Assembly: GCA_965208435.1 (NCBI GenBank)
Contig: OZ242337.1
Location: 1,516,180-1,580,179, forward strand
Source of the DNA: Candidatus Aldehydirespiratoraceae bacterium
GTDB taxonomy: Bacteria; Actinomycetota; Acidimicrobiia; Acidimicrobiales; Aldehydirespiratoraceae
Direction of reading: 5' to 3'
DNA: 64,000 bases
Shown here: positions 1 through 64,000 of the stretch, in pieces
Layout of the letters: each line of letters begins with the position of its first letter
Position numbering within the stretch: position 1 is the stretch's first letter
Notes under the pieces: generated by a model
What the model was told of the DNA's origin: nothing
Databases searched by the model: none
What the model saw: only the letters and a program-made list of their open reading frames with translations
Made by a program: the position numbers and the translations under genes

Positions 1-1
1 C

Positions 2-562
2 TCCACTCCGGTGGAGTGCGGCCGCAGCCGCAGCACCCAGCAGCGCTCTGACCTCGCGGGTTGGGCCGGCTACGGCTACTGCGCCTCGCACTCGAGGTGG
101 TTCTGGGGGCTGCGCCTGCACCTCATCACAACACCGTCGGGGCTGCCGGTCGCCTACGCGCTCACCGGCGCCAAAGCCGACGAGCGCGACACCTGCCTAG
201 AAATGATCGCCCACGCCAACATCGCCCGGTGTGGCCAGACGCTCATCGCCGACAACCGCTACCGGCGCGCCGGCTTCGAAGACGAACTCAACGCCGCGGG
301 CATCACACTCATCAGGCCTGCCACCAAAACAGAACCACCCCGACCCGGACGACAGTTCCTCAAACCGCTGCGCCAGATCATCGAATCAGTCAACTGGACC
401 CTCAAATCCCAACTCAGCCTCGAACGCCACCGCGGCCGCACCCGCACCGGTGTCGCCGCACGCATACTGCAACGAATACTCGCGCTCACCACAGCCATCT
501 GGCACAACCAAACCACCCAACAACCCGGCCCCGCCCGATCCCTGATCGCCTACGACCACTAA
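2..562 (+). mobile_element. IS982-family-like DDE transposase, C-terminal part; ORF open at left window edge
   Basis: Listed ORF 11..562 has no stop upstream back to nt 2. Motifs LIADNRY..AGF..EL, LIRPATK and SVNWTLKSQLSLERH resemble IS982-type transposase C-termini (from memory, not searched). Confidence 0.6.
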
Positions 563-605
563 CCCCTTGGAACTAATCATCTAGTTGTCAACCCCGTCGT
601 CTTGT

Positions 606-926
606 TCAACACGAAGCAACGGCCGCCAGTGCAGCACAGAGTTCGTAACGCCGATGTGAAATTGACCCGACACGTTCGGTCAGATGCGACTTGCGGACCA
701 TTACGAGGTTGTCGAAAACGGCCACACAGTCATCTGACAATCCGTCGGCCGAATCAAGGGGCACTTCGGTAGGAATCCCTCTGATCGTGCGGGTGATCGG
801 GGCGACCATGATCGCCTCGATCACAGGCACCACCTCGCTGCGCGTGACAACCAGGACCGGTCGGACCTTGTCCTCGCTCTCAGCCCACCAGATGTCACAC
901 TGGGCCGGGGTCACCACTTGTCCCAC
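606..926 (-). CDS. mazF: MazF/PemK-family type II toxin (mRNA interferase)
   Basis: 106 aa. GDIWWA-like CDIWWAE..RPVLVVT...VAPITRTIRGIPTEV pattern is typical of PemK/MazF. 16 nt overlap with the upstream RHH gene. Confidence 0.8.
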   Translation of the reverse strand: MGQVVTPAQCDIWWAESEDKVRPVLVVTRSEVVPVIEAIMVAPITRTIRGIPTEVPLDSADGLSDDCVAVFDNLVMVRKSHLTERVGSISHRRYELCAALAAVASC

Positions 927-1168
927 GGCTCTTCGGCAATCATGGCCTTCGCAGCCGCATCAGCCCCGCGGAGCTCCTCCTCGGTCTGGGGAACCCGCCG
1001 ATAAGCCTCCACGGTCGCCTCAGCGACTCTCCGCCGATCGCGCTCGGCGATCATGGCCTCCAGGGCCCGCCTCACCGCATCCGAACGCGACTCGACCTCG
1101 CCGCCTTCAACCATTTCATCCAATTGGACGACTAGCTCGTCGTCCACTCGCGTAACTAGTTGCATCAT
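911..1168 (-). CDS. Ribbon-helix-helix antitoxin (MazE/CopG-like)
   Basis: 85 aa. N-terminal V.VD..LV..LD..V......SRS..VR.AL RHH pattern. Overlaps the mazF start. Palindrome tgcatcatgca (1161-1171) spans its start codon. Confidence 0.65.
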   Translation of the reverse strand: MMQLVTRVDDELVVQLDEMVEGGEVESRSDAVRRALEAMIAERDRRRVAEATVEAYRRVPQTEEELRGADAAAKAMIAEEPWDKW

Positions 1169-1222
1169 GCATTCAGCATAACCACTCGCAATGCAAGACT
1201 CCAGTGGCTTGCTCTCCGCCGA

Positions 1223-1660
1223 CTAGACGACCGCGCAGCAAGCCGAGTCTTCGCGTTCGGCGGCAACAGGGTTCGCTACCACGATGTTCTCGCGTACCTC
1301 GTTGTCGCCGGACTTGACGTACCACTCCCACTCGACGCCTGCGGGATCGGTCACCCAGGTCTCGGTCTTGTCGGCGTAGCAGCACATCGTCTCGTCAACG
1401 CCTGAGGTGTTCAGCCCCGCGGCCACAAGACGCCGTTGCGCCGAGAAGACTTCCTCGGGGGTTTCGGTCTCGACACCGAGATGGTTGATCGTTCCGCCCT
1501 GCCCAGCGGTCTCGAAGAGCACAAGCTTCAGCGGGGGTTCGTCGACCGCGAAGTTGGCGTAGCCGTCGCGTCGCTTGGCGGGTTCCACCCCGAAGAGCTT
1601 CGAGTAGAAGTCGACCGCCTCGTCGATGTCTTCAACGTTGAGAGCCAGCTGTAGTCGCAT
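1223..1660 (-). CDS. cadI: ArsI/CadI-family VOC (glyoxalase-fold) metalloenzyme
   Basis: MRLQLALNVEDIDEAVDFYSKLFG..PAKRR.GYANFAV..PPLKLVL plus vicinal Cys pairs (TMCCYA, SACCAV) closely resemble mycobacterial CadI. Confidence 0.8.
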   Translation of the reverse strand: MRLQLALNVEDIDEAVDFYSKLFGVEPAKRRDGYANFAVDEPPLKLVLFETAGQGGTINHLGVETETPEEVFSAQRRLVAAGLNTSGVDETMCCYADKTETWVTDPAGVEWEWYVKSGDNEVRENIVVANPVAAEREDSACCAVV

Positions 1661-1704
1661 ACGTTCAGCGTACCGGCAGGATTAGGACCACAGGGTCCTG
1701 GTCG

Positions 1705-2103
1705 TCATTCGCTGAGGACGCGGACGGGACAACGCGGACCCGGCGCCCGCCCCAGCCGCGCGTCGCAGGTCAGCAGTTCGCAGTCGAGGGATTCCGCCAA
1801 GGCCACATACGTGGCGTCATAGGGGGTGACGGTCGACCGCAACTCATAGGCTCGTCGCAGAAACAGCGATGTGGGGTAGCGCCGGAAGGGAAGCGCAGCG
1901 AGAATGTCGACAGCCGATGCGAACCGATGCTCAGTGATGTCTTCGGCAATCCATCTCTTTCGCAGAACGGCTGCGGTTTCAACGTCAATCAAGTCCGGGA
2001 CGGAAGCTTCGCCCGCATCAGAGAGGGCACTTCGGGCTTCCGTGCCGCCGGGGCCGTCGTCCACAAGAAAGTTCGCCAGTACTGACGTATCGATGACGAT
2101 CAA
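1705..2103 (-). CDS. vapC: PIN-domain ribonuclease toxin VapC
   Basis: MIVIDTSVL.. N-terminus, acidic PIN residues, 132 aa, 4 nt overlap with the upstream antitoxin. Confidence 0.85.
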   Translation of the reverse strand: MIVIDTSVLANFLVDDGPGGTEARSALSDAGEASVPDLIDVETAAVLRKRWIAEDITEHRFASAVDILAALPFRRYPTSLFLRRAYELRSTVTPYDATYVALAESLDCELLTCDARLGRAPGPRCPVRVLSE

Positions 2104-2345
2104 CGCTCACCCCGAACCTCTTCAAGGTCGGCGACTGCCTGTTCGAATCCGACGGTTCCACCCGACATCCGCTCGATTCGGTCAATAACCTCGTCAAGGG
2201 TCGGGGTCTGAGCCAACCGGGTGAGTTCGGTCGTCAGATAGTGCTGCAGAGACAACCCGGCGGAGCGAGCCTGTTCAGTGAGCTTTCGGTGGACTTCTTC
2301 TGGCAGGTCTCGAATCAAGACGTTCGTCATGCTTGCATTATGCAA
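2100..2345 (-). CDS. vapB: VapB/FitA-like antitoxin (start may be ATG 2330)
   Basis: MTNVLIRDLPEEVHRKL..A...G.SL..YL pattern of FitA/Arc-type antitoxins. ATGA overlap with vapC. Confidence 0.7.
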   Translation of the reverse strand: MHNASMTNVLIRDLPEEVHRKLTEQARSAGLSLQHYLTTELTRLAQTPTLDEVIDRIERMSGGTVGFEQAVADLEEVRGER

Positions 2346-2348
2346 GCA
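2330..2348. promoter_or_regulatory. Perfect 9 bp-arm palindrome over the vapB start codon (candidate VapBC operator)
   Basis: tgcttgcat-t-atgcaagca read directly. It sits at the 5-prime end of vapB, where TA autoregulatory operators usually lie. Confidence 0.45.
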
Positions 2349-2375
2349 AATCCCCGGCTCCGCAATAGCAACGTG

Positions 2376-3188
2376 CTACAGACGCTCGTTGATCCAGGCG
2401 ACCACCCGGTCGATGACTTCGGTGCCGGTGGGCTCGTTGAACACCTCATGACGAAGCCCCGGGTAGACGATCCGCTCCGCGTTGGGCAGCGTCTCGAAGA
2501 TCTCCGACGCTTCGGGGGGCACCAGAGCATCATCGCCGCCGTGAACCACCAGAGTCGGCATCGTCACCCGCTCGATCCCCGCCCGCGCCTGCGATATTGC
2601 ACGCAGGATCTCTATGCCCATGCGCGCAGTCGGATTCGGCACCCGCAGCGGATCAGCGTAGAACAGCTCGCCGACCCTGGGGTCCGACGACAACAACGAG
2701 GGATCACCCTCGTCCTTGATCTCCAACGTCGGCAGCAGGCGGCCCAGCACCGGAGCGGCAATTCGCAGACGGCGCGGGATCTCAGCACCGAGCGCCGGAC
2801 CCGACAGCACCAGAAGGTCGGGTTCGGGCCGATCGTCGACAACGAAACGGGTGGCCATCAAGCCGCCCAGGGAGTGGCCCAGAAGGACCGTCGGCAGACC
2901 GAGCTTGCGCACCTCGAACAGCTGGTCCGCAACGTCGTCGGAGAACTGCGACCACCGGTCACAGTGCCCCCGACGACCCCCGCTGAGACCGTACCCGCGG
3001 TGGTCGATGGCAACCGTGTCGAATCCGGCCGCGGCGAAGCGGTCGCCCACATTCTGATAGCGCCCGCTGTGTTCCGCGATCCCGTGCAGCAACAGCACCG
3101 CCGCCCGCGCCGGGCCCGCCGGCCGCCAACGGCGGCGCAACTGAATCAGACCGTCGCGGGTGGTTCCATGATCGATGGTTGACGACAC
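2376..3188 (-). CDS. Alpha/beta hydrolase (lysophospholipase / monoacylglycerol lipase-like)
   Basis: HG..EHSGRY, GHSLGG nucleophile elbow, 270 aa. Confidence 0.8.
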   Translation of the reverse strand: MSSTIDHGTTRDGLIQLRRRWRPAGPARAAVLLLHGIAEHSGRYQNVGDRFAAAGFDTVAIDHRGYGLSGGRRGHCDRWSQFSDDVADQLFEVRKLGLPTVLLGHSLGGLMATRFVVDDRPEPDLLVLSGPALGAEIPRRLRIAAPVLGRLLPTLEIKDEGDPSLLSSDPRVGELFYADPLRVPNPTARMGIEILRAISQARAGIERVTMPTLVVHGGDDALVPPEASEIFETLPNAERIVYPGLRHEVFNEPTGTEVIDRVVAWINERL

Positions 3189-3210
3189 AAGACCTCTCAG
3201 TGCTCAGAGC

Positions 3211-3897
3211 TCAAGACTCGGGGTCGCCGCGCCACGGCGGAGTACGCGGGGGATCGAACTGGACGCCCACATCCTCACCGCGGATCGCGGCAAAAGCGTG
3301 GTCAGCCCACCAGTCGGGGTTGACGGTCGCCTCGGGAAGGGCGTCACGGGCGAAGAACCCGACGTCGGAGCATTCAAGCGGATGCGGTCGCATCTCACCC
3401 CCGGTGGCACGGCAGTGGAACACCAGCGACACCAGCGGAATCCGCGTGAATCCGCGGCGCTGCCCGTCGAGAATCGATATCGGTCGGATCACCTCGCACT
3501 CGATCCCGGTCTCCTCATAGACCTCCTTGATCACGATCTCCGCCGGTGAGTAGCCGACGTCGGCCCAGCCGGTCGGGTACAGCCAGACCCCTGAATCGGC
3601 CCGCTGAATCATCAACAGCTCGTTGTTTTCGTTGCCGACCACGGCACCGATCGTGATCTTCGGTGTGACATACCCCGACACACCGGAACCGACCCGGTCG
3701 AGCCACTCCTGGACCTGCTCCTCAGGATGAAAACCGCCTTCAACGTGGGAACGGATATCCGCCGCCACAGCCAGAACCTCTTCGAACCGCTCCTGTTCAT
3801 AGAGGTTGTCGGTGAACCCGAGACCGGTCCGCGCCGTTGCCGACAGTGCCTCTGCCCAGCGCAGAAGCACCCGTTCGTTGGCTCGGCGGACACTCAC
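3211..3897 (-). CDS. NUDIX hydrolase with N-terminal Nudix_N-type helical domain
   Basis: N-terminal LLRWAEAL.A.ARTGLGFT.N.YE.ERFEE pattern, followed by a Nudix-box-like segment (SPAEIVIKEVYEETGIE). Confidence 0.8.
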   Translation of the reverse strand: MSVRRANERVLLRWAEALSATARTGLGFTDNLYEQERFEEVLAVAADIRSHVEGGFHPEEQVQEWLDRVGSGVSGYVTPKITIGAVVGNENNELLMIQRADSGVWLYPTGWADVGYSPAEIVIKEVYEETGIECEVIRPISILDGQRRGFTRIPLVSLVFHCRATGGEMRPHPLECSDVGFFARDALPEATVNPDWWADHAFAAIRGEDVGVQFDPPRTPPWRGDPES

Positions 3898-4056
3898 ACC
3901 ACAACTCTAGGAGACTGCTGGCAATTGCGTTGCCGGCTGAGCCTGTCAGAGGTGTTAGGTGTGATAAAGGGCGTGCCGGAGTCGTTGTTCCGGGGCTGGC
4001 CGCTTTGTCCACACCCAAGGCATCGACAGCTTGAGCATTGCGACAACGCTAAGCGG

Positions 4057-4689
4057 TTAATGACCTTGTTCATTAGGTTCTTCGTTATGGTCCTCTGACT
4101 TCTCCAATTCACTGTCTAACTTGCGACTCAAGAAGCGAAATATCGAGTATATTAGCCCACTATAATGGTTCTCGGAGGACAGTCTTGACCCCAATAGAGT
4201 AGATCTAAGGATTTCGGCTTTTGATATTGCCTTTTGAGCGCGCTGGTCAAGTATATTTGCTTTTTTAGATGCTCGAAGCGGATCGTCAACGATGTTACGG
4301 AATCGAACACTATATACTCTATATTGATACTCATAGTAGTATAATTCTGCCCTCATACCAAACAACCAGATTTTCCCTAATCGTTTCCCTTGAGGAGTTT
4401 CATCATGATCTGGACTCACAGCTCGCAATCGGGACCACGCGGCGGCTTTGAGTGGGAATACCAAGATACATAAAATTAACGGAACAAACCCAGTTGTTCT
4501 AGTAGTAAGGCTCGTTATGCCGGCAATTTGAACAAGTAGTATATCAGCCAGTAAAGTTGCGAATGACAAACCAAACAATACGCTTCCTAAAAAAAATGAA
4601 ACTAGTGCGATTCGATCATGAGCAAAACTGAGACGTGAGGACTCCGATTGGTAATGGTCGCTCTCAAAAACAGGGGGACGCAACACCAT
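4057..4689 (-). CDS. Hypothetical 2-TM membrane protein in an AT-rich islet
   Basis: 210 aa ORF. Two hydrophobic helices (IALVSFFLGSVLFGLSFATLL; FVPLILCILVFPL) followed by a Tyr/charged helical tail. Local GC is about 40% versus about 65% in the flanks. Confidence 0.5.
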   Translation of the reverse strand: MVLRPPVFESDHYQSESSRLSFAHDRIALVSFFLGSVLFGLSFATLLADILLVQIAGITSLTTRTTGFVPLILCILVFPLKAAAWSRLRAVSPDHDETPQGKRLGKIWLFGMRAELYYYEYQYRVYSVRFRNIVDDPLRASKKANILDQRAQKAISKAEILRSTLLGSRLSSENHYSGLIYSIFRFLSRKLDSELEKSEDHNEEPNEQGH

Positions 4690-4901
4690 TAGCTACACCC
4701 CGATTTGACCCAACTAAAGCAATTTCCTGAACTACCTGAACCACCAGTTGGTTGAGTGAAACGTCGGACGACGGTTCTTGCCACAGTAACGCATTGACTT
4801 CGTGCACACGTTTGGAGTGTGCCAAAAATACGGGCAATTGGTTTTGCCACGATTCTCTTCACCTTCCTGCGAAGAGGTCTTGCATAAGGGAACAGAACCA
4901 T
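4689..4901 (-). CDS. Possible small basic Cys-containing protein coupled to the 2-TM gene (weak)
   Basis: Stop/start overlap TAATG at 4687-4691 with the downstream gene. 70 aa counted from the internal ATG. No recognisable motif. Confidence 0.25.
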   Translation of the reverse strand: MVLFPYARPLRRKVKRIVAKPIARIFGTLQTCARSQCVTVARTVVRRFTQPTGGSGSSGNCFSWVKSGCS

Positions 4902-5073
4902 AGTGCTGTGATGCGTGGTCCGCAACTCGGGTGATGGAAAGCTTTGGAAGTGTTTGGTACTGATTGGATGGTGCTGGTGGCGGGCGCGGCTGCGCCGACG
5001 CCGCCGCGACGTGATTGGCATCGGGCCAAGGTGGTGTTGATGGCTTCAGAGGGGTCGTCGCCGGTGATCAGGG

Positions 5074-7362
5074 CTAGGCGTCTGAGGCGATGGCGGTCAG
5101 GACGGCGATCTCGATCTCGCCGAGATAGTTTTTGTCGAGGATCTTCTGGTCGTTGGGTCCACGCACATAGAACGAGTCGACGACGTCGTCGCCCAGGGTC
5201 TGCACCTTCGCCGAGAAGATGTCGAGGTCCAAGTCGTGCAGGGCTCTGGTGATGCGATACAGCAGGCCGATCGAGTCCGGCCCTCGGACCTCGATGACCG
5301 TCGCATCCGAAGACAACTCGTTGTCGATGATCACTTCAGGCTCCGATGGACGAGCAGTGGTGATCCGCTGGAAACGGTAGGTACGGGCACGCTGCAACAG
5401 TCGGGCTCGCACGGCTAGACCTCCGGCGAGCGACAGGCGAATATCTTCCAGCACCCGCTCGGGACGTTCATCAAGGCCCACACCCCCGCCGACGCGCAGC
5501 ACCTCCAACGACATCGAATCCTCCGTGTGGAGCCGTGCCCCCAGAATCTCGACGCCGTGCAGCGCCAACGCTCCGGCGACACGGGAGAACACGCCCGGAC
5601 GGTCTGCGGTGATCACTGTCAACTCGTGGCCGTCGAGACGCACAAGCTCCTCACCTCGTGCCAGCAGCTCGGAATGCTCCTCAGTCGGGAACTGCGAGGT
5701 GAGCATCGTCCCGCCGGTTCGCAGGAAATGCGCGGTCCGGTTCACCAGCCTCTTCACCAGCTCCGCTTTCCAGCCGCCCCAGGCGGCCTTGCTGGTCGCA
5801 ATCGAATCAGCCTCGGTGAGCGCCCCAAGCAACTCGAGCGTGCCCACAGAGTCGATCTGTTCAGCAACGAACCGGATCGTCTCCTCCGCATCGAGGTCAC
5901 GCCGCGACGCCACATCGGGCAACAACAGGTGATGCCGCACCAACACGCCCAACGTCTCGATGTCGGCCGGCGGGTAACCCATGCGGGCAGCGATGCTCCG
6001 GGCCAGCCCGACCCCGACCTCGCTGTGGTCTCCCGGGTAGCCCTTGCCGATGTCGTGCAGCAGCCCACCGAGCACCAACAGGTCGGGACGCTCCACACGA
6101 TCAGCGATCGCAGCCGCCTCGGCCGCGGCCTCCAGCAGATGCCGATCGACGGTGAAACGGTGATACACGTTGCGTTGCGGGCGGCTCCGATTGGGTGTCC
6201 ACTCCGGGAACAGGCGGGATATCAGGTCAACCTGGTCGAGGGCTTCGATGACCCGGATCGCCTCGTAGCCCAGAAGCAGCAGGTCGACGAAGGTCTCGCG
6301 TGCCTCATCGGGCCATTGATCGGGCATCGGCGGGGTTTCAACGGCAAGCCTGTCGAGCACGTCACGCTCGATGAATGCGTCTTCGGTGGCGGCGATGTAG
6401 GCGACCCGCAGCGGCATCACCGGGTCCTCCGAGACCGCAGCGTCCTCGCCGAAACGCAGCGTCTCATCGACGATCTCGATGCCGTGGCCGAACTCGCGTA
6501 CCCTTGGCCGCCAGCGGCGACGGGTCGAGCGGACATGGATGCGGTGCATCACCGCGTCCATGGTCCAGGCGACGGATCGGGCCGCTGAGGCCACCGCAGC
6601 CATCAACTCGTCGGCGTTTGCGTAGCCGAGCGCCGCGGAAACCTCATCCTGGTCCTGCAGCAGCAGCCGGTTGCCGGACTGCCCGCTGAGCCTGTGGAGC
6701 TCGATGCGCGCCGACAGCAGGATCCGGTGCGGTTCGATCAGCTCGCTGCGTTCGGTCGCCTCCAACAAACCCTGGTCGGCCTGATCGATCCAGTGCAGGG
6801 AGTCGAGGTCGCGCAGCCCTCCCCTCGCCAGCTTCAGGTCGGGTTCGAGCAGGAACGCCACCTCACCGGCTGCGTCGTGGCGTTCACGTACCGACTCGAC
6901 GAGCACTCCGAGCATCTTGTCGGCGTTGTCACGCCACAGATCGTGCGCTTTCTTCTCCAGTTCGTCCACCAGACGCGCCTCACCGCCGATGAGGCGGATG
7001 TCGAGCAGCGAAGTGGCCGTGTCGAGGTCTTCGGCAGCCAGGTCGATCGCTTCGTCGATGGTCCTGACCGCGTGGCCGAGCTTGATCCCGCTGTCCCAGA
7101 TCGGGTACCAGATCCGCTCGGCGACTTCAGCGACATGGCCCGAGTCGTTGTGCACCAGCAGCAGGTCGAGGTCGCTTCCGATGCTCAGCGAACCCCGCCC
7201 GTAGCCTCCCACCGCCGCCAACGCCACGCCCCGGACTTCCTCCACGCCGTCCACGACCGACTCCAGCCATGCGTCTATCTCCGCTGTGTAGGCGCGGGAC
7301 AGGTCGGTGCCCACCAGGCTCCGATCGGCGAGAAGCGCTGAGGTTGCGGGGACTGCTTTCAT
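5074..7362 (-). CDS. glnD: [Protein-PII] uridylyltransferase/uridylyl-removing enzyme
   Basis: 762 aa. Nucleotidyltransferase N-terminus (GGYGRG..S.GSDLDLL), HD domain (LLHDIGKG) and two C-terminal ACT-like repeats. Confidence 0.9.
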   Translation of the reverse strand: MKAVPATSALLADRSLVGTDLSRAYTAEIDAWLESVVDGVEEVRGVALAAVGGYGRGSLSIGSDLDLLLVHNDSGHVAEVAERIWYPIWDSGIKLGHAVRTIDEAIDLAAEDLDTATSLLDIRLIGGEARLVDELEKKAHDLWRDNADKMLGVLVESVRERHDAAGEVAFLLEPDLKLARGGLRDLDSLHWIDQADQGLLEATERSELIEPHRILLSARIELHRLSGQSGNRLLLQDQDEVSAALGYANADELMAAVASAARSVAWTMDAVMHRIHVRSTRRRWRPRVREFGHGIEIVDETLRFGEDAAVSEDPVMPLRVAYIAATEDAFIERDVLDRLAVETPPMPDQWPDEARETFVDLLLLGYEAIRVIEALDQVDLISRLFPEWTPNRSRPQRNVYHRFTVDRHLLEAAAEAAAIADRVERPDLLVLGGLLHDIGKGYPGDHSEVGVGLARSIAARMGYPPADIETLGVLVRHHLLLPDVASRRDLDAEETIRFVAEQIDSVGTLELLGALTEADSIATSKAAWGGWKAELVKRLVNRTAHFLRTGGTMLTSQFPTEEHSELLARGEELVRLDGHELTVITADRPGVFSRVAGALALHGVEILGARLHTEDSMSLEVLRVGGGVGLDERPERVLEDIRLSLAGGLAVRARLLQRARTYRFQRITTARPSEPEVIIDNELSSDATVIEVRGPDSIGLLYRITRALHDLDLDIFSAKVQTLGDDVVDSFYVRGPNDQKILDKNYLGEIEIAVLTAIASDA

Positions 7363-7537
7363 GGAGCTTTCTATGGTGGTCGGGCACCACCAACTCTACC
7401 GACCAAAGTTTGGGCAGGTTGAGCCGAAATCTGCGCGTTCTACCACAGACAGTGTGGTTGATCGCGCAGATTTGGTTGTGGCCTCCGGGAGGACCGGTAG
7501 ATCCAAGACAAGACCCTTCGCTGCCCCAAGGTCGAGG

Positions 7538-8338
7538 TCAGTACGGCCAGTCCCGTGTGGTGTGACCGAATATCCGGGTCAGGGGATACAGCTTGAGCGT
7601 CAGGGCGCCCTTGATGATGACATTGCGCACGAACCAGCCGATCTGGAGCGCCTGACGCAGCGAGTTCGTGACCGACGCGGCGACAGACATCGGTTCGCGC
7701 CGGTACTCGGCCAACGACCCGCAGCGGCCGACATAGCGCCAGTGGCTAGTCACGAAGGTCGAGCTGAGCAGCGCCAGCGTCACACCGACCGAACTGAACG
7801 AGTCGTGGATCAGCATGGTGCCGCCGTCCGGTACTCGCCCACCCCAGTCGATGATGTCTCTCCGTGCCGGCCAGAAGCGGTGCGCGCCGTCGATGTAGAG
7901 CAGGTCGATGTCGCCCTCCACGTCACCGAGGGCGTCAACGGACATCTTGCGGATGTGCGTGACACGCTCGGCGACACCGGCCTGCTGGAGGTTGGCGGTG
8001 AAGGCGGCGTGATCGCTGTCTCCGAGCTGTTGATCGGGCGCGATCTCCTGGGGGCCGCGGTCACCGCCACCGTGCGGGTCGATCGACACGATCCGCGCGC
8101 CGGCGGGGGCGGCGACGGCAAGAACGATCAGCGAACGGCCCCGGAAACTCCCGATCTCGACGATCTGAGCGCCTTCTTGAAGTTCCCATGCACGCTCATG
8201 GAGCCGCCGGGCCTGCTCATCGGTCAACCAACCCTCAACGTCGGCAATTCCGGCTAGCACGTCTGGGAAGGGTTTGCGGACAGACACCGCCAGCGATCCT
8301 ACCGGGAGGCTCGCGGGGCCGGCTTGCGCCCCACGCAC
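7538..8338 (-). CDS. Class I SAM-dependent methyltransferase (Methyltransf_24-like); start uncertain
   Basis: VEIGSFRGRS..VLA, IDPH and LLYIDGAH motifs. The listed GTG start lies inside a 48 bp repeat copy. Confidence 0.65.
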   Translation of the reverse strand: MRGAQAGPASLPVGSLAVSVRKPFPDVLAGIADVEGWLTDEQARRLHERAWELQEGAQIVEIGSFRGRSLIVLAVAAPAGARIVSIDPHGGGDRGPQEIAPDQQLGDSDHAAFTANLQQAGVAERVTHIRKMSVDALGDVEGDIDLLYIDGAHRFWPARRDIIDWGGRVPDGGTMLIHDSFSSVGVTLALLSSTFVTSHWRYVGRCGSLAEYRREPMSVAASVTNSLRQALQIGWFVRNVIIKGALTLKLYPLTRIFGHTTRDWPY

Positions 8339-8419
8339 ACCTGAGTCGACATCGTCGTCGTGGGCACCGGACTACCGGGAGGCTCGCGGGGCCGGCTTGC
8401 GCCCCACGCACACCTGAGT
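8299..8419. repeat. 48 bp perfect direct repeat x2 (8299-8346 and 8372-8419)
   Basis: ctaccgggaggctcgcggggccggcttgcgccccacgcacacctgagt is read twice, period 73 bp, in the divergent region between the methyltransferase and hyuA. Confidence 0.9.
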
Positions 8420-8441
8420 TGCCGCCGATACGGTTATTGGC

Positions 8442-10574
8442 ATGGAGGCGATTCGCACGGGCCGACGCGGCGGTGCCCGCCGGACGCGGATCGGCGCTGA
8501 CGTCGGGGGCACGTTCACCGACATCGTCGTCCAGACCGCTGACGGCGCGCTCCACTCCACCAAGGTCCTGACCACCTACGATGCCCCTGAGCAGGGGATA
8601 CTCGCCGGCATCGAGCAGCTGAGCCGGGCCACGGGCACAGATCTCGGAGAGGTCGACCAGATCATCCACGGCACCACGCTGGCCACCAACGCCCTCATCG
8701 AGCGACGCGGGGCCAAGACTGCTCTGGTGACCACTGCGGGGTTCCGCGACGTGATCGAGACCGGCACCGAGAGCCGTTTCGAGCAGTACGACCTCAACAT
8801 CGTGCTGCCGGAGCCACTCATCGAGCGCAAGGACCGCTACGTCGTCACCGAACGGCTCAACGCCCGCGGCGAGGTTCTCGTAGATTTCGACGACGACGGC
8901 GCAAGGTCGCTGGTCGAACATCTCGGCGAGCAGGGTTACGAGTCCGTAGCCGTCGGTTTTCTCCACAGCTACCGCAACGGGGGCCACGAGCAGCGCTTCC
9001 GCAGCCTGTTGAAGGAGGCGTTGAGCGATGTCTCGGTGTCGATCAGCAGCGAGGTCTCCCCGCAGATGCGCGAGTACGAACGCTTCAACACCGTGTGTGC
9101 CAACGCCTACGTGCAACCGTTGATGGCGTCGTACCTGTTGGCGCTGCGCGACCAGCTCGGCACTGTCGGTGTCGACTGCCCGCTGTATCTGATCCATTCC
9201 GGCGGCGGCCTGATGAGCGTCGAGAGCGCTGCGGAGTTTCCGGTGCGGCTGATCGAGTCGGGGCCGGCGGGCGGCGCGATCTTCGCTGCTGATCTCGCCG
9301 CCCGCTACGGGCGCGACCGGGTCCTCTCCTATGACATGGGCGGGACCACCGCCAAGATCTCCCTGATCGAGGATTTCACTCCCCGCACCGCGAAGGTGTT
9401 CGAGGTCGACCGCCGCTCCCGGTTCAAGAAGGGCAGCGGGATGCCCGTCTCCATCCCGGTCATCGAGATGATCGAGATCGGCGCAGGCGGCGGCTCGATC
9501 GCCCGGGTCGACGCCTTGGGGCAGATTCGGGTGGGTCCGCACAGTAGCGGCAGCGATCCGGGACCGGCCGCCTATAACCGCGGCGGCACGGACCCGACCG
9601 TCACGGACGCCAACCTTGCTCTCGGTCGCCTTCATCCCGAAACTTTCGGAGCTGCCGACATCGACCTCAAGCCCGAACTGGCCACCGATGCTCTCTCTTC
9701 GGGTGTCGGCGATCCTCTGGGATTGGACCCCGACACCGCGGCTGTCGGCATCTCTGAGGTCGTCGACGAGAACATGGCCAACGCGGCCCGAGTCCATGCG
9801 GTGGAGGGAGGGCGCGACCTGGCCGGGTTCACGATGATCGCTTTCGGCGGCGGCGCTCCTCTGCATGCTTCCCGACTGATCGACAAGCTCGGCCTCACCG
9901 AACTGATCGTTCCCAGCGGTGCAGGAGTCGGGTCCGCCATCGGCTTCTTGCGGGCTCCTTTCGCGTATGAGGCGATCCGCAGCTTCTACACGACCACCGA
10001 CGACTTCGACTATGTGGGCGCCAACGCGCTGCTCGCCGAGTTGACGTCGGAGGCCGAGTCGTTCGTGCGGATGGGCACCGCCACGGACTCGTCGGGTGAA
10101 CCTGAGACCATCGTTGAGCGTCAGGTGTCGATGCGTTACGCGGGGCAGGGCTGGGAGATCCCGGTTCGTCTCGAAGACGGTGACTTCGACGAGTTCGCTG
10201 CGGAACTGTTGGCGGCCGAGTTCACCAAGGCGTACCTGGAGTTCTTCGGCCGGGCCATCGACGATCTGACGATCGAGGCGGTCAGTTGGGCGGTGCGGGT
10301 CTCGTCACGCCAGGAGCCGCCTCCGCTGGTCGAGACGGTCGAGCCGACCTCCACTGCTGTGTCGGAGTTCAGCCGGGAGGTGTACGACCCCGCACTGGAC
10401 GCGCGCGTCCCCGCCGGGCTCTATCAGCGCTCGGAGCTCACCCCCGGAGATCTCGTGGCCGGTCCTGCACTGATCGTCGAGTCCCAGACGACCACCGTGC
10501 TCGGCTCGCATCACCGTTGTGTTGTCCAACCCGATGACTCTCTGCGCATCACCCGAGCCGGAGGCGGGCCATGA
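8442..10574 (+). CDS. hyuA: Hydantoinase/oxoprolinase family protein, A subunit
   Basis: IGADVGGTFTD N-terminus, 710 aa, ATGA-coupled to the B subunit. Confidence 0.85.
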   Translation: MEAIRTGRRGGARRTRIGADVGGTFTDIVVQTADGALHSTKVLTTYDAPEQGILAGIEQLSRATGTDLGEVDQIIHGTTLATNALIERRGAKTALVTTAGFRDVIETGTESRFEQYDLNIVLPEPLIERKDRYVVTERLNARGEVLVDFDDDGARSLVEHLGEQGYESVAVGFLHSYRNGGHEQRFRSLLKEALSDVSVSISSEVSPQMREYERFNTVCANAYVQPLMASYLLALRDQLGTVGVDCPLYLIHSGGGLMSVESAAEFPVRLIESGPAGGAIFAADLAARYGRDRVLSYDMGGTTAKISLIEDFTPRTAKVFEVDRRSRFKKGSGMPVSIPVIEMIEIGAGGGSIARVDALGQIRVGPHSSGSDPGPAAYNRGGTDPTVTDANLALGRLHPETFGAADIDLKPELATDALSSGVGDPLGLDPDTAAVGISEVVDENMANAARVHAVEGGRDLAGFTMIAFGGGAPLHASRLIDKLGLTELIVPSGAGVGSAIGFLRAPFAYEAIRSFYTTTDDFDYVGANALLAELTSEAESFVRMGTATDSSGEPETIVERQVSMRYAGQGWEIPVRLEDGDFDEFAAELLAAEFTKAYLEFFGRAIDDLTIEAVSWAVRVSSRQEPPPLVETVEPTSTAVSEFSREVYDPALDARVPAGLYQRSELTPGDLVAGPALIVESQTTTVLGSHHRCVVQPDDSLRITRAGGGP

Positions 10575-12184
10575 GGACCGCGGACCTTCGCAACCAGGTC
10601 ATGTGGAACCGCCTGATCTCGGTCGTCGAGGAACAGGCGCTGACCCTCGTTCGCACCGCTTTCAGCACCTCGGTCCGCGAGGCCGGCGACCTCTCAGCCG
10701 GCGTGTTCGACACCAGGGGGCGCATGATCGCCCAAGCGGTGACCGGCACGCCCGGACATGTCAACACCATGGCTGCGGCACTCGGCCATTTCATCAACGA
10801 CATCGGCCCCGAGCGCATCTTCGAGGGCGACGTCTACATCACCAACGACCCCTGGAAGGGCACCGGGCACCTGCACGACATCACCGTCGCCACGCCGGTC
10901 TTCTACAACAGCGTCCACGTGGGGTTCTTCGCCTCGACCGCTCATGTGGTCGACATCGGTGGCCGCGGCTACGGCCCAGAGGCCAGGGAGGTCTACGAGG
11001 AGGGGATCCGGATCCCCATCCTGAAGTGGGTGGAACGCGGCAAGCTCAACCGCGACCTCGTCACCGTGGTCGCCCAGAACGTCCGGGAGTCCGACCAGGT
11101 CGTGGGCGACATCTTCGGGCTGGCCGCCTGCAACGAATCCGGCAGACGGCGGCTCTGCGCCATGTGCGACGAGTTCGGGCTCAGCGACCTGAACGATCTC
11201 GCCGAGTTCGTGTTCGACCGCACCCGAAAGGCCACGATGGCAGCGCTCAGGTCGGTGCCCGAGGGTGTCTACACCAACGAGATGACCGTCGACGGATACG
11301 ATCACACGCTCACGCTGTGCGTCACGGTCACCGTTGCCGCCGACGGCATGCACGCCGACTTCACCGGCACCTCGCCGCTGTCCAAGTTCGGGGTCAACGT
11401 GCCCCTCACCTACGCCCAGGCCTATTTCACCTACGGGATGCTCGTGGCGCTGGCGCCTGAGCTTCCCAACAACTTCGCCTCTCTGGAGCCGTTCACGGTG
11501 AGCGCACCGCCGGGGGTGATCCTCAACGCCCAGCATCCCGACCCGGTGGCCGTCCGCCATGTGATCGGCCACTTCGTGACCGACCTGTGCCTCGGCGCCG
11601 TCGCTCCTGCCCTCCCTGACCGCATACCGGCCGAGGGGTCCGGTGCGCTGTGGAACTTTCAGGCGAGTGCCCGTGCCGCCAGCGCTGATGATCCCAAGCC
11701 GCCCGTGGAGCTGTTGATGTTCAACAGCGGCGGCAGCGGTGCCCGCCCCGGCCTCGACGGAATGACCGCGACCGCCTTCCCGTCGGGTGTGCGCACCATG
11801 TCGGTTGAAGCGACCGAGCAGGTCGGGCCGATCATCATCTGGCGCAAGGAGATCCGCAACGACAGCGGCGGTGCAGGTAGACAACGCGGCGGTCTCGGCC
11901 AGATCATCGAGGTCGGGCCGACCGACGGCTACCTCTTCGAGTTCTCGGCGATGTTCGACCGGGTCGCCAACCCGGCCAGGGGCCGCGGGGGCGGCAGCGA
12001 CGGAGCCGGCGGCGCGGTGTACCTCGACGACGGCAGCCCCTTCCCGACCAAGGGCAAGGAGACCGTTCCCGCCGACCGCCGCCTGATCCTCGAGCTGCCC
12101 GGGGGCGGCGGCTTCGGCGACCCCGCCGAACGAGACCCCGCCGCGGTCGCGAACGACCAGCTCCAAGGATACGTCACTGCCTGA
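10571..12184 (+). CDS. hyuB: Hydantoinase B/oxoprolinase family protein
   Basis: 537 aa. Typical hydantoinase_B stretches (SVREAGDLSAGVFD, ITNDPW.GTGHLHD). Confidence 0.85.
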   Translation: MRTADLRNQVMWNRLISVVEEQALTLVRTAFSTSVREAGDLSAGVFDTRGRMIAQAVTGTPGHVNTMAAALGHFINDIGPERIFEGDVYITNDPWKGTGHLHDITVATPVFYNSVHVGFFASTAHVVDIGGRGYGPEAREVYEEGIRIPILKWVERGKLNRDLVTVVAQNVRESDQVVGDIFGLAACNESGRRRLCAMCDEFGLSDLNDLAEFVFDRTRKATMAALRSVPEGVYTNEMTVDGYDHTLTLCVTVTVAADGMHADFTGTSPLSKFGVNVPLTYAQAYFTYGMLVALAPELPNNFASLEPFTVSAPPGVILNAQHPDPVAVRHVIGHFVTDLCLGAVAPALPDRIPAEGSGALWNFQASARAASADDPKPPVELLMFNSGGSGARPGLDGMTATAFPSGVRTMSVEATEQVGPIIIWRKEIRNDSGGAGRQRGGLGQIIEVGPTDGYLFEFSAMFDRVANPARGRGGGSDGAGGAVYLDDGSPFPTKGKETVPADRRLILELPGGGGFGDPAERDPAAVANDQLQGYVTA

Positions 12185-12266
12185 GCCAGCAGTGGCGTGC
12201 TCGACCTGAGCCGCATGCAGAGCAGGAACTGAGCCGCTTCAGCGACGGACCCGTATCCTCGGATGC

Positions 12267-12956
12267 ATGCTTGATTCTGTGACCACGGCCGAGGGCCTCA
12301 CTGTCGTCCATCTGTTCTGCAAACGCACTGCTGCCGCTGACGACGGCACGATCGTTGCCGCAGTCGAGGCGGCGCAGGCAGCCGGGGTCCAGGTGGTGAC
12401 CGTGGCCGTGCTCGGTCACAAGGCGGAACTGTGTTTCATGGCGCTCCACCGCGAGGGCTGGCCGCTGCGGGACCTGCAGACCGGCCTCGTGAAAGCGGGC
12501 CTGGAGGTGGTGGACAGCTTCGTGTCGATAACCGAACTCTCCGAATACGCCTTGGGACTCGGCGAAGAGATGAAGAACATGCGTCTCTACCCGGAACTGC
12601 CGCCTGCAGGAAAGTCCGCCTGGTGCTTCTACCCGATGACCAAACGGCGCAACGAGAACCAGAACTGGTATCGCTTGACGTTCGATGAACGCAAGGAGCT
12701 CATGTACGAGCACGGCGCCTCGGGGCGCAAGTTCGCGGGCCGCATCGTGCAGTTGATCACGGCATCCACCGGGCTCGACGATTGGGAATGGGGAGTCACG
12801 TTGTTCGGGACCAACCTCGACGACCTGAAAGACACTGTGTACACGATGCGCTACGACACCGCCTCGGCCATCTACGCCGAGTTCGGGCCGTTCTACACCG
12901 GACTGGTCGGGCCCGTCAGCGAAATAGTCGAACGCACCCGCTGTCCCAGTTCCTAG
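12267..12956 (+). CDS. hemQ: Coproheme decarboxylase (chlorite dismutase family, HemQ/ChdC)
   Basis: WCFYPM.KRR....NWY.L....R..LM.EHG..GRK..G...Q...AS.GLDDWEWGV.LF pattern. Confidence 0.85.
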   Translation: MLDSVTTAEGLTVVHLFCKRTAAADDGTIVAAVEAAQAAGVQVVTVAVLGHKAELCFMALHREGWPLRDLQTGLVKAGLEVVDSFVSITELSEYALGLGEEMKNMRLYPELPPAGKSAWCFYPMTKRRNENQNWYRLTFDERKELMYEHGASGRKFAGRIVQLITASTGLDDWEWGVTLFGTNLDDLKDTVYTMRYDTASAIYAEFGPFYTGLVGPVSEIVERTRCPSS

Positions 12957-12984
12957 GACCCCAGCGGCTAACAAGACTCTCCCA

Positions 12985-13911
12985 GTGCACCCGGACCCTA
13001 CAGAACGGCAACCATTTGTCGAGATTGATGTCAGCTCGTGGCCTGTCACAAAGGAGGAGGACCTCGGGACAAAGCCGAAGCGCTGGTTGACCAAGACTGA
13101 CACGGGCGAGAGTTGGCTGATGAAGGACGCCACGTTCAGCGAATCACAAGTCGGCACAAGCTACCGAAAGGGAGACGACTGGGCGGAACAAGTCGCTTGC
13201 GGCGTGGCTCAAACTATGGGCTTGCCGGTAGCGGAAGTGGAGTTGGCCGTGATCGATCGAGTAGGCGAGGAACCCATTTTCGGCACGGTGTGCCGATCTG
13301 TGCTCCAAGATCACGAGACTCTCATCAACGGCGACGAGTTGATGGCAGAACGCGGCATACGTGTCTCGCAACATCGCAGAGAGAGTTACACCATAGAAGC
13401 AGTCTTCAAAGCCTTGGAAGACGTGGAACCGCCCTCTTCGTTCACGAGTGATGTCACCGCATGGACAGTGTTCACCGGATACCTCACCTTGGACGCATTG
13501 ATCGGCAACACTGATCGACACGAAGAGAACTGGAGCGCAGTGAAACCAGCCAAGGCCGAATCACGACGCCGCCTCTCGCCTACATTCGATCACGCGTCGA
13601 GTATGGGGTTTCTGTTGAGCGACGAGGACAGACGACAGCGGCTGACGACGAACGACGGCTATCGCACTCCCGAGGGCTTTGCGGACCGTGCCAGAACAAC
13701 GTATGCCACAAAACCTCATCCGATTGAAGCGCTGAACGACGCTCTTGCTCTCGGCGGAGAGCCCAACCTTGACCGCTGGCTCGGGCACATCCATCATGTG
13801 GACCAGTTGCTTGAACCAATCTGGGCGATCCCTGATCACAGGATGTCGCCACCGGCTCGAGACTTCGCTGAGCGGGTACTTCGGCACAACTGGTCCAAGT
13901 TGACTGCTTGA
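12985..13911 (+). CDS. HipA-homologous Ser/Thr kinase (kinase core only, no HipA N-terminal domain)
   Basis: GTKPKRW..., LIGNTDRHEENWS catalytic loop and LSPTFDHASS motifs. GTG start. Local GC is lower than the flanks. Confidence 0.7.
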   Translation: MHPDPTERQPFVEIDVSSWPVTKEEDLGTKPKRWLTKTDTGESWLMKDATFSESQVGTSYRKGDDWAEQVACGVAQTMGLPVAEVELAVIDRVGEEPIFGTVCRSVLQDHETLINGDELMAERGIRVSQHRRESYTIEAVFKALEDVEPPSSFTSDVTAWTVFTGYLTLDALIGNTDRHEENWSAVKPAKAESRRRLSPTFDHASSMGFLLSDEDRRQRLTTNDGYRTPEGFADRARTTYATKPHPIEALNDALALGGEPNLDRWLGHIHHVDQLLEPIWAIPDHRMSPPARDFAERVLRHNWSKLTA

Positions 13912-13968
13912 ATCTGGCTAGGCTTTGTCTATTCCCCCTGTCATACCCCATCGTTAGAGTCGAATCAC

Positions 13969-14715
13969 ATGAGCGAGCAGCACTTATTCGTCACATGGCG
14001 CCACCCTGAGGGTCTGATCCATCCCGTGGGTCGTCTCACCCGGCGCGCCTGTGAGGGGTCTCAATCATTCCAGTTCGTCTACTTCAAGAACGCGGAGCAC
14101 TTGACGGAGGAAGGGTTCCCACTCCTGCCGGGCCTACCCGAACTCCACCGAGTCTACGAGGCTGAAGAACTGTTCCCCGTTTTCCGCAAGCGACAGATGC
14201 CTCGTCAGCGCCCCGACTACGGTGAGTACTTGGAGAAGCTAGGTCTCGACCTGGAGACTGATCCCTTCGAGGTCATGGCCCGCAATGAGGGACGGAAGCT
14301 GACCGACCGAATCGAGGTGTTCGCCCCGCCGGTCCGTACGAGCAGCGGTGAACTCACCACACTGTTCTTTGCGAGAGGTATCCGCCACCGAGACGGAGCT
14401 TCGGACGCCGTGGCACACCTGAACGTCGGCGATCATCTCGTACTCGTCGATGACCCCGACAACGAGGTCAACGGTCTTGCCGTCTACATCGACACTGCGC
14501 GCGGCGCGCCGATCGGCTGGGTCCCGAACTACTTGGTCAACACGGTTCACGATCTTCGTGAACTCGCTGGTGACAACGCTGTGACCATCACCGTTGAACA
14601 TGTCAACCCTCCTGAGGTTGCACCATACATGCGCCTGATCTGCCGTTTGTCCTCTCCTTGGCCCGATGGCTACCAACCCTTCTCAGACCCCGAGTTTCAA
14701 CCCATCACTTCGTAA
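13969..14715 (+). CDS. Two-domain protein: HipS/HipA-N-terminal-like region + HIRAN domain
   Basis: The N-terminal 120 aa follow the HipA_N pattern (VG.L......F.Y........PLLPGLP......LFPVFR...P). The C-terminus matches HIRAN (L.VGDHLVLVDDPDNEVNGLAVYI....GAPIGWVPNYL). Confidence 0.55.
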   Translation: MSEQHLFVTWRHPEGLIHPVGRLTRRACEGSQSFQFVYFKNAEHLTEEGFPLLPGLPELHRVYEAEELFPVFRKRQMPRQRPDYGEYLEKLGLDLETDPFEVMARNEGRKLTDRIEVFAPPVRTSSGELTTLFFARGIRHRDGASDAVAHLNVGDHLVLVDDPDNEVNGLAVYIDTARGAPIGWVPNYLVNTVHDLRELAGDNAVTITVEHVNPPEVAPYMRLICRLSSPWPDGYQPFSDPEFQPITS

Positions 14716-14783
14716 CCGCACGATGGCGCAAACCGAGCGTTTATCCTCGATCATGTGGTGTCGAGGGACCGCAACCGGGTCGG

Positions 14784-15581
14784 TCAGGCGTCGACGTAGA
14801 CGGTGAGGGATCCGCCCCGCGCGAAACCTGCGAGTTGCATACCGGCCCGCTCGGCTGTGGCAACGGCCAACGCGGTCGGGGCGCTCACAGCGACCAGGGC
14901 TCGAAAACCCGCAGCCCAGGCCTTGTGGACCAGCTCGAAACTGGCTCGTCCGCTCACCACCACCGCGGAGCCGCCGGCGGGTATCTGCCCGTCGAACAGC
15001 AGACGGCCGACCATCTTGTCGACAGCGTTGTGTCGTCCGATGTCCTCGCGGGTGGTTGTGACCGTGCCGTCGGGGTTGACCACCCCCGCCGCGTGGACTG
15101 CTCCCGTCTCGCTGAACAGAGTCTGGTCCTTGAGCATCGCATCGGGAGCACCGGCAAGAACCTGCCAGTCCAGCGCTGGTCCTGTGACGGGGTCGAGCCT
15201 GTCGGCCAACTGGTCGATCTCGTCGGTGCCGCAGAACCCGCAAGACGAGGTCGTGGCGGTGAGCCGCGGCACCGGGACGGGTGCCTTTCCTCCCGTCGAG
15301 ACGCTCACGACGTTGAACTCGCTGGCCAGCGCCGATTCGGTCTCGCAGTACTTGACGGTCAGCACGGGGTGGCCGTCGAGCAGCCCCTCGGTGTGACAGA
15401 ACCCGGCTGCCAACTCGAAGTCATGGCCTGGCGTGCGCATGGTCGTTGCCACACGGACACCGTCGAGCTCGATCGCCATCGGTTCCTCGGTGGCCAACTC
15501 CGCGTTCGACCGCCCACTGCCTGGCTGTTGAGGCGACCAGGGCCTGACCAGCCGATGCTGACTGCGCGAGCGAGCACTCAC
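14784..15581 (-). CDS. fdhD: Formate dehydrogenase accessory sulfurtransferase
   Basis: TMRTPGHDFELAAGF..TEG, SSCGFCG and GRHNAVDK motifs. Confidence 0.85.
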   Translation of the reverse strand: MSARSRSQHRLVRPWSPQQPGSGRSNAELATEEPMAIELDGVRVATTMRTPGHDFELAAGFCHTEGLLDGHPVLTVKYCETESALASEFNVVSVSTGGKAPVPVPRLTATTSSCGFCGTDEIDQLADRLDPVTGPALDWQVLAGAPDAMLKDQTLFSETGAVHAAGVVNPDGTVTTTREDIGRHNAVDKMVGRLLFDGQIPAGGSAVVVSGRASFELVHKAWAAGFRALVAVSAPTALAVATAERAGMQLAGFARGGSLTVYVDA

Positions 15582-15672
15582 AACTCCACACTACCGACCG
15601 CTCTGCCACGAGCCAGCAGAGACACTGATCGACGCCGTGCGGTGGGTTCGTTCAGCAAGAACCCAGGCGGGG

Positions 15673-16191
15673 TCAGGCCCAGGCACCGCGGCGGTCGTCG
15701 ACGCGGGTCAGGTCCGCCCGCAGATGATGCGTGAGCGGCTGGCCCATGGCAGCCATCCACATTTCCGAGACCAGCTTGTCTCCAGAAACCTCGAGACGGC
15801 GCCGGACTTCGGTGATGGGTTTGGCCGTTCGCGTCCCCTCCACCCGTTCGGTGCGAAGATCAACGACGAGGGAACCGTCGGTTTCGGTCACCGAGCCGGC
15901 ATGGATCTCCACCACTCCCGTCGGTTGCGTCAGCACCAGTTCCATGCGCGATCGGGGCTGCGGCCGGAGATAGCCGACCTCGGAGTGCAGGGGTGCGTCG
16001 CTGAGCGGGTCGCGGGTGCGCTGGGTCATGGCCAAGAACGGCTTCCCGATGTGGGAGAACTCAAGGTCTTCAAGGTACGAGAAGTCGGGGACGGTCGGGT
16101 AGTGACCGTCCCCAGTACCTCGCCAAACACCGACCAACGGGGCCAGCGCCTCGCAAACCGAATGCAGTTCAGCCCCGATCATCGACAACAA
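15673..16191 (-). CDS. Nitrobindin / FABP-like heme-binding beta-barrel (DUF1794)
   Basis: LAPLVGVWRG.G.G.YPT...F.Y.E...F.H.GKPFL pattern, 172 aa. Confidence 0.75.
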   Translation of the reverse strand: MLSMIGAELHSVCEALAPLVGVWRGTGDGHYPTVPDFSYLEDLEFSHIGKPFLAMTQRTRDPLSDAPLHSEVGYLRPQPRSRMELVLTQPTGVVEIHAGSVTETDGSLVVDLRTERVEGTRTAKPITEVRRRLEVSGDKLVSEMWMAAMGQPLTHHLRADLTRVDDRRGAWA

Positions 16192-16211
16192 CTTATCCCC
16201 GGGGTCGGGGA

Positions 16212-17895
<1,684 letters not shown>

Positions 17896-17939
17896 TTCAA
17901 TCTGGGGGACGCCGAAATCGCAACTACCGAGGGGGCGAT

Positions 17940-18215
17940 TTATCCGCCTGCTACGGCAGGAACGATGCTCAGCGTTTCTCCTGCCGGCACCGCAGTGGAG
18001 AGTCCGTTGAGGAACCGGACATCGTCATCGCTCACGAACAGGTTCACGAAGCGGCGCAGTTCGCCCGCATCGTCGAGGATTCGCTCCTTGAACCCCGGAT
18101 GCGAGCTTTCGAGACTGTCGAGCACCGCCGCCACGGTTTCGCCTTCAACCGAAATCTCGGATTCGCCCGCGGTCAGGGCTCGGAGTGTGGCTGGGACTCG
18201 AACGGTGACGCTCAT
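17940..18215 (-). CDS. MoaD/ThiS/CysO-family sulfur carrier protein
   Basis: About 91 aa from MSVTVRVP..., ending in a C-terminal ...AVAGG diglycine. Confidence 0.75.
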   Translation of the reverse strand: MSVTVRVPATLRALTAGESEISVEGETVAAVLDSLESSHPGFKERILDDAGELRRFVNLFVSDDDVRFLNGLSTAVPAGETLSIVPAVAGG

Positions 18216-18271
18216 GGTGTTGTGTCTTCCTCGCATCTCGGCATTTCTCGGGGTGTCTGCACGCCCGAGAC

Positions 18272-18300
18272 CAATTCCCGACCGAGGCTATCGGGAATTG
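18272..18300. promoter_or_regulatory. 10 bp perfect inverted repeat with 9 nt spacer in a divergent intergenic region
   Basis: caattcccga-N9-tcgggaattg read directly, between the moaD-like gene and the small membrane ORF. Confidence 0.3.
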
Positions 18301-18355
18301 ATTCTGATTGCGCGTGCATCGGGCGCTTCGACCATCGGTGAAGTACGCTGGTCCC

Positions 18356-18550
18356 ATGAACAAATCGACTAAATCGAGTCGGATGCCGTTCCCTGCGGTC
18401 GTCGTGATCGCGGCGCTGGCCGTTTTCGGCGCGGTCACACTTGTCCAGTGGTTGGTCGGCTCGCTCGCGGGGATCCTCAAGTTCGGTCTGTTCTTGGTGA
18501 TCATCGTGGCAATCGGCAGCTGGGTCGTCAGCGCCAAGGGCAAGCGCTGA
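18356..18550 (+). CDS. Small 2-TM membrane protein (hypothetical)
   Basis: 64 aa from MNKST.. with two hydrophobic helices. Its 3-prime end overlaps glxK convergently. Confidence 0.35.
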   Translation: MNKSTKSSRMPFPAVVVIAALAVFGAVTLVQWLVGSLAGILKFGLFLVIIVAIGSWVVSAKGKR

Positions 18551-19523
18551 GCCACTCACGGGCTGCCGTCTCCACACAGCCGAGCGTGTCGTTGAGAGCG
18601 CGTTCCTCGCCATAGGTCGCTGTCAGGTCCACTGTCGGGATCATGTCGGCGACATCGTCGGTCGCCTGCCCGACGATGGCCACGACCGGCACATCGGCAT
18701 GTCGCGCCAGTTCCGCAACACCTCCCACGACCTTTCCCTCAAACGATGTGGCGTCGAGGCGACCCTCTCCGGTGATCACCAGGTCAATGTCCTCCATCAA
18801 CTCGTAGAGGCCTACGGAGTCAGCAATCAACTCGAAACCGTCGCACAGGTCTGCGCCGACCGCGAACAGTCCGCCGCCGAGACCACCGGCTGCGCCACTC
18901 CTCGGCACATCGGTCACGTCGACGCCGTGCTCGGATCGATAGACCTGAGCCAACCGGGCGAGGCGTCCCGCCAGCAATGCGACCTCTGCCTCAGACGCCC
19001 CCTTCTGTGGACCGAACACTCCCGCCGCGTCGAGGAACTTGGTCCTCACATCGGCCGCAACCTCGATATCGACCCCGCGATACCGGGCCAGCGGCGCCAT
19101 CGCCTCCAGCGCACCCAGGCCGCCGTCAGTGGTCGCCGATCCTCCCAACCCGACAATGATCTTGTTTGCGCCGCAGTCGGCAGCTGTCGAGATCAACTCA
19201 CCGGTGCCCGCGGTTGTGGCTTGGACCGCATCGTTGAATTCCGACCCGCCCACCAGACTCAAACCCGACGCCCGAGCCATCTCGATGACCGCGAGTTTGG
19301 AGTCGAGACGCCATTCGGCCTGCACAATTGAGTGGTCGGGTCCAGTGACGGGGGTCGTCCGGTTCGCACCGCCGAACGCTTCGAGGGTGCCTTCGCCTCC
19401 GTCAGCCATGGGCTGGACGACACAGTCCCAGCCTTGATGTGAAGCCGCTGCGGCGACTGCGGCTGCTACGTCGGTGGCGCTCGCGGTTCCACGGAACTTG
19501 TCGGGGCAGGCGAGAACACGCAC
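18528..19523 (-). CDS. glxK: Glycerate kinase
   Basis: MRVLACPDKFRGT.SA, ..ADGGEGT.. and GEGRLD motifs. Confidence 0.85.
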   Translation of the reverse strand: MRVLACPDKFRGTASATDVAAAVAAAASHQGWDCVVQPMADGGEGTLEAFGGANRTTPVTGPDHSIVQAEWRLDSKLAVIEMARASGLSLVGGSEFNDAVQATTAGTGELISTAADCGANKIIVGLGGSATTDGGLGALEAMAPLARYRGVDIEVAADVRTKFLDAAGVFGPQKGASEAEVALLAGRLARLAQVYRSEHGVDVTDVPRSGAAGGLGGGLFAVGADLCDGFELIADSVGLYELMEDIDLVITGEGRLDATSFEGKVVGGVAELARHADVPVVAIVGQATDDVADMIPTVDLTATYGEERALNDTLGCVETAAREWLSACPWR

Positions 19524-19669
19524 AACCCAGTTTGACCCATCGTCTGTGGGCGCGCCTCGTCCAGCGGGTTCCGCCGTTCAGCGAGTCGTGCCTGGCGTCA
19601 GCCGAGGTCAGCCGCCATCGGCAGGGGTCCGCTGGTGGTCAGCCCACACCAGCAGGCGTCCGCGGGTGG

Positions 19670-20287
19670 TCAGCCCAGAACAGCGTCGGCTCCGAGTACC
19701 ACATAGATGTGGTAGTCGGTGGTGGCTTCCCGGTAGGTCTCAGCGACCAGGGTGAGCGGATCAGCGGGCGCCGCCTCGGTGACAGACGGCGATCCGTTCA
19801 GAGCCACTGCAACCAGTGCGGCCTCATCGGCGTATCCGGGCGTGTAATAGACCCGGCTGAACTCTTTGTCGCTCGTATCGGCGTTTGCCGCGATCGACAC
19901 GTACCCGGCGGTCTTGAGGTGATCCGAACGTGATCCCGCCAAGCCCGTCTCACCACGGCCGTTGAGGACTGCGACTTTCACCGAGTTCGGCGGATCGACG
20001 ACCACTGGAGCGGCTGTGGTCGTCGTCGAGGTTGTCTCGGGCACGTCGTCTTCGGAGCCGTCACGAGTGGAGGTGGTAGGGGTTTCCTCCTCCTCCATGT
20101 CGTCGCCGGTCTCCGCGGCGTCATCTCCTCCGGTCTCGACGGGGTCGTCGCCATCGAATCCCTGCCACAGCAACAACACACCGATGACGATGGCTATGGC
20201 GATCAGTATTCCGCCTCTCGCGGCAGCGGTCGCCGTCGACTTGGTGAACGAGTTGTCAGATGCGGCGTAGCGCCCAGGTGCTGTCAT
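19670..20287 (-). CDS. Membrane-anchored LytR_C domain protein
   Basis: N-terminal TM helix, acidic/Thr-rich linker, then VAVLNG.G..GLAG.....L...GY LytR C-terminal pattern. Confidence 0.7.
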   Translation of the reverse strand: MTAPGRYAASDNSFTKSTATAAARGGILIAIAIVIGVLLLWQGFDGDDPVETGGDDAAETGDDMEEEETPTTSTRDGSEDDVPETTSTTTTAAPVVVDPPNSVKVAVLNGRGETGLAGSRSDHLKTAGYVSIAANADTSDKEFSRVYYTPGYADEAALVAVALNGSPSVTEAAPADPLTLVAETYREATTDYHIYVVLGADAVLG

Positions 20288-20410
20288 CGGCTGTGCTCCT
20301 CGTGGGTGAGTCCCAAGTATGCCTTAGCTTGACAGATCACGGCACGCGATGGGAGCCGGAACCGAAAAATTCGGCGCTGATCGGCGCAAACGGCCTTACG
20401 CTGAGGCAAC

Positions 20411-20486
20411 GCCCGAGTAGCTCAGTTGGTAGAGCAGCTGTCTTGTAAACAGCAGGTCGCAGGTTCGACTCCTGTCTCGGGCTCCA
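20411..20486 (+). tRNA. tRNA-Thr (anticodon UGU), CCA encoded
   Basis: Acceptor gcccgag/ctcgggc, D-arm agctcagttggtagagc, anticodon stem gctgt/acagc with loop cttgtaa, T-arm gcaggttcgactcctgt, then t-cca. Confidence 0.9.
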
Positions 20487-20660
20487 GCACGTAGCGGAGA
20501 TCACTGTCCGCGCCAAAGCAGCCTTCCGAGATACTCAGAAGCCGATCTGTTGGCATGCCAACGCTCGGCGGCTTCTGTCGCTGACCGCCAAACGCGGCAC
20601 ATCAACTGAACGGCCGGGCGCTATCGTCCTTGCGATGCAACTCCGTCGGTTAAATTGATC

Positions 20661-22949
20661 ATGCAGGATTTCAAGCATGACTCACCGACCTTCGGGGAGC
20701 TGATCGGCCGTCAGGGGTTGTGCTTCTACGTGCCCACGTATCAGCGCGGCTTCACATGGGGTTCTGACCAGATCGAGCGGCTATTTGAGGACCTATTCGC
20801 CGGAACGGACCGAGTCGCTGCCGGCGACAATCCTTCGACGTTCCTAGGCTCAGTAATCTTCTTCGCTGACAAGTACGCAGTGGAACCCAAGAAGCTAAAC
20901 GCGTTACCAACCCAGGTCTTTAACGTTGTCGATGGTCAACAACGCCTCACGACGTTGCTGCTCGTGTGTTCCAGCCTGATGAGGGCAACGCATCAAGTCC
21001 TGACTGAGCTGGACGCGACCCAAGTTACGGACTCAGATCCAGATCCGACAACGACGTGGCTGCGCGAGATCCTTCAAGCTGTCTCCGGCCGCTTGCTCGG
21101 TGCCCTCCATTTCGACGACGAGCGGGCCGAGAGCGGCTACCGCTTCAAGCCACGCATGATCCGCCAGGCTTCTGACATTTGGGGCAACACCGAAACGGAC
21201 GCCCGCTACGAGAGTGACATCGCCTGGTACCTGCACGCGATGGCGACGGCGAGAGCCGAAACGAGTGCGTACGAACCCGTTGCCGTGTCGCCACACCGAC
21301 CTCAGCTGCGGCTCGCGCTGGAGGCCATCGAATCGGCGCTCGCAGCGGTCCAGACTGGGGAGATTGAATGCGCCGCCTTGTCGAAGCTGGCCTTCGTGAC
21401 CAGTGATGAGGCCTGCGGCCGGCTGCTTGATCGACCAGAAGGGTCACCGGTTGGGTCCTCGTCGTTCAGCGAGCTACAACGCCGCGGAGCCCGCCTGGCA
21501 ACCATCGCGTCCTTCCTTCTAACTCACGTCAAAGTGATCGAGGTCCTTGCACCAAACGAGGAATATGCCTTCACGCTCTTCGAGCCGCTCAATACAACCG
21601 GCCAACCTCTCACGCCGATCGAGACGTTGAGGCCGCTCGTGGTCCAGGCCGAGGGCGGGAGCTCAAATTTCATGAGATCACCGAGTGTTAGGGATCTTGA
21701 GGCCGTGGATCGCTATCTGTCGGAGGACCTCGAACCCGCACCGCGCGCCCGCCGGTTGGACGCACTCATCACATCGTTCGCTCTCGTCGAGCACGGCGAG
21801 AAGATCGGCCGCGGGCTCCTAGCCCAACGCTCGTTTCTCCGCCAGCGGTACGAGCCCGCGGCTGGGATGGATCTGCAGGACAAACGTGCCTTCTCTCGCG
21901 GTCTTGCCACCACAGCGAACTTCCTCAACGACGTGTGGGATGACGACTCGCCAACGATGGTCCGCGACGATGAACGCACGCACCTCTGTCTCGAAGTGTT
22001 GAACACGACGAAGCACAGCATCGCGATTCCCCTTCTCATTCGGTTCTATGAGAGGGCCGACGAGACCAAAGCGGGTTCCGACATCGAGGAATTTCGACAG
22101 GTGCTGCGGTCGGTTACGGCGTTCTGGACGTTGTGGCGAACGGCGCTGACAACCACAAGCGGAATCGATACTGTACATCGTCGTCTGATTCGCGAAGGTC
22201 ACGCAGAAACCAACCTCCCTCGCCTAACCCGCGCGGAGACAGCCCCTGAGGACCTTCCCAAGGCAGAGGACGTAAGAAGCGCTCTTCGCGGCATCCTGCT
22301 GCAGAAGCTGAAGATCAGCGGTCTCGAGGACTGGGTGAACATGGTTGGAGCACGATCGGTGTACCAAACGGAGAAAGCTCTGGCCCGATACCTCCTCCTT
22401 CTGGCGCACGATGACGCTATCGAGGACCCAGGGGCGCCTGGACACTGCCAACGGGGGGCCGGTGAGTACGGTTCTACGCTCAACGTGGCCACCTGGAAGG
22501 CGCACTACACCATCGAGCACATGGCACCTCAGTCGTTCAATGCCGCTGACGCGACGTATGAGCGGGCCATCTACGACGACGGGTTGGTCGATCGACTAGG
22601 CAACCTGCTCCTGCTTCCGGCGGGTCTCAACCAGGTAATCGGCAATCGCCCGTGGCCAGCCAAGCGGGCAATCTACCAAGTGTTGTCGAGTGCGGATCCC
22701 GTCGAACGACAGGATGGGTTCAAGAATGCGGGGCTAACGACCATCGGGCGCAAGGCCGCAGAACTCATCGAGTCGGCAGACTACATGCCGTTCTGCAGGT
22801 TCGTAAGCTCGCTTCCGCCGGACAAGAATCTGTCCGCTGAGTTCGTACGAGAGCGGGCTCGAAGCCTCGCACGACTGGCCTGGGATCGATTGTGGGACGA
22901 TCTTTCTCCAACCGCTCTTGCGTCGCGAACCGAGTTCGAGGACACCTAA
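20661..22949 (+). CDS. sspE: DUF262 (ParB/GmrS-like NTPase) + DUF1524 (His-Me finger nuclease) protein, SspE-like
   Basis: N-terminal YVPTYQRGFTW....I..L..DL and DGQQRLTTL. C-terminal HYTIEHMAPQS...LGNLLLLP..LN..IGN.PW. Located next to sspABCD. Confidence 0.75.
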   Translation: MQDFKHDSPTFGELIGRQGLCFYVPTYQRGFTWGSDQIERLFEDLFAGTDRVAAGDNPSTFLGSVIFFADKYAVEPKKLNALPTQVFNVVDGQQRLTTLLLVCSSLMRATHQVLTELDATQVTDSDPDPTTTWLREILQAVSGRLLGALHFDDERAESGYRFKPRMIRQASDIWGNTETDARYESDIAWYLHAMATARAETSAYEPVAVSPHRPQLRLALEAIESALAAVQTGEIECAALSKLAFVTSDEACGRLLDRPEGSPVGSSSFSELQRRGARLATIASFLLTHVKVIEVLAPNEEYAFTLFEPLNTTGQPLTPIETLRPLVVQAEGGSSNFMRSPSVRDLEAVDRYLSEDLEPAPRARRLDALITSFALVEHGEKIGRGLLAQRSFLRQRYEPAAGMDLQDKRAFSRGLATTANFLNDVWDDDSPTMVRDDERTHLCLEVLNTTKHSIAIPLLIRFYERADETKAGSDIEEFRQVLRSVTAFWTLWRTALTTTSGIDTVHRRLIREGHAETNLPRLTRAETAPEDLPKAEDVRSALRGILLQKLKISGLEDWVNMVGARSVYQTEKALARYLLLLAHDDAIEDPGAPGHCQRGAGEYGSTLNVATWKAHYTIEHMAPQSFNAADATYERAIYDDGLVDRLGNLLLLPAGLNQVIGNRPWPAKRAIYQVLSSADPVERQDGFKNAGLTTIGRKAAELIESADYMPFCRFVSSLPPDKNLSAEFVRERARSLARLAWDRLWDDLSPTALASRTEFEDT

Positions 22950-23434
22950 CCGGCAACTGGTTCACTTGCATCGGACGAGAGCGACTTGACCAGGCTGCGT
23001 GTGAGGTTTTGGAGAGCCGGGAGATGGCCCGCTTCCATCATTTCTTTGACCAGAGGGATCCCGCCCGCTGCGTAGCCCTCGGCGATGTCCAAGACTTTCC
23101 GCGGATCTTGCACGACAAACGGCTCCCCCGTGTGGGCTATGGCCAACAAGAACAGAAACTCAATCGTGGCAAGGTCGCGTTGAAGGACCACGCCGGTGAT
23201 GAACTCGTGGCGTTCAGCACGGTCCACGGTCACAAAATGATCCTGTGATGCTCCTACCGCTGCTGCAAGAAGCCAGAAATCGACATAGCGCTTGAACGGC
23301 GCTTCTTCGACATCCTTGGATCTCCCCTCTGCCGAGCCAAAAGTGGTGCTATAGAGCTTCAGATCCTCGTGGTAGGCCTTGGGCACGTGAATGGATTGGT
23401 TTGCGAATGGGTTGAAGTCTTGGGAGATCGCCAT
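22946..23434 (-). CDS. 162 aa helical protein, last gene of the ssp operon (possibly dnd-associated-protein-4 / PbeA / SspF-like)
   Basis: TGA-ac-ATG coupling to the upstream ATPase. APFKRYVDFWLLAAAVG segment. Family assignment is from memory only. Confidence 0.45.
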   Translation of the reverse strand: MAISQDFNPFANQSIHVPKAYHEDLKLYSTTFGSAEGRSKDVEEAPFKRYVDFWLLAAAVGASQDHFVTVDRAERHEFITGVVLQRDLATIEFLFLLAIAHTGEPFVVQDPRKVLDIAEGYAAGGIPLVKEMMEAGHLPALQNLTRSLVKSLSSDASEPVAG

Positions 23435-23436
23435 GT

Positions 23437-25548
23437 TCACACCGTTGTCTTTCGCTCGCATACCCGACAAGAGGAGTAGTAGTCGCAGTCGCATAGCAAC
23501 GTCTCAAGTCGCCCGGTCCCCGGATCGTTGACCAGTTGCCTCGGGTAATGGTCGGTGAAGGTCATCGTGTAGGTGCGTCCGGTGTATTGATCGAGAATGT
23601 CCTCCACGCCTTGAACTTCGCTTCCCGTTAGGAACATGACAAGTTGCGTTGAATTCTCCGCGGCGTACTCAAGCAGCGATCTCCGGACCAGGGCGCTGGT
23701 CATTCCAAGCGGCGTGTCGACGACGTTGGGAGCACTCACGCCGCTCACACGGACGAGCCCAAGGATAAAGGCCAGCGTCAGTGCCCTGCGTTGCGCCCCG
23801 CTGAGATCCTTGTCGGGGTCGAGCCGTTGGTCATCCGACCCAAAAACAATGATGTCATGCTGGCGAGTTAGCTCCGCTCGCTTAATCAGGCCACCAGACT
23901 CTGGATCGGCAACAATCATTTTGAGAAAGATCCCACTCATCGCCGAACTCACCTCATCGACGGTCTCGCTCTCCAGGGTCTTGACAGTGCTCCGAAGCAC
24001 GGTCAGCAAGTCGTTGGAGGCAATCTCTTCGGCAAGCCGGCGTCGGTACTTCTCCTCCTTCTTGAGGGCCGCTCGTCGTTCCTTGACTACTGCGGCTAGA
24101 TCGCGCTCTTTGTTGCGGATTCGCTCGGACAATCGCGCCGCTTCGCCGGCGAGGCGCTTCGCCTCAGATTCCTCCCCGGTCCGCATTCGTTCGAGTTCGC
24201 TGATGTCTTGGTCGGGGATATCTCTGATGAGAGTTCGTAGCTCGGCCACGTCCTTCTCGAGCCGCCGTTGGGTCTGGCTGCAGCGTACGATTTCGGCTTG
24301 GGAATCATGAGCCTGGACAACCCACGAGTCAGGTTCCTCATCGTCGCCGTTCGTGCCGCGTAATCTCGCAGCAGTACTGAGGTGCAGCAGGATCTCATGG
24401 CTTTGCTCAAGCTGGTCGATCCCTGCCAGGACGTCGCAGAGAGTGGCGTGTGCATCCGTTCCTTCCGACACGTCTGTCCCGCAAATACAGGTCTTGCGAC
24501 GGAGTCGATCTCGCACGACTTCGGGAAGGGTGTCCGGAATGACCCCTTCGTTTTCAAGTTGAGCAAGTAGTTCTCCGGCCTGGTGGATCTGGGTTGCCGC
24601 AACTCGTGTGAGTAAGTCGGAACTGTTGACGAGTCCACGCTGCCGTTTCAATAGGTGATTGTGGTGCTCACGCTCGGCGTCAAGCTCATTTGTCCGATTC
24701 GATAGATCGGACTCAAGCTGTCGACGATCCGCGCCACCAGCGGCAAGGGCAGCATGGAGGGCCTCGACCGCCTTGCGCATGCGAGTTTCGGTAGCCTGGC
24801 GCTCCTCGTCGATCCACTCCTTGTCCCGTTCCAATTCCTGCAAGTCGTTGCTCAGTTCCGTTTCTCGCGTTGCGAGGCGCGCCAAATCGGTACCCGCGGC
24901 GTCTTTCCGGACGGCGGACACTGCCTGTCTCCTCGCGGTGTCCACGTGACGCTCAGCCTCTTCGAGAATGTCGAGTCCCAGCAACTGGCGCACCGCCTTT
25001 TCCACTCGGTCTCGTTTCGCTGAACGTTCGTCAGTTGCCTCAATAAACAGGAGGGCACGGTCCCCATCGATGAAGAAAACATCCTTCAGGCTCTTGGGCA
25101 GCACACGATTGGCGATGAACGCGTTCGGGTTGGACACGGGTTCATCACCTGTTGGCTTCTGCTCAAAGAGCATCAGATCTGATCCGTCTACATCGAAGGC
25201 ACCAGCGTTCGTTGGCCGCTCCTTCGTGGTGCGTACTAGATCGTACGTCCGTTCCATGCCGGTTTCGTCGTCGATGGTTGCGAACCTGATCGCTACCTCA
25301 ATCGCGCAGATCTCGCCGTCGCTTTGGACATCCCAGTCCAAGGGATGAAGGCGGTACTTGGATCTACTGCCGGGTAGCGCGTAGTCGCCAAAGAGGCCCC
25401 AGGTAAGAGCCATGAGAAGCGTCGTCTTCCCGGTGCCGTTCTCGGCACGGATCACTGTAAGGGGACTAGCGGACTCGCGGGCAAAGGAGACCTCGATGTC
25501 GCGGAGCTGCCGGAAGTTGCGCACCTTGGCGTGGTCGAGCTTGATCAT
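23437..25548 (-). CDS. SMC/DndD-like ABC-type ATPase with C-terminal Cys cluster
   Basis: MIKLDHAKVRNFRQL....NGTGKTTLL (Walker A), long coiled-coil middle, LSGAQRRAL signature, and CDCDYYSSCRVC at the C-terminus. Confidence 0.75.
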   Translation of the reverse strand: MIKLDHAKVRNFRQLRDIEVSFARESASPLTVIRAENGTGKTTLLMALTWGLFGDYALPGSRSKYRLHPLDWDVQSDGEICAIEVAIRFATIDDETGMERTYDLVRTTKERPTNAGAFDVDGSDLMLFEQKPTGDEPVSNPNAFIANRVLPKSLKDVFFIDGDRALLFIEATDERSAKRDRVEKAVRQLLGLDILEEAERHVDTARRQAVSAVRKDAAGTDLARLATRETELSNDLQELERDKEWIDEERQATETRMRKAVEALHAALAAGGADRRQLESDLSNRTNELDAEREHHNHLLKRQRGLVNSSDLLTRVAATQIHQAGELLAQLENEGVIPDTLPEVVRDRLRRKTCICGTDVSEGTDAHATLCDVLAGIDQLEQSHEILLHLSTAARLRGTNGDDEEPDSWVVQAHDSQAEIVRCSQTQRRLEKDVAELRTLIRDIPDQDISELERMRTGEESEAKRLAGEAARLSERIRNKERDLAAVVKERRAALKKEEKYRRRLAEEIASNDLLTVLRSTVKTLESETVDEVSSAMSGIFLKMIVADPESGGLIKRAELTRQHDIIVFGSDDQRLDPDKDLSGAQRRALTLAFILGLVRVSGVSAPNVVDTPLGMTSALVRRSLLEYAAENSTQLVMFLTGSEVQGVEDILDQYTGRTYTMTFTDHYPRQLVNDPGTGRLETLLCDCDYYSSCRVCERKTTV

Positions 25549-25793
25549 CAGGATGGCTCCCAACCGGACTTGAGGAGGACCGTCGCTAACGCTTGCGCCT
25601 TGTCGCTGACCTTCTTCTGGATTTGTGTCCTCGCTTCGAGGTGCTCCTTTTCGAGGACAACGATCTGGGCCAACGTCTCAAGAACGTCCCGCCGGTAACC
25701 CGGCACACGGTCCGTTTCATCGATTCGGTCAACCTGCTCGCGTAAGACCGCAAGAAGTTTCTGTTGGCTGACCGTCATTTCGTGTTCCTCCAC
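25548..25793 (-). CDS. 81 aa helical hypothetical protein
   Basis: Stop/start overlap (TGATG at 25546-25550) with the ATPase gene. No motif recognised. Confidence 0.4.
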   Translation of the reverse strand: MEEHEMTVSQQKLLAVLREQVDRIDETDRVPGYRRDVLETLAQIVVLEKEHLEARTQIQKKVSDKAQALATVLLKSGWEPS

Positions 25794-25806
25794 CTATTCT
25801 CGGCGA

Positions 25807-27966
25807 TCATACGATGTACTCCAGTCGGACATCCTGGAGTATGCCCCGTGGTCCCCGAGGGGCGGCGCGGTTCCGCGCGAGCGCTGCAAATTCATCACAC
25901 CTAGCGAGTTCGCCCCGGATCAGTCGCTTTACATCGTCGTCCCTTGGTTCACCAGGCGGTGGAAGGACCAGAAAATCATGAATCGTGGCGTACTCCTTTC
26001 CCAAAGACGAGCACATGCGTAAGACTCGACCCCGTCGCTGAACCCATTGACGCTCGACGGTCGTGCTCGCCAAGATGATTGCCGTCGAGATCTCAGGGAC
26101 GTTCAAACCTTCGTCAAGAACGCGCTTTGCCGTGAGCACTTTGAGGGATCCTTTCCGAAACGCATCGAGCACAGAGTCAACAAGTCTCGCGCTGCCCGTC
26201 TCGTGAGCTGTAATCTGGTGGAATCTGAGACCTAGCGATCGAACAATCTCGTTCACAGCGTCGAGTTGGCTCGGGTCCTTGTCGGTGGCGTAAACGAGCG
26301 TGTGCCGCACTTCATCCGGTGAACCCTGCGTGAGCAGCGTCTTCAGCATTTCGAGCTTTCCCTCCGCCGCCTCAAGAACGAGGCGTCGTCTGTTGAGGAG
26401 TAGTTGCAGTCGCTCCTCTTCTTCGACGCTCGGGGCATCGCCCGCGACGAGCATTAGCCTGCGGATCTGGTCGCAGAGTGCCCGGTAATCCTCAAGCTCG
26501 TCGTGGCTGAGATCGATCGGGTGGAGGTGGTAGTCGTACGGGACAAGGCAAACGCCGATTGCTTCGGCGAGACCGAACTCAAGAACGACGTTACCGAAGT
26601 ATTCCGTCAAGCGAGCTGTACCATCTGGATCATATTGACGTTCGGGGGTTGCCGAGAGTCCGAGCCGATAGTCGACATGGAGAGGCGGCGAGGCAAAGAA
26701 CGAGCCTCCACCGAGATTGTGGACTTCGTCGGCGATAAGCATCATTGGCCCCTCGTAGTTGTCGAGGAGCTCGCGGAACGCGGTATCGTTGAGGAAGTCA
26801 TTTGTCACGATAAGCGCCTCAACGCCTCGCGTGTCGAACTCGATGCGTTGAAGTCGTTCGTCGATCTCACGGAGTCGTCTCCGACGCCCGTGCGTTCCAG
26901 AGACGTACGGGTCGATCCCAAAGTCACGCCATTCCTGTGCCCACTGCGCGACTAACGGGCGCGTCGGAGCTGCAACAACAACGACAAGCCGCCTGAGCTC
27001 GCGCCATAGTCGCCAGGCGCAGAGCAGGGCTGTGATCGTCTTGCCTGAACCGGTGGCCATAGCGAGGATTCCGTGGCGGCCCGCTCCTTCCCATTTGAGC
27101 ACCGCCCGTCCTTGGTGCGAGTACCGGCCGGTCTCCCAGACAAGATTGCTTGGTGGCAAAAACCGGTCCCGGTGCGCGCTGGCTTCCACAGCTGAGCCAA
27201 GATCGCTCCGATAGAGCTTGCCCTCAAGCTCAAGCGCCCTTCGGTATTCCGCTTCGGTGGGTGGTTCGCTTGTGTCGTACGACTCGATCAAGCCCTCTTG
27301 CAGCGCAACCGGGAGATCCACGGCGATCGCATGAGGCTTGGTGTTCGACCAGTACGCCTCGAACTCGCTGACGGCCTCTCGGCTCGCTGTTTCACTGTCA
27401 CCGCCGCGCCAACTGCGATGCAGATTCAGTCGCTCCACGTTGCCGAGAAAGGCTTGGCCCGTGAAATTCGCAGACCCGGACAAGACCGCGAGGTCTTGGT
27501 TGGCTCGGAAGATCCACTCCTTGAGGTGGAATCTCGCATCTTCCACCAAGACCACCTTCATGAGCAGGCGTCGAGTGGCGAGCAAGTAGGCGAAGCAATG
27601 CTTGGTGTGTTGAGCCAGCGCGCTCGCCAGGGCCGTTTCGTCCGAGAAAGCCGATTCGATCGCACCATTGAGCAGCTCAGCTGGACTCCTAGTACCGAGC
27701 CGAATACCGGCCTGATCGGACTCCGACAGCACCGGGCTGACAAGTAGTCGGATCGGTTGATCACTGCGCAGGATGTAGGACGCAAGACCGTGAGATAGCT
27801 CACGGAGGGCCGCTCCTCCGAAGTAGCCGACCATGCAATCGAACCGGTCAGCGACCTGCAGTGCGGGAATGATTACATCCTCGACTACCTCGTCATCTGG
27901 GCGCCGCCATGTCGGTTTTCGGTCGTCGAGCAGCCTGAGCCGCGATACTGCACCACCCGCCACCAT
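25807..27966 (-). CDS. PLD/HKD-nuclease domain fused to an SF2 (ResIII/DEAH) helicase; PT-system restriction-enzyme-like
   Basis: HKD-like FHLKEWIF....VLSGSANFT. Helicase motifs MATGSGKT, DEVHNLG, SATPER and QRRGRVLR. Start is 1 nt after the sspD stop. Confidence 0.8.
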   Translation of the reverse strand: MVAGGAVSRLRLLDDRKPTWRRPDDEVVEDVIIPALQVADRFDCMVGYFGGAALRELSHGLASYILRSDQPIRLLVSPVLSESDQAGIRLGTRSPAELLNGAIESAFSDETALASALAQHTKHCFAYLLATRRLLMKVVLVEDARFHLKEWIFRANQDLAVLSGSANFTGQAFLGNVERLNLHRSWRGGDSETASREAVSEFEAYWSNTKPHAIAVDLPVALQEGLIESYDTSEPPTEAEYRRALELEGKLYRSDLGSAVEASAHRDRFLPPSNLVWETGRYSHQGRAVLKWEGAGRHGILAMATGSGKTITALLCAWRLWRELRRLVVVVAAPTRPLVAQWAQEWRDFGIDPYVSGTHGRRRRLREIDERLQRIEFDTRGVEALIVTNDFLNDTAFRELLDNYEGPMMLIADEVHNLGGGSFFASPPLHVDYRLGLSATPERQYDPDGTARLTEYFGNVVLEFGLAEAIGVCLVPYDYHLHPIDLSHDELEDYRALCDQIRRLMLVAGDAPSVEEEERLQLLLNRRRLVLEAAEGKLEMLKTLLTQGSPDEVRHTLVYATDKDPSQLDAVNEIVRSLGLRFHQITAHETGSARLVDSVLDAFRKGSLKVLTAKRVLDEGLNVPEISTAIILASTTVERQWVQRRGRVLRMCSSLGKEYATIHDFLVLPPPGEPRDDDVKRLIRGELARCDEFAALARNRAAPRGPRGILQDVRLEYIV

Positions 27967-27967
27967 G

Positions 27968-28834
27968 TCAGATAGCGCACACGGTGCATGGTTGGGTGTC
28001 GTCGTCCTCGTCGAGCGCTTCGCTGAGGGCTTCGATTAGGGGGAGGTTGGCTCTGGTCTTGTTAGCCCGGGTCTTGGCTGCTTCGTGGCGTCCGAGTATT
28101 TCGTCGCGGCGGGATCGGAGTTCAAGGAGTGTTTCGCCGCCGGACCAGGTGTATTGGCGTCCACGCATAGCTCGATCACCGAAGTCAGCGTCGCCGTCGG
28201 TGCCTGCGTCTTGGAGCACCTTCTGCTCGATGGCCACCGCACGTTCGAACAGTTCCGGGTGACGTTCGGAGAGACCGATCCATTCTGCTTTGCGCTGGTA
28301 GAAGCAGAAGTAGCAGCCGGAGCGGGTTCGCCATTCGTAGTACGCGGGGAGCCCGATTCCTGCGTCTTCGAGGATTCGCATGACGCCATCGTGGTCGATG
28401 TTGTCTTCGATGAACGGGAACCGGGTTTCGATGTTGGGCTTGGTGGAGATGTATCCCTTGCGGTTTGACTCGTCGGCCCGGATGGCCACATAGGAGACCG
28501 CGGGGGTTTTTCCTATCCATTCCTCAATGGGTTTGATCTTCATGTTCTTGGTGCACCAGCGCATCTGTGGTGATGGGAGGGCCCCTCTGAATACCTCGAA
28601 CCAGTGGTCGAATCCGCGCGAGGCGTTGAGCCGAACGATGGGCTTGCCAAGGATCACTTCAAGGCGGGTGAGATATTCGTAGGTTTCGGGCAGTTCGGCT
28701 CCGGTGTCACAGAAGAAGTACTCCATGTCCGGCACCTTGTAGCGGAGGTAGACGGCGAGGGCGCTGGAGTCCTTACCTCCGGAGATGCCGCAGATGTGGC
28801 GGGTGGTCTCAGCCATGACTTGATCTCGTATCAC
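27968..28834 (-). CDS. sspD: PAPS-reductase-fold ATP pyrophosphatase SspD
   Basis: ICGISGGKDSSAL PP-loop, C-terminal CTVC, positioned after the sspC-like ATPase. Confidence 0.85.
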   Translation of the reverse strand: MIRDQVMAETTRHICGISGGKDSSALAVYLRYKVPDMEYFFCDTGAELPETYEYLTRLEVILGKPIVRLNASRGFDHWFEVFRGALPSPQMRWCTKNMKIKPIEEWIGKTPAVSYVAIRADESNRKGYISTKPNIETRFPFIEDNIDHDGVMRILEDAGIGLPAYYEWRTRSGCYFCFYQRKAEWIGLSERHPELFERAVAIEQKVLQDAGTDGDADFGDRAMRGRQYTWSGGETLLELRSRRDEILGRHEAAKTRANKTRANLPLIEALSEALDEDDDTQPCTVCAI

Positions 28835-31800
28835 CGTGGTCTGTCGAATCCTCTAATTTACCTTCATTGTTGCTCGGGGTGGGTAGCAGCCGCTCACTGA
28901 GCAGCGCAAGCAACGAGTTGTGCGCTCGTTGTGGGGAGCCGGTGAGGCTGGCTAGTTCGTCGAGAACGCTATTGAGGGCGCTTTCCAAATGCCGCCGCTG
29001 ATCGTGGTCTATCCCGACTAAACGGACGTGTTCGCTTCCGTCGGAGCGCGTAACCGTGACACGGAGGGCATCGAACGCTCCCGCGCCGTGGGCCCGTTGA
29101 TCGGCGTGGAGGGCTACGAGGCGTTGGAATGAGGCGAGGTGTTCCGGCAGTTCCCGTCGGAACCGGAGCAGGTCGTCGTCAGTCCACTCCTTCGGTGCTT
29201 TCTTGCCGACCACCGTCGCGACCGCCTCGATCCAATCGGAGTCACTGTTGACACTGTCGTTGGCGAGCGTCATGACGAAGGCTCGCACCGCGGGGTCAAG
29301 GACCTCGTCTTCAAGCGCAGCGGCCTGGCCACTGACGACTCGGCGGCTCGTCTCGGCGCTTTCGGTGAGGATGAGTTCGAGGAGGTCTGTGAGGAGTCGC
29401 TGGTAGCAGCCGGTGAGTTCATCGATCATGTCGCCGACGCTGTCGGCGTATGCAGGTGCGTTCGGATATGTCTTTGCGTCCGGTTCGACAGTCGTGAAAC
29501 CGAGAGCCCTTGGGAGTGTGACGAAGAGCAGCTCGTCAGGTTCGACGGCTGCAACGAGGGTGTCCCGGGCGTTTCGAGTTGTTGCTGTGATGTTGGTGGT
29601 GCGGCGTGTGTAGTTGTCGAGTTGGCCGATCCGCGAGACGAGGTGACCAACGATGGCGAGCACGTTGGCGACGCGCTGTTTACGGAACCTTGGCCGGATT
29701 TCGAGCCGTTGGGCGAGCGCGTCAACTACTTGTCGCCGTGCCCCGTTGGTGTTGGCGAAGTGCTTAATGTCGAAATGGCTAGGGTTGCTCACCATCCGCT
29801 CAGAGATCTCGGTAGTGAGTCGCGGTTTGAACGTGCCGTGTTCGTAGATGGCGATCTCGTCAGCGAAGGCAAGTAACCCGACCGTGACGAAGACGGGGAC
29901 GACTGCCGCTTTCATTCCGATTGGTGGTGAGAGCAACGCCGCATAGATGTCGCCAAGATTGAGCCGGCGGGTTCTTGCTCGTTTGAACTGAGCTTCGAGG
30001 ATATCCCAGGCTGGGCGCAGTGAAGGGTCGGCCGGTCTGCGAAAAACCTTGGTTTCGTTGCGTTTATCGTCACCGTGCAGTCCGGTGCGTTTAAGAAACG
30101 CCCTGTACATAGCCATTTCGGGTCCATAGCCTTCAAACCCGAGATCTGGTTCGGAACCGAGTTCGATCATTGCCTCGAGGAGGAGACGACGGGCCTTGGC
30201 TCCTTGCGACGTGAGGTCTGTGCGGTTGAGCATCTCGTTGCGGATCACCGGTGTTGACGAGTAGGTCATGTCCGCCGCGGCCGAAAGGGCTGCGCTGCCC
30301 CGTCCAGCTGGGAGCTCTGTGTTCTCTTCTTCGCCTAGGAGGATCCATGTGCAGGTCTCAGCGCTGAAGGTCTCAACGATGGCGCTGTCTAGCGCTGATC
30401 GTGACTGGGCCAGTCTCTCACTGAGTTCAAGTCGGGCGACCCAATCATCGGTCACGGTGGGGTTATCGAGCGTAGCGATGACAGCGGCGACCTCGCGAGC
30501 TGTTGTATCCAGTTCGGTCAGATCATCTGGAATTGCGGCGACAACGGGTTTATAGCCGTTCCCTGATTGAGCTGCGGTCGGTGCGGTTTGCTCTTGTCCC
30601 ACTACCAGAAGCACTTCACCGTCGTATGGGGAGAAGGCGTCAAGAGGTTTGATGCTCTCACTGCTGTCTGCGTAACGTTTCGCGAACACTCGCAGCACAT
30701 TGTGTTCTGCGCTGTGCCGTGCGGCAACGACGGGCTGTGGGTGAACTGTGGCAGACAGGATCTCAGCGAGTGGTTGCCGTTGCACCCGTTGATGAGCTGT
30801 ATCAAGGAGGCCGCGGATGTCGATGTCGGTTCCGTGCCAGATTCGGTACTCGTCGGCGAAGTCCCGGTAGGTGATGATACCGACGCTGTCGAGTTCGTCG
30901 AGCGTGGTTGCGCTGCCTGCGTCGATGAGTGCGAGCACCTGTCTAGACGCTCGGACGGTTCCCGTGGTTGCTACCAGGTTGAGTAGAGCGATTGCCTTGG
31001 CGAGCCGCGCCTGGGACTCGGTGAGCCCGTGGGAGTCTCGGAGCCTGGTAGCGATTTCGGTCCATCGGGTCGATTGTCTAGCTGTGGTGACGTTGAGCGC
31101 TCCACTAGCAACGAAGTAGTCATAGATCACCTCGAGACCGAGGGACGGCAAGGGCCCTTGCGTCGGTATGTTCGTTACGGAGAGGTAGGACGCAGCGCTT
31201 GCAGAATCAGGGGAGGTCAAAAAGGAGAAGAGGGTTCGCTCGTGTTGGCCGTAGCGGTTGCATAGTTCGGGCAGCACAAACGCGGCCAACGGGTGCAGTG
31301 GGTAACAACTCGCTAGGACGCTCGGGTCGGCAAGATCCGGAATGCCTAGGGCACGCATCTCTTTGGCATGGTGCTCGGCCCAGCGCTCAATGCGTGGAGC
31401 GAGCTTGTCAACCACGACATCGAACACCGTCCCGATCAGGGTACGAGTCTGTACCGCGGACTCGACAAACGCGACATCCTCGAAGCGGCCCTGAACCTTG
31501 GCCCACTCGCGGCGCTGCGAGCCATCGGTACCCGCCAGATAGTCCTCGAACGAAAGGTGCTGCAATGTCAACACGAAAACAGGTAGTCCAGACCCCTGGC
31601 CGGCCTCCGCAAGTTGCTGTAACAGGTAGGGGTCTGCGGCGCCTCCGTCACCGATCGCTTCGAGGTTCTTCCCGAACTCGTCGATGACTAGGAGTAGTGG
31701 TGCGTCCTCCGCAAGGCAGCGGGCGATCTCGACTAGGGCGGCCGGTGAGGGGCCGGTGCGACGGGGATCGTTTACCGAGGCGTCTTCGAGTGCACCCTTG

Positions 31801-32288
31801 AGTGTATTCGCCGAGCTGAACCGACTCGCCGGAGGGATCCTGCCGTAGCGGCGTAGCACTGTCGCGTGAAGGGCTCGCAGCACGGTGTGGCTAAGCGGCT
31901 CGCGGTTCGCGGTGACAAGGCCCCGATGGAAACCCGACTCGTCAGTGCCGTGGCGGTGATGGGCTTGTCGGAGCAGTGCACTGACCGATGGCGAGGCGTC
32001 GTTGATGAGACGCAGGGCGACTTCCCGGGTCTCGCCCGCTTCACCGAGCGCGGCGTCAAGGAGCAGGGCCAGTGATGACTTCCCCGACCCGTAGGGACCG
32101 GTCAACGACCACGCTCCCCCTGCTGGACCCCGCGCCGCGGTGGTTGTGATCCGCTCTAGAACATCGAGAGCTCGGGCAGTGACGATGTACCCGTCGAGGG
32201 GTTCGCGTTTGTCGACATCTCGTTCAAGGTTTGCTGAACGGGCGAACCGGCTCTCAACTGTGATGGCGTCTGCGAGTGTCGTCATCAC
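28809..32288 (-). CDS. sspC: Large P-loop ATPase, SspC-like
   Basis: 1159 aa. SLTGPYGSGKSSLAL Walker A, LLLVIDEFGK Walker B. Sits between the DUF4007 and PAPS-reductase genes. Confidence 0.7.
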   Translation of the reverse strand: MMTTLADAITVESRFARSANLERDVDKREPLDGYIVTARALDVLERITTTAARGPAGGAWSLTGPYGSGKSSLALLLDAALGEAGETREVALRLINDASPSVSALLRQAHHRHGTDESGFHRGLVTANREPLSHTVLRALHATVLRRYGRIPPASRFSSANTLKGALEDASVNDPRRTGPSPAALVEIARCLAEDAPLLLVIDEFGKNLEAIGDGGAADPYLLQQLAEAGQGSGLPVFVLTLQHLSFEDYLAGTDGSQRREWAKVQGRFEDVAFVESAVQTRTLIGTVFDVVVDKLAPRIERWAEHHAKEMRALGIPDLADPSVLASCYPLHPLAAFVLPELCNRYGQHERTLFSFLTSPDSASAASYLSVTNIPTQGPLPSLGLEVIYDYFVASGALNVTTARQSTRWTEIATRLRDSHGLTESQARLAKAIALLNLVATTGTVRASRQVLALIDAGSATTLDELDSVGIITYRDFADEYRIWHGTDIDIRGLLDTAHQRVQRQPLAEILSATVHPQPVVAARHSAEHNVLRVFAKRYADSSESIKPLDAFSPYDGEVLLVVGQEQTAPTAAQSGNGYKPVVAAIPDDLTELDTTAREVAAVIATLDNPTVTDDWVARLELSERLAQSRSALDSAIVETFSAETCTWILLGEEENTELPAGRGSAALSAAADMTYSSTPVIRNEMLNRTDLTSQGAKARRLLLEAMIELGSEPDLGFEGYGPEMAMYRAFLKRTGLHGDDKRNETKVFRRPADPSLRPAWDILEAQFKRARTRRLNLGDIYAALLSPPIGMKAAVVPVFVTVGLLAFADEIAIYEHGTFKPRLTTEISERMVSNPSHFDIKHFANTNGARRQVVDALAQRLEIRPRFRKQRVANVLAIVGHLVSRIGQLDNYTRRTTNITATTRNARDTLVAAVEPDELLFVTLPRALGFTTVEPDAKTYPNAPAYADSVGDMIDELTGCYQRLLTDLLELILTESAETSRRVVSGQAAALEDEVLDPAVRAFVMTLANDSVNSDSDWIEAVATVVGKKAPKEWTDDDLLRFRRELPEHLASFQRLVALHADQRAHGAGAFDALRVTVTRSDGSEHVRLVGIDHDQRRHLESALNSVLDELASLTGSPQRAHNSLLALLSERLLPTPSNNEGKLEDSTDHGDTRSSHG

Positions 32289-33340
32289 CGAGCTCCTGCG
32301 AACGCGTGGAGGCGGCGCACTGCCTCGCCGGGTTCACGGCCCAAACCGAGAATATCGATGAGGTCATCTCCGATGGGCTGGTCCCCGTAACGCCCGGCCC
32401 GGACATCCATGGGTGATGCGTTGTAGTAGTCATCAAGAATAGTCTTAGCGACCGCGGCGGGGTCTTGGCTCCAAGCGAGTTGTGCCGCGCCGGTTGGTGT
32501 TGTAAGGCTGAGAGCATCTGTTCGTTCAAGGGTTGGCTCAAGGGCGGCGCGCAGTTCAGTCTCGGTGAGTCTGAACGCCAGGCCGGGAGCGCCAGGCTCG
32601 CGGGCTAGACGGCTCAGAGTGACGGTGTTGCCTCCAGTACCGACACGTGACACATAGTCCAACACGGCGTAGCTGACAATGGCCGACGGCAAAGAAGCCT
32701 TCGGTCCGAGCGTGAATCGGTATTGGCCGGTTGCGGCCGAACGGTCGATCAGGTTGAGTTCTCGTAGCGGGCAGTCCAAGCGGTCTTCAATACCGGTGCG
32801 CCGCGAACGTTCTGCGGGTGCGTACGTGCGAAGAAGGGCATTCAAGTCCTTTTTTACGGACGACGGGTGAGGGTTGGCCCAGTCAGAGACTGCGTCCAGT
32901 TGAATTACGGTCGTTGACTCAAGGTCGTCGCCGGTGAACTCGACGGCGTTGAACTCGTTGAAGGCCAACCACCACACCGGGAGCCGACACGGAGCCGCCA
33001 GTAGCCGCCAGTGCAGCAACCAAAGCGTGCCCGGATCCTCCATGTAACGATCCCATCCGGACTCACCAAACAAGGCATGGCCGAAACGCGTCGGCACGAG
33101 ACCCGGCGAGCGACTGTTCGGGGAATGCGGGTCTTCCACGAGCAGCTTCGCCGCAAGACCCCAGAAGCGGATCGATCGGGCCATGTTCTTGCCCACGCCG
33201 ATCACGACCGGCGCGTCATCCCGGGTGAAGACATGCGGATCGTGGGCGACGACGGTGTAAGCCTTGCGGAACCAACCGTACCGAGGGTGGAACGTCTCAT
33301 GTCGAGCAAACATGGGCTTCGCTGCATCGGTCAACCGCAT
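32285..33340 (-). CDS. sspB: DUF4007 family protein SspB
   Basis: FARHETFHPRYGWFRKAY....D...F.......GVGKNM..S.RFW hallmark of DUF4007. ATGA overlap with sspC. Confidence 0.8.
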   Translation of the reverse strand: MRLTDAAKPMFARHETFHPRYGWFRKAYTVVAHDPHVFTRDDAPVVIGVGKNMARSIRFWGLAAKLLVEDPHSPNSRSPGLVPTRFGHALFGESGWDRYMEDPGTLWLLHWRLLAAPCRLPVWWLAFNEFNAVEFTGDDLESTTVIQLDAVSDWANPHPSSVKKDLNALLRTYAPAERSRRTGIEDRLDCPLRELNLIDRSAATGQYRFTLGPKASLPSAIVSYAVLDYVSRVGTGGNTVTLSRLAREPGAPGLAFRLTETELRAALEPTLERTDALSLTTPTGAAQLAWSQDPAAVAKTILDDYYNASPMDVRAGRYGDQPIGDDLIDILGLGREPGEAVRRLHAFAGAR

Positions 33341-34501
33341 CTAGCTACTCTCCCGATTCATCGCTCTAACGTACTCAACCGCTGTGACAGTCCTCTCAAC
33401 CGCCGTGTCAATTTCCTCGTCGGTAGTGAACCGACCCAGGCTGAACCGGACCGCCTCGAAAGCGGCGTCGGACGGTACACCCATGGCAAGCAGAACCTCA
33501 GACGGTTCGATCGAACCCGAACTGCAGGCGCTGCCAGACGACACCGCCACAGGATCCATATTCGTGACCACTGCTTCTGCGTCAGCGTCCTCAAACCGGA
33601 GATTCGCCGTGTTGGGAAGCCGACAGGTCACGTCTCCGTTTTCGTGAACACCCAGAGTCTTGCCCTTCAGTTCAGCCACGAGACGATCCCGGAGACGCTC
33701 CACACGACCAGACTCGGATTCCCTCTCCTCCATCGCAATGCGAGCAGCCGCGCCGAAGCCAACCGCACCCGCGACGTTCAGTGAGCCCGATCGCAACCCC
33801 CGCTCGTGACCGCCTCCAAGAACGAGCGCACGCAGCAGCCGCAAACTCCGGCCAGTCCCAACCAACGCTCCAACACCGCCGGGACCGCAGATCTTGTGAC
33901 CGCTCATCGACACAAAGTCTGCTCCCAGCTGATCGAGGTCAAAGGCAAGCCGACCCACCATCTGGGTGGCATCGCAGTGGAACAAGGCACCAACCGCATG
34001 CACCCGCTGCGAGATGTCTGCAACCGGGTTGATCACTCCGGTCTCACTGTTTGCAGCCATCACCGACACCAGGCGAACATCGGTATCGACCAGCGCCTCC
34101 ACCGTGTTGGGGTCGACGAAACCTCCGCCAGTGACCGGAATGAAATCAACCTTTGCGAGTCCTTGCTCATTAAGCCAGCGGGCAGTGCGCAGGACCGAAG
34201 CATGCTCCACCGACGAAACCAGAATTCGCGGTCGGTCTGCCGGTGCGCCTTCAACTGCTCCACGAAGTGCAAGGTTGTTGGCCTCCGTGGCACCGGCCGT
34301 GATCACCACGTTCGACGCACGACCACCCACTAGAGCCGCAATGTGCTCGCGGGCCTCATCCACGGCCGCTGCCTGACGCCTCCCGAAACGGTGCACAGAC
34401 GACGCGTTCCCGACACCTCCAGTGAGAACCGGCATCATCACGTCAGCAACACGGGGATCAAGCGGCGACGACCCGTTGTAGTCGAGGTAAACCTCCCTCA
34501 C
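33341..34501 (-). CDS. sspA: Class V aminotransferase cysteine desulfurase SspA
   Basis: NifS/IscS-like: YLDYN.SSP.DPRV, SGHKI.GP.G.G and SSGSACSSG. Abuts the sspB start with no gap. Confidence 0.85.
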   Translation of the reverse strand: MREVYLDYNGSSPLDPRVADVMMPVLTGGVGNASSVHRFGRRQAAAVDEAREHIAALVGGRASNVVITAGATEANNLALRGAVEGAPADRPRILVSSVEHASVLRTARWLNEQGLAKVDFIPVTGGGFVDPNTVEALVDTDVRLVSVMAANSETGVINPVADISQRVHAVGALFHCDATQMVGRLAFDLDQLGADFVSMSGHKICGPGGVGALVGTGRSLRLLRALVLGGGHERGLRSGSLNVAGAVGFGAAARIAMEERESESGRVERLRDRLVAELKGKTLGVHENGDVTCRLPNTANLRFEDADAEAVVTNMDPVAVSSGSACSSGSIEPSEVLLAMGVPSDAAFEAVRFSLGRFTTDEEIDTAVERTVTAVEYVRAMNRESS

Positions 34502-34843
34502 GACCCCTCCGAAGCCTTCTCAGGAGACTGCAACTCGCCACGGAGAAACCAGCTCATCTCGCCGCCAATCGCGAAACAAACGTCGGCGCAAGACACCCTT
34601 AGCACGGAGTCGCCTCATCACACATTGACAGTTCATCCCTAGAGTCCATTGAGGTCACCCTCCTGCCATCGTTCTACAACGGGACACTAGCCCGGATTTT
34701 TCAGTAAGCCGTCGGGGGGTGGCTGTGGGGGCTGGGTCGGGCGCGGCGGCGGTGTGTTGCATCTGACTTCGCGCGACAGATTCTGAGTTTTTTCAAGTCG
34801 CATCGGGCAGGGTTGGCGGTCTTAGGACAGGAGGCTGCAGCCT

Positions 34844-35167
34844 ATGAGTTCCGAGCAGAGAAAACCGAAGAGACTGTTGACAGCGGAGCAGAAGTACGAC
34901 TTGTGGGTGCGGATGCTCACCGGTCAGGTCACTCAGGCCCAAGCGGCCGCGGAGGCGGGGGTGGACCGGTCGGTGATCGCTCGGCTGCGTGCGGTGGCCC
35001 GGGACGGGGCGGTCGCGGCGTTGGGTTCGTCGAAGCCCGGCCGGCGGCGTCAGTCCCAGGCCGAGGCGACCGAGGCTGCGGCGTTGCGTTCGGAGGTGGA
35101 GCGGCTGGGGCGTACTGTGGTCGAACAGGCTGTGGAGTTGGCGGTGCTGCACCGAAAAACGGGTTGA
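34844..35167 (+). CDS. IS3-type transposase OrfA (HTH + leucine-zipper-like)
   Basis: 107 aa. LTAEQKYDLW.....G.VTQAQAAAEAGV.RS.I..L pattern. Confidence 0.75.
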   Translation: MSSEQRKPKRLLTAEQKYDLWVRMLTGQVTQAQAAAEAGVDRSVIARLRAVARDGAVAALGSSKPGRRRQSQAEATEAAALRSEVERLGRTVVEQAVELAVLHRKTG

Positions 35168-35170
35168 GGT

Positions 35171-36224
35171 GTGAGCGGTGGTGTTCCCGCCCGTATTGAT
35201 GGGACCGCCAAGACAGTGCTGCTGGGGTTGATCGACGACGCGACCGCGGCTGGCTGGACGCACAGCCGGGTTTGCACGGTGTTGGGTGTGGACCGCCGCC
35301 GGGCATGGCGCTGGAGCCTGCGCCGACGGCACTCTTGATGATGCCCGCCCAGGCGGCCGGGCGATCCACAGCCTGTTGAGCTCTGAACGCGACGAGATCG
35401 TGGCGCTGTTCGGGGAGTGGGGTGATGTTGACCGGTCGCATCGCAAACTCGCGCACCGCGGCTCCTACCTGGGCCGGGTGTGGGTGTCACCATCAACGGT
35501 GGACCGCGTTCTCGCAGGTCACGGCCTCGCACTGGCCGGCACGCCCCGTCCCGCCAAGACAGCTAAGACGCCGTGGCCAAACTGGTGTGAGTGGCGGCCC
35601 AACCAACTGTGGTGCTGGGACGGAACCCAGTTCCCGGCATGTAAACCCGCCAAACACGTCTACGCGATCGTCGATGTCGTGTCCCGCAAATGGATCGCCA
35701 CCCACCTCACACCGGCACCGGACTCGGTTGCTGCTCGGGTCCTGTTCGCCAAAGCACTGTCCAGTGAAGGGCTCCTCACCGACGAGGCCGCTGCCCGCCT
35801 CGACGACCCCAACAGCGACCTGCCCGACAACAACGAGATCCCGCTGCTGTTGGCAGTGTCAGACAACGGCCCGGAGATGCGCTCAGGTGACACAGCCAAG
35901 TTCATGGCCCTCTGCTCAATCGCCCAACACTTCGGGCGGCGGTCAACGCCCACCGACCAGGCCTGGATCGAGTCTCTGTTCAGCCACATCAAAGGCGAGC
36001 ACCCCCACCTCGAAACGCTCGACGACCCCACAGACCTCACCGGAGAACTCGAACGCGTCCGCAGCCACTACAACTGTGTGCGGCTCCACGAAAGCGTCGG
36101 ATACGTCACCCCCAACGACGAACACACCGGCCAAGGCGACCAAATCCGCCAAGCCCGCCGAGACGGACTCCAACAAGCCGACCAGCAACGACGCGCCCAC
36201 CACCGAAACCAACCGCTAACATGA
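35171..36224 (+). pseudogene. IS3-type transposase OrfB (rve/DDE), apparently disrupted
   Basis: The segment 35171-35335 is in the same frame as OrfA, behind an in-frame TGA. The rve part (35286..36224, W..D.T......YAIVD..SR....) lies in the +1 frame relative to it. Confidence 0.6.
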
Positions 36225-36303
36225 CAAACCAACCACCACCGCACACCCACCAATGCGACTTGAAAAAACCCGCAACCTGTCGCGAAGAGTCAGATACACC
36301 TCA

Positions 36304-36688
36304 CCGGATCCGCGCCCGCGGCCCACACCGCGCGGCGCGCTGTGGCCCGCGCCGCTTTGATCTGTTCGACACGGCCCCCCGCAGCATCAAGGGTCCGCCA
36401 CAGCGTCGACAGCGACGCGACCTCCCCGAACAGCCCCGGCTGACAACCCAGCGCGGCGATGTCGCTGATCGCCTCGCCACCATCAGCGATCATCACCGCC
36501 GCGTCAGCAAGCACCCGGCCCCGGTCATGGCCCCGGTCCCGCACCTTGGTCGACGCCATCGCCTCAGACAACGCCGCCGTCAACCCCGTGTTGTCGGCCA
36601 GATCAGCCAGCAGCCGCGCCCCGGCATGAACAGCCAGACCCCGCCCCCCGCCAGTGAACCTCAACCGCGGCCGACCGCCATTATGCTT
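36304..36688 (-). pseudogene. 5-prime fragment of the IS1380-like transposase gene (truncated by the IS3-type insertion/deletion)
   Basis: The encoded MVKHNGGRPRLRF...AVWAAGADP matches the N-terminus of the copy B transposase except for a few substitutions, then diverges at 36303. Confidence 0.8.
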
Positions 36689-36972
36689 CACCATGCGAGT
36701 GCCCTCCTTGGTGTGACCCCAGAATCTTCTAACAAACCTGATTCTCCCACACCAGGAGGGCACCTCGCGACAACAACCACCCACACACAGACCCCACTAC
36801 TGAAAAATCCGGGCTAGAGTCCGAAACTCAAGCAAACGCGGATTGCAGCTTACGACGGAATGCTGCAATACAATTGGAGGGAAATAGCCAGCAACGAACC
36901 AGGACCGACACTGGCCGACATGTCGCGGCCCTCGGGCCGCGCTGCACCACCGATCACTGCTACCAATGCGAC

Positions 36973-39900
36973 ATGGCGAAGAAGCGCGCTAAACGCCGAA
37001 AAAGAGGCTCGAAACGAAGGATCGCGCCAGTTCGACAGTCGATTGAGGGCGGCCTCGAAGAAACTCGGCCTGTTGAAGCGGACAAGGACTCTAATGTCGA
37101 GTTGCTGGTCAGCCAGTGGGCCGAATCAAGATCCGGTGCTCGCGCAGGTCGCGGCTTCCACTTTCAGGATGAGATCGGTGCCTGGCTAGCTGCCCGCCTT
37201 GCATGCGGGATAGGACCTGCGTGCCTCGTTCCTGAGGGATTCGAAGACTCGACTCTGGAAGGCGACGAGCCGATCCACATCCAGGTCAAGTCGAGGGTCG
37301 AGCATCTGGACAAGTTCCCGCCTTCTACGGCTAGCAGGCACATTCTCGATGCCTGGGAACGGCACGCTTCTAGAGAGCATCGGGGTGCTGGCTTGATCGT
37401 TGTGCTTGAACGTGGCGTGACGGGCGAAAAAGACCTCAACGAACTCGATGATCTCGACACTTCGCTGGCGAACAGATTGGACCGTGGGTCCGCGCTCATT
37501 ACGGATCTGACGACCAGGGCCATGAGTCGAGGCATGAGCGAGCGCGAACTGTCCGAATTGCTGGGCACGACAGTCGTCAGCGGGGCCAGTCGAGCAGAAG
37601 TTTTGGCCGCGACGGTTGCTCACATTCGCAGTCAGTGGAACCTTCCTCCCTCGGCGCTGAGGCTCGTTGCTCGACAGCTATGTTCAGATGTTGCAGATGC
37701 TTCAGACGCAAACGCGACGGCGAGTTTCGAGACTCGTCGTCGGCTCGACCGAACCGCGGTCGTGAGCGCAATCGAGCAGACCGTGGCTCAACTCGATCTT
37801 GAGTCTCTGGAGTTCGCGGTACGGCAGGGGATCTGCGAAACCCTTGCGTACCCAGAGTCACAGCCAAGCGATGATCGGTACTACGAAGGCACGGCTACGC
37901 AGCCGTCTCACGTCGCGTCGAACCTCGTCGTCCCACGCCCAGAGCTCGTCGCTGAAGTCTTGTCCGGGTTAGATGATCGCTCGGCAGCAGTCATCACAGG
38001 GCCATCGGGCGTCGGCAAGAGCGCAGTCCTTTGGACCATTCCTCTTGCTCTGCCTGGTGTGCTTTGGTTCCGCGTCAAGCGCCTGTCAACTCCCGATGTC
38101 CTCCACCTCATCCGGCTCGCTCGTGCATACGACGTGGCTCACGATCGACCTGTCGGATTCCTGGTTGATGGTGCTGGCACCACCGAATTCACCGCTTGGG
38201 CGGAACTGCGCTCTGCAGCGGCAGCTTTGCCCGGCCTGCTCCTTCTGGCGACGGCGCGATCTGAGGACTTGTTTGTGCTTGGCGATCTCTCAACGTGCGC
38301 CTCTATTGACGTTCGCCTCGATGAAGCCGCCGCGGAGACGATCTTCGCTGGACTGGTTCGACGGGAATCTACTGATGCTGCCCACTGGATGGAGGCCTTC
38401 GAAGCGTCAAACGGTTTGACGCTTGAGTTCACACACTTGCTCACCCGAGGAAACCGGCTTGACGACGTGATCAACGAACAGATCCGGCGACGCATAGACG
38501 AAGAGCGACATGACGAACTCGACGTTCTCGCTCTGGCGTCAGTCGCGGACCGATGGTCCGCACGACTCTCAACGGATGCGCTTGCCCAGGCATGTGGCTT
38601 GGCTAACTTCCAACTCCGTGCAGCACTCAGCCGTATCGCCGCCGAGCACCTAATCGTGGAGCGAGACGGGGAGGTAGGAGGTCTCCACCGGCTGCGTTCG
38701 GTCGCTCTGTGCGATGCCATCCACCTCTTGCCACCGCCGCAGCTCGCCCAAACGATCAAGCGCGTGGTTCCTCGAGTCCCCGACCCTCAGTTGTATCGAT
38801 TCGCGGCGTCGATTCTTGTCGAAATGCCCGAGATCCACAGGATCGTGATGGAAGCGGGGATTAGTAGTGGGCTGGAAGCCGAACGCTTCATTGCGCTCGG
38901 GCAAGGCTTTCGACTCGCTGGCTTCTATGAGCGTGCAAGAAAGTGGAAACAGATTGCGCAGGAACAGAACATTCCGGTTTCGAGCCAGCCAGTCCTTGTC
39001 TTGTTCGCAACTGCGGGCCTCGAATTCCCCGACATGTTTCCGGTGGAGCTTCGGACTGCTCACGACGCGATGCGATGTGCCGTCGATGAAGGATTCAGGG
39101 ACACACTGACAACCGCGATTGGTCATGCTGAAGTAGCTGACCTGATCGCATCCGAGAGTTCCTTAGACCGAGCAACCAGCATGCTCGAAGTAATAAATGG
39201 GAGCCCACCAGAACTGACCAACGCTCTTCGCGAAGCCCTGGATGCTGGAACTTCCTTCGAAGTGAGTCTGCGATCCGCTTCCCTGGAAGACTTGACTAGG
39301 TGCATTGCGGCAACACGCGGCTGTGCCCCACAGCTAGCCGCGCATGTCGTGGATCTGCTCGGTGGCGAGCCCGCCGTCCTTCGAAAGATCCGTACAGAAA
39401 ACCCTTGGATCATCGAATTGGACACACGCTCGGTAGACGGTGAGAGCATCGGCTACTGTCGCTTCCTGCACGTCTCAGACTCGGCTCAGCCGGATGTCGG
39501 CGAAGAGGCGATAGCACTCGGGCGCTTGTTGCTGCGCTGCCTTCCGAACATCGACGGGGTCGATGTCCAGGCACTCTGGCCAGGAGGCTTGCCAATGACG
39601 ATTGGCAATCACACGATCGGAATCAGCCATCTCAAACGCCAGCACGACCACACACCGGCCGATCTCGCTTGGAATCAAGTCCGACTCCGAGCGGCGCAAA
39701 CGCTTCTCGGCGCAGCCGATACGACGCGACTCTTCCAAGCGCTCCCCCTACTTGAACGCGCCTCCGATCTGATCCTGCGTCTCGGTAACGGACTTGTGTC
39801 TGGGAGCGTGCACGATCTCGAAGATCTCAACGCGCAACTTGTCGAACTCCGCGAAGGCGCTCATGCGCTCCACCCGCCACTCGGGTCCGCGCTGCTCAGT

Positions 39901-41007
39901 GACGCGATGATGTCAAGCGATTCAACATTTGTTGTGACGGACAATCTGTCCGCACTGATCACCGATCTGACTGACAACGTCTTGCCGCGACTCAGCAGAC
40001 CGGATGAGTATCGAGCGCTTACGGTCTACATCAGTGAGACAGTCCTAGAAAAGCACCTGCAAGGCGCTATCGGCGAGCCATGGCGACTCATTGGTCTAAA
40101 GGGTCATCCACCAAGTCTTGACTCCCTCCGATCCACGTTGCTGGACCTGCACGCAGTAATCAACGAACTAGCGGAGGCCGATGCCGACGCAGCTCGAATC
40201 AGGAGGAGCGCCCGATCAGGGGCACCAGCACGTGCGCTGCAGCGCGCCGCAGAGACCTGCACGAAGGCCGAACGCCGCCGCAATCAAACCAGACGCACCA
40301 CTGTCCAATCGACCTTCCGAGAGACCGGTCTGGCAGCCAAGGTCCGACACATCGATCACGAAGCCGCCGGCAGGGCCCGGTACTTGGTGTCGGTTGATAT
40401 CGCTTCGCTACTCGACTGGCCGGACGCTGTCGCTAACCTTGTGGAAGCGCTCGGTACGGACCGACCAATTGGAGAGACCTGCGTCTTCGTTCCGCTGCGC
40501 GATGGCCGGCCGATTCCAAGCCTCACTATGAAGCTGATCGATAACTTGTGGCCGTTCCCCAATCCTGAGGGTCTCGACTCGCTGCCTGAGGCGCATCCCA
40601 GCACCTATGCGGACTTATTCAACCAGTGCCAGCATTCCCTACAGACACTGTCGGGCATCTCCCAGTTGCCAGATGAACAGCAGTCCCACGAGATCATCCT
40701 CGCTGTCGTTGACTCGGCCACATCGGAATTCGCGACCGCCTTTGAGCAAATCAATGATCTCCCTAGCGATCCGGTTGTCAGTGACCTTCTCGAACTTCTC
40801 ACTGGGACCACGGTTAGAGTCCAGTCGGAACTAGAGGGAACAAGCACGGAGCCGTGTTTCGCTGAGCAAATCATGACCGGGATGCTCGATGGTGGCGGAA
40901 TTCCTGAGTTAGACACGATTATCCTTGCCCGTTACCTAGCGTTGGAGTGGGACATCGACGCAAATGATGCGGTCAGATTCTACGACTCCTTGATATCCGA
41001 GAGTTAG
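36973..41007 (+). CDS. Giant defence-type protein: Cap4/DUF4297-like PD-(D/E)xK nuclease + P-loop (STAND-like) NTPase + about 800 aa helical C-terminus (Avs-like)
   Basis: GRGFHFQDEIGAWL.....LVPEGFEDSTLEG..PIHIQVKSR (nuclease), ITGPSGVGKSAVLW (Walker A), GFLVDGAG and LLLATARSED. An alternative TTG start lies at 36874. Confidence 0.65.
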   Translation: MAKKRAKRRKRGSKRRIAPVRQSIEGGLEETRPVEADKDSNVELLVSQWAESRSGARAGRGFHFQDEIGAWLAARLACGIGPACLVPEGFEDSTLEGDEPIHIQVKSRVEHLDKFPPSTASRHILDAWERHASREHRGAGLIVVLERGVTGEKDLNELDDLDTSLANRLDRGSALITDLTTRAMSRGMSERELSELLGTTVVSGASRAEVLAATVAHIRSQWNLPPSALRLVARQLCSDVADASDANATASFETRRRLDRTAVVSAIEQTVAQLDLESLEFAVRQGICETLAYPESQPSDDRYYEGTATQPSHVASNLVVPRPELVAEVLSGLDDRSAAVITGPSGVGKSAVLWTIPLALPGVLWFRVKRLSTPDVLHLIRLARAYDVAHDRPVGFLVDGAGTTEFTAWAELRSAAAALPGLLLLATARSEDLFVLGDLSTCASIDVRLDEAAAETIFAGLVRRESTDAAHWMEAFEASNGLTLEFTHLLTRGNRLDDVINEQIRRRIDEERHDELDVLALASVADRWSARLSTDALAQACGLANFQLRAALSRIAAEHLIVERDGEVGGLHRLRSVALCDAIHLLPPPQLAQTIKRVVPRVPDPQLYRFAASILVEMPEIHRIVMEAGISSGLEAERFIALGQGFRLAGFYERARKWKQIAQEQNIPVSSQPVLVLFATAGLEFPDMFPVELRTAHDAMRCAVDEGFRDTLTTAIGHAEVADLIASESSLDRATSMLEVINGSPPELTNALREALDAGTSFEVSLRSASLEDLTRCIAATRGCAPQLAAHVVDLLGGEPAVLRKIRTENPWIIELDTRSVDGESIGYCRFLHVSDSAQPDVGEEAIALGRLLLRCLPNIDGVDVQALWPGGLPMTIGNHTIGISHLKRQHDHTPADLAWNQVRLRAAQTLLGAADTTRLFQALPLLERASDLILRLGNGLVSGSVHDLEDLNAQLVELREGAHALHPPLGSALLSDAMMSSDSTFVVTDNLSALITDLTDNVLPRLSRPDEYRALTVYISETVLEKHLQGAIGEPWRLIGLKGHPPSLDSLRSTLLDLHAVINELAEADADAARIRRSARSGAPARALQRAAETCTKAERRRNQTRRTTVQSTFRETGLAAKVRHIDHEAAGRARYLVSVDIASLLDWPDAVANLVEALGTDRPIGETCVFVPLRDGRPIPSLTMKLIDNLWPFPNPEGLDSLPEAHPSTYADLFNQCQHSLQTLSGISQLPDEQQSHEIILAVVDSATSEFATAFEQINDLPSDPVVSDLLELLTGTTVRVQSELEGTSTEPCFAEQIMTGMLDGGGIPELDTIILARYLALEWDIDANDAVRFYDSLISES

Positions 41008-41125
41008 CTACCCGGCTTCTAGTCAGGACCCCACCCTTGATCTCCCTCGCGGCTTCGCGACACCGGGTTGGGAGAACACCGGGTGACGGGACTGTGAACC
41101 GTTCGAATAGGCGAATCGTTCTGTA

Positions 41126-41141
41126 TTCTTGTGTACAAGAA
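41126..41141. promoter_or_regulatory. Inverted repeat ttcttgt-gt-acaagaa plus agaacag direct repeats in an AT-rich spacer upstream of the AbiE-like operon
   Basis: Read directly. Lies 25-40 nt upstream of ATG 41166. Confidence 0.3.
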
Positions 41142-41165
41142 CAGAGAACAGATACATTCAGATCC

Positions 41166-42212
41166 ATGGCTCGACGTACCAACGCTGTCATGGGGCAGGA
41201 CGCTGTAGACGACTTGGCCGAGGTTCTAGGTCGGATAGGCGTCGTTACCGACGTCTTGTCGAGGGAGCAGTCTGCCGGGGGCACGCGTGTCGATGCCGTG
41301 GTCGAGGTTGCTGGCCGGCAATTCGATGTCGAGGTCAAGTCGGTGGTCACTGCAGCGCACGGAGCGCACTTGGCTGGAATTGTGAGGCCAGACGTGCCGC
41401 TGATAGTTGTTGCCGATCGCATCGCTGCCGATGCCAAGCTGTCACTGCGTGAGGCGGGGGTCAACTACTTCGACCGGCGCGGAGAATTGCGCGTCGTGGC
41501 CCCACCGTTGATCATCCACACGGATGTCGAAACCACCCTCCCAACGGCAGGCATTCCCTCCGGGTCACTCGACAGTCAAGTGGCCAAGGAAGTCGCAATA
41601 GCTTGCTTGTTGACGCCGGACCAGCCCCACGGTGTTCGTCAGATCGCCCGCTACATCGAACGAGCGCCCAGCGCCGTCTCCAAGGCGATGACGGGGTTAC
41701 GAGACGACGGCCTACTCACCTCCGCTGGTGAAGCGTTGGTCCCGGATCTCTTCCACGCGCTTCTGTCGGTGTGGCGACGACGGGCTGTTCTGCTGGATGC
41801 GCTCCCTGAACCTGGCGCCCGCGAGGCAAGACGTCTGGGACTTGGTCTCGACACGCCCGAAGACTCCACAGGTTGGGCACTCACCGACACCCGAGCCGCC
41901 GCGTCATGGGGCATACCGATCGTCGCAACCGGCGATTACCCTCCAGACTTCTACGTGCCCTCCAAGTCATCCCTACGTACCGCACGCTCGCACCTGGGCG
42001 AAGCAACCAGTCCCGCTTCGCGCGCCTGCACCGTGGCGGTGGCACCCGTCCGGCTCGCGTGTCTCCGGAGAGTAGACCACTCCCGCGCAACCGGGGAGAA
42101 GTGGCCGGTAGCGAACCACATCGTCGTCGCCCTCGACATCGTCCAAGACCAAGCTCGCGGACTCGAAGCACTCGAGCAGTGGAAGCCCGAAGGGATCGCT
42201 CGTGCCTGGTGA
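41166..42212 (+). CDS. Three-part protein: PD-(D/E)xK-like N-domain + wHTH + AbiEi-like C-terminal domain (putative antitoxin/regulator)
   Basis: VDAVVEV.GRQFDVEVKS (D...ExK-like), HGVRQIARYIERAPSAVSKAMTGLRDDGLL (wHTH). 11 nt overlap with the downstream NTase gene. Confidence 0.5.
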   Translation: MARRTNAVMGQDAVDDLAEVLGRIGVVTDVLSREQSAGGTRVDAVVEVAGRQFDVEVKSVVTAAHGAHLAGIVRPDVPLIVVADRIAADAKLSLREAGVNYFDRRGELRVVAPPLIIHTDVETTLPTAGIPSGSLDSQVAKEVAIACLLTPDQPHGVRQIARYIERAPSAVSKAMTGLRDDGLLTSAGEALVPDLFHALLSVWRRRAVLLDALPEPGAREARRLGLGLDTPEDSTGWALTDTRAAASWGIPIVATGDYPPDFYVPSKSSLRTARSHLGEATSPASRACTVAVAPVRLACLRRVDHSRATGEKWPVANHIVVALDIVQDQARGLEALEQWKPEGIARAW

Positions 42213-42969
42213 GTCTGTCGTCCTTGAGAGCGACCGCGCCGGCCAGATCCGATCATTCGTCGACGCGCTCAACCGCTTCCCAACCAAACCTCCCTGGGCG
42301 GTCGTCGGCGGGTTCGCCGTCTACGTGCGCATCACCGATGTCCACCGCGTCACCAACGACCTCGACACCGTGACCAGCGACCAGCCCTCGCTCGTCGAGA
42401 TCCTCGCCGCTGGACCCGGTGCCGAACGCCTCGCTGCCGCCAAGCTGCAGATCAACCAAGGCGGCGCTGCAGTCGTAGTCGACGTAATGGGCGACACGAG
42501 CGACACTCCACTGCCAACCGACCCCGGTGAGCGGGCCTTCGCCCTCGCCCGACGCATGGCGCTATCCACCAGCGAATCAACCGAACTTCTTGTATTCGAA
42601 GACGAGACCGTCGTCACTCGGACGAGCGCTCCGATCGCAACCGCATCCTCACTCATCGCTCTCAAGGCTGTCGCCATCCCCCGGCGCTCCCAAAGCAGCA
42701 ACTCCGCGAAGGTCGGCTCTGACATCCACGATCTCGTCCGTCTAGTCCACAATTCCGACTTCGACGATGCCGTCGATTCCATCAGCGGGGCCGGTGCTGA
42801 GGTTCGGGACTGGGTCGGGACGACCCTGGTCAAATGGTTCGCGCCAGACAAGGACCTCCGATACACCTCCACGAGACTCCGCCGGTTTACCTCTTCGCCC
42901 GACGCCCAAGTACTCACGGACGACGATCTTGCTATCGTCGCCGAACTCGGCCACGCGCTCCTGTCGTAG
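42202..42969 (+). CDS. Nucleotidyltransferase, AbiEii/AbiGii toxin family-like
   Basis: WAVVGGFAVYVR......VTNDLDTV (GG...D.D NTase core) and K.GSDIHDL. GTG start with gaaggg 8 nt upstream. Confidence 0.65.
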   Translation: MPGESVVLESDRAGQIRSFVDALNRFPTKPPWAVVGGFAVYVRITDVHRVTNDLDTVTSDQPSLVEILAAGPGAERLAAAKLQINQGGAAVVVDVMGDTSDTPLPTDPGERAFALARRMALSTSESTELLVFEDETVVTRTSAPIATASSLIALKAVAIPRRSQSSNSAKVGSDIHDLVRLVHNSDFDDAVDSISGAGAEVRDWVGTTLVKWFAPDKDLRYTSTRLRRFTSSPDAQVLTDDDLAIVAELGHALLS

Positions 42970-43058
42970 CAGAATCACGACTGTCTGAACTTTACTCTCC
43001 GACCGATCTGCCACGAAGCCCTAGTTTCCCTAGCGAATCAACGGGTTGGGTCACGCTC

Positions 43059-43922
43059 GTGCTTATCTTCGCGTGTGCTAGACAATACGCCGTGTTCACG
43101 TTCATCGGTCTCGACCTGGCTTGGAAGGCAAGCAACGAGAGCGGCATCTGCTGGTTTGAAGGTGAGACGTCTGAGAGCCTCACATGTGTGCGGTTCGAAG
43201 CCGCTGTGTGCGATATTGACGACCTCGCTGACGAGATCGCCCAGGTGCCCGGGACGGTGGTCGTCGCGATCGACGCTCCACTGCTCTATACCGCTGACCG
43301 AGATGTCGAGAGGAAAATTGGCCGGCAGTTTGGTCGCTACCACGCATCCGCACATTCGGCGCATGCCGCGGTGCGTCGAGGGTGGAGAGCTGGAATTGAT
43401 CTCGGTGTTGCCCTCAAGGATCGTGGCTTCACACTCGACCCGGCCGTGCTTGGGCACGAACGCGATTGCCGCGTTGCGGTTGAGGTCTACCCGCACACCA
43501 TCCACGTGCGTCTGTTCAACTTGACTGAACGTCTGCCATACAAGCAAAAGCGGAGGCGACCTGTCGCCTTCCGTAGAGGGATCTTCAACCAGTACCAGGG
43601 TCACCTGCGAGCACTGGCGGAGCGCCAGGTGCCGGGTGTGCTCGCCCATCCCGATATCCAGAACGCCCTCGCACCACAAACGGCCCAGGATGCCAAGGGC
43701 GCCGGCCTCAAGCATTTGGAGGACAAGCTCGACGGACTCACCTGCGCACTCGCTGCTTGGCTCGCATGGAGCAACCCTCTGGAATGGGAGACGATCGGCG
43801 ACATGAACGGCTACATGGTTGTACCGCACCCAGCGGCTGCGCTTCCCCCCACAGGAATCGACTCGGATACCATTCGAAACGCCGTGTCAGAAGCGAAAGA
43901 CGAACTCGAACTTGGACGATGA
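43059..43922 (+). CDS. DUF429 family protein (predicted RNase H-fold nuclease); start GTG 43059 or 43092
   Basis: FIGLDLAW, VVAIDAPL, EVYPH.. and LED..DGLTCA patterns typical of DUF429. The listed ATG 42834 would overlap the previous gene by 136 nt. Confidence 0.55.
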   Translation: MLIFACARQYAVFTFIGLDLAWKASNESGICWFEGETSESLTCVRFEAAVCDIDDLADEIAQVPGTVVVAIDAPLLYTADRDVERKIGRQFGRYHASAHSAHAAVRRGWRAGIDLGVALKDRGFTLDPAVLGHERDCRVAVEVYPHTIHVRLFNLTERLPYKQKRRRPVAFRRGIFNQYQGHLRALAERQVPGVLAHPDIQNALAPQTAQDAKGAGLKHLEDKLDGLTCALAAWLAWSNPLEWETIGDMNGYMVVPHPAAALPPTGIDSDTIRNAVSEAKDELELGR

Positions 43923-43935
43923 GCAAGGCGGAGCA

Positions 43936-45597
43936 CTAGCCCGGATTTTTCAGTAAGCCGTCGGGGGGTGGCTGTGGGGGCTGGGTCGGGCGCGGCGGCG
44001 GGTGCGGGGCGGTTGGTGGGCGTGTGGGGGCGTGTGGGGTTGTCCGATGCTGTTTGAAAAAACTTCAGGATCTGTCGCGCGAAGTCAGATGCAACACAAC
44101 GCAACCCAAGATGCAACCCAAGTGCGGTGGGGGGTGTGTTCAGATGAGTAGGGGGAGGTTGTGTACTCGTTGGAACGCGGTGATGAGGTGGGGGGTCCAT
44201 GGCCAGTCGTCGGCGAGTCTGGCGTAGCGGCGGCGGCCGGTGTATGTGAGCCGGGCTGCGGTGTGCAGCAGGCAGTAGCGCAGCCGTTTGGGTTCGGCTG
44301 TGGCGAGGTCGCCGTCGAGGGTGAGCAGGCGGGTCCATGCCAGCAGGTCGTGCGCGGTCATCGACAGTTGTATCCAGGCGGAGTTGGTCTCGAACGAGTG
44401 CGACGGGAGTTTGGCGAGCCCGGTGGCTTTGTTGTCGCGGATCTGTTGCTCGGCGCGGCCTCGGCCGCGGTGGAGTGCTTCGATGTAGGCGATGTCGGTG
44501 TCGGCCAGGTCGGTGATGAGTACTTGCAGGCGGCGCCCGCGGGTGTCGGTGAAGGTGAGTTGCGCTCCGGGGTGGGGGTCCTCGCGGCGTGCGATCATGC
44601 GGCAGTTGTCGGGGCGGCCTGACAGGTCGACGTGTTCGGTGATCTCGGTGACCTCGGCGTGGTCTCGCAGTTCCGAGCCGTCAGCCGATACCGCCGGCTG
44701 CCAGTGCTTGTCGCCGATTTCTGTTACAGCGGCTGCGATGTCGATGCTGAGCGGGTGGCTCACACAGAAGCGGACCTGACGCTCGCGGCACGCTTTGAGG
44801 AACGCCTGGGTGCATCCCGCGGAGTCGGCGCGGACGACCACCTCGACTTTGCGGGGGTCCACAGGGATCTGCTCTAAGGCGTCGTCGAGGACCTCGGTGT
44901 GGTCCGTAGCGGTGTTGGACCCGGCGTTGCCGGGGCGCAAAAGACCGGCCAGCGCCTCACCGGTCGCGTCGAGGTACGCCATCAGCGGATGGAACCCGAA
45001 GCCGCCCTTGTAGGTCCCCGCGGCGCCCTGCTTGTTGGAGTGCGAGTCCACCAGCGTGGCGTCGATGTCGATCACATAGAACCCCGGATCCGCGCCCGCG
45101 GCCCACACCGCGCGGCGCGCTGTGGCCCGCGCCGCTTTGATCTGTTCGACACGGCCCCCCGCAGCATCAAGGGTCCGCCACAGCGTCGACAGCGACGCGA
45201 CCTCCCCGAACAGCCCCCGCTGACAACCCAGCGCGGCGATATCGCTGATCGCCTCGCCACCATCAGCGATCATCACCGCCGCGTCAGCAAGCACCCGGCC
45301 CCGGTCATGGCCCCGGTCCCGCACCTTGGTCGACGCCATCACCTCAGACAACGCCGCCGTCAACCCCGTGTTGTCGGCCAGATCAGCCAGCAGCCGCGCC
45401 CCGGCATGAACAGCCAGACCCCGCCCCCCGCCAGTGAACCTCAACCGCGGCCGACCGCCATTATGCTTCACCATGCGAGTGCCCTCCTTGGTGTGACCCC
45501 AGAATCTTCTAACAAACCTGATTCTCCCACACCAGGAGGGCACCTCGCGACAACAACCACCCCCACACAAACCCCACTACTGAAAAATCCGGGCTAG
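43936..45597 (-). mobile_element. IS1380-like element, copy B, intact (1662 bp, flanked by CTAG on both sides)
   Basis: Terminal IRs cccggatttttcagta / tactgaaaaatccggg with ctag at each end. Encloses a full-length transposase gene. Confidence 0.85.
44140..45474 (-). CDS. IS1380-family DDE transposase (444 aa from MVKHNGG)
   Basis: FYVIDIDATLVDSHSNKQGAAGTYKGGFGFHPL motif. aaggaggg lies 6 nt upstream of ATG 45474. Confidence 0.85.
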   Translation of the reverse strand: MVKHNGGRPRLRFTGGGRGLAVHAGARLLADLADNTGLTAALSEVMASTKVRDRGHDRGRVLADAAVMIADGGEAISDIAALGCQRGLFGEVASLSTLWRTLDAAGGRVEQIKAARATARRAVWAAGADPGFYVIDIDATLVDSHSNKQGAAGTYKGGFGFHPLMAYLDATGEALAGLLRPGNAGSNTATDHTEVLDDALEQIPVDPRKVEVVVRADSAGCTQAFLKACRERQVRFCVSHPLSIDIAAAVTEIGDKHWQPAVSADGSELRDHAEVTEITEHVDLSGRPDNCRMIARREDPHPGAQLTFTDTRGRRLQVLITDLADTDIAYIEALHRGRGRAEQQIRDNKATGLAKLPSHSFETNSAWIQLSMTAHDLLAWTRLLTLDGDLATAEPKRLRYCLLHTAARLTYTGRRRYARLADDWPWTPHLITAFQRVHNLPLLI

Positions 45598-45665
45598 TCA
45601 TCGCAGCAGCCGTCCCACGAGCCGAGACCCCCACCTAGACATCCCAGAGTGTTGAACGTAATCGT

Positions 45666-45702
45666 CTCAAAGTGTTATATCAAACTACCTCAAAGTGTTA
45701 TA
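45666..45702. promoter_or_regulatory. Two direct copies of ctcaaagtgttata (45666-45679, 45689-45702) upstream of the AAA/DUF4143 gene
   Basis: Read directly. AT-rich stretch 38-75 nt upstream of ATG 45740. Confidence 0.3.
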
Positions 45703-45739
45703 CGCTTGTCTGGAGCCTGAACACGCAAGGAGTTTCACT

Positions 45740-47035
45740 ATGGATGAGGGGATACCACCCTTCCCCAGCTACCGGGCCAGATTGGCAGAAACTGAAGTTC
45801 AGCAAGCACTGAATCGCCGCGGCGCTGTGCTCCTTGAAGGCGTTCGCTGGTGCGGGAAGACTTCGACCGCGCTGCGGTTTGCCAACAGCGCACTGCGTCT
45901 AGACGACCCAGACGCCCGAACTCTGGCAGGAACCGACCCCACCGAGGCGCTGCGCGGGAACACCCCCCGACTCGTTGACGAATGGCAGAACGTTCCTCAA
46001 CTGTGGAACCGAATACGGCGCGAGTGTGACGAGCGAGCCACACCAGGTCAGTTCATCTTGACCGGATCAGCGTCGCCGCGTGAAGACATCACACGTCACA
46101 CGGGCACCGGTCGCATCGCTCGGGTGAAGATGCGACCCATGTCGCTGTTCGAGACTGGTGCCTCCGACGGTTCTACTTCGCTCCGCCAACTCTTTGCTGG
46201 TGACACAATCACCAAAGCTGCTCAAACCGATGTCGGGCTACGCGATATCGCATCGTGGATCTGCACCGGAGGATGGCCGGCACACATCGGCCTTGACAAA
46301 ACCACAGCACGGCGGTCGGCGCGAGACCATCTCAATGAGTCGGTGCTCGTTGATGTTGGCTCCGCCGGCGGAGTACGCCATGACCGCGACTCGCTGATGG
46401 CGCTCGCCCGATCCATCGCTCGTAATGTCGCGACCGAAGCACGCACCTCGAAACTCATAGCCGACATGGTCGGATCAGAAGCCGACTCAAACACGGGTGT
46501 CTGGCGCCAGACAGCCACCACTTACCTCGCGGCGCTACGGCGCATCTTCCTTATTGAGGACCAGCCAGCATGGCCGGGCCACCTAAGGTCCCGAGCAGCG
46601 CTTCGCAAAACTCCAAAACGTCATTTCGTGGACCCGTCGCTCGCCGCGGCTGCATTGCAAGCATCACCGGAGCAGCTCCTCACCGACACAAAGACGCTCG
46701 GGACCCTGTTTGAGTCACTTGCTGTACGCGACCTGAGGATCTACGCCCAACGAGAATTTGCTTCGGTGTACCACTACCGAGACAGCGACAACCTTGAAGT
46801 CGACGCGATCATCACACGCGACGACGGTGCCTGGCTCGCCGCAGAGGTAAAGCTCAGCCACAACAGCGACACCATCGACCAAGCAGCCAAGAACCTGCGA
46901 CGTCTACGGGACAAAGTCACCAAGCAGCGCCAGCAGGACTTAGCGGGCCTGCTCGTGATCACAGCACTCGGGCCGACTTACCGCCGACCTGACGGAGTTC
47001 AGGTAGTCCCCATCACGACTCTCGGACCCCAGTGA
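45740..47035 (+). CDS. AAA-type ATPase with DUF4143 C-terminal domain
   Basis: LLEGVRWCGKTSTA Walker A, LVDEWQ Walker B, later ..YYRDSD..EVDAI.. pattern. aaggag SD 8 nt upstream. Confidence 0.75.
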   Translation: MDEGIPPFPSYRARLAETEVQQALNRRGAVLLEGVRWCGKTSTALRFANSALRLDDPDARTLAGTDPTEALRGNTPRLVDEWQNVPQLWNRIRRECDERATPGQFILTGSASPREDITRHTGTGRIARVKMRPMSLFETGASDGSTSLRQLFAGDTITKAAQTDVGLRDIASWICTGGWPAHIGLDKTTARRSARDHLNESVLVDVGSAGGVRHDRDSLMALARSIARNVATEARTSKLIADMVGSEADSNTGVWRQTATTYLAALRRIFLIEDQPAWPGHLRSRAALRKTPKRHFVDPSLAAAALQASPEQLLTDTKTLGTLFESLAVRDLRIYAQREFASVYHYRDSDNLEVDAIITRDDGAWLAAEVKLSHNSDTIDQAAKNLRRLRDKVTKQRQQDLAGLLVITALGPTYRRPDGVQVVPITTLGPQ

Positions 47036-47064
47036 TCATTCGTAACGGGTCGATGATGCTGGAT

Positions 47065-47364
47065 TCAGGTGATCAGGCGGAGGGCGGCGGTCACTGACAT
47101 GGCGGCGACAATTACCACCAGAAGCGGGGCCTTGCGCCATACGGCAATCGCGCCGACAGCCACGCCGACGACCCTTGCGTCGAGTACCGGCTCGCCTGCC
47201 GTCTCGAAGGTCATCACCACGATCAGCGCCGAGAACAGAACGGCCGGCAACAGCGACACCAACGGACCCAGCCGCCGTTCCACGACCGCGCCTAGAGCCG
47301 TCACACCCAGGACCTTCAAGCCGTAGGAACCCGCGGCGAGCACGATCATCAGGGGCCAGCTCAC
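47065..47364 (-). CDS. azlD: Branched-chain amino acid exporter small subunit AzlD
   Basis: 99 aa from GTG 47364. Hydrophobic throughout (WPLMIVLAAGSYGLKVLG...). 4 nt overlap with the azlC end. Confidence 0.75.
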   Translation of the reverse strand: MSWPLMIVLAAGSYGLKVLGVTALGAVVERRLGPLVSLLPAVLFSALIVVMTFETAGEPVLDARVVGVAVGAIAVWRKAPLLVVIVAAMSVTAALRLIT

Positions 47365-48110
47365 GGTCGACCCCCGGGTTCGCCGCCGAGCAGCCCCTCG
47401 CTGTCGCTCGGCCACCGGTGGCGCACGTACAACGCCGGTATCACCGCGAACACCGCCAGCAGGATCGGGATGCCCGATGCGCTGAACGGCACCGCACCCA
47501 AAGCAATTGCGGCCGCGGCAACCGCAGCCACACGGCCCGCCGCAGTGCGGACATGAGTGGCGAGCAGCGCAACGAAGATCGCAGGGAAGGCCGCATCGAG
47601 CCCCCAAGTCTCCGGCGTGCTCAAGACGCCACCCAGAGCCGCACCCGCCAACGAGCCCAGGTTCCAGCAGATCCACAGGGTCACACCGGTGAACCAGAAA
47701 GCGTCCCAACCAGAGCGGCGGTCCGGTTGGGCGACCGCCATGGCAGTGGTCTCATCGATCACCAGATGGGCTGCACCCAGCCTCTACAGAGTCGAGTCGG
47801 GCAGCATCTTGCGCACCACCGGCCCGTACAGCGCATTGCGGGTCGCCAACAGCAGCGCCGATCCGACCGCGGCACCGCCGGTCCCGCCGTCGTCGATCAC
47901 GCCCACGGCCGCGAACTGCGAAGCTCCCGTGAACACCAGCGCCGACATCACCACGATGCGGGGCAGATCGAACCCTGCCGCCTCGGCGAACACCCCGAAG
48001 GTCACCCCGATGACTCCGACCGCAAGGCTCACCACCAGGCAGTCACGCCGCCGACGCCGCCGTGCCCCGCCACCCGTGGGATCCATGTTCTCTGTAGGCG
48101 GTCCAGCCAT
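47361..48110 (-). pseudogene. azlC: AzlC family permease interrupted by an in-frame TAG (47784-47786)
   Basis: ORFs 47784..48110 and 47361..47762 are in the same frame. The read-through sequence ...KMLPDSTL*RLGAAHLVIDETTAMAV restores the conserved AzlC ..DET.. region. Confidence 0.7.
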
Positions 48111-48217
48111 CGTCCGTCCTGATCACCTCGGGCTGCACGCCGAGCGAATACGCAAAGATACAACCGTGCCCGAAGCGCTCAAACCGCGCCAGCACGCCGG
48201 AGCGGGGGCGATATCAT

Positions 48218-48348
48218 CCGCACGGACCAGACGGGGCAGACGGGCAAACGGGGACAGACCGCACAAACAGGCAAACGGAGACAGACGAAACAGACGGGCA
48301 AACCGGGCAGACGGGGCAGACGGACCAGACGGGGACAGAGGAGACAGA
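48218..48348 (+). repeat. 131 nt T-free, CAGAC-rich degenerate repeat tract
   Basis: No T on the + strand across 48218-48348. At least eight CAGAC units. Longer repeats cagacgggcaaac x2 and gaccagacgggg x2. Confidence 0.85.
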
Positions 48349-48379
48349 TGGACAGGAGCCGAAACAGGTGGGCGAACCC

Positions 48380-49486
48380 ATGACAACGGACCAGGCGATA
48401 CCAGCAACGATGCGGGCCGCGCTGCTGCTCGGCACGGGCGGGCCCGAAATGCTCGAAGTGCGCGACAACGTGCCCGTCCCCCGACCCGGCCACGGCGACG
48501 TGCTGGTGCGGGTGTCGGCGTGCGGGGTCAACAACACCGACATCAACACCCGAGTCGGCTGGTACAGCCGTTCGGTCTCAGCAGGCACGTCCGGCGACGG
48601 CTTCGCCGAGGCGGACCTCGACGACGTGAGCTGGGGCCGAGAGGGACTCGCCTACCCCCGCATCCAGGGCGCGGACATCGCCGGGGTGGTCGTTGCGGTC
48701 GGTGAGGGCGCCGACGACAGCCTCCTGGGCTCCCGAGTGCTGGTGGACCCCTGGATCCGTGACCGCCGCTTCCCCGACGATCGCGAACTCGCCGGTTACC
48801 TGGGCAGCGAACGTGACGGCGGTTTCGCGCAGTACTGCACGGTGCCGAGCGAGAACACATATCCGGTCTCCATTGAACTGTCCGATGTGGAGTTGGCCTC
48901 GTTCGCCTGCTCCTGGTCCACAGCCGAGCACATGCTGCAACGGATAGGTCTGAGCGCAGGCGAGACCATCGCGGTTCCGGGCGCGTCGGGCGGAGTCGGC
49001 AGCGCCCTCGTGCAACTCGCCAAGCTGCGTGGTGCCGGTGTAGTGGCGGTGGCCGGTGCCTCCAAGCTGGAGCGAGTCCTCGAACTCGGGGCGGACGCGG
49101 CCGTCGCCCGCGAGACCGACGACTCGGTCGCCGCCGCGGTGAAAACCAACGGAGGGCCTTTCGACGCGGTGGCCGACATCGTCGGCGGGGCCGACTTCGG
49201 AGGCTGGCTCGAAGGACTCAAACGAGGAGGCCGATACGTCACCTCCGGTGCCATCGCCGGCCCGATCGTGGACTTGGACCTGCGCACCCTCTACCTGCGC
49301 GACCTGCAGCTCCACGGAGCCACCGTCTACGAGCCGAGTGTCTTCGCCGATCTCGTCGGCTACATCGAAGCGGGGCGAATTCAACCGGTGCTCGGCAACA
49401 CCTTCCCGCTCGACCAGATCCACGAGGCACAGGAAGCGTTCGGCTCCAAGGACCACGTCGGAAGCATCGTCATCACGATTCCGTAG
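48380..49486 (+). CDS. Zinc-type alcohol dehydrogenase / NADPH:quinone oxidoreductase (MDR superfamily)
   Basis: GHGDVLVRV.ACGVN.TD, GASGGVGSALVQLAK Rossmann motif, 368 aa. Confidence 0.8.
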   Translation: MTTDQAIPATMRAALLLGTGGPEMLEVRDNVPVPRPGHGDVLVRVSACGVNNTDINTRVGWYSRSVSAGTSGDGFAEADLDDVSWGREGLAYPRIQGADIAGVVVAVGEGADDSLLGSRVLVDPWIRDRRFPDDRELAGYLGSERDGGFAQYCTVPSENTYPVSIELSDVELASFACSWSTAEHMLQRIGLSAGETIAVPGASGGVGSALVQLAKLRGAGVVAVAGASKLERVLELGADAAVARETDDSVAAAVKTNGGPFDAVADIVGGADFGGWLEGLKRGGRYVTSGAIAGPIVDLDLRTLYLRDLQLHGATVYEPSVFADLVGYIEAGRIQPVLGNTFPLDQIHEAQEAFGSKDHVGSIVITIP

Positions 49487-49632
49487 GACTAGTCGAAACG
49501 GAACTAGACGAGTAGTTCCAAGGGGTGGTGGGGTCCACCATGTCGGGTCCCGCTGCGGGCGGGGGAACGGGCAGAATCACCGCACCGTCGGCGGGTCGTC
49601 GTTGTCTGTGACGGTGACTGTTGTGGTGGTTG

Positions 49633-51903
49633 CTACTTCTGTTGTTGTGTGTCGTGGGCTTGTTTGGCTTGGATCTCGGCGACTACCTGGTCCCATACAG
49701 GGCTGCTGTATTTCTGGGTGTTCTGCTTCGCTTCAGCCAAGCTGAGCGCGCCGCCTGTGACGTCGGCGGGATCAATCACGCCGAGCGCGGCGAGCGCCCG
49801 CTGCCAGCGGTTGACGTGAGCGAAGCCGTGATGAGTTTGTGACGCCAAATACTGCACCGCCGCGACAACCTGCGGATCCGCCACATACAGCACCGGCTGG
49901 TCCTGCTGGGGCTGGTCCTGCTGGGGCTGGTCCTGCTGGGGCTGGTCCTGCTGACCCTGTTGGTCTTGCTGGGGCTGCTGGTCCTGCTGGTGCTGTTGTT
50001 GTTGGTCGTGGGTTTGTTTGGTTTGGATCTCGGTGACTATTTGGTGCCATACAGGGCTGCTGTATTTCTGGGTGTTCTGTTTCGCTTCAGCCAAGCTGAG
50101 CGCGCCGCCTGTGACGTCGGCGGGGTCTAATGCGCCGAGCGCGGCGAGCGCCCGCTGCCAGCGGTTGACGTGGGCGAAGCCGTGATGAGTTTGTGACGCC
50201 AAATACTGCACCGCCGCGACAACCTGCGGATCCGCCACATACAGCACCGGCTGGTCCTGCTGGGGCTGGTCCTGCTGACCCTGTTGGTCTTGCTGGGGCT
50301 GGTCCTGCTGGGGCTGCTGGTCCTGCTGGGGCTGGTCCTGCTGGGGCTGGAGGGTAGTGAAGTCGGCCATGTCGTCGTCCTGGACTGCGACGGCCATGTC
50401 GAACCTGGCTTCGCGCTGGGCTCTGGGGTAAACCCCCGGGAGTTTGGAGAGCCAGCCGTTGGTGTCCCAGTTGTCGCTGAAGCTGTGACGAACAAACCGG
50501 GTGTCGGAGCTCATGTCAGCATCCTGGTCAGCAGTGACGGTGACCGTGCGCGGCTCGTCGTAATCATCCACCGACGTCCACGACACCACCGACGGCTCAA
50601 AGCTCAACCCGGCGCCCGTCGGAGTGATCGTCAACGGAGAACCCGGCACAGGAACATTGAAGTTCCGTACCGTGTAAGAAACGGTGCCGCCCTCAACCAC
50701 ACCCAGACACTTCACCAAACGGCAGTTGACGTCTTTGAGAGGGTTCGGTGTGAACAACGGATCCAAAGCACCCTGACCGCGCTGCACCACCACCTTCACC
50801 GAAGGAAACACCACCGACGGATCAGTCGAAGACAACACCAAATCATAAACCTGGTCAGGCCGCCTGCCCGGCTGATTGCGCGCACCCGTATGCGCAGCCG
50901 TCACCTCCACTATCCGGTAACCCTTCTCCGAACCCGGCCCGTAACCCGCCCAATCCTGAGCATCGAACGAGAAACCGATCGACGCGGCCGGTGCCAACCG
51001 CCGGATCCCGTAGTCAACACCCCGAGTCCCCCCAGCATTAGACCCCCACGCCTCGAACTGCGTCTGCACCCGCCGACCACCCGCCATATGCAAAAACCGC
51101 GGATGGTTCACCTTGAAACGCGACGGATCAGACGACGCCGCCGTCACCGGCACCGACCCAGTCACCTCCTGAGCCAGATCCAAACGCACAGACACCGTCT
51201 CACCCTCACGCACAAACACCACCTCAGGCGCAGACACCAAACTAGACAACGATACGCCGTTCACACCCACCTTGAGGGACTCCCTAAAGCTCCCCCAGGC
51301 GTTGCTGTTCCACAAGCTCAACAGAGTCCTGTCGGCAATGCTCCAACCAGCCGCCCCGCCGGCATCCTCGCCGTTGCTTGAAGAGAGCTGCAGATTGTTG
51401 TGCGACCACCTTATCCTGACACTCATGTCGAACACCACAAAATATGTGGTGTCCGCCGCAAGTTCGATACCGCCCTGCGGCGCCGCGAACCTCAACGCCC
51501 GATGACCAGAGAACGTGCCGGTGAACGACGGCGTCAAAGTACCCAGCACCGCACCCGGACTCCCACCCGCGTCAGCATTCACCGTAACCGACAGCTTCGA
51601 AGCCCAAGAAGCATGCTGCAACTTGTAAAAGTACGCATCAACACTGCTCAACCTGTAACCAGACGGATCGCTGCCCGTCGAGAACGCCTGAGCATAATCA
51701 TGGGCAAAAAGGCTCGCAGTGCCACTGTTCGCCTGGCCGAGATTGCTCACCAACACCGGCTCAGACGGTGCCTGCGCCCCAACCGGCGACGGCGACACAG
51801 CCAACAACGCGGCCAACACACCAACCGTCAAAACAACCCCAACAAGGCTCCTACGCCCCCCCCCCCCCTGCCTTCGAACCACCCGTAAAACTGGCATCAC
51901 CAC
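49633..51903 (-). CDS. Secreted repeat protein of unknown function (signal peptide, beta-rich N-terminus, duplicated C-terminal module with QQDQP tracts)
   Basis: MVMPVLRVVRRQGGGGRRSLVGVVLTVGVLAALLAVSPSPVGAQA signal-like N-terminus. The C-terminal module of about 118 aa is present twice. Confidence 0.6.
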   Translation of the reverse strand: MVMPVLRVVRRQGGGGRRSLVGVVLTVGVLAALLAVSPSPVGAQAPSEPVLVSNLGQANSGTASLFAHDYAQAFSTGSDPSGYRLSSVDAYFYKLQHASWASKLSVTVNADAGGSPGAVLGTLTPSFTGTFSGHRALRFAAPQGGIELAADTTYFVVFDMSVRIRWSHNNLQLSSSNGEDAGGAAGWSIADRTLLSLWNSNAWGSFRESLKVGVNGVSLSSLVSAPEVVFVREGETVSVRLDLAQEVTGSVPVTAASSDPSRFKVNHPRFLHMAGGRRVQTQFEAWGSNAGGTRGVDYGIRRLAPAASIGFSFDAQDWAGYGPGSEKGYRIVEVTAAHTGARNQPGRRPDQVYDLVLSSTDPSVVFPSVKVVVQRGQGALDPLFTPNPLKDVNCRLVKCLGVVEGGTVSYTVRNFNVPVPGSPLTITPTGAGLSFEPSVVSWTSVDDYDEPRTVTVTADQDADMSSDTRFVRHSFSDNWDTNGWLSKLPGVYPRAQREARFDMAVAVQDDDMADFTTLQPQQDQPQQDQQPQQDQPQQDQQGQQDQPQQDQPVLYVADPQVVAAVQYLASQTHHGFAHVNRWQRALAALGALDPADVTGGALSLAEAKQNTQKYSSPVWHQIVTEIQTKQTHDQQQQHQQDQQPQQDQQGQQDQPQQDQPQQDQPQQDQPVLYVADPQVVAAVQYLASQTHHGFAHVNRWQRALAALGVIDPADVTGGALSLAEAKQNTQKYSSPVWDQVVAEIQAKQAHDTQQQK
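49640..50347. repeat. 2 x 354 bp tandem duplication containing 15-nt-type (ctggtcctgctgggg) microrepeats
   Basis: The anchors gtgacgtcggcggg (49757 and 50111) and acagggctgctgtatttctgggtgttctg (49697 and 50051) are each exactly 354 bp apart. Confidence 0.9.
51856..51868. repeat. Homopolymer C13 (G13 on the coding strand) inside codons 12-16 of the secreted protein gene
   Basis: Counted directly: 5 + 8 consecutive C. Encodes Q-GGGG in RRQGGGGRRS. Confidence 0.95.
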
Positions 51904-51954
51904 TCACTTTCATCCCTTCGCTAAAACCAGCAAGCCGAAAACGGCAACCCGGCC

Positions 51955-51990
51955 ATACAATGTATACCTACGTTGACTATACAATGTATA
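51955..51990. promoter_or_regulatory. Two copies of the palindromic atacaatgtata, 24 bp apart, upstream of the secreted protein gene
   Basis: 51955-51966 and 51979-51990. AT-rich, 52-87 nt upstream of ATG 51903. Confidence 0.35.
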
Positions 51991-52088
51991 TCCAACATGG
52001 CAACCCACAACCACCGACCCCTTGGAACAAATCGTCTAGCAGGGTGCTGAACCAGCCCGAAACAGACCCGGACCAGCCGAAACAGGCG

Positions 52089-53045
52089 CTATTCGCGCGG
52101 TTGGCCGGTGCGACGCGACAAGATCTCGAAGCAGGCGACCGCAGCGGCGGCTGAGACGTTGAGAGACCCGAGCGCACCCCGCAACGGAATCGAGGCCAGG
52201 GCGTCGCAGCGCTGACGGACCAGGCGGCCCAACCCCGGGCCCTCCGCCCCCAACACGAGGGCAATCGGTTCATCCGCCACGGTCAGGCGATGGATCGTCT
52301 GGTCACCAGCCGCATCAAGGCCGACGGTCCACACGCCGTGGTCGCTCAACGTCTGCATCGCGGTCGGCAACCCTCCGACCAACGCCATGCGCAGATGCTC
52401 GATCGCGCCCGCAGCGGCCTTCGTCACCGACGGAGTGATGTGCGCCGCACGATGGCGGGGCAGCACCACGCCGGTCACCCCGGCACACTCCGCCGTTCGC
52501 AGGATCGCCCCGAGATTCTGAGGATCGGTGATGCCGTCGAGCAGCAGCAGGAACGGTTTGTCATCGGCAGCGGAGCCCTCCGAGACCAGGTCGGCCAACT
52601 CGGTCGGCTGCAGCGGTGCCGCGGTGGCCAAAACACCCTGCGATGCGCCAGTACGCGTCATCGACTCGAACTTGCTCCGGGCCAACTCCCGGACAGGCAC
52701 CTTGTTCTCATCGGCGAGGTCGATGATGTCGCCGAGGATCGGCGCGTCATCAAGGTCGCCGGCCAGAACGACCTCGCGGGTGCGTCGAGTACCCGCCAAC
52801 AGCAACTCCCTGACCGCGTGACGGCCCTCCACCTGATCGCCACCCAGAGTCGGCCCCCGGCCGCGGTTGATCGGGTCGTCCCGGTACGGCGTCGTCCCGC
52901 GTTGCCCCCCGCGACGATTCGGCCGACCACCCGAGGCGTTGCGCCGTTGACCCTTGGATCGCCCGGGCGCACCGGAACCCGGTCTCCCGCCACCGCCACG
53001 AGGTCCGCGCCCCGGCCTGTTTCCCGAGTGCTTCTTCGGGCTCAT
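52089..53045 (-). CDS. rlmB: 23S rRNA (guanosine-2-prime-O)-methyltransferase RlmB (SpoU/TrmH family)
   Basis: Arg/Gly-rich N-terminal extension, then EGRHAV.ELL... and the SpoU C-terminal motif (SLNVSAAAAV). Confidence 0.85.
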   Translation of the reverse strand: MSPKKHSGNRPGRGPRGGGGRPGSGAPGRSKGQRRNASGGRPNRRGGQRGTTPYRDDPINRGRGPTLGGDQVEGRHAVRELLLAGTRRTREVVLAGDLDDAPILGDIIDLADENKVPVRELARSKFESMTRTGASQGVLATAAPLQPTELADLVSEGSAADDKPFLLLLDGITDPQNLGAILRTAECAGVTGVVLPRHRAAHITPSVTKAAAGAIEHLRMALVGGLPTAMQTLSDHGVWTVGLDAAGDQTIHRLTVADEPIALVLGAEGPGLGRLVRQRCDALASIPLRGALGSLNVSAAAAVACFEILSRRTGQPRE

Positions 53046-53530
53046 CTCGCCACCAGAGCGACCGCCCAGGCCGCCACACCCTCTCCCCGACCGAGAGCGC
53101 CGACCCCTTCGGTTCGGCGGCCCGTGACAGAGACGGGCGCACCCACCGCAACCGACAGCTTCGACTCCATCGCAGACTTAACGGGAGCCAACGAAGGCCG
53201 GTCGAGCACGACCGAGCAGTCGACATTGCCCGGCGACCAACCAGCCTCACGCACGGCCTCGGCAGCCAGACGCAACAGGTCCACGCTGTCGGCATCAGCG
53301 AGTCCCGGGTCGGTGTCGGGGAACATCTGACCGATGTCGCCCAAACCAGCGGCACTCAACAGGGCATCGGTGCAGACATGGGCGATCACGTCCGCGTCGC
53401 TGTGACCCTTGAGACCCCGCTCGCCAGGAAACGCTATTCCACCAAGGACCAGCACACGGTCCGGGTCATCGGAGAAGGCATGGACATCGAACGCCTGGCC
53501 GACCCGATACGGAATCTCAAGGTCGCTCAT
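53042..53530 (-). CDS. ispF: 2-C-methyl-D-erythritol 2,4-cyclodiphosphate synthase
   Basis: RVGQAFDVHAF, GHSDADV..H and D..IGQ.FPD motifs. Confidence 0.92.
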   Translation of the reverse strand: MSDLEIPYRVGQAFDVHAFSDDPDRVLVLGGIAFPGERGLKGHSDADVIAHVCTDALLSAAGLGDIGQMFPDTDPGLADADSVDLLRLAAEAVREAGWSPGNVDCSVVLDRPSLAPVKSAMESKLSVAVGAPVSVTGRRTEGVGALGRGEGVAAWAVALVAR

Positions 53531-54252
53531 GATTCACCGTCGGCGGAGAGCAGCAGGGAGGCCATCTCAAGATCGTAGGGGGTGGTCAGCTTGAGGTTGC
53601 GCTGCTCTCCGGGCACGAGTTCAACAACGCCTCCCGATTCGGACACCAGAGTCACGTCGTCGGTGGCCTCCGGGCCTTCTCGGTGAACTCGCCTCAACAC
53701 CTCGGCCCTGAACGCCTGAGGCGTCTGCACCGCCACAATCTCATCACGGTCGACGACACCGCCCGAGCGATACCGAATGGTGTCGGTCACCGGTATCACC
53801 GGAGTGGCGGCATCAGCGCCGGTGCGCACCGCAGCGATGACATTCTCAAAAATCGAGTCCGAAGCCAGAGGACGGGCCGCGTCATGGACCAGCACGATCC
53901 CGACATCGCCGGGGACCTCCCCGAGGCCGTTGCGAACAGAACCCGAACGCGTCGAGCCGCCGGCCGCCACCCGCCACTCGACACACTCCGCCAACCCGCC
54001 GGACTCGAAGCCCCGAGACAGCCTGTCCGACTCCGAAGCAGGCACGACAACCACGACACCGTCACTGTGGCGCGCCGCAGCCGACACTGATCGGTCAAGC
54101 ACACTCACACCCCCAAGTTCGGAGAACTGCTTGGCCGCTCCGAAACGGCTCCCGGACCCCGCGGCGACCACGATCGTCCAGATCTGGCCGTTGTGTTCAG
54201 ATTTCACAACTACAGCTTGGCAGCAGCAAATGGAATCACACACCAAGCACAC
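53527..54252 (-). CDS. ispD: 2-C-methyl-D-erythritol 4-phosphate cytidylyltransferase (start probably internal, near VVKSEHNG)
   Basis: IVVAAGSGSRFG P-loop-like motif and VHDAARP. 4 nt overlap with ispF. Confidence 0.85.
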   Translation of the reverse strand: MCLVCDSICCCQAVVVKSEHNGQIWTIVVAAGSGSRFGAAKQFSELGGVSVLDRSVSAAARHSDGVVVVVPASESDRLSRGFESGGLAECVEWRVAAGGSTRSGSVRNGLGEVPGDVGIVLVHDAARPLASDSIFENVIAAVRTGADAATPVIPVTDTIRYRSGGVVDRDEIVAVQTPQAFRAEVLRRVHREGPEATDDVTLVSESGGVVELVPGEQRNLKLTTPYDLEMASLLLSADGES

Positions 54253-54318
54253 CCCAACAGGTCCTTTATCGCCCTAAATCAGGACCGGGTCAGGCCGCCC
54301 AACTAGATTGAAGGTGCG

Positions 54319-54978
54319 ATGACCGACATCAGCATTCTTCGTGCGACCGAACTGTTCGCCAGCCTCTCCGAAGAATCCCTCGCCACCATCGCCGCCACTG
54401 GGGAGCCTCGGGATCTGCGGAGAGGCGACACGCTCTTCACCGAAGGTGATGAACCCGACTACATCTACATCGTCACCAGCGGACGCATCGCCATGGTCAA
54501 TCGGTCGATCGACGGCCGCGAGTCTGTCGTCGCCCTGATGGAGACCGGCGACCTGTTCGGCGAGATGCCCCTGTTCGACGGTGGAATACGATCGGCCGGG
54601 GCTCGGGCACTAGAACCGTCGGGTGTAATCGCCATCCCCTACGAACCGGTCCGGACGCTCTACGCAGCGCACCCCGAAGAACTCTGGGGCGTGGTCAAGC
54701 TCCTTGTCGGCCGCCTGCGCGCAACCGACAAGAGCCTGGCAGACAGCGTGTTCCTCGATGTCACCGGAAGGACCGCAAAACGCCTCCTCGAATTGGCGGG
54801 CGACGAGGACGAGTTCATCCTTCCCATCACCCAGGAGGAGCTCGCCGGCATGATCGGGGCCAGCCGTGAACGGGTCAACAAAGCCATCGCGTCGTTCGTG
54901 CGACTGAAATGGATCGACCAGTCCGACCGGCGCTACGTGATCACCAACCGCGAACAGCTCACCATCCGCGCTCGCTGA
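54319..54978 (+). CDS. Crp/Fnr-family transcriptional regulator
   Basis: cNMP-binding fold (F.EGD....YIV.SG......DGRE..........FGE) plus a C-terminal HTH (TQEELAGMIGASRERVNKA). Confidence 0.85.
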   Translation: MTDISILRATELFASLSEESLATIAATGEPRDLRRGDTLFTEGDEPDYIYIVTSGRIAMVNRSIDGRESVVALMETGDLFGEMPLFDGGIRSAGARALEPSGVIAIPYEPVRTLYAAHPEELWGVVKLLVGRLRATDKSLADSVFLDVTGRTAKRLLELAGDEDEFILPITQEELAGMIGASRERVNKAIASFVRLKWIDQSDRRYVITNREQLTIRAR

Positions 54979-55013
54979 GCTACCAGAGCCACTGGGTTGC
55001 CAAAGCCGCTGAG

Positions 55014-55661
55014 CTACCAGAGCCAACGGGCGGCCTGCTGCCAGGCGTCGGCGGCGTCATCGGGGCGGTGCGAGGGACGGGCCGGGTCGTGGACGAATCC
55101 GTGTTCAGCCCCCGAATACTCAACAACCTGGGCTCCCGATTCGCGCAGCGCCACCACAGCTTCAGCAGGCGTGTAGGGGTCCTCGGTGCCGACAACGGCC
55201 AGCAGTGTCGACGCATCGCCGTCACGCAGATGCTCCAGAGGCTCGCCCTGGCCCGGTCCCCGCCAATCGTCCGGCACATGGATCATCCCATAGAACGACA
55301 CGAGCCGATTGAAACGGCCCGTACTGACTGCCTTGTTGACATACATCCCGCCCATGCAGAACCCGATAACGCCGACCGTCGCCGCTCCGGTGCGGTCGGC
55401 CGCCGAGACCATGTCGCCCAACACCCGGCCGTCATCGAGCGACGAGGCCGCAACGAACCGGCCCTGCAGGTCGAGGCTCTCCTGGCCGGGATACAGCTCA
55501 GTGGCAACCACAGTGCACTGCCATTGGTCAGCCAGACGCTCCGCCAGCTCATCGAAGAGCGGACGCAACCCCATGATGTCGGGTACCAGCACCAACCCCC
55601 GCTGATCGCTGGAACCAACGACTTCAGCGGGCGTGCCCGACGGCAGTTCAATTCGCATCAA
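55014..55661 (-). CDS. Dienelactone hydrolase family protein
   Basis: GVIGFCMGG nucleophile motif and C-terminal EHGF. 215 aa. Confidence 0.8.
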   Translation of the reverse strand: MMRIELPSGTPAEVVGSSDQRGLVLVPDIMGLRPLFDELAERLADQWQCTVVATELYPGQESLDLQGRFVAASSLDDGRVLGDMVSAADRTGAATVGVIGFCMGGMYVNKAVSTGRFNRLVSFYGMIHVPDDWRGPGQGEPLEHLRDGDASTLLAVVGTEDPYTPAEAVVALRESGAQVVEYSGAEHGFVHDPARPSHRPDDAADAWQQAARWLW

Positions 55662-55709
55662 CGTATCCTTTCACGCGTCGACCTCTCAGGTACTCAACCA
55701 CTCGGGCAC

Positions 55710-57185
55710 TCAGGTTCCACGGGTCTTCAGCAGGTCCTCGAACCCCAGCACGACTGTGTGGTCCGTATCCGGGATCGCGTCATTGCCCGACAGGAACAGC
55801 CCGGTGGCCATGCCCAACTCCTCGGCCACATCGAGGTTGCCCGGGATGCTGCTCAGATAGAAGCAGTCGAACAGGTCAACAGACATCGTCCGCCGGGTCG
55901 CCTCGAACAGTGCCGGTTCAGGAAGGATCGAGCCGACATCACCGCTGACCATCCACGAAGAGATCGAGTCTTCAAGCGCCGCCATCCGCCGCAACCGGTC
56001 ACCCCACGCGCGGGGCTGGTTGCCGATCGCCGCAACCGGCAGTCCGCTGTTCTTCATGCGGTCCAAGAACGGATGCAGACCCTGGTTCAAACGGAAGGAC
56101 GACAGATACCTCGTCTCCATCTGATCAGACACCAGGCTCAGGTCAACCTCGCTCCAGAACTCCGAAGGCGAAACACGGCCCAACACCAAAAGACGATGGA
56201 GCTCCCGAACACGCTCAGGGTCGATGTCGGGCTGTTCAGCCATGATCAACGGCATCAGGGCACCTTCGAGCGGATTGGTGGGCCGGACCAACACACCATG
56301 AACATCCACCACCAGGAGCCGCAACATTCGACGGCGAGGGCGGCTCGCCTCCTGCGCACGGGTGGCCGCACGATGCTGACGGCGCCGAATGTCCCGGCGT
56401 CGGCGACCCTTCGGTGTGCGCCACTTGGCCAACAGGAAGCGCACCAGGTACGAGACGAGCAGCAGCACCAACAGGGCACCGGCGAAGAGGGCGACCATGG
56501 TCCAGACCCGCACAAGGATGCTCTCCGCCGCCGAGTTCGCCTCGACGCCGACAGCGCGACCGCCATAGCTCATCGTCCAGATGACGGTTTCGTCGACGAC
56601 CTCGCCGTTGGCCTCGCCGAGCGTCTCGGGCATCCGCACTGTCACCGTCAACCCGAGCGCATCTTCAAAGTCGCCTTCGACATCATCTTCGATCGCCTCG
56701 GCAGATCGCCCCAGCGGGGCAAGCCCACCGGGGAAAGCCCCGCCGAGCTGCTCGATGTCGAACGTGGGATCGACCGAACCGCTCAACGCGTAGTCGGTCC
56801 GGGCCGGACCCAGCCCGATGACGTCGAAGTTGTGCTCCTTGATGAGCGTGAACCCCTCGAAGATCACATCCTCACCGGCAATCTCAGCCAACACGGTGCC
56901 GAGCGCATCTGCTGACGGGAACCGTTTCGAGACGTTCACAGTCAATGAGCCGGCTCGGTCGACGGTGTTGGCGTTGACCGTCCAGCCCGCGTCGCTGAGA
57001 TCGCCCAACTGCAGACCATCTGGAGCATCGGGGATGAGCGCAACAGCTTCGGGGTCGGCGACCACTTCCACGGTCACCTCGCCCGAGCCGTCGTCGTCAA
57101 CCCTGATGTCGACGGTGGTATCGACCCGGCATGCGCTTGCGAGCAGCAACAGGGCCACCACCGCTAGCACACGCAACCGCATCAT
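55710..57185 (-). CDS. Lipoprotein (LppM-like N-domain) - TM - HAD-like hydrolase fusion
   Basis: Lipobox LLLASAC, mid-protein TM helix (VWTMVALFAGALLVLLLVSYL), and a HAD-like LLVVDVHGVL start of the C-domain. Confidence 0.55.
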   Translation of the reverse strand: MMRLRVLAVVALLLLASACRVDTTVDIRVDDDGSGEVTVEVVADPEAVALIPDAPDGLQLGDLSDAGWTVNANTVDRAGSLTVNVSKRFPSADALGTVLAEIAGEDVIFEGFTLIKEHNFDVIGLGPARTDYALSGSVDPTFDIEQLGGAFPGGLAPLGRSAEAIEDDVEGDFEDALGLTVTVRMPETLGEANGEVVDETVIWTMSYGGRAVGVEANSAAESILVRVWTMVALFAGALLVLLLVSYLVRFLLAKWRTPKGRRRRDIRRRQHRAATRAQEASRPRRRMLRLLVVDVHGVLVRPTNPLEGALMPLIMAEQPDIDPERVRELHRLLVLGRVSPSEFWSEVDLSLVSDQMETRYLSSFRLNQGLHPFLDRMKNSGLPVAAIGNQPRAWGDRLRRMAALEDSISSWMVSGDVGSILPEPALFEATRRTMSVDLFDCFYLSSIPGNLDVAEELGMATGLFLSGNDAIPDTDHTVVLGFEDLLKTRGT

Positions 57186-57224
57186 CGTATGAACGCTAGA
57201 CCGCTGAACACGTCACCGGGCCAT

Positions 57225-57309
57225 TTCTTCCACTCTTGTTCGCTTCGCTCACTGGCCGCTCGGACACGTTTTCTTCCGCTCTTGTCGCTTCGCTCACGGG
57301 CCGCTCGGG
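57225..57309 (+). repeat. Two tandem copies of a roughly 39 bp intergenic repeat (ttcttccRctcttgt(t)cgcttcgctcacKggccgctcgg)
   Basis: 57225-57263 and 57271-57309. The same family recurs inverted at 63808-63874. Confidence 0.85.
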
Positions 57310-57321
57310 CCATGGGGGGCG

Positions 57322-59859
57322 CTAGAAGCTGTCGACCGCTTCGGCGAGTTCAACTTCGGGAGGAGTGAATCCCTCTATGGATCGGAACACGATCATCAAG
57401 TCGTCTCCGGCGGAAGGGTCGGCCTCTACGTCGACGATGACAATCTCGCCCGCCCGGAAATCCTTGTTGAGGAGCTTCTCCGAGAGGGGATCCTCGACCA
57501 GGCGCTGCAGAGCGCGACGCAACGGCCTCGCACCGAGCGTCGGGTCGTAGCCCTCTGCTGAGAGGAAGTCCTTGGCGGCGTCGGTCAACTCCAGACCCAT
57601 GCCCTGACCGGCGAGTTGTTCGGCGGTGCGGGCCACCATGAGATCGACGATCTCACGCACTTCGAGCCGGCTCAGCTCATGGAAGACGATCACATCATCG
57701 ATGCGGTTCAGGAACTCCGGCCGGAAATGCGCCTTGAGGGCATCGGTGACCTTCTCCTTCATGCGCTCATAGGTGACCGCCTCGTCAACCTTCGTGAACC
57801 CGAGGTTGGCCTTGCGCAGGTCTTGGGTGCCCAGGTTGGAGGTCATGATCAGCACGGTGTTGCGGAAGTCGACAGAGCGACCCTGGCTGTCGGTCAGCCG
57901 TCCCTCTTCAAGGATCTGCAGCAGAGTGTTGAAGACGTCCGGATGGGCCTTCTCCACCTCGTCGAACAGCACCACCGAGAAGGGCTTGCGGCGCACCTGC
58001 TCGGTGAGCTGACCACCTTCGTCGTAGCCGATGAAACCGGGAGGCGAACCGATGAGACGGCTGACAGTGTGCTTGTCCATGTACTCCGACATGTCGAGGC
58101 TGATCAGGGCACTCTCATCACCGAACAGGAACTCGGCAAGGGTCTTTGCCAACTCGGTCTTGCCGACGCCTGACGGGCCCAGGAAGATGAACGAACCGCT
58201 GGGCCGCTTCGGATCCTTCAGGCCGGCCCGGGTGCGACGGATCGCCTGGGACACGGCGTGAACCGAACTCTGCTGGCCGACGACCCGCTTGTGGAGCTCG
58301 TCCTCCATGCGCAGCAGCTTCTGGGTCTCCTCCTCAGTCAGCTTGTAGACGGGGATACCAGTCCACAACGACAGGACCTCGGCGATCGCCTCCTCATCGA
58401 CCTCGTCGAAGAGGTCGACCCCGGACGCCTTGGCCTCGCCCTCCAGAGAATCACGACGGGCGAGCAGCTCCTTCTCGCGGTCCCGCAGACGACCCGCCTC
58501 CTCGAACTGCTGGGACTCGACTGCGAATTTTTTCTGTTGGACCACCTCGGCGATCTCAGCCTCCAGCTCCTTGTACTCGGGCGGGGTGGCCATCCGCTTG
58601 ATGCGCAGACGTGAACCTGCCTCGTCGATCAGGTCGATGGCCTTGTCGGGCAGGAACCGGTCCGCGATGTAGCGGTCCGCCAGATTGGCCGCAGCCACGA
58701 CGGCCTGGTCAGTGATGGTCACCCGGTGGTGCGTCTCGTAGCGGTCGCGCAGCCCCTTGAGGATCTCGATCGTGTGCGGGACCGTCGGCTCGTCGACAAC
58801 GACCCGCTGAAATCGCCGTTCCAGGGCGGCGTCCTTCTCAAAGTACTTGCGATACTCGTCGAGGGTTGTTGCGCCTATGGTCTGAAGCTCACCGCGCGCC
58901 AGCATGGGCTTGAGGATGGAGGCGGCGTCGATCGCGCCCTCCGCTGCACCCGCGCCGACCAGCGTGTGGATCTCGTCGACGAACAGGATGATGTCGCCGC
59001 GGGTCCTGATCTCCTTGAGCACCTTCTTGAGGCGTTCCTCGAAATCGCCGCGATAACGCGACCCGGCGACCAGAGCGCCCAGGTCGAGCGTGTAGAGCTG
59101 CTTCTCGAAGAGGGTCTCGGGGACGTTGTCGTTGGCGATCGCCTGCGCCAGCCCCTCGACGATGGCGGTCTTGCCGACACCGGGTTCGCCCACCAGCACC
59201 GGATTGTTCTTGGTGCGGCGGCTGAGGACCTGCATCACCCGTTCGGTCTCACGGGCACGCCCGATCACCGGATCGAGGCTCTTGTCGCGTGCCAACTGGG
59301 TGAGATTGCGGCCGAACTGGTCGAGGACCAGCGAACCGGAGGCGCTGTCGCCGCCCGAGCCGCCGGTGACCGCTCCGGCCCGTTCACGGGAGGAGCCTGA
59401 CCCCTGTTCCCCGGCCGGGCCGCCGTAACCGGAAAGCAGCTTGATGACCTGTTGACGCACGCGACTGAGGTCAGCCCCGAGCTTCACAAGAACCTGGGCT
59501 GCCACCCCCTCGCCCTCCCGGATCAAGCCCAACAGGATGTGTTCGGTGCCGATGTAGTTGTGCCCGAGCTGCAGCGCTTCACGGAGGCTGAGTTCGAGGA
59601 CCTTCTTGGCCCGCGGGGTGAAAGGGATGTGGCCGCTCGGTGAGGAGCCGCCCTGTCCGATGATCTCCTGCACCTGGTTGCGCACCGCCTCGAGGCTGAT
59701 GCCCAGCGATTCGAGTGCCTTCGCCGCGACTCCCTCACCCTCATGGATGAGTCCGAGGAGGATGTGTTCAGTACCGATGTAGTTGTGGTTGAGCAGGCGC
59801 GCTTCCTCCTGCGCCAACACCACCACTCGTCGAGCCCTGTCGGTAAACCGCTCGAACAT
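57322..59859 (-). CDS. clpC: ATP-dependent Clp protease ATP-binding subunit ClpC
   Basis: [35 protein letters not shown], two AAA modules ([16 protein letters not shown]) and a UVR-like linker. Confidence 0.95.
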
Positions 59860-59986
59860 CGGGTTTCGCCTCCTAAATCTCGGGCTGTACAAGACTCAGT
59901 GTATAGGCACGCTTGCGACTAAGACCACGAAAGCACATCGCGGCTGATAATCGCCTACGACGAGATTGCGCAAGTAACCTCTCAGC

Positions 59987-60976
59987 GTGGCCGTCACTCC
60001 GCTCTCCCTGGTTCCCTCGATGCAGGACGATCTTCTCCGCGTCGAGGCCGAACTTCTGCGGGTGGTCTCCGCAACCGACGACTTCCTCACCGAGGTCGCC
60101 AGCCACCTGATCAACGCGGGCGGAAAGCGGGTCAGGCCCGGGTTCTGCATCGCCGCCGCGGCCGTCCACGACTTCGACGGCGAGGCGGCTTCGATCGACG
60201 TGATCCGCGGTGGTTGCGCGGTCGAGCTGGTGCACATCGGCTCGCTCTACCACGACGACGTCATGGACGGAGCCGCGACCCGTCGGGGCGTCAAGAGCAT
60301 CAACGCGCAGTGGGGGAACCTGCGTGCGATTCTGGCCGGCGACTATCTGCTCGGGCGCGCCTCTGAGTTGGCGGCTGCGCTCGGGACCGAGGTGGCCGGG
60401 CTGCTGGCGACAACCATCACCGAACTCTGCACCGGCCAGATCCTCGAACTGGAGTCTGTGCACAACGCGGACCGCACCTTCGAGCAGTACCAACGGTCGA
60501 TCTCCGGCAAGACGTCGTCATTGCTGGCGACTTCCTGTCGAATCGGTGGAATCGTGGCCGATATCCCCCGACCGACGATCGACGCTCTCAGCGAGTTCGG
60601 GCGCGCCTACGGGATGGCCTTCCAGATCGTGGACGACATCCTCGACATCATCGCCACAGACGAACAGCTCGGGAAACCCGCCGGAACCGACCTGCTCGAA
60701 GGGATCTACACGCTGCCTGTGATCTACTCGCTGGGCGACCCCGAAGTTGCCGCCGAACTCCGTTCGCTGCTGCGAAGCGACATCACCGACGCGGAGCGGG
60801 ACCGGGCTCGGGAGCTGACGCGCCTCGGTGGCGGGGTCGAGCTTGCTGTCGAGGTGGCCGAGACCTGGGCCAACAAGGCCGATGCCGCTTTGTCGGACCT
60901 TCCCGACACGACCGGCGCCGCAGCCCTGCGGGCGGCCGGACACCACCTTCTGGACCGCCTCAACGCCGTCCGCTAG
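59987..60976 (+). CDS. Polyprenyl diphosphate synthase (trans-IPPS)
   Basis: First and second Asp-rich motifs (LYHDDVMD, FQIVDDILD). Confidence 0.85.
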   Translation: MAVTPLSLVPSMQDDLLRVEAELLRVVSATDDFLTEVASHLINAGGKRVRPGFCIAAAAVHDFDGEAASIDVIRGGCAVELVHIGSLYHDDVMDGAATRRGVKSINAQWGNLRAILAGDYLLGRASELAAALGTEVAGLLATTITELCTGQILELESVHNADRTFEQYQRSISGKTSSLLATSCRIGGIVADIPRPTIDALSEFGRAYGMAFQIVDDILDIIATDEQLGKPAGTDLLEGIYTLPVIYSLGDPEVAAELRSLLRSDITDAERDRARELTRLGGGVELAVEVAETWANKADAALSDLPDTTGAAALRAAGHHLLDRLNAVR

Positions 60977-60987
60977 CGTCCGTCCGT

Positions 60988-61074
60988 CAGGGGCCGACGC
61001 CAGGGGCCGACGCCAGGGGCCGACGCCAGGGGCCGACGCCAGGGGCCGACGCCAGGGGCCGACGCCAGGGGCCG
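60988..61074. repeat. 13 bp tandem repeat caggggccgacgc x6 plus a partial copy
   Basis: Perfect copies read directly between convergent genes. Confidence 0.95.
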
Positions 61075-61078
61075 TGTG

Positions 61079-61882
61079 CTAGCGGTTGTTGCGCTGGTTG
61101 CGCTGGTGGACGATGCGCAGGCCGTGGAGTGTCAGGAAGGGTTCAACGTTCTCGATCGTGCGAGCCACCGGTGCGATCAAGTGGGCGAGACCGCCCGTGG
61201 CCACCACGTTTATCTCACCCAGCTCCTCTGCGAAGCGGTCAACCATGCCGTCGATCATCGCGGCGAAGCCGTACACCGTGCCCGACTGGATCGACTCGAC
61301 AGTCGACTTGCCGACGACGCTGCGCGGCTCGACCAGTTCCACCGCTCGCAGCGCCGCGGCCCTGCCGAACAGCGCATCGAGGCTGATCTCGATACCGGGG
61401 GCGATCGCACCCCCCAGGAACTCGCCTACCTCAGAGATGACATCGAAATTGTTGCCCGTGCCGAAGTCCACAACGATCGTCGGACCGCCGTACAAGTCGA
61501 AGGCGCCGATGGCGTTGGCGATCCGATCCGCGCCGACCTCCTTGGGATTGTCATAGAGGATCGGGATGCCCGTCTTCACGCCCGGTTCGATGACGATCGG
61601 GTCGAACGGCAGGTAGCGCCCGACCATGTCACGCAGCACCGCGAGGATCCGCGGCACACCCGAACAGATGGCAGTGCCGGTCAGGTCCGTTTCCAGACCG
61701 ACCCCGACCGTGTCGAGCAGCGAACGAATGAGCACTGAGTACTCATCAGGTGTTCGCTCGGCGTCCGTTGAGATGCGCCAGTGGTCGACCAGCCCGACCG
61801 AGGCTCCCTCTCCCAGATCGCTGTCAAGATCGTAGAGGCCGAGGACACTCTGGGTATTCCCGACGTCGATGGTTAGAAGCAC
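61079..61882 (-). CDS. coaX: Type III pantothenate kinase
   Basis: MLLTIDVGNT......, DFGT and ATGG motifs. Confidence 0.9.
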   Translation of the reverse strand: MLLTIDVGNTQSVLGLYDLDSDLGEGASVGLVDHWRISTDAERTPDEYSVLIRSLLDTVGVGLETDLTGTAICSGVPRILAVLRDMVGRYLPFDPIVIEPGVKTGIPILYDNPKEVGADRIANAIGAFDLYGGPTIVVDFGTGNNFDVISEVGEFLGGAIAPGIEISLDALFGRAAALRAVELVEPRSVVGKSTVESIQSGTVYGFAAMIDGMVDRFAEELGEINVVATGGLAHLIAPVARTIENVEPFLTLHGLRIVHQRNQRNNR

Positions 61883-61952
61883 ACGATTACGCTATCGGCC
61901 CGGTGGTTCAGGTGCCTTACGGGCTGTGGCGATCAGATCACCGCACCGTCGT

Positions 61953-62798
61953 TCAGATCACTGCACCGTCGTTGTCGATGAGTCGGGCCCGTCCGAAGCG
62001 GGCCGCCACCAGAAGTCGCACTTCGCCGTGCAGGGGACCCTCACTGACAAGCGAATCCGCTTGGACGGCGGCCACGTAGTCGAGCGAGGCGAGGCCGGCC
62101 CGATCGACCACGGCCTCCATCGCCGCCTCGACGGCCGCCGGATCCCTCTCCCCGGCGCTGATCGCATCGAGCCCGGCGTCGAGGGCGGCACGCAGGACCG
62201 GGGCCTGGGTTCTCTCCTCGGCGCTGAGGTAGACGTTGCGGCTGGACATCGCCAGACCGTCGGGCTCGCGAACCGTCGGACACGCCACGACGTCGACCGG
62301 GATGCTCAGATCACTGACCATGCGTCTGACCACGCAGACCTGCTGCCAGTCCTTCGACCCGAAATAGGCGCGACAAGGCCCCACGATCGAGAACAGTTTG
62401 GCCACCACCGTCGCGACCCCTGTGAAGTGATGAGGACGCGCCACCCCCTCCAGGGGGGCGGCCACCGACGAAACCTCGACGACCGTCGCAACCTCACGGG
62501 GATACATCTCCCCAACTGAAGGAACGAAGAGGTAGTCGACTCCGAGGGCTTCGCACTGTGCACTGTCCGCGGCCAGATCCCGCGGATAGGAACCGAAGTC
62601 CTCGCCCTCAGCGAACTGCAGCGGATTCACGAAGATCGACACGATTGTCACCGGATTCTCTGCGACCGCGGCCTCGACCAGCGACAGGTGCCCGTCGTGC
62701 AAGTACCCCATGGTCGGCACAAAACCGACCCCGCGGCCCGCCCGACGCTCCGCGTCGAGCCGCTCCCTCAGTTCAGAAATTGTGGCGATTGTTTCCAT
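61953..62798 (-). CDS. panC: Pantoate-beta-alanine ligase (start taken at METIATI)
   Basis: GFVPTMGYLHDGHLSL, VSIFVNP.QF and RE.DGLA.SSRN motifs. Confidence 0.9.
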   Translation of the reverse strand: METIATISELRERLDAERRAGRGVGFVPTMGYLHDGHLSLVEAAVAENPVTIVSIFVNPLQFAEGEDFGSYPRDLAADSAQCEALGVDYLFVPSVGEMYPREVATVVEVSSVAAPLEGVARPHHFTGVATVVAKLFSIVGPCRAYFGSKDWQQVCVVRRMVSDLSIPVDVVACPTVREPDGLAMSSRNVYLSAEERTQAPVLRAALDAGLDAISAGERDPAAVEAAMEAVVDRAGLASLDYVAAVQADSLVSEGPLHGEVRLLVAARFGRARLIDNDGAVI

Positions 62799-62907
62799 AG
62801 CAGCGCGCAACAAACTAGTCGCAAGCGGCCCCCAAACTTCACAACAGCTCAGCCCAGATACCCCGCGGGGCCTGTCAGGCCCCACCAGTAGAGCCGTACC
62901 GGATCGT

Positions 62908-63735
62908 TCAACCGATGGTCATCAGGGTGGTGCCGGACAGCACGGCGGCGATGCCGGTGGTCTGCCACCAGTGCAGCCTGTCCTCGTCGAACAGAACGGC
63001 CAGCGCGATGGTGACGACCGGGTAGAGCGAACCCGCCACCGCAACCTCCCCGACCGGGCCCCGCTGCAATCCGGCAATCAACGAAGCCATCCCAGCACCA
63101 CCGACTATCCCCCCGACCAAGCCTGCGAGCCGAAGCGTACGCGGCAACACCTGGGGGACTCGCATCGCTCTCGTAGCGGCCAGCATCAACACCGTAGCCA
63201 CCAACCGTTGACTGACCGCCGGCCACATACCACTGTCCAGGTTCGTTCTGCCTAAAAGCACCGTCGCTATCGCGAAACAGGCACCAGCCAATACCGCGAA
63301 CATGATGCCCGCTTGGAGCCGCCCGCCGAGATCGGGGACAATGACCGCAACCAGCAGGCCGACAACGGCCAAGGCGATTCCCGCGCCCACCACACGCGAC
63401 GGACGCTCACCCGTAACGAATCCGTATCCCAACGGTCCCAGAGCCGTGAATGCGGCCACGACCGGCGATGCAACCGCGGCAGAGGAGATGGCCATGCTGT
63501 GCCACATTGCTGAGAGCGCGAAGGCCATCAGGGCACCTGAAGCAGCCCCCAGCACGAGAGCCTCATAGTCGATCGCGCTGGGTACGAAGAACAACAGCAC
63601 AGCAGTCACCCCGAGGCCGCCGATGAACGCGGTGCCCACTGACGTCATGGCATGGGAACGCCGAGCGCAGAACCGGCCGTAATAGTCCGACACGCCGATG
63701 AACACCGACGCTAGAACTCCCAGAAGCACCGGCAT
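62908..63735 (-). CDS. EamA/DMT-family transporter
   Basis: About 10 hydrophobic helices, 275 aa, internal two-fold repeat typical of DMT. Confidence 0.7.
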   Translation of the reverse strand: MPVLLGVLASVFIGVSDYYGRFCARRSHAMTSVGTAFIGGLGVTAVLLFFVPSAIDYEALVLGAASGALMAFALSAMWHSMAISSAAVASPVVAAFTALGPLGYGFVTGERPSRVVGAGIALAVVGLLVAVIVPDLGGRLQAGIMFAVLAGACFAIATVLLGRTNLDSGMWPAVSQRLVATVLMLAATRAMRVPQVLPRTLRLAGLVGGIVGGAGMASLIAGLQRGPVGEVAVAGSLYPVVTIALAVLFDEDRLHWWQTTGIAAVLSGTTLMTIG

Positions 63736-63807
63736 ACGCTCCGCACGCTAGCGGACCGACTGCTTGCTGTGGTTGAAACGTCGAGTCAGCGGTCAGCGAG
63801 GCCGCGG

Positions 63808-63874
63808 CCCGAGCGGCCCCGTGAGCGCAGCGAACAAGAGCGGGAAGCGGAGCGCAGCGAACAAGAGCGGGAAG
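63808..63874 (-). repeat. Inverted-orientation copies (one full, one partial) of the 57.2 kb intergenic repeat family
   Basis: The reverse complement of 63808-63847 is cttcccgctcttgttcgctgcgctcacggggccgctcggg, versus cttccgctcttgtcgcttcgctcacgggccgctcggg at 57273-57309. Confidence 0.85.
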
Positions 63875-63904
63875 TGGAGCGCGCTCCGTGACTGGGACTC
63901 GACT

Positions 63905-64000
63905 TCAGCTGTCGGCCAACCGTCTTGCCTCGTTGACGAGAGCCTCGTAGACCGCGCGTTCCTCCGCGGGCAGCGCCTTGAGATGGCGTGCGATCGTTGC
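63905..64000 (-). CDS. 3-prime end of an unidentified gene running off the right edge
   Basis: Open frame ...ATIARHLKALPAEERAVYEALVNEARRLADS-stop (TGA at 63905-63907). Only 31 codons are visible. Confidence 0.3.
   Translation of the reverse strand, partial: ATIARHLKALPAEERAVYEALVNEARRLADS

What the first reader, a model, noticed from the sequence alone, without database searches (positions are those of the whole stretch)
12985..14715. HipA-homologous kinase without N-domain, followed by a HipS-like + HIRAN fusion protein
Seen: gene 1 (308 aa) has the HipA catalytic core (GNTDRHEENW, FDHASS) but lacks the HipA N-terminal subdomain, and no HTH HipB gene is adjacent. Gene 2 (248 aa) starts with a region patterned like the HipA N-terminal/HipS domain. 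It ends with a good HIRAN pattern (VGDHLVLVDDPDNEVNGLAVYI...GAPIGWVPNYL). The pair sits in a slightly lower-GC pocket between hemQ and fdhD. Established: in HipBST the split-off N-domain (HipS) is the antitoxin of the kinase HipT, and HIRAN domains bind DNA 3-prime ends and stalled-fork structures. I recall a survey of HipA-homologous kinases mentioning HIRAN-containing putative antitoxins, but I cannot verify that here. Inference: this is a kinase toxin whose neutraliser is coupled to a DNA-structure sensor, which could link DNA damage or phage DNA replication to growth arrest. The gene order (kinase first) is reversed relative to HipBST.
Basis: partly seen in the sequence, partly recalled or inferred. 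Interest (0 to 1): 0.6.

Follow-up and report, generated by a model that had tools for sequence, protein, structure and literature searches.

The report
hipIN kinase toxin–antitoxin-like gene pair
This is a well-preserved copy of an already described but never experimentally tested two-gene module, in which a small HipA-type protein kinase is followed by a partner protein that probably restrains it and carries a HIRAN domain, so it is an ordinary member of a known family rather than a new system.

Summary
Two co-oriented ORFs (12985-13911, 308 aa; 13969-14715, 248 aa) sit between hemQ and fdhD in a lower-GC pocket. Gene 1 is a core-only HipA-superfamily kinase with every catalytic motif intact. 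Gene 2 has a C-terminal HIRAN fold (Foldseek to HLTF, E 2.5e-5). Its N-terminal domain is a very divergent HipA-N/HipS (Couple_hipA) homologue. This is detectable only at family level, and a PDB fold search did not confirm it.

The pair is not new. It is the hipIN module of Gerdes et al. 2021 and PADLOC candidate PDC-M03 (both proteins E~1e-73). No experimental study was found.

New here: across 160 related loci, the kinase is often deleted or broken while the partner stays intact (29 cases against 3). This includes at least two independent clean deletions at this same hemQ-fdhD site. An intact kinase almost never lacks its partner. That supports kinase = toxin and partner = neutraliser.

The DNA-end-sensor idea is weaker for this clade, because HLTF's 3'-OH-binding Asp94 and stacking Tyr93 are Asn168 and Val167.

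Verdict: new member of a known kind, with modest interest.

The parts
12985..13911 (+). hipI: core-only HipA-superfamily Ser/Thr kinase (308 aa), the putative toxin
   Evidence: ORF. Pfam HipA_C E 5.7e-11. PADLOC PDC-M03A E 2.8e-73 over the full length. phrog_8728 E 2e-33. A 64-sequence alignment shows a conserved N-terminus from about residue 11, which supports the GTG start at 12985.
13066..13080 (+). Gly-rich (P-) loop G28-T-K-P-K32 of HipI, close to the N-terminus because N-subdomain-1 is missing
   Evidence: G28, K32 and K47 are invariant, and T29 is present in 60/64 homologues. The public 263-aa annotation (P0121) starts at M46 and would remove this loop.
13513..13530 (+). Catalytic loop D177-R-H-E-E-N182 of HipI
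   Evidence: BLASTP to E. coli HipA aligns LIGNTDRHEENWS with LIGATDGHAKNFS (HipA D309/H311/N314). D177 and N182 are invariant in 64/64 homologues.
13585..13602 (+). Mg-binding motif F201-D202-H-A-S-S206 of HipI (equivalent to HipA D332)
   Evidence: Alignment to HipA and to CtkA. D202, H203 and S205 are invariant.
13912..13968 (+). 57-nt hipI-hipN spacer; its 3' ~33 nt are retained upstream of hipN in relatives that have deleted hipI
   Evidence: Junction alignments.
13969..14715 (+). hipN: two-domain partner protein (248 aa), the putative neutraliser/antitoxin
   Evidence: ORF. PADLOC PDC-M03B E 1.4e-73. phrog_8026 E 3e-35. AlphaFold model pLDDT 92.1, pTM 0.86. The family has 1885 clusters at 50% identity.
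13969..14343 (+). HipN N-terminal domain (residues 1-125): divergent Couple_hipA / HipA N-subdomain-1 / HipS-like domain
   Evidence: Family-level Pfam Couple_hipA hits: 11/27 members (best E 1.2e-4) and 16/111 members (best E 3.5e-7). hhalign to HipA-N: E 2.4e-4 over 91 columns, and E 7.5e-5, prob 62% over 103 columns, with controls reaching a score of at most 19.5. A confident separate model (pLDDT 89.6) had no significant Foldseek hit in the PDB.
14350..14658 (+). HipN C-terminal HIRAN domain (about residues 128-230)
   Evidence: Foldseek to HLTF HIRAN 4xzg/4s0n (E 2.5e-5, prob 1.0) and lp_0118 3k2y (target TM 0.72). PDB profile hits to 3k2y (E 0.0036) and HLTF (E 0.011). Pfam HIRAN in 92/111 family members.
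14461..14472 (+). HIRAN pocket motif N165-E-V167-N168, aligned to HLTF N91-P-Y93-D94: the stacking Tyr is Val and the 3'-OH-binding Asp is Asn
   Evidence: HMMER alignment to HLTF chains. Residue roles from PMC5773155. Residue frequencies: N168 in 79/81 clade members; in the wider family this position is Asp in 58/111 and Asn in 37/111.

Best explanation
What it is: the two genes form a hipIN-type module (PADLOC candidate PDC-M03). This is a toxin-antitoxin-like, possibly abortive-infection, cassette that was horizontally acquired and inserted between hemQ and fdhD.

Shown:
- HipI is a catalytically complete, core-only HipA-superfamily Ser/Thr kinase.
- HipN is a two-domain protein with a divergent HipA-N/HipS (Couple_hipA)-like N-domain and a HIRAN-fold C-domain.
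- The pair is conserved in this order across Actinomycetota, Cyanobacteria, Planctomycetota, Bacillota, plasmids and temperate phages.
- The kinase decays or is deleted while HipN persists, but an intact kinase is almost never found without HipN.

Inferred:
- Free HipI is harmful. By analogy with HipA/HipT it would phosphorylate an essential translation factor such as an aminoacyl-tRNA synthetase and arrest growth.
- The HipN N-domain binds the kinase in trans at the place where HipA carries its own N-subdomain-1, and keeps it inactive, as HipS does for HipT.
- The HIRAN domain supplies the regulatory input that releases or degrades HipN. The ligand is unknown. In this clade it is unlikely to be read exactly as HLTF reads a DNA 3'-OH end.
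For: Family identity:
- PADLOC PDC-M03A/B, E 2.8e-73 and 1.4e-73.
- The hipIN architecture is described in PMC8262856.

Kinase competence:
- HipA_C match.
- G28-T-K-P-K32, K47, D177, H179, N182 and D202 are all present and invariant or nearly so in 64 homologues.

HipN domains:
- HIRAN fold.
- Couple_hipA homology at family level.

Pair conservation:
- 54/74 evaluable HipN-seeded loci and 47/49 evaluable kinase-seeded loci carry both genes intact, kinase first.

Toxin/antitoxin polarity:
- HipN intact with HipI absent or fragmented in 20/74 loci, against HipI intact with HipN degraded in 2/49 (Fisher p 0.0013).
- Discordant loci overall are 29 against 3 (binomial p 1.8e-5).
- At this very hemQ-fdhD site, L001/L003 and L005 show two different clean deletions of hipI with hipN left intact.

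Mobility and accessory context:
- Low GC and GC3.
- Different neighbourhoods in other lineages.
- Cargo position next to the integrase of a 14-kb Vibrio phage.
- A TA-rich plasmid region.
- PHROG families for both proteins.
Against: - No experiment on any hipIN, HipL or PDC-M03 system was found. Toxicity, neutralisation, target and trigger are all inferred.
- For this protein alone, Couple_hipA is not detected.
- In HipA itself the homologous N-subdomain is part of an active toxin, so homology does not prove inhibition.
- Orphan hipN genes stay under purifying selection (omega ~0.2-0.3). A pure antitoxin model does not predict this.
- Some of the kinase 'fragments' are single frameshifts in long-read MAGs and could be assembly errors. 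A conservative count of large deletions, insertions and absences is still about 17 events against 1.
- The two locus sets come from different collections.
- The HIRAN pocket lacks HLTF's Tyr93 and Asp94 equivalents.
Confidence: 0.7

Rival explanations
1. HipN is an obligate positive subunit rather than an inhibitor. Its HipA-N-like domain completes the kinase fold in trans, as N-subdomain-1 does in cis in HipA. The HIRAN domain then recruits the active two-chain kinase to a nucleic-acid substrate or site. On this view the pair is a split signalling kinase, not a toxin-antitoxin.
For: - The N-domain aligns colinearly with HipA N-subdomain-1, which is part of an active enzyme in HipA.
- HipL proteins fuse all three domains in one chain (PMC8262856; phrog_26212 match).
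- The two genes are tightly co-conserved.
Against: - If HipN were only an activator, losing it would be harmless, and kinase-only remnants should be about as common as HipN-only remnants. The observed ratio is 3 against 29.
- There are two independent precise deletions of the kinase with hipN retained and under purifying selection.
- The characterised split analogue HipS is an inhibitor of HipT (PMC8262856).
Confidence: 0.13
2. HipN acts mainly as the DNA-binding autoregulator of the operon. It would functionally replace the missing HTH protein HipB, using its HIRAN domain to bind DNA, with or without direct kinase inhibition.
For: - No HTH gene is present.
- HIRAN domains bind DNA (PMC8262856; PMC5773155).
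- One source names a homologue 'DNA-binding protein' (P0072).
- After hipI deletions, the hipI start region and the hipN-proximal spacer are retained.
Against: - Known HIRAN domains recognise DNA ends or 3'-OH groups, not operator sequences.
- The end-reading residues are substituted here.
- No promoter-like or repeat signal above background was found around the genes.
- This role would not explain the conserved Couple_hipA-like domain.
Confidence: 0.08
3. The pair is a housekeeping regulatory kinase system linked to its neighbours (haem synthesis hemQ, formate dehydrogenase maturation fdhD), not a conflict or addiction module.
For: The position between hemQ and fdhD is syntenic in the six closest relatives, L001-L006. 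Only 28 nt separate hemQ from hipI.
Against: - All more distant homologues lie in unrelated neighbourhoods, including plasmids and phages.
- GC3 is far below that of the flanking genes.
- Close relatives have deleted the kinase with no change to the flanking genes.
Confidence: 0.03

Closest known systems
hipIN modules (HipI kinase + HipN putative antitoxin), Gerdes, Baerentsen & Brodersen, mBio 2021 (PMC8262856)
   Same: - A small core-only kinase (published range 279-321 aa; 308 aa here) lacking N-subdomain-1, with the Gly-rich loop near the N-terminus.
- A downstream gene encoding a HipS-like domain plus a C-terminal HIRAN domain.
- No HTH antitoxin.
- Subclades in Actinobacteria.
- Actinobacterial HipN lack most HLTF-type DNA-binding motifs, as seen here (V167, N168).
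   Different: Nothing essential differs. This copy comes from an Acidimicrobiia-type genome (closest relatives are Aldehydirespiratoraceae and Acidimicrobiaceae MAGs). Placement in the published Hip tree was not tested. The published family is itself purely bioinformatic.
PADLOC phage defence candidate PDC-M03 (Payne et al., bioRxiv 10.1101/2024.01.29.577857)
   Same: Both component HMMs match over the full length (E 2.8e-73 and 1.4e-73). The genes are adjacent and on the same strand. [quoted passage not shown]
   Different: PDC systems were nominated because they are embedded in BREX, DISARM or type I RM loci, and they are untested. Here the pair is not in a defence island but between housekeeping genes.
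HipBST of E. coli O127 (HipT kinase, HipS antitoxin, HipB)
   Same: The kinase lacks N-subdomain-1. A homologue of that subdomain is encoded as a separate polypeptide, which in HipBST is the antitoxin.
   Different: - There is no HipB/HTH gene.
- The gene order is reversed (kinase first).
- The HipS-like domain is fused to HIRAN and is much more divergent, with no Foldseek hit to PDB HipS or HipA.
- By sequence the kinase profile barely detects HipT or HipA (E ~0.4).
HipL kinases (single-chain kinase - HipS-like - HIRAN)
   Same: The same three domains in the same order. HipN matches positions 326-510 of a 547-position phage family (phrog_26212), which fits such fusions.
   Different: Here there are two separate ORFs, with a stop codon and a 57-nt spacer between them.
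HipBA (E. coli K-12 HipA/HipB)
   Same: The catalytic loop and the Mg-binding Asp align. The kinase falls in the HipA_C Pfam family.
   Different: HipA carries N-subdomain-1 in cis and is neutralised by the upstream HTH protein HipB. Neither feature is present here.
CtkA (JHP0940) of Helicobacter pylori, PDB 3AKJ
   Same: It is the closest solved relative of the kinase by sequence: E 8.7e-10 with the family profile, covering residues 55-222.
   Different: CtkA is described as a stand-alone secreted kinase with no HipN-like partner. Similarity is limited to the kinase core.
HIRAN domain of human HLTF (PDB 4XZG, 4S0N) and lp_0118 (3K2Y)
   Same: The same fold (Foldseek prob 1.0). The D-P-x-N...A-I/V...G scaffold is conserved.
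   Different: HLTF Y93 and D94 (base stacking and 3'-OH recognition) are V167 and N168. The Y72 equivalent is H140.

Membership tests
hipIN (Gerdes et al. 2021) | Kinase of the small core-only type (279-321 aa) lacking HipA N-subdomain-1, with the Gly-rich loop near the N-terminus | tested here: met
   308 aa. HipA_C covers residues 28-242, with no Couple_hipA match in gene 1. The loop is G28-K32.
hipIN (Gerdes et al. 2021) | Conserved core Hip kinase motifs (Gly-rich loop, catalytic Asp/Asn loop, Mg-binding Asp) | tested here: met
   D177/H179/N182 align to HipA D309/H311/N314, and D202 aligns to D332. All are invariant in 64 homologues.
hipIN (Gerdes et al. 2021) | Immediately downstream, co-oriented gene whose product ends in a HIRAN domain | tested here: met
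   57-nt gap. Pfam HIRAN is below threshold for this protein, but the fold match to HLTF has E 2.5e-5, and 92/111 family members pass Pfam HIRAN at E<=0.01.
hipIN (Gerdes et al. 2021) | N-terminal domain of the partner is HipS-like (homologous to HipA N-subdomain-1 / Couple_hipA) | tested here: inconclusive
hipIN (Gerdes et al. 2021) | Kinase falls in a HipI subclade of main clade XI of the Hip tree | not tested
   The reference sequences from Table S1 were not retrieved. The only indirect support is the full-length PADLOC PDC-M03A match.
PADLOC PDC-M03 | Both component HMMs (M03A, M03B) hit adjacent genes | tested here: met
   E 2.8e-73 and 1.4e-73, each over the full length.
Type II toxin-antitoxin module (functional class) | The toxin is harmful alone and is neutralised by its cognate partner protein | not testable with these tools
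   Indirect support only. Decay is asymmetric: 29 loci with only HipN intact against 3 with only HipI intact. There are two independent clean hipI deletions.
Anti-phage defence system (functional class) | Confers protection against phage, or is enriched in defence islands | not testable with these tools
   PDC-M03 is an untested candidate. In this window the neighbours are housekeeping genes. Sampled relatives lie in mixed contexts.
HipBST | Three genes, including an HTH HipB, in the order hipB-hipS-hipT | tested here: not met
   No HTH ORF is adjacent. The order is kinase then partner.
HipBA | Kinase carries N-subdomain-1 in cis, with an upstream HipB antitoxin | tested here: not met
HipL | Kinase, HipS-like and HIRAN domains in one polypeptide | tested here: not met
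   Stop codon at 13909-13911 and a 57-nt spacer.
HIRAN domains that bind DNA 3' ends (HLTF type) | Asp that reads the 3'-OH (D94) and two Tyr that pinch the terminal bases (Y72, Y93) | tested here: not met
   The aligned residues are N168, H140 and V167 (lp_0118 alignment for H140). Residue roles are from PMC5773155. N168 is conserved in 79/81 clade members. This lowers 'binds DNA ends like HLTF', not 'has a HIRAN fold'.

The most novel reading that the evidence does not exclude
HipN has a selected function that does not depend on its neighbouring kinase. Orphan hipN genes persist as intact ORFs under purifying selection long after clean deletion of hipI. They could act as stand-alone immunity or 'anti-addiction' factors that neutralise HipI kinases arriving on phages or plasmids, or paralogous copies elsewhere in the genome. 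In addition, the clade-specific, tightly conserved Asn/Val/His HIRAN pocket may read a ligand other than a DNA 3'-OH end, for example a 3'-phosphate, an RNA end or a nucleotide signal.
Probability: 0.2. Interest if true: 0.6.

Novelty: new member of a known kind. Interest (0 to 1): 0.3.

Why it matters
HipA-family kinases are the classic persistence toxins. The hipIN/HipL branch couples such a kinase to a HIRAN domain, which in eukaryotes reads stalled-fork DNA ends. If the published hypothesis is right, these modules turn a nucleic-acid cue into translation arrest, that is, abortive infection or damage-induced dormancy. This locus adds no new architecture.

The comparative data gathered here do give the first evolutionary evidence I know of for which partner is the harmful one. 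They also show that actinobacterial HipN has a remodelled HIRAN pocket and can survive as an orphan. The hemQ-fdhD site, with natural kinase-plus and kinase-minus variants in sister genomes, is a convenient natural experiment for anyone testing hipIN function.

Tried and rejected
Searches that were unavailable or found nothing:
- Single-sequence and shallow-profile tests of the N-domain found nothing: PDB phmmer/hmmsearch, Pfam on close homologues (only 1/22 members hit Couple_hipA at E 0.092) and hhalign of the shallow profile against HipA. Only phylogenetically diverse profiles worked.
- The third large homologue search, with the HipA N-terminus, returned almost only near-identical E. coli fragments. 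It gave a low-diversity profile and was poor value.
- Exact look-ups of the window proteins and of P0121 in the contig index found nothing.
- A viral-contig scan with HipI found one weak fragment. The scan with the diverse HipN alignment could not be run.
- Sigma-70 promoter and terminator scans around the genes were at background level.
- NCBIfam has no model for either protein.
- Literature searches for HipI, HipN, HipL and PDC-M03 found no experimental work.

Ideas considered and rejected:
- A link to hemQ/fdhD function, because synteny is limited to the closest relatives.
- A third diDNase gene as in PMC11706625, because none is adjacent here.
- HipBST, HipBA or HipL membership, because defining features are not met.
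Full report
**1. What is in the sequence**

Gene 1 is 12985..13911 (+, GTG start, 308 aa) and gene 2 is 13969..14715 (+, ATG start, 248 aa).

Upstream, 28 nt away, is a Chlor_dismutase/hemQ gene (12267..12956). Downstream, 68 nt away and convergent, is fdhD (14784..15581, minus strand), followed by a nitrobindin-like gene and groEL. No HTH-sized gene fits in the gaps.

The locus has 58% GC against a window mean of 62.6%. Only 3.7% of equal-sized windows are as low. GC3 is 0.65 (gene 1) and 0.70 (gene 2), against 0.78-0.89 in the flanking genes. The quoted motifs are present.

**2. Gene 1 is a complete core-only HipA-superfamily kinase**

Pfam HipA_C matches residues 28-242 (E 5.7e-11, above the gathering score), and there is no N-terminal HipA domain.

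BLASTP to E. coli K-12 HipA aligns LIGNTDRHEENWS with LIGATDGHAKNFS and FDHASS with YDIISA. D177/H179/N182 therefore correspond to HipA D309/H311/N314, and D202 corresponds to D332.

In a 64-sequence alignment, G28, K32, K47, E68, D177, N182, D202 and H203 are invariant, and T29 is present in 60/64 sequences.

The alignment also shows a conserved segment from about residue 11. The GTG at 12985 is therefore the likely start. A public annotation of the identical protein (P0121, 263 aa) starts at M46 and would cut off the Gly-rich loop.

By sequence, the nearest solved structure is H. pylori CtkA (profile E 8.7e-10). HipT and HipA chains score only E ~0.4.

**3. Gene 2 has two domains**

An AlphaFold model built on 81 homologues is confident (pLDDT 92.1, pTM 0.86).

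*C-terminal half.* It matches the HIRAN domains of human HLTF (4xzg, 4s0n; E 2.5e-5, prob 1.0) and L. plantarum lp_0118 (target-normalised TM 0.72). Profile searches confirm this. For this single protein the Pfam HIRAN hit is below threshold (20.1 bits against 24.7), but 92 of 111 diverse family representatives hit HIRAN (best E 2e-14).

- With this sequence or its close relatives, nothing links it to HipS or HipA: Pfam, PDB sequence searches and hhalign of the shallow profile against HipA.
- A separate confident model (pLDDT 89.6) finds no significant PDB neighbour by Foldseek (best E 0.25). No HipS or HipA chain is in the top 50.
- With phylogenetically diverse members the picture changes. 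Couple_hipA (the HipA N-terminal domain) is the only recurrent Pfam family: 11/27 members, best E 1.2e-4, and 16/111 members at E<=0.01, best E 3.5e-7.
- hhalign of the diverse N-domain profile against a HipA N-terminus profile aligns 103 colinear columns (HipN 7-121 to HipA 4-107). It gives E 7.5e-5, probability 62% and score 30.6. Thirty column-shuffled profiles and one reversed profile score at most 19.5.

I conclude that the domain is probably a very divergent homologue of HipA N-subdomain-1/HipS (about 75-80% likely).

**4. It is a known kind of system**

PADLOC matches both proteins over their full length as the two components of phage defence candidate PDC-M03 (E 2.8e-73 and 1.4e-73).

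PDC systems are untested candidates. They were nominated because they are embedded in known defence loci (Payne et al., bioRxiv 10.1101/2024.01.29.577857). [quoted passage not shown]

It defines hipIN as follows:

- HipI kinases are 279-321 aa, core-only, and have subclades in Actinobacteria.
- The authors propose that HIRAN senses phage DNA ends and triggers abortive infection.
- They note that actinobacterial HipN lack most DNA-binding motifs.

A 2025 NAR paper reports that some HipA-HIRAN pairs in Gram-positives are adjacent to deoxydinucleotide nucleases (PMC11706625). No such third gene is present here.

I found no experimental work on HipI, HipN, HipL or PDC-M03 in the searchable library.

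The family is large, with 1885 clusters at 50% identity at E<=1e-3. It occurs on actinobacterial and cyanobacterial plasmids and on temperate phages. The gene order is the same next to the integrase of a 14-kb Vibrio phage and in a TA-rich plasmid region.

**5. Comparative evidence on how it works**

I collected 80 loci seeded with HipN from reference genomes and 80 seeded with HipI from metagenomes. I scored both genes in each locus with family HMMs over stop-free segments.

- Both genes are intact, kinase first, in 54 of 74 evaluable HipN-seeded loci.
- In 20 of those 74, HipN is intact but HipI is absent (6) or fragmented (14).
- In the kinase-seeded set, 47 of 49 evaluable intact kinases are followed by an intact HipN.
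- The two exceptions are a contig-edge case (L113) and one in-frame ~44-aa deletion (L134).
- The contrast gives Fisher p = 0.0013.
- Discordant loci overall are 29 (HipN only) against 3 (HipI only), binomial p 1.8e-5 allowing for gene length.

Some single frameshifts may be long-read assembly errors. Counting only absences, large deletions and insertions still gives about 17 events against 1.

The clearest cases are at this same site. L002, L004 and L006 share hyuB-hemQ-hipI-hipN-fdhD with the window. L001/L003 have lost window positions ~13008-13935, and L005 has lost ~13056-13944. These are two different junctions. Each removes almost exactly hipI and keeps its first 22-71 nt and the ~33 nt upstream of hipN.

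This is the pattern expected if the kinase alone is harmful and its partner protects: the toxin can be lost, but the partner cannot be lost first. It argues against HipN being merely an activator.

One twist is that orphan hipN genes remain full-length and under purifying selection (omega 0.17-0.29 between orphans, 0.13-0.37 overall). Orphans also co-exist with intact pairs in the same genome (L026/L028, L019/L034). HipN may therefore have value beyond its cis partner.

**6. The sensor step**

HLTF D94 recognises the 3'-OH, and Y72/Y93 pinch the terminal bases (PMC5773155).

The HMMER alignment puts HipN D-P-D-N-E-V-N-G-L-A-V opposite HLTF D-P-N-N-P-Y-D-K-N-A-I, so Y93 becomes V167 and D94 becomes N168. 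The lp_0118 alignment puts H140 at the Y72 position.

These residues are tightly conserved in the window's clade: N168 in 79/81, V167 in 61/81 and H140 in 71/81. In the wider family the D94 position is Asp in 58/111 and Asn in 37/111.

The pocket is therefore constrained but chemically different. HLTF-like reading of a DNA 3'-OH is not supported for this copy, and the ligand is unknown.

**7. Mechanism and verdict**

*Most likely (0.7).* This is a horizontally acquired hipIN cassette.

- HipI is an active Ser/Thr kinase whose unrestrained activity arrests growth. By analogy with HipA/HipT, it would phosphorylate an essential translation factor.
- The HipN N-domain holds the kinase inactive in trans, as HipS does for HipT.
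- The HIRAN domain provides the regulatory input.
- Shown: domain identities, catalytic completeness, pair conservation, mobility signals and asymmetric decay.
- Inferred: toxicity, target, binding mode and trigger.

*Rivals.* HipN as an obligate activating subunit (0.13), HipN mainly as a HipB-like autoregulator (0.08), and a housekeeping regulator tied to hemQ/fdhD (0.03).

*Membership.* The defining features of hipIN and PDC-M03 are met, except that the HipS-like fold is inconclusive and tree placement was not tested. The defining features of HipBST, HipBA and HipL are not met.

*Novelty and interest.* This is a new member of a known, bioinformatically defined kind. Interest is modest (0.3). 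The architecture and the hypothesis are already published. What is added here is evolutionary support for the toxin/antitoxin polarity, the orphan-HipN observation and the remodelled HIRAN pocket.

Noticed in passing
L001, L003, L005 (hipN at 8001-8744 in each) compared with window 12985-13935: Three close relatives keep hipN between hemQ and fdhD but have cleanly deleted hipI, at two different junctions. The orphan hipN genes remain intact and under purifying selection (omega ~0.2-0.3).
   Followed up: yes
L001, L002, L003 (hipN genes): L001 and L003 share the same deletion junction. Yet by hipN synonymous divergence, L001 is closer to L002, which still has hipI (dS 0.15), than to L003 (dS 0.41). 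This suggests local recombination or recurrent deletion. It remains unexplained.
   Followed up: partly
window 12985-13119 (first 45 codons of gene 1): A public annotation of the identical kinase (P0121, 263 aa) starts at Met46. That would remove the conserved N-terminal segment and the Gly-rich loop, so it is probably a mis-called start.
   Followed up: yes
window 12985-13911 (gene 1): By sequence profile the kinase is much closer to the H. pylori cell-translocating kinase CtkA (3AKJ, E 8.7e-10) than to any solved HipA or HipT (E ~0.4).
   Followed up: partly
L015 (5770-7905) and L048 (149-4928): The hipI gene is split by insertions of about 1.4 kb and 3.9 kb while hipN stays intact. The insertions may be mobile elements and were not examined.
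   Followed up: no
L035 (3-1561 and 6351-8047): Two hipIN pairs lie within about 6 kb on one contig, with HipN copies 81% identical. Several other genomes carry two loci: L026+L028, L019+L034 and L022+L029.
   Followed up: partly
L046 (7634-7942) and L051 (3297-4004): These are in-frame internal deletions of hipI. In L051 the deletion removes the catalytic loop and the Mg-binding Asp (HMM positions ~160-229). An ORF remains next to an intact hipN.
   Followed up: partly
L163 (8001-8756; neighbour at 9013-10701): Another orphan HipN, without a kinase, sits directly upstream of a gene with SLFN_AlbA_2 and HATPase_c_4 domains. A PhdYeFM/ParE module lies nearby.
   Followed up: no
L168 (PQ189359.1; 3036-4729 in the locus): A 13.9-kb Vibrio cyclitrophicus phage (Vinavirales) carries a HipA_C then HIRAN gene pair as terminal cargo next to its integrase.
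   Followed up: partly
window 3500-4700: This is the strongest low-GC pocket in the window (0.46-0.53 against a 0.63 mean). It lies between a gene at 3211..3897 (-) and a 762-aa gene at 5074..7362 (-). It holds a 210-aa ORF (4057..4689, -) with hydrophobic, membrane-like segments. There is no Rfam match.
   Followed up: partly

Follow-up and report, generated by a model that had tools for sequence, protein, structure and literature searches.

The 26.6-kb variable segment at positions 20487-47064 of the window (the whole stretch of DNA analysed, 64,000 nucleotides) probably now fills a defence hotspot that is shared across an Acidimicrobiales family (Ca. Aldehydirespiratoraceae MAGs), lacks an integrase and turns over module by module. 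The slot would be bounded on the left by tRNA-Thr(UGU) with its upstream spacer and on the right by azlD-azlC-qor, and its content would be a mosaic of separately exchanged modules: SspE; SspABCD-PbeABCD; an Avs-like gene with an AbiE-like pair and DUF429; and a DUF4143 ATPase. The features are collected in Table 1.

The locus was compared with 19 related Acidimicrobiales loci (one genome per species, all of different species and mainly MAGs). These loci retain the flanks groEL-glxK-LytR_C-tRNA-Thr and azlDC-qor; left-flank synteny was kept in 17 out of 17, with the tRNA at the same place in each, and the right flank was within reach in 11. Homology with 16 of the 17 relatives ends at 20484-20498, and in the alignment identity stops just 3′ of ...CTCGGGCTC. 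Divergence among the relatives starts after the tRNA discriminator base whether CCA is encoded or not (seven relatives do not encode it in the tRNA-Thr gene). Conservation reaches 91% over 153 nt that include the spacer between LytR_C and the tRNA together with the 5′ end of the tRNA. On the right side, homology begins at 47062-47067 in eight loci (L003, L007, L008, L009, L010, L013, L018 and L019). The island thus starts right after the tRNA, as the earlier note had it, but its end had to be moved to 47064, since 47065 is the first position of the azlD stop codon.

The ORFs of the island tile it closely, being nowhere more than about 190 nt apart. As proposed from the letters, everything after the tRNA is defence-related or mobile: Pfam, PADLOC and NCBIfam fill 20487-47064 with defence and IS genes.

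Table 1. Features of the tRNA-Thr/azlD interval and its anchors.
Feature	Coordinates	Strand	Description
tRNA-Thr(UGU)	20411..20486	+	conserved left anchor of the putative hotspot; ARAGORN
SspE	20655..22949	+	GmrSD-type; Pfam GmrSD_N + GmrSD_C; PADLOC SspE E=4.9e-181, full length
PbeD	22946..23494	-	DndE-like, 182 aa, partner of CxC ATPase; NCBIfam dnd_assoc_4 E=8e-5, under cutoff
PbeC	23437..25563	-	CxC-type ABC ATPase; Pfam AAA_23; PADLOC PbeC E=1e-54, DndD E=1e-40
PbeB	25548..25793	-	small protein, 81 aa; ORF between PbeA and PbeC
PbeA	25807..27966	-	HKD-type nuclease region + SF2 helicase; Pfam ResIII/DEAD/Helicase_C; PADLOC PbeA E=1.2e-176, full length
SspD	27968..28834	-	PAPS-reductase-like; Pfam PAPS_reduct; PADLOC SspD E=8.6e-109
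SspC	28809..32288	-	large ATPase; PADLOC SspC 1046 bits, full length
SspB	32285..33340	-	DUF4007; Pfam DUF4007 E=4e-85; PADLOC SspB E=2.5e-103
SspA	33341..34501	-	cysteine desulfurase; Pfam Aminotran_5 E=2e-70; PADLOC SspA E=6.6e-126
IS-B	34691..36813	-	second DDE_Tnp_1_4 IS copy; left end 62 bp + right end 510 bp; CTAG both sides
IS3-like element, nested in IS-B	34753..36303	+	orfA 34844-35167, orfB 35286-36224; Pfam rve + rve_3
Avs-like giant	36970..41007	+	1344 aa; PD-(D/E)xK (Cap4-like) nuclease, STAND NTPase, C-terminal half
Putative AbiEii partner (orf391)	41037..42212	+	391 aa; 348 aa from about 41166; weak wHTH signal
AbiEii-type nucleotidyltransferase toxin	42202..42969	+	Pfam AbiEii E=2e-6, 28.3 bits, cutoff 22.5; PADLOC AbiEii E=3e-5
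DUF429 protein	42834..43922	+	Pfam DUF429; PADLOC candidate PDC-S44 E=1.5e-51
IS-A	43940..45593	-	intact, 1654 bp; transposase 476 aa, 44140-45570; Pfam DDE_Tnp_1_4 E=6e-63
AAA_14/DUF4143 ATPase	45695..47035	+	Pfam; PADLOC candidate PDC-S01 E=1.5e-71
azlD	47065..47370	-	conserved right anchor; then azlC, qor; Pfam AzlD

What had been described as an eight-gene ssp operon does contain eight genes on the minus strand, SspABCD among them, but the last four (a PbeA-like helicase, a small ORF, a PbeC-like ABC ATPase and a DndE-like ORF) are of the PbeABCD type; the operon is SspABCD joined to PbeABCD, with SspE convergent. Its predicted role would be phosphorothioate writing on DNA and restriction. 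SspE, known as a PT-sensing NTPase/nickase, has a 75% identical copy at the same position in L013, and divergent GmrSD genes occupy this position in L004 (42%) and L005. The N-terminal part of PbeA contains HLKEWIFRANQD...SGSAN, and PbeC has a CIC motif mid-sequence. The true start of PbeD is probably near 23434; its homologues in L025 and L026 match PF27807 DNA_S_mod_dnd_assoc_4 and lie at the same operon position. In the same two loci genes of 63-77 aa stand in the place of PbeB, a small, rapidly evolving protein according to the paper from which the Pbe naming was taken (PMC10853773). The whole nine-gene Ssp-Pbe-SspE unit was also found at a different locus in L026, where its GC is 0.527 versus 0.68 in the flanks, and the eight-gene Ssp-Pbe operon of L025 adjoins genes for TrwC and a T4 coupling protein. 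Judging from these sequences, the Ssp-Pbe genes appear to move as one unit.

The giant protein was called Avs-like, which holds for its predicted fold and not for any sequence profile: no match was obtained in Pfam, PADLOC, NCBIfam or PDB sequences, and none of its more than 300 homologues is named. The residues E-D-E-Q-K are conserved, and the Walker A motif reads GPSGVGKS. An AF2 model of aa 1-720 (pLDDT 81) was matched by Foldseek to Avs3 (E=2e-11), Avs5, SAMD9, Avs4, NLRs, Apaf-1 and Cap4, so that the likeness to Avs proteins would be one of modelled structure; the C-terminal half, modelled at pLDDT 88, found no match among PDB structures. The downstream orf391, with a weak ArsR-type HTH match (NCBIfam) and no match among PDB sequences, overlaps the AbiEii gene by 11 nt, and the pair is kept in L010, L018 and L019. 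In relatives, an unrelated gene ends in the sequence that forms the last ~105 nt of the DUF429 gene.

Two of the three IS elements are copies of one IS. The intact IS-A has inverted repeats CCCGGATTTTTCAG and a CTAG duplication; it is missing in L001, where both sequences around the insertion point persist. Self-BLAST aligned 34685-34752 with 43934-44001 (100%) and 36304-36817 with 45084-45597 (99%), which delineates IS-B. The ORF at 36290-36784(-) is an N-terminal transposase fragment; IS-B is inactive, its gene destroyed. The nested IS3-like element has imperfect terminal inverted repeats (34738-34806 / 36250-36318), and L019 has a copy 84% identical to it, likewise beside an IS of the kind that harbours it here.

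The lower GC of the island was confirmed: GC is 0.608 in the island versus 0.632 and 0.646 in its flanks, and the correlation of tetranucleotide usage to the flanks is 0.825 inside versus 0.890 outside (p=4e-6). For the 14 island genes that do not belong to an IS, GC is 0.56-0.64 and mean GC3 0.672, compared with 0.655±0.019 and 0.791±0.039 for 29 core genes; the GC3 of island defence genes (0.67) is lower than that of core genes (0.79; Mann-Whitney p=5e-7). The difference, though real, is modest, and the IS genes themselves resemble the host in composition (GC3 0.75-0.81).

Among the related loci, the tRNA-azlD interval extends from 1.1 kb (L017) up to >26 kb. It measures 2.1 kb in L013, where a truncated SspE is the sole content; other lengths are 2.4 kb (L003), 3.3 kb (L009), 4.6 kb (L008), 7-8 kb (L001, L007, L010) and >10 kb (L002, L004, L005, L006, L015). 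A truly empty site was found in none of the relatives compared. The slot houses ApeA, Fic, HTH-M78, GmrSD variants, CBASS, Mrr, PIN/CcdA (toxin-antitoxin pairs), PDC-M30A, or a methylase and MTaX1 with Pbe-like genes. No relative carries the same block as the window, and the Ssp block is wholly absent from the closest ones, L001 and L007. In L013, SspE has lost its 3′ end and continues, as a fusion, into the tail of the gene next to azlD; in L001, an internal deletion of the DUF4143 gene has joined its first ~20 nt and upstream region to its last ~70 nt. Both remnants look like decay by deletion.

The modules have different histories. At 4-fold degenerate sites, module identity to the window exceeds flank identity in L005 (0.761 vs 0.587, p=7e-15), L004 (0.744 vs 0.599, p=3e-7) and L010 (0.928 vs 0.601, p=1e-37). 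That synonymous sites are more alike in these modules than in the flanks means that the modules were exchanged between lineages. In the closest relative, L001, the shared gene orf391 gave 0.570 vs 0.828 for the flanks (p=2e-12). Such values already seem to point towards a conflict of island-gene phylogeny with the core-gene tree. The identity of L008 to the window is 0.91-0.95 throughout, except at 14.6-20.5 kb, the part abutting the tRNA, where it falls to 0.77-0.90, as low as in distant relatives; this drop may well be a direct trace of flank recombination. The claim of horizontal acquisition is thus borne out by composition, by the 4-fold sites, and by the occurrence of the Ssp-Pbe genes at an unrelated locus in one genome and beside conjugation genes in another; neither a uniform composition nor a block common to the relatives was seen.

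Another candidate source of the island would be a classical integrative element, or several (genomic island, IME, ICE or prophage), that entered at the tRNA-Thr 3′ end by means of a tyrosine integrase, with attR and the integrase gene lost since then or with an integrase encoded elsewhere in the genome acting in trans. Such elements classically use the 3′ ends of tRNA genes as att sites (Williams 2002, cited by PMC10250203), the island begins exactly there, and repeated site-specific integration would also produce variation from the mature tRNA end; the relaxase and coupling protein beside the L025 operon mean that conjugative carriers exist. We nevertheless consider this origin unlikely. No island ORF matched a tyrosine or serine recombinase family, as the earlier note had observed; the tight tiling leaves no space for an unseen recombinase gene. 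The second absence reported there also stands: no further copy of the tRNA 3′ end was found across the whole window, even with 10 mismatches allowed per 40 nt, or in the 19 related loci, 8 complete tRNA-azlD intervals included. The window has no phage or conjugation genes. An integrase was seen neither next to the tRNA in 10 relatives, L018 or L019, nor in 9 complete intervals or the 19 loci, although five intervals are incomplete because relatives were viewed 10 kb either side of the anchor gene, and an integrase could lie further in; the Pfam scan of 37 remaining ORFs listed 25 of 45 matched families, so that a weak recombinase match could also be hidden. The differing module histories fit a single element poorly. 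The suggestion of an old and degraded element is not supported: as far as the related loci were viewed, integrase and att repeat are missing from all of them too, which makes their absence a property of the site and not the decay of one element.

Two further origins were weighed. Vertical inheritance of ancestral content, differentially lost elsewhere, with low GC as the usual AT bias of defence genes, agrees with the deletion remnants of L013 and L001 and with the module order relative to the anchors, which the window shares with L005, L004, L013, L018, L019, L010 and L008. The azlD-proximal sequences, namely the DUF429 tail and DUF4143 ends, are also present in L001 at flank-like 87-93% identity, and the Avs-like block is only slightly above the flanks in L018/L019 (86-88% vs 79-84%). 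It is very unlikely, however, given Ssp-Pbe and orf391-AbiEii identities far above the flanks in L004, L005 and L010, the low orf391 value in L001, the missing Ssp block in the closest relatives and the same cassette at another locus in L026. The earlier note's other option was assembly in place by IS activity, with IS-B and IS-A forming a composite transposon that carries the Avs-like/AbiE/DUF429 block and other IS events joining the blocks. The two copies do bracket 36818-43939 in the same orientation, all three IS copies of the window lie inside the island at module junctions, and in L019 both IS types again border the block, while its left flank is a different genomic region, which suggests an IS-mediated rearrangement there. 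Yet this origin is highly improbable: in L018, and in part in L010 and L008, the block is azlD-proximal but has no IS beside it, the IS-A insertion point is empty in L001, IS-B is inactive, and no IS brackets the Ssp block. CTAG flanks each IS copy on both sides, which is not decisive because the IS target is itself CTAG. Their own CTAG duplications, the IS-free block in relatives and their host-like composition together make the IS elements late insertions, responsible for at most one deletion at one module junction.

We therefore favour the hotspot with modular turnover. Its anatomy and variability, the missing recombinase and att repeats, and module similarity in excess of that of the flanks are shown by the sequences; we infer that its mechanism is homologous recombination and that its predicted defence genes act in defence. 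Modules would be gained, swapped and lost through recombination with incoming DNA of related lineages, with crossovers located in azlDC, in shared genes within the island or in the tRNA region, whose sequence is nearly identical; later deletions would trim the content. The three IS copies would have been inserted afterwards, one of them probably removing whatever stood between sspA and the Avs-like gene. Some junctions have no visible homology on one side (22941 vs L005; 27975 vs L004), so homologous recombination alone does not account for all junctions. Defence hotspots are already known as a kind, and the tRNA-Thr-azlD slot adds a fresh example: it resembles P. aeruginosa cDHS1/2 both in the kind of site and in the proposed route of transfer (PMC10250203).

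Searching one genome per species for the LytR_C protein yielded 17 loci, all from Acidimicrobiales MAGs, many of which are labelled Candidatus Aldehydirespiratoraceae (L-numbers below denote loci in related or homologue-bearing genomes, L001 being that of the closest relative). The gene order FdhD-THAP4-GroEL-GlxK-LytR_C-tRNA-Thr(UGU) is kept in 17/17 loci, and the right flank azlD-azlC-qor(-spoU...), in which qor is a quinone-oxidoreductase-type gene, was found in 11. The slot between tRNA-Thr and azlD measures 26.6 kb in the window and from 1.1 to more than 10 kb in relatives: 1.1 kb in L017, 2.1 kb in L013 (a truncated SspE gene only), 2.4 kb in L003 (MOSC and YdeI-like genes), 3.3 kb in L009, 4.6 kb in L008, 7.0 kb in L001, 7.5 kb in L007 and 7.9 kb in L010; azlD was not reached within 10 kb of the tRNA in L002, L004, L005, L006 and L015. 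Nucleotide homology to the window ends at 20484-20498 in 16 of the 17 loci and returns at 47062-47067 in eight. In the alignments, identity stops directly after ...CTCGGGCTC of tRNA-Thr, the variable DNA begins at 20487, one base past the tRNA gene, and on the right side conservation starts at the azlD stop codon. This sharp break at the tRNA end is seen even between the closest relatives, with or without an encoded CCA (CCA is not encoded in the tRNA-Thr of seven relatives, the closest ones included). Conservation reaches 91% in a 153-nt segment that comprises the upstream spacer and the 5' end of the tRNA, compared with only ~80% identity in the relatives' coding DNA.

The ORFs of the slots fall into 57 clusters, ~45 of which are confined to a single locus. 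Relatives' slots contain a Cas9-type HNH-motif protein, Fic, HTH-M78 pairs, ApeA, GmrSD variants, Mrr, two CBASS systems, PIN/CcdA, the PADLOC candidate defence gene PDC-M30A, IS elements, and Pbe-like systems with N4/N6 methylase and MTaX1; exceptions to this defence content are L003 and L016, whose slots carry metabolic-type genes. The block found in the window is, as a whole, present in no relative examined. No other strain was on record in an exact-protein look-up of the LytR_C protein (and of protein P0104), and a metagenome scan with a 26-nt pattern from the tRNA upstream spacer retrieved only two loci, neither of them from the same species: one on a 2-kb contig and one on a 29.8-kb contig that is probably L016 sequence. 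The similarity of the first ~100 nt 3' of the tRNA between the window and L002 was too weak to claim homology.

The genes found in the window's slot are listed in the table together with recurrent features in other loci. Since island GC3 is low, the GC3-based gene caller, which fits the flanks only, was unusable inside the island, where genes were called as longest ORFs supported by profile matches. On the right, azlD lies on the strand opposite to that of the DUF4143 ATPase gene and ends at 47065, followed by azlC and then qor.

Coordinates of the slot occupants in the window and of related features in other loci
Feature	Locus	Position	Strand	Basis or remark
tRNA-Thr(UGU)	window	20411-20486	+	ARAGORN; sole tRNA in window
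SspE	window	20655-22949	+	Pfam, PADLOC
DndE-like 182-aa ORF (PbeD-type)	window	22946-23494	-	eight-gene operon; NCBIfam
PbeC-type ABC ATPase, CIC motif	window	23437-25563	-	eight-gene operon; PADLOC, Pfam
81-aa ORF (PbeB position)	window	25548-25793	-	eight-gene operon
PbeA-type HKD/SF2 helicase	window	25807-27966	-	eight-gene operon; PADLOC, Pfam
SspD	window	27968-28834	-	eight-gene operon; Pfam, PADLOC
SspC	window	28809-32288	-	eight-gene operon; PADLOC
SspB	window	32285-33340	-	eight-gene operon; Pfam, PADLOC
SspA	window	33341-34501	-	eight-gene operon; Pfam, PADLOC
Truncated IS (IS-B) with nested IS3-like element	window	34691-36813		
1344-aa giant	window	36970-41007		
348/391-aa ORF overlapping AbiEii gene	window	41037-42969		
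DUF429 gene (PADLOC PDC-S44)	window	between AbiEii and intact IS		Pfam, PADLOC
Intact IS (IS-A)	window	43940-45593		
AAA_14/DUF4143 ATPase (PADLOC PDC-S01)	window	45695-47035		
SspABCD-PbeABCD operon	L026	3430-18081		
SspABCD-PbeABCD operon	L025	3499-14969		
SspABCD-PbeABCD operon	L005	1-6632		
Shared DUF429-type tail	window	43833-43942		
Shared DUF429-type tail	L001	3269-3375		
Shared DUF429-type tail	L008	7541-7650 and 5248-5355		
Shared DUF429-type tail	L009	7944-8052		
Shared DUF429-type tail	L010	5711-5817		
Shared DUF429-type tail	L007	2335-2440		
320-400-aa HNH-motif family	L009	8435-9637		
320-400-aa HNH-motif family	L010	8443-9636		
320-400-aa HNH-motif family	L001	8603-9592		
320-400-aa HNH-motif family	L008	8036-9004		
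320-400-aa HNH-motif family	L018	62-1231		
320-400-aa HNH-motif family	L007	2902-4059		azlD side

An earlier note, made from the sequence alone, had described a lower-GC island of defence-related or mobile genes ending at 47040. Genes of these two kinds indeed occur throughout, the defence set comprising Ssp, Pbe, AbiE, PDC-S44, PDC-S01 and the Avs-like protein; the true end is 47064. The lower GC was also borne out: island GC is 0.608, against 0.632 and 0.646 in the flanks, and the 14 non-IS island genes have a GC of 0.56-0.64 and a mean GC3 of 0.672, compared with 0.655±0.019 and 0.791±0.039 in 29 flank genes (p = 5e-7). Tetranucleotide similarity to the flanks is 0.825 inside the island and 0.890 outside it (p = 4e-6). 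IS genes are the compositional exception, with host-like GC3 of 0.75-0.81. The compositional shift is real though modest, and no relative carries the same block. Scanning for terminators and promoters, and folding the 114 nt 3' of the tRNA, revealed no signal above chance (z = -1.05), and an inverted repeat at 20532-20577 was dropped for this reason.

Pfam, PADLOC and NCBIfam scans detected no tyrosine or serine recombinase among the ORFs tiling 20487-47064, in agreement with the first reading. Since gaps between genes do not exceed ~190 nt, this absence is real and not an annotation gap. Beside the tRNA, 10 relatives showed no recombinase gene, and neither did L018 and L019, two further loci. 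In the relatives' slots as a whole, too, no tyrosine or serine recombinase was seen; five of these intervals are incomplete, and one of the Pfam summaries behind this result lists 25 of 45 families. Across the slots examined, the only mobility genes found were IS transposases. The failure to see a direct repeat of the tRNA 3' end near 45-47 kb likewise proved correct and extends further: the final 12-40 nt of the tRNA have no second copy in the 64-kb window, even at 25% mismatches (10/40), or in any of the 19 related loci. When plasmid and phage collections were searched with the island by megablast, one 83-nt PAPS-reductase match was returned and nothing more. A ~400-aa tRNA-adjacent protein of five relatives was considered as an integrase and rejected, since the sole signal that it gave was weak and of the Cas9-type HNH kind, with none for a recombinase. 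A 320-400-aa family with such a weak motif lies directly beside the tRNA in several relatives and is absent from the window.

Two copies of the same DDE_Tnp_1_4 IS are present in the island. IS-A is intact and 1654 bp long, with CCCGGATTTTTCAG as its terminal repeats and a CTAG at either side; its insertion point is uninterrupted in L001. In IS-B, which has the same orientation and also lies between CTAGs, a 1.55-kb IS3-like element replaces 1082 bp, so that only 62 bp and 510 bp of the ends remain and the transposase copy is dead. The length, the 4-bp duplication and the CC-starting ends presumably liken this IS to the IS1380 family (ISfinder criteria). In L018, an Upx-like gene and a CBASS system precede the Avs-like block, whereas in the window IS-B abuts the block directly, which makes it plausible that an IS-associated event deleted DNA between sspA and the Avs-like gene. 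IS-A also carries, at 44041-44102, the IS3-like element's left inverted repeat (34749-34809) as a reversed 62-nt copy (89%), and in L019 this IS3-like element likewise adjoins the same kind of IS; these observations suggest that the IS3-like element targets that sequence. In L019 (1-8100), the Avs-like block retains azlD on its right, and on its left are two IS elements, a truncated Upx-like gene and then ABC-transporter and hydrolase genes with no tRNA-Thr flank, an arrangement that suggests either an IS-mediated rearrangement or an assembly join.

Exchange of island modules was tested by comparing identity at 4-fold degenerate sites between modules and flank genes in each module-sharing genome. 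Modules exceeded flanks in L005 (PbeD-PbeC-PbeA-SspD, 0.761 vs 0.587, p = 7e-15), in L004 (SspC-SspD, 0.744 vs 0.599, p = 3e-7) and in L010 (the 391-aa ORF with AbiEii, 0.928 vs 0.601, p = 1e-37). In the closest relative, L001, the direction was reversed, the 391-aa ORF being far less similar than the flanks (0.570 vs 0.828, p = 2e-12). Thus, the histories of the modules differ from that of the surrounding chromosome. L005 has window positions 22941-29570 in common, with the SspE position taken by another GmrSD gene; in L004, SspC-SspD is common up to 27975, after which a helicase, an MzaB-like GHKL ATPase and a PLD protein stand in for PbeABCD. In both cases the module junctions coincide with gene boundaries. 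Identity of L008 to the window is 0.91-0.95 at 8-13 kb, across the island modules and over the right flank, but only 0.77-0.90 at its positions 10000-15840 (window 14652-20486, abutting the tRNA), the level of a distant relative; this 6-kb stretch has the appearance of a recombinant tract that stops at the hotspot. In L013, the SspE gene has lost its 3' end and is joined there to the tail of the azlD-proximal gene, and only both ends of the DUF4143 gene remain in L001; we read these remnants as losses by deletion. The last ~105 nt of the DUF429 gene (...AALPPTGID..IRNAVSEAKDELELGR*) recur at 85-95% identity in five relatives, as the tail of a gene that is otherwise unrelated. The similarity begins abruptly at GCTGCGCTTCCCCCC, and L008 carries both versions; the shared tail may represent a recombination junction or a shared C-terminal module.

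Composition, the lack of the same block in relatives and the module-versus-flank identity differences show that the earlier note was right to call the island horizontally acquired; its two accounts of how this came about fared less well. That the island is old and degraded is not the best account, given that no integrase or att repeat was found in any of the 19 loci. Assembly by IS activity finds a starting point in the two like-oriented IS copies, which bracket the Avs-like/AbiE/DUF429 block (36818-43939) like the ends of a composite transposon. However, each copy has its own CTAG flanks, IS-B is dead, and the cargo lies in the same position without the IS in L018, L010 and L008. In L018, the block (window 36948-43817, 86% identity) occupies the same azlD-proximal position, and it is azlD-proximal in L019 as well. 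IS-driven assembly is therefore not the best account either.

We infer instead that incoming DNA is fixed by homologous recombination. It could arrive by any route, and conjugative elements exist for at least one module; crossovers would occur in the ~200 nt of near-identical tRNA and spacer, in azlDC, or in genes already common inside the slot. Such crossovers would explain the sharp left edge without an integrase. Junctions without homology on one side are not explained in this way and would need illegitimate joining or later replacement. An exact boundary at the tRNA end, with neither integrase nor att duplication, leaves small room for an unrecognised site-specific mechanism, and we regard an insertion route specific to the tRNA-Thr end as improbable. 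In one form of such a route, a recombinase encoded elsewhere would act in trans and the islands would be integrase-less satellites; in the other, a nuclease would cut at the tRNA end and stimulate cassette replacement.

An SspABCD-SspE phosphorothioate (PT) defence and a DndCDEA-PbeABCD system were reportedly described by Xiong in 2020 and 2019, respectively. In the window, the Ssp components are encoded together: SspA (cysteine desulfurase), SspB (DUF4007), SspC (ATPase), SspD (PAPS-reductase-like) and SspE (GmrSD-type) all gave PADLOC matches over their full length with E from 1e-103 to 0, and the Pfam domains agree. The eight-gene operon had been taken as ssp throughout. This holds for sspABCD; the remaining four genes are of the PbeABCD (CxC ABC ATPase-DndE) type (PMC10853773) and have the gene layout of such systems (HKD-helicase, small protein, CxC ABC ATPase, DndE-like protein). 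PbeA matched the PADLOC model with E = 1.2e-176 over residues 18-701, has helicase domains by Pfam and a visible HLK...GSAN motif, and gave no Pfam PLD match. PbeC was matched with E = 1e-54 and contains the CIC motif; the 81-aa ORF between the two occupies the PbeB position. For PbeD, the dnd_assoc_4 match (NCBIfam) was weak, and its homologues in L025 and L026 match PF27807 clearly.

Assignment of the genes after sspD to SspFGH was rejected, as their domains (DEAD-box helicase, small ORF, AAA_23 ABC ATPase, DndE-like), compared by description, do not fit the three genes of that system, SspF with Walker A, SspG, and SspH with an FtsK/SpoIIIE-like C-terminus (Wang 2021, PMC8092258). Thus, where SspABCD-SspFGH has SspFGH as second effector, the window has a PbeABCD-type one, and SspE with SspFGH provides a precedent for one modification module paired with two restriction modules (PMC8092258). 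Published PbeABCD systems stand alone or accompany Dnd modification genes or methylases (PMC10853773); no description of PbeABCD in one operon with sspABCD was found in the searchable literature. The SspABCD-PbeABCD(+SspE) cassette is present in at least four genomes, those beyond the window being L005, L025 and L026. In L026, a nine-gene SspABCD-PbeABCD cassette with a convergent GmrSD/SspE gene lies between rsmE and citrate synthase, a site unrelated to the slot; its GC is 0.527, and that of the flanks 0.68. The neighbours of the eight-gene operon in L025 are a TrwC relaxase and a type IV coupling protein. Judged from these sequences, the Ssp-Pbe genes travel as a unit, and SspABCD-PbeABCD with convergent SspE may be a distinct, recurrent three-module PT system whose two different restriction modules share a single modification module. 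In L004 (2497-6900), SspABCD is followed by a helicase (dnd_restrict_1/RadD-like), the MzaB-like GHKL ATPase and a PLD-family nuclease (ZacB/DrmC-like), with a 42%-identical SspE further along, adjoining the tRNA; this trio may likewise restrict in partnership with the Ssp modification module.

The 1344-aa giant gave no Pfam, PADLOC or NCBIfam match (E ≤ 1e-3) and no PDB sequence match; its more than 300 homologues, unnamed, are found in Acidimicrobiia and other actinobacteria. The AlphaFold model of residues 1-720 (pLDDT 81) retrieved with Foldseek Avs3 (E = 2e-11, prob 1.0), Avs5, SAMD9, Avs4, plant NLRs (RPP1) and Apaf-1, and the nuclease region matched the Cap4 nuclease. Residues E89/D93/E97/Q105/K107 and the Walker A GPSGVGKS are conserved. 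The C-terminal half (38920-41004; pLDDT 88, pTM 0.79), the part with which Avs proteins sense a phage terminase or portal, was modelled as helical repeats with two beta-sheet inserts; among solved structures, even the best match (E = 0.16) was not significant. In common with Avs, and especially Avs3, the giant is a large single gene with an N-terminal PD-(D/E)xK (Cap4-like) nuclease and a STAND NTPase, and its homologues likewise lie in defence neighbourhoods, the distant ones being found alone among IS elements or amid SIR2, KAP-NTPase and Hachiman genes. The likeness is at the level of fold only, and it is by fold that the Avs-like label of the earlier note stands; no sequence model of an Avs family matches. 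Given the Foldseek result and the conserved nuclease and Walker A residues, "Avs-like" is a fair description and probably also covers the protein's working mode. Sequence searches with the 348-aa ORF and AbiEii against PDB chains produced no match.

Several other features were noticed in the flanks. In azlC, an in-frame TAG is present at 47784-47786 (-), where nine relatives have CCG or CCC (Pro); azlC of this genome is therefore either a pseudogene or affected by a sequencing error. A second, small strain-specific low-GC insertion (12969-14651; 0.566 at 13-14 kb) contains a HipA_C kinase-like ORF (12985-13911) and an ORF with a weak HIRAN domain (13969-14715); it is absent in L001, L007 and L008, where the flanks join directly. 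A third, between qor and the SpoU methylase gene (49510-52065), carries a 756-aa ORF with a choice-of-anchor R domain (49633-51903, GC 0.614), and only 39-175 nt are found at this position in L001, L003, L008, L009 and L013. A sharp GC trough (0.461) at 4001-5000, with two ORFs lacking Pfam matches (4057-4689 and 4689-5021, both on the minus strand), is probably another small foreign insert.

The slot leaves current concepts unchanged. It places the core-defence-hotspot layout of Pseudomonas and E. coli, a fixed slot beside a tRNA gene refilled with different immune systems without a recombinase of its own, also in a family of mostly uncultured Acidimicrobiales, and it shows traces of turnover: the recombinant flank tract abutting the tRNA, modules more alike than the core genome, and deletion scars. 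The slot can be used for finding new defence genes in this clade, the candidates being the Avs-like family, the SspABCD-PbeABCD operon and the trio that accompanies SspABCD in L004.

The closest known counterparts are the core defence hotspots cDHS1 and cDHS2 of Pseudomonas aeruginosa (Johnson et al. 2023, PMC10250203) and hotspot #37 of E. coli, with 68% lacking a detectable MGE (Hochhauser et al. 2023, PMC10121019). Like the slot in the window, cDHS1 and cDHS2 are fixed in place by conserved core genes on both sides, have a tRNA or tmRNA gene at one edge, vary in size and content, are rich in defence systems and have a GC below that of the core. In P. aeruginosa, a mobility gene could not be detected in 29-47% of cDHS occupants, the mobile genes are most often IS3-family transposases, and transfer via homologous recombination in the flanks has been proposed (PMC10250203). 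Some cDHS occupants there carry an integrase, a prophage or a conjugation system, whereas none of these was seen in the 19 loci here. The window slot also differs in its phylum (Actinomycetota; Acidimicrobiales, mostly uncultured) and its anchors (tRNA-Thr(UGU)/azlD), and cDHS1 and cDHS2 were defined between strains of one species, whereas our comparison is between species of a family. With classical tRNA-linked islands, the window island has in common its place directly 3' of a tRNA gene, deviating composition and patchy distribution; unlike them, it has no integrase, attL/attR direct repeats or transfer genes and is a mosaic of modules with different histories. On the basis of its cDHS-like anatomy and the missing recombinase and att repeats, we therefore class the island at 20487-47064 with the core defence hotspots, and consider it likely to be a lineage-wide, integrase-free hotspot of the cDHS kind.

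Follow-up and report, generated by a model that had tools for sequence, protein, structure and literature searches.

Direct copies of an insertion sequence on either side of a group of defence genes raise the question of whether the pair carried the genes in or whether each copy arrived on its own. Such a locus is found in a tRNA-Thr-linked defence island of an Acidimicrobiales chromosome, where about 7.1 kb of DNA is flanked by two IS1380-family copies in direct orientation, copy A on the left and copy B on the right, with CTAG beside each copy (Table 1). The original prediction, made on the 64-kb stretch of DNA analysed here (the window), was that the resulting 10.9-kb unit could have moved into the island as a compound transposon. 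A different history is very probable, in which the two copies inserted separately into a resident island whose cargo was already in place. The argument is that each copy has its own empty site, that the cargo is syntenic in relatives (given below by their L numbers) and that the edges of cargo homology lie off the IS ends.

Table 1. Coordinates of the features of the IS-bracketed locus within the window
Feature	Position	Strand	Remarks
CTAG target-site duplication, copy A left	34687..34690	.	single CTAG here in uninterrupted L022, L024, L025
Copy A IRR-end fragment, IS1380-family	34691..34752	-	62 bp including 16-bp IR; identical to copy B 43940-44001
IS3-family-like element nested in copy A	34753..36303	+	TG...CA ends, imperfect IRs of ~69 nt
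Copy A IRL-end fragment, IS1380-family	36304..36813	-	510 bp; ~130 N-terminal transposase codons; partial NF033539 match
CTAG target-site duplication, copy A right	36814..36817	.	
ssp-module upstream DNA	36818..36893	.	contiguous with 34690 in relatives
1,344-aa P-loop/STAND-like protein ('Avs-like')	36973..41007	+	start from 100% identical P0121 and orthologues
Partner ORF upstream of AbiEii	41037..42212	+	maximal ORF 391 aa; 348 aa in relatives
AbiEii-family nucleotidyltransferase	42202..42969	+	PF08843 28.3 bits, cutoff 22.5; PADLOC AbiEii
DUF429 / PADLOC PDC-S44 gene	42834..43922	+	maximal ORF; 263 aa in L011
PIN/vapC-like 5' remnant, 10 codons	43912..43939	+	ends in CTAG used by copy B
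Copy B, complete IS1380-family, 1,654 bp	43940..45593	-	transposase 44140-45474, 444 aa
CTAG duplications of copy B	43936-43939 and 45594-45597		
Solo IS3-like left-IR sequence inside copy B	44041..44098	-	between transposase stop codon and IRR
PIN/vapC-like 3' remnant, last 12 codons + stop	45598..45638	+	34/38 identical to L012, L023

The termini and direct orientation of the two copies are as originally predicted: a 16-bp perfect inverted repeat, CCCGGATTTTTCAGTA, maps to all four ends, starting at 34691 and 43940 on the plus strand and at 36813 and 45593 on the minus strand. CTAG lies directly outside each of these ends. The pattern exceeds chance, since there are 77 CTAG in the 64-kb window, yet 4/4 junctions carry one. 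The inner junctions of the IS-cargo-IS unit read CCGGGCTAGAGTCCGAAAC and GGCGGAGCACTAGCCCGG. The claim that only defence genes lie between the copies is roughly right, although the bracketed segment also begins with about 75 bp from the ssp upstream region and closes with the first 10 codons of a PIN gene.

Copy B is intact, with a single 444-aa ORF on the minus strand that is full length relative to its homologues. The predicted family is confirmed by the matches of this ORF to NCBIfam NF033539, 'IS1380 family transposase' (289.4 bits, cutoff 180, covering positions 6-419 of 419), and to Pfam PF13701 (213 bits, cutoff 34.7). With a DDE transposase above cutoff, a compact one-ORF organisation with inverted repeats and a short duplication, the element belongs to the IS1380 family. 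All 14 complete copies in the window and in relatives are flanked by 4-bp direct repeats (CTAG in 10, TTAG in 4). The TTAG...TTAG cases establish that the 4 bp are a direct repeat rather than part of the inverted repeat. CTAG is a genuine target duplication of 4 bp, and the element prefers YTAG, in agreement with the suggestion that it represented a duplication or a target preference. The left flanks of copies A and B are alike (CGGGACACTAG and CGGAGCACTAG), and an extended target consensus was considered; none was found among the 14 copies and the idea was rejected. A literature search for a link between IS1380 and CTAG returned no papers. Indirect signs of transposition are nine copies with an identical transposase protein in one assembly and near-identical copies in diverged genomes. 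Recent activity of the element is suggested by IS copies that are 97-98.5% identical in other Acidimicrobiales metagenome-assembled genomes (MAGs) whose shared DNA is only ~91% identical.

The other copy has decayed. Both ends of each copy are present, as the original prediction of two IS1380-like copies implies, but what is left of copy A is 62 bp from one end of the element and 510 bp from the other. It matches copy B at 34687-34752 (66/66) and at 36304-36817 (509/514, against 45084-45597), leaving 5 differences between the copies in these 514 positions. About 130 N-terminal codons are all that remains of its transposase; the intact transposase gene was correctly assigned to copy B only. Where 1,082 bp of the copy A transposase gene is missing stands an IS3-family-like element, with orfA at 34844-35167 and an rve-domain orfB that is frameshifted near 35326-35331. 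It matches rve (39.3 bits) and rve_3 (36.5 bits) above their cutoffs and scores 94 bits against NF033516 (cutoff 160) and 57.8 against IS481 (cutoff 224). A related copy in L011 (6536-8097, 84% nucleotide identity) is flanked by a 4-bp CCGG duplication, and its orfA and orfB overlap by 4 nt. The window copy lacks a target duplication, its left side being CGG and its right side CCGG, and the element shows no clear -1 frameshift site. Its IS3 traits are an rve-type DDE domain, TG...CA ends and a duplication, the latter in the L011 copy only. The IS1380::IS3 pair of L011 was considered as an orthologue and dismissed, since its IS1380 part is unrelated in nucleotide sequence to that of copy A and its IS3-like element interrupts a different codon. 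Copy A is an example of IS-in-IS decay.

The empty site of copy A is found in L022, L024 and L025, where the ssp upstream DNA is contiguous with the sequence to the left of the copy. These relatives read uninterrupted through GGACACTAGAGTCCGAAACTC upstream of sspA. L022 9745-9810 matches window 36879-36814, while L022 9807-16529 matches window 34690-27975 at 91%, and the only bases common to both matches are one CTAG. Global alignment gave 203 for the reconstruction with copy A removed versus 105 for that with the whole composite removed. The target CTAG lies in the middle of GGACA-CTAG-AGTCC, a conserved palindrome some 190 bp upstream of sspA. The palindrome is split by copy A, and Ssp expression might be affected. 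A 9-mer, CTAGAGTCC, present only at 34639 and in the right flank of copy A, was considered as a trace of local duplication; its upstream copy is unconserved in L022 and L024 and the match was put down to chance.

The empty site of copy B is a different one. In L012 and L023, both of its flanks are parts of a single, intact PIN (vapC-like) gene. On the left, the flank stops at a CTAG that is conserved at the start of the L012 PIN gene, and the 5' remnant reads LDDEQGGALV where L012 reads LDDEAGEALV. This CTAG falls in PIN codons 9-10, just downstream of the DUF429 gene. On the right, the final 38 nt of the PIN gene (L012 17345-17382 and L023 6275-6312) agree with 45601-45638 at 34/38 positions, with an alignment score of 56 against a shuffle maximum of 26-27. 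When the IS is removed, the joined PIN remnant is in frame, LDDEQGGALV|IAAAVPRAETPT*. From the interior of the gene 334 bp is missing. TC(A) is kept next to the right-hand CTAG, which suggests that this loss was a deletion separate from the IS end.

The cargo was described in the original prediction as an Avs-like gene, an AbiE-like pair and DUF429. AbiEii and DUF429 are upheld by family matches; the Avs assignment has no PADLOC match and the partner of AbiEii no AbiEi family match. PDB searches with the 1,344-aa protein, both single-sequence and profile, gave no match. Its Pfam matches are weak and below threshold (nSTAND_NTPase5, E=0.0037; AAA_16, E=0.011). AAA_16 also matches 17/22 of its homologues at E<=0.01, and the Walker A motif, GPSGxGKS, is invariant. 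AbiEii exceeds its Pfam cutoff (Table 1), while the ORF upstream of it gives weak HTH matches only. The last ~90 bp of the DUF429 gene is common to an antitoxin-like gene upstream of PIN in L023.

In L011 and L012 the neighbours of these genes are likewise the core genes azlDC-adh-spoU-ispFD-crp. The match to window 36946-43934 is 87.6% in L011 and 86% in L012; downstream, the core genes at 47065-49479 and 52108-55532 keep a collinear order in L011, L012 and L023. L012 to L016 lack the IS1380-family element within 10 kb. The edges of cargo homology, at ~36946 and ~43834, miss the IS ends and fall 128 bp and ~100 bp inside the bracketed segment. This suggests that the STAND-like gene, the AbiEii pair and DUF429 arrived by an event unrelated to the IS copies.

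How does the predicted compound transposon, a 10.9-kb unit moved whole into a CTAG between sspA and a DUF4143 gene and bringing the defence genes with it, fare against these data? Its geometry is right. The cargo lies between two direct copies of one IS, the outer inverted repeats are intact and form the correct IRR/IRL pair, the copy B transposase is full length and both outer junctions carry CTAG. The duplications do not decide the matter: owing to the target preference all four junctions are CTAG, outer and inner alike, and, as was originally stated, they cannot tell single from composite transposition. However, no sign of movement of the whole unit was found. The outer flanks, which the original prediction proposed to compare with uninterrupted sites, are contiguous in no relative; copies A and B each have a separate empty site instead. 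The cargo occupies the same position beside azlDC-adh in L011 and L012, in L012 without a flanking IS, the very finding that the original prediction named as counter-evidence, and its homology edges lie inside the bracketed segment. The same IS pair was not met elsewhere, either by megablast of 34500-45800 against 72,556 plasmids or among the GTDB species representatives carrying the IS end. Transport of the defence genes by the pair is therefore very unlikely. Even less credible is that a repeated IS was mis-joined during assembly, giving an arrangement present in no cell. The sequence appears to be of MAG type and its closest records are ENA and NCBI MAG contigs. A chimeric repeat join would not, however, leave each IS with two flanks that are collinear with unbroken sequence in independent relatives, as is the case here; the copies also differ (5 SNPs and the nested IS3-like element) and hence are not collapsed.

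Separately inserted copies could nonetheless form a compound transposon born in place, which the copy B transposase could now move, via the outer ends, to new YTAG sites. Future joint movement is possible in principle, since the outer ends, whose inverted repeats match the intact copy exactly, and the full-length transposase look intact, and the IS copies in other Acidimicrobiales MAGs suggest recent activity. Still, the unit occurs nowhere else among the plasmids and GTDB representatives mentioned above, the copies differ at the 5/514 positions, and 10.9 kb would have to compete with a much shorter 1.65-kb element for one transposase. We consider a functional unit of this kind improbable. If it were real, the STAND/AbiE/DUF429 cassette would be mobile together with a dead IS3-like element, a defence compound transposon caught at birth.

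Separate insertion thus remains the preferred reading, and it may be pictured as follows. The two IS1380-family copies would have transposed independently into an existing tRNA-Thr-linked island, copy A entering the CTAG of the palindrome upstream of sspA and copy B that of the PIN gene, which would also have lost its 334 bp. Later, the IS3-family-like element probably entered the copy A transposase gene. An adjacent deletion from its left tip would then have removed the 1,082 bp, costing copy A its transposase but neither of its ends. The empty-site relatives are not close strains (core genes ~78-91% identical at the nucleotide level), so the order and timing of these steps are inferred only. 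As far as sequence comparison can tell, the likeness to a compound transposon is one of geometry only, and the arrangement is ordinary insertion-sequence clutter rather than a vehicle for defence genes. The locus calls for caution: a like-oriented IS pair with identical junctions around defence genes can mimic a compound transposon.

Established systems help to place the locus. Tn5, Tn10 and Tn9 (direct IS1 copies) likewise consist of two IS copies around cargo with one arm lacking a working transposase; the defective arm keeps its ends and the other could supply the enzyme in trans. The birth of a unit in place may be likened to the ISEcp1-type use of a distal IRR or to Tn9-type direct IS pairs. 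ISApl1-mcr-1-ISApl1, which is Tn6330 (PMC5821093), is another compound transposon with which the locus was compared. Unlike in Tn5, Tn10, Tn9 or Tn6330, each arm here has its own empty site in relatives, the cargo appears resident, movement of the unit was never seen and none of the duplications is attributable to the unit as such.

The nested element resembles the IS3 family in its rve DDE domain, TG...CA termini, orfA/orfB organisation and, in the L011 copy, the CCGG duplication. It differs in scoring below the NCBIfam cutoff (94 vs 160), and in the window its orfB is broken and it lacks a duplication. IS3-family elements such as IS911 tend to insert beside sequences similar to their own inverted repeats. 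Similarly, the IS1380-family elements that harbour the IS3-like element carry an IR-like sequence. This solo IS3-like IR, also present within the element in L001, L021, L017, L018 and L020, sets the lineage apart from other IS1380 family members.

IS1380-family elements have a characteristic length, CC ends and duplications of 4-5 bp (ISfinder). Like IS1380 and ISEcp1, the present element has a single DDE ORF of ~440 aa in 1.65 kb, short IRs beginning with CC and a 4-bp duplication. Unlike them, it uses YTAG strictly (14/14 complete copies) and resides in Acidimicrobiales; it gives no sign of one-ended mobilisation of the ISEcp1 kind. A small by-product of the analysis is this strictly YTAG-targeting, so far uncharacterised member of the IS1380 family from Acidimicrobiales.

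Two IS1380-family elements, copy A and copy B, bracket a cargo consisting of a gene for a 1,344-aa P-loop protein, an AbiEii gene with its partner ORF, and a DUF429 gene. A repeat scan bears out their direct orientation and CTAG junctions: a 16-bp perfect terminal repeat, CCCGGATTTTTCAGTA, lies at 34691 and 43940 on the plus strand and at 36813 and 45593 on the minus strand, and all four IS ends have CTAG directly outside. The family assignment also holds, since the copy B transposase ORF (best reading 44140-45474, minus strand, 444 aa) reaches 289 bits (cutoff 180) with the 'IS1380 family transposase' model of NCBIfam, NF033539, covering model positions 6-419/419, and 213 bits with Pfam PF13701. 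The feature is one more IS1380-family element, of a well-known kind, with YTAG targeting and an ordinary arrangement.

Transposase homologues were fetched with flanking DNA for junction comparison. Matching 4-bp direct repeats are found in all 14 complete copies (CTAG in 10, TTAG in 4), and CTAG stands at the surviving side of three truncated ones. Since TTAG...TTAG cases exist, the 4 bp are duplicated target rather than part of the inverted repeat; CTAG, which occurs only 77 times in the whole 64-kb window, is a genuine duplication, and YTAG is the preferred target. Because all junctions are alike and the target is preferred, they are unable to separate single from joint transposition, as originally noted. 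The contig with the 96%-identical IS copy (L001; ENA ERZ21861969 ctg11880l, 1-9007) is crowded with IS fragments (IS256-type Transposase_mut, more IS1380-type pieces, DDE_Tnp_1_3), and its positions 7515-8099 match window 585-1 at 88.5%. G+C falls to 0.46 at window 4001-5000, the rest of the window lying at 0.58-0.68.

Coordinates of features in the window and in related loci (L numbers) and transposase homologues (P numbers)
Feature	Location	Size or identity	Remarks
Copy B, complete	43940-45593	1,654 bp	single minus-strand ORF
Nested element in copy A	34753-36303	1,551 bp	TG...CA tips; imperfect inverted repeats, ~69 nt
Solo IS3-like left-IR	44041-44098; L001 ~1825-1885; L021 ~2585-2642; L017 6555; L018 990; L020 7173	~58 nt	between transposase stop and IRR
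SspABCD and PbeA-like genes	25807-34501 (-)		directly left of copy A
Split palindrome	34682-34695 joined to 36809-36822; L022 ~9800-9815; L024 ~5790-5810		
tRNA-Thr at island	20411-20486		
tRNA-Thr 3'-end repeats	L014 509-585 and 15777-15822; L012 1257-1294; L023 7172-7212		
HTH-to-Upx-like block plus 1,344-aa gene	L012 2347-13972; L013 2026-13643; L014 2413-14035		relatives
azlD/azlC/adh	47065-49479		core genes
spoU/ispF/ispD/crp	52108-55532		core genes
CTCAAAGTGTTATA direct repeats	45666-45679; 45689-45702	14 bp	23 bp apart
P0001	L001	96%	to copy B transposase
P0017	L002-L010	76%	to copy B transposase; nine copies in one assembly
IS copies L017-L021	Acidimicrobiales MAG OZ224042.1 / CAXXNK02	97-98.5%	to B

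The original suggestion that a 10.9-kb IS-cargo-IS unit could have delivered the cargo as a compound transposon is refuted by the comparative evidence, in which the two copies have separate empty sites. Related Acidimicrobiales contigs were reached via homologues of the 1,344-aa protein and of SspA. In L022 (SspA 93% identical), positions 9745-9810 correspond to window 36879-36814 and 9807-16529 to window 34690-27975, the latter at 91%. A single CTAG is all that the two matches share, and the sequence is unbroken across the copy A site (...CTACAACGGGACA-CTAG-AGTCCGAAACTCAA...). The window minus copy A aligns to L022 with a score of 203, as against 105 for the window minus the whole 10.9 kb. 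L024 and L025 (SspA 88%) are unbroken in the same way, with a strikingly conserved GGACACTAGAGTCCGAAACTC. The unbroken flanks in these three contigs indicate that the ~75 bp right of copy A are ssp upstream region and that copy A inserted alone.

The neighbouring ssp genes form a complete SspABCD phosphorothioation module with a PbeA-like helicase/nuclease, and the PADLOC matches are strong (SspC 1046 bits, SspA 419 bits). About 190 bp upstream of sspA, copy A interrupts a palindrome, GGACA-CTAG-AGTCC (GGACACTAGAGTCC). Across ssp modules the 21-mer GGACACTAGAGTCCGAAACTC does not vary at all, although the DNA around it is only 77-91% identical, and it may be a regulatory site disrupted by the IS.

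The empty site of copy B lies within a different gene. In relatives L012 and L023, the gene after a DUF429/antitoxin-like gene is a PIN (vapC-like) gene, and it is intact. The left flank of copy B stops at a CTAG conserved in codons 9-10 of the PIN gene, and the right flank, 45601-45638, corresponds to its last 38 nt (34/38 in both relatives; alignment score 56, shuffle maximum 26-27). Taking copy B out leaves a remnant that is in frame, LDDEQGGALV being joined to IAAAVPRAETPT and a stop, where L012 has LDDEAGEALV...LAATAPRAETPT and a stop. Both flanks of copy B therefore derive from one PIN gene. A further 334 bp of this gene are lost; the deletion probably does not start at the IS end, because TC(A) of the 5' site remains beside the right-hand CTAG.

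Judged from these alignments, the outer flanks of the 10.9-kb unit were never neighbours, and copies A and B, with their two separate empty sites, are independent insertions in a resident mosaic defence island at tRNA-Thr. Relatives carry the cargo at the same position without flanking IS, an arrangement recognized beforehand as incompatible with delivery by these copies. Joint movement is mechanistically possible, because the outer ends (IRR of A, IRL of B) are correctly paired and the B transposase looks intact. Near-identical copies across diverged MAGs suggest recent activity of the IS. On the other side, the IS-cargo-IS unit was found neither in the plasmid collection nor among genomes carrying the IS end, and copies A and B differ at 5/514 positions. 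It is improbable that the unit is really mobilisable.

Independent insertion into a resident island is also the picture given by synteny. Window 36946-43934 is 87.6% identical to L011 and 86% to L012, and the core genes downstream are collinear in L011, L012 and L023. In L012 to L016, this IS is absent up to a distance of 10 kb from the 1,344-aa gene. Cargo homology begins at 36946, 25 bp before the ATG of that gene, and ends near 43834, so that both edges fall inside the IS-bracketed segment, away from the IS ends. In this genome, the island has SspABCD and PbeA at left and a DUF4143 / PDC-S01 ATPase at right; in L023, Ssp adjoins the PIN gene with no cargo whatever. The defence modules are 86-91% similar to those of related MAGs (cargo, 36946-43934, 86-88%; Ssp, 27975-34690, 91%), whereas the flanking core genes (47065-55532) reach only 78-84%. 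This difference suggests that recombination, rather than these IS copies, exchanged the modules between lineages. The far, att-like boundary of the island is marked in relatives by 38-46 bp repeated from the 3' end of tRNA-Thr; in the window's 64 kb the tRNA gene stands alone, with no second repeat found.

'Avs-like' remains a reasonable lead for the 1,344-aa protein, given its invariant Walker A motif (GPSGxGKS) and sub-threshold STAND/AAA_16 matches, but Avs membership is not established, as no Avs match was obtained in PADLOC and no relative in the PDB. In relatives, a block of HTH, patatin, DncV-like CD-NTase, E2-CBASS and 1,234-1,242-aa Upx-like genes stands ahead of its gene in every case; the window has none of this block, and in L011 the Upx-like gene is shortened to 530 aa, beside an IS. 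A functional link between the STAND-like protein and this CBASS-like operon is possible. AbiEii is above the Pfam cutoff, its partner has no AbiEi family match, and the DUF429 gene matches the PADLOC candidate PDC-S44.

Copy A aligns with copy B only at 34687-34752 (66/66) and 36304-36817 (509/514); its ends are intact and ~130 N-terminal transposase codons are left. The element nested in it encodes an orfA that matches HTH weakly and an rve/rve_3 orfB, frameshifted near 35326-35331. It is IS3-family-like, with an NCBIfam score of 94, below the cutoff of 160. An 84% identical element in L011 is flanked by a CCGG/CCGG duplication and lies inside a different IS1380-family element; the one in the window is without target duplication. 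Copy A is short of 1,082 bp (B 44002-45083), the gap starting exactly at the left tip of the nested element, and IS3-mediated adjacent deletion is the likely cause. A solo IS3-like left-IR occurs in copy B and in others of the same IS1380 lineage, and over its first 29 nt it does not differ from the left IR of the nested element. At two loci of MAG OZ224042.1, L017 and L020, the IS1380 sequence is broken precisely where this scar has its tip; at a third, L018, everything from the tip onwards is deleted, and what is left is a MITE-like derivative of 546 bp flanked on each side by CTAG. Such cases suggest repeated interplay between IS3-like and IS1380 elements.

At the right side of the island, the DUF4143 / PDC-S01 ATPase gene has the two CTCAAAGTGTTATA repeats shortly before its predicted start or overlapping it. 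The pair resembles an operator, and the true start of the gene may be the ATG at 45741.
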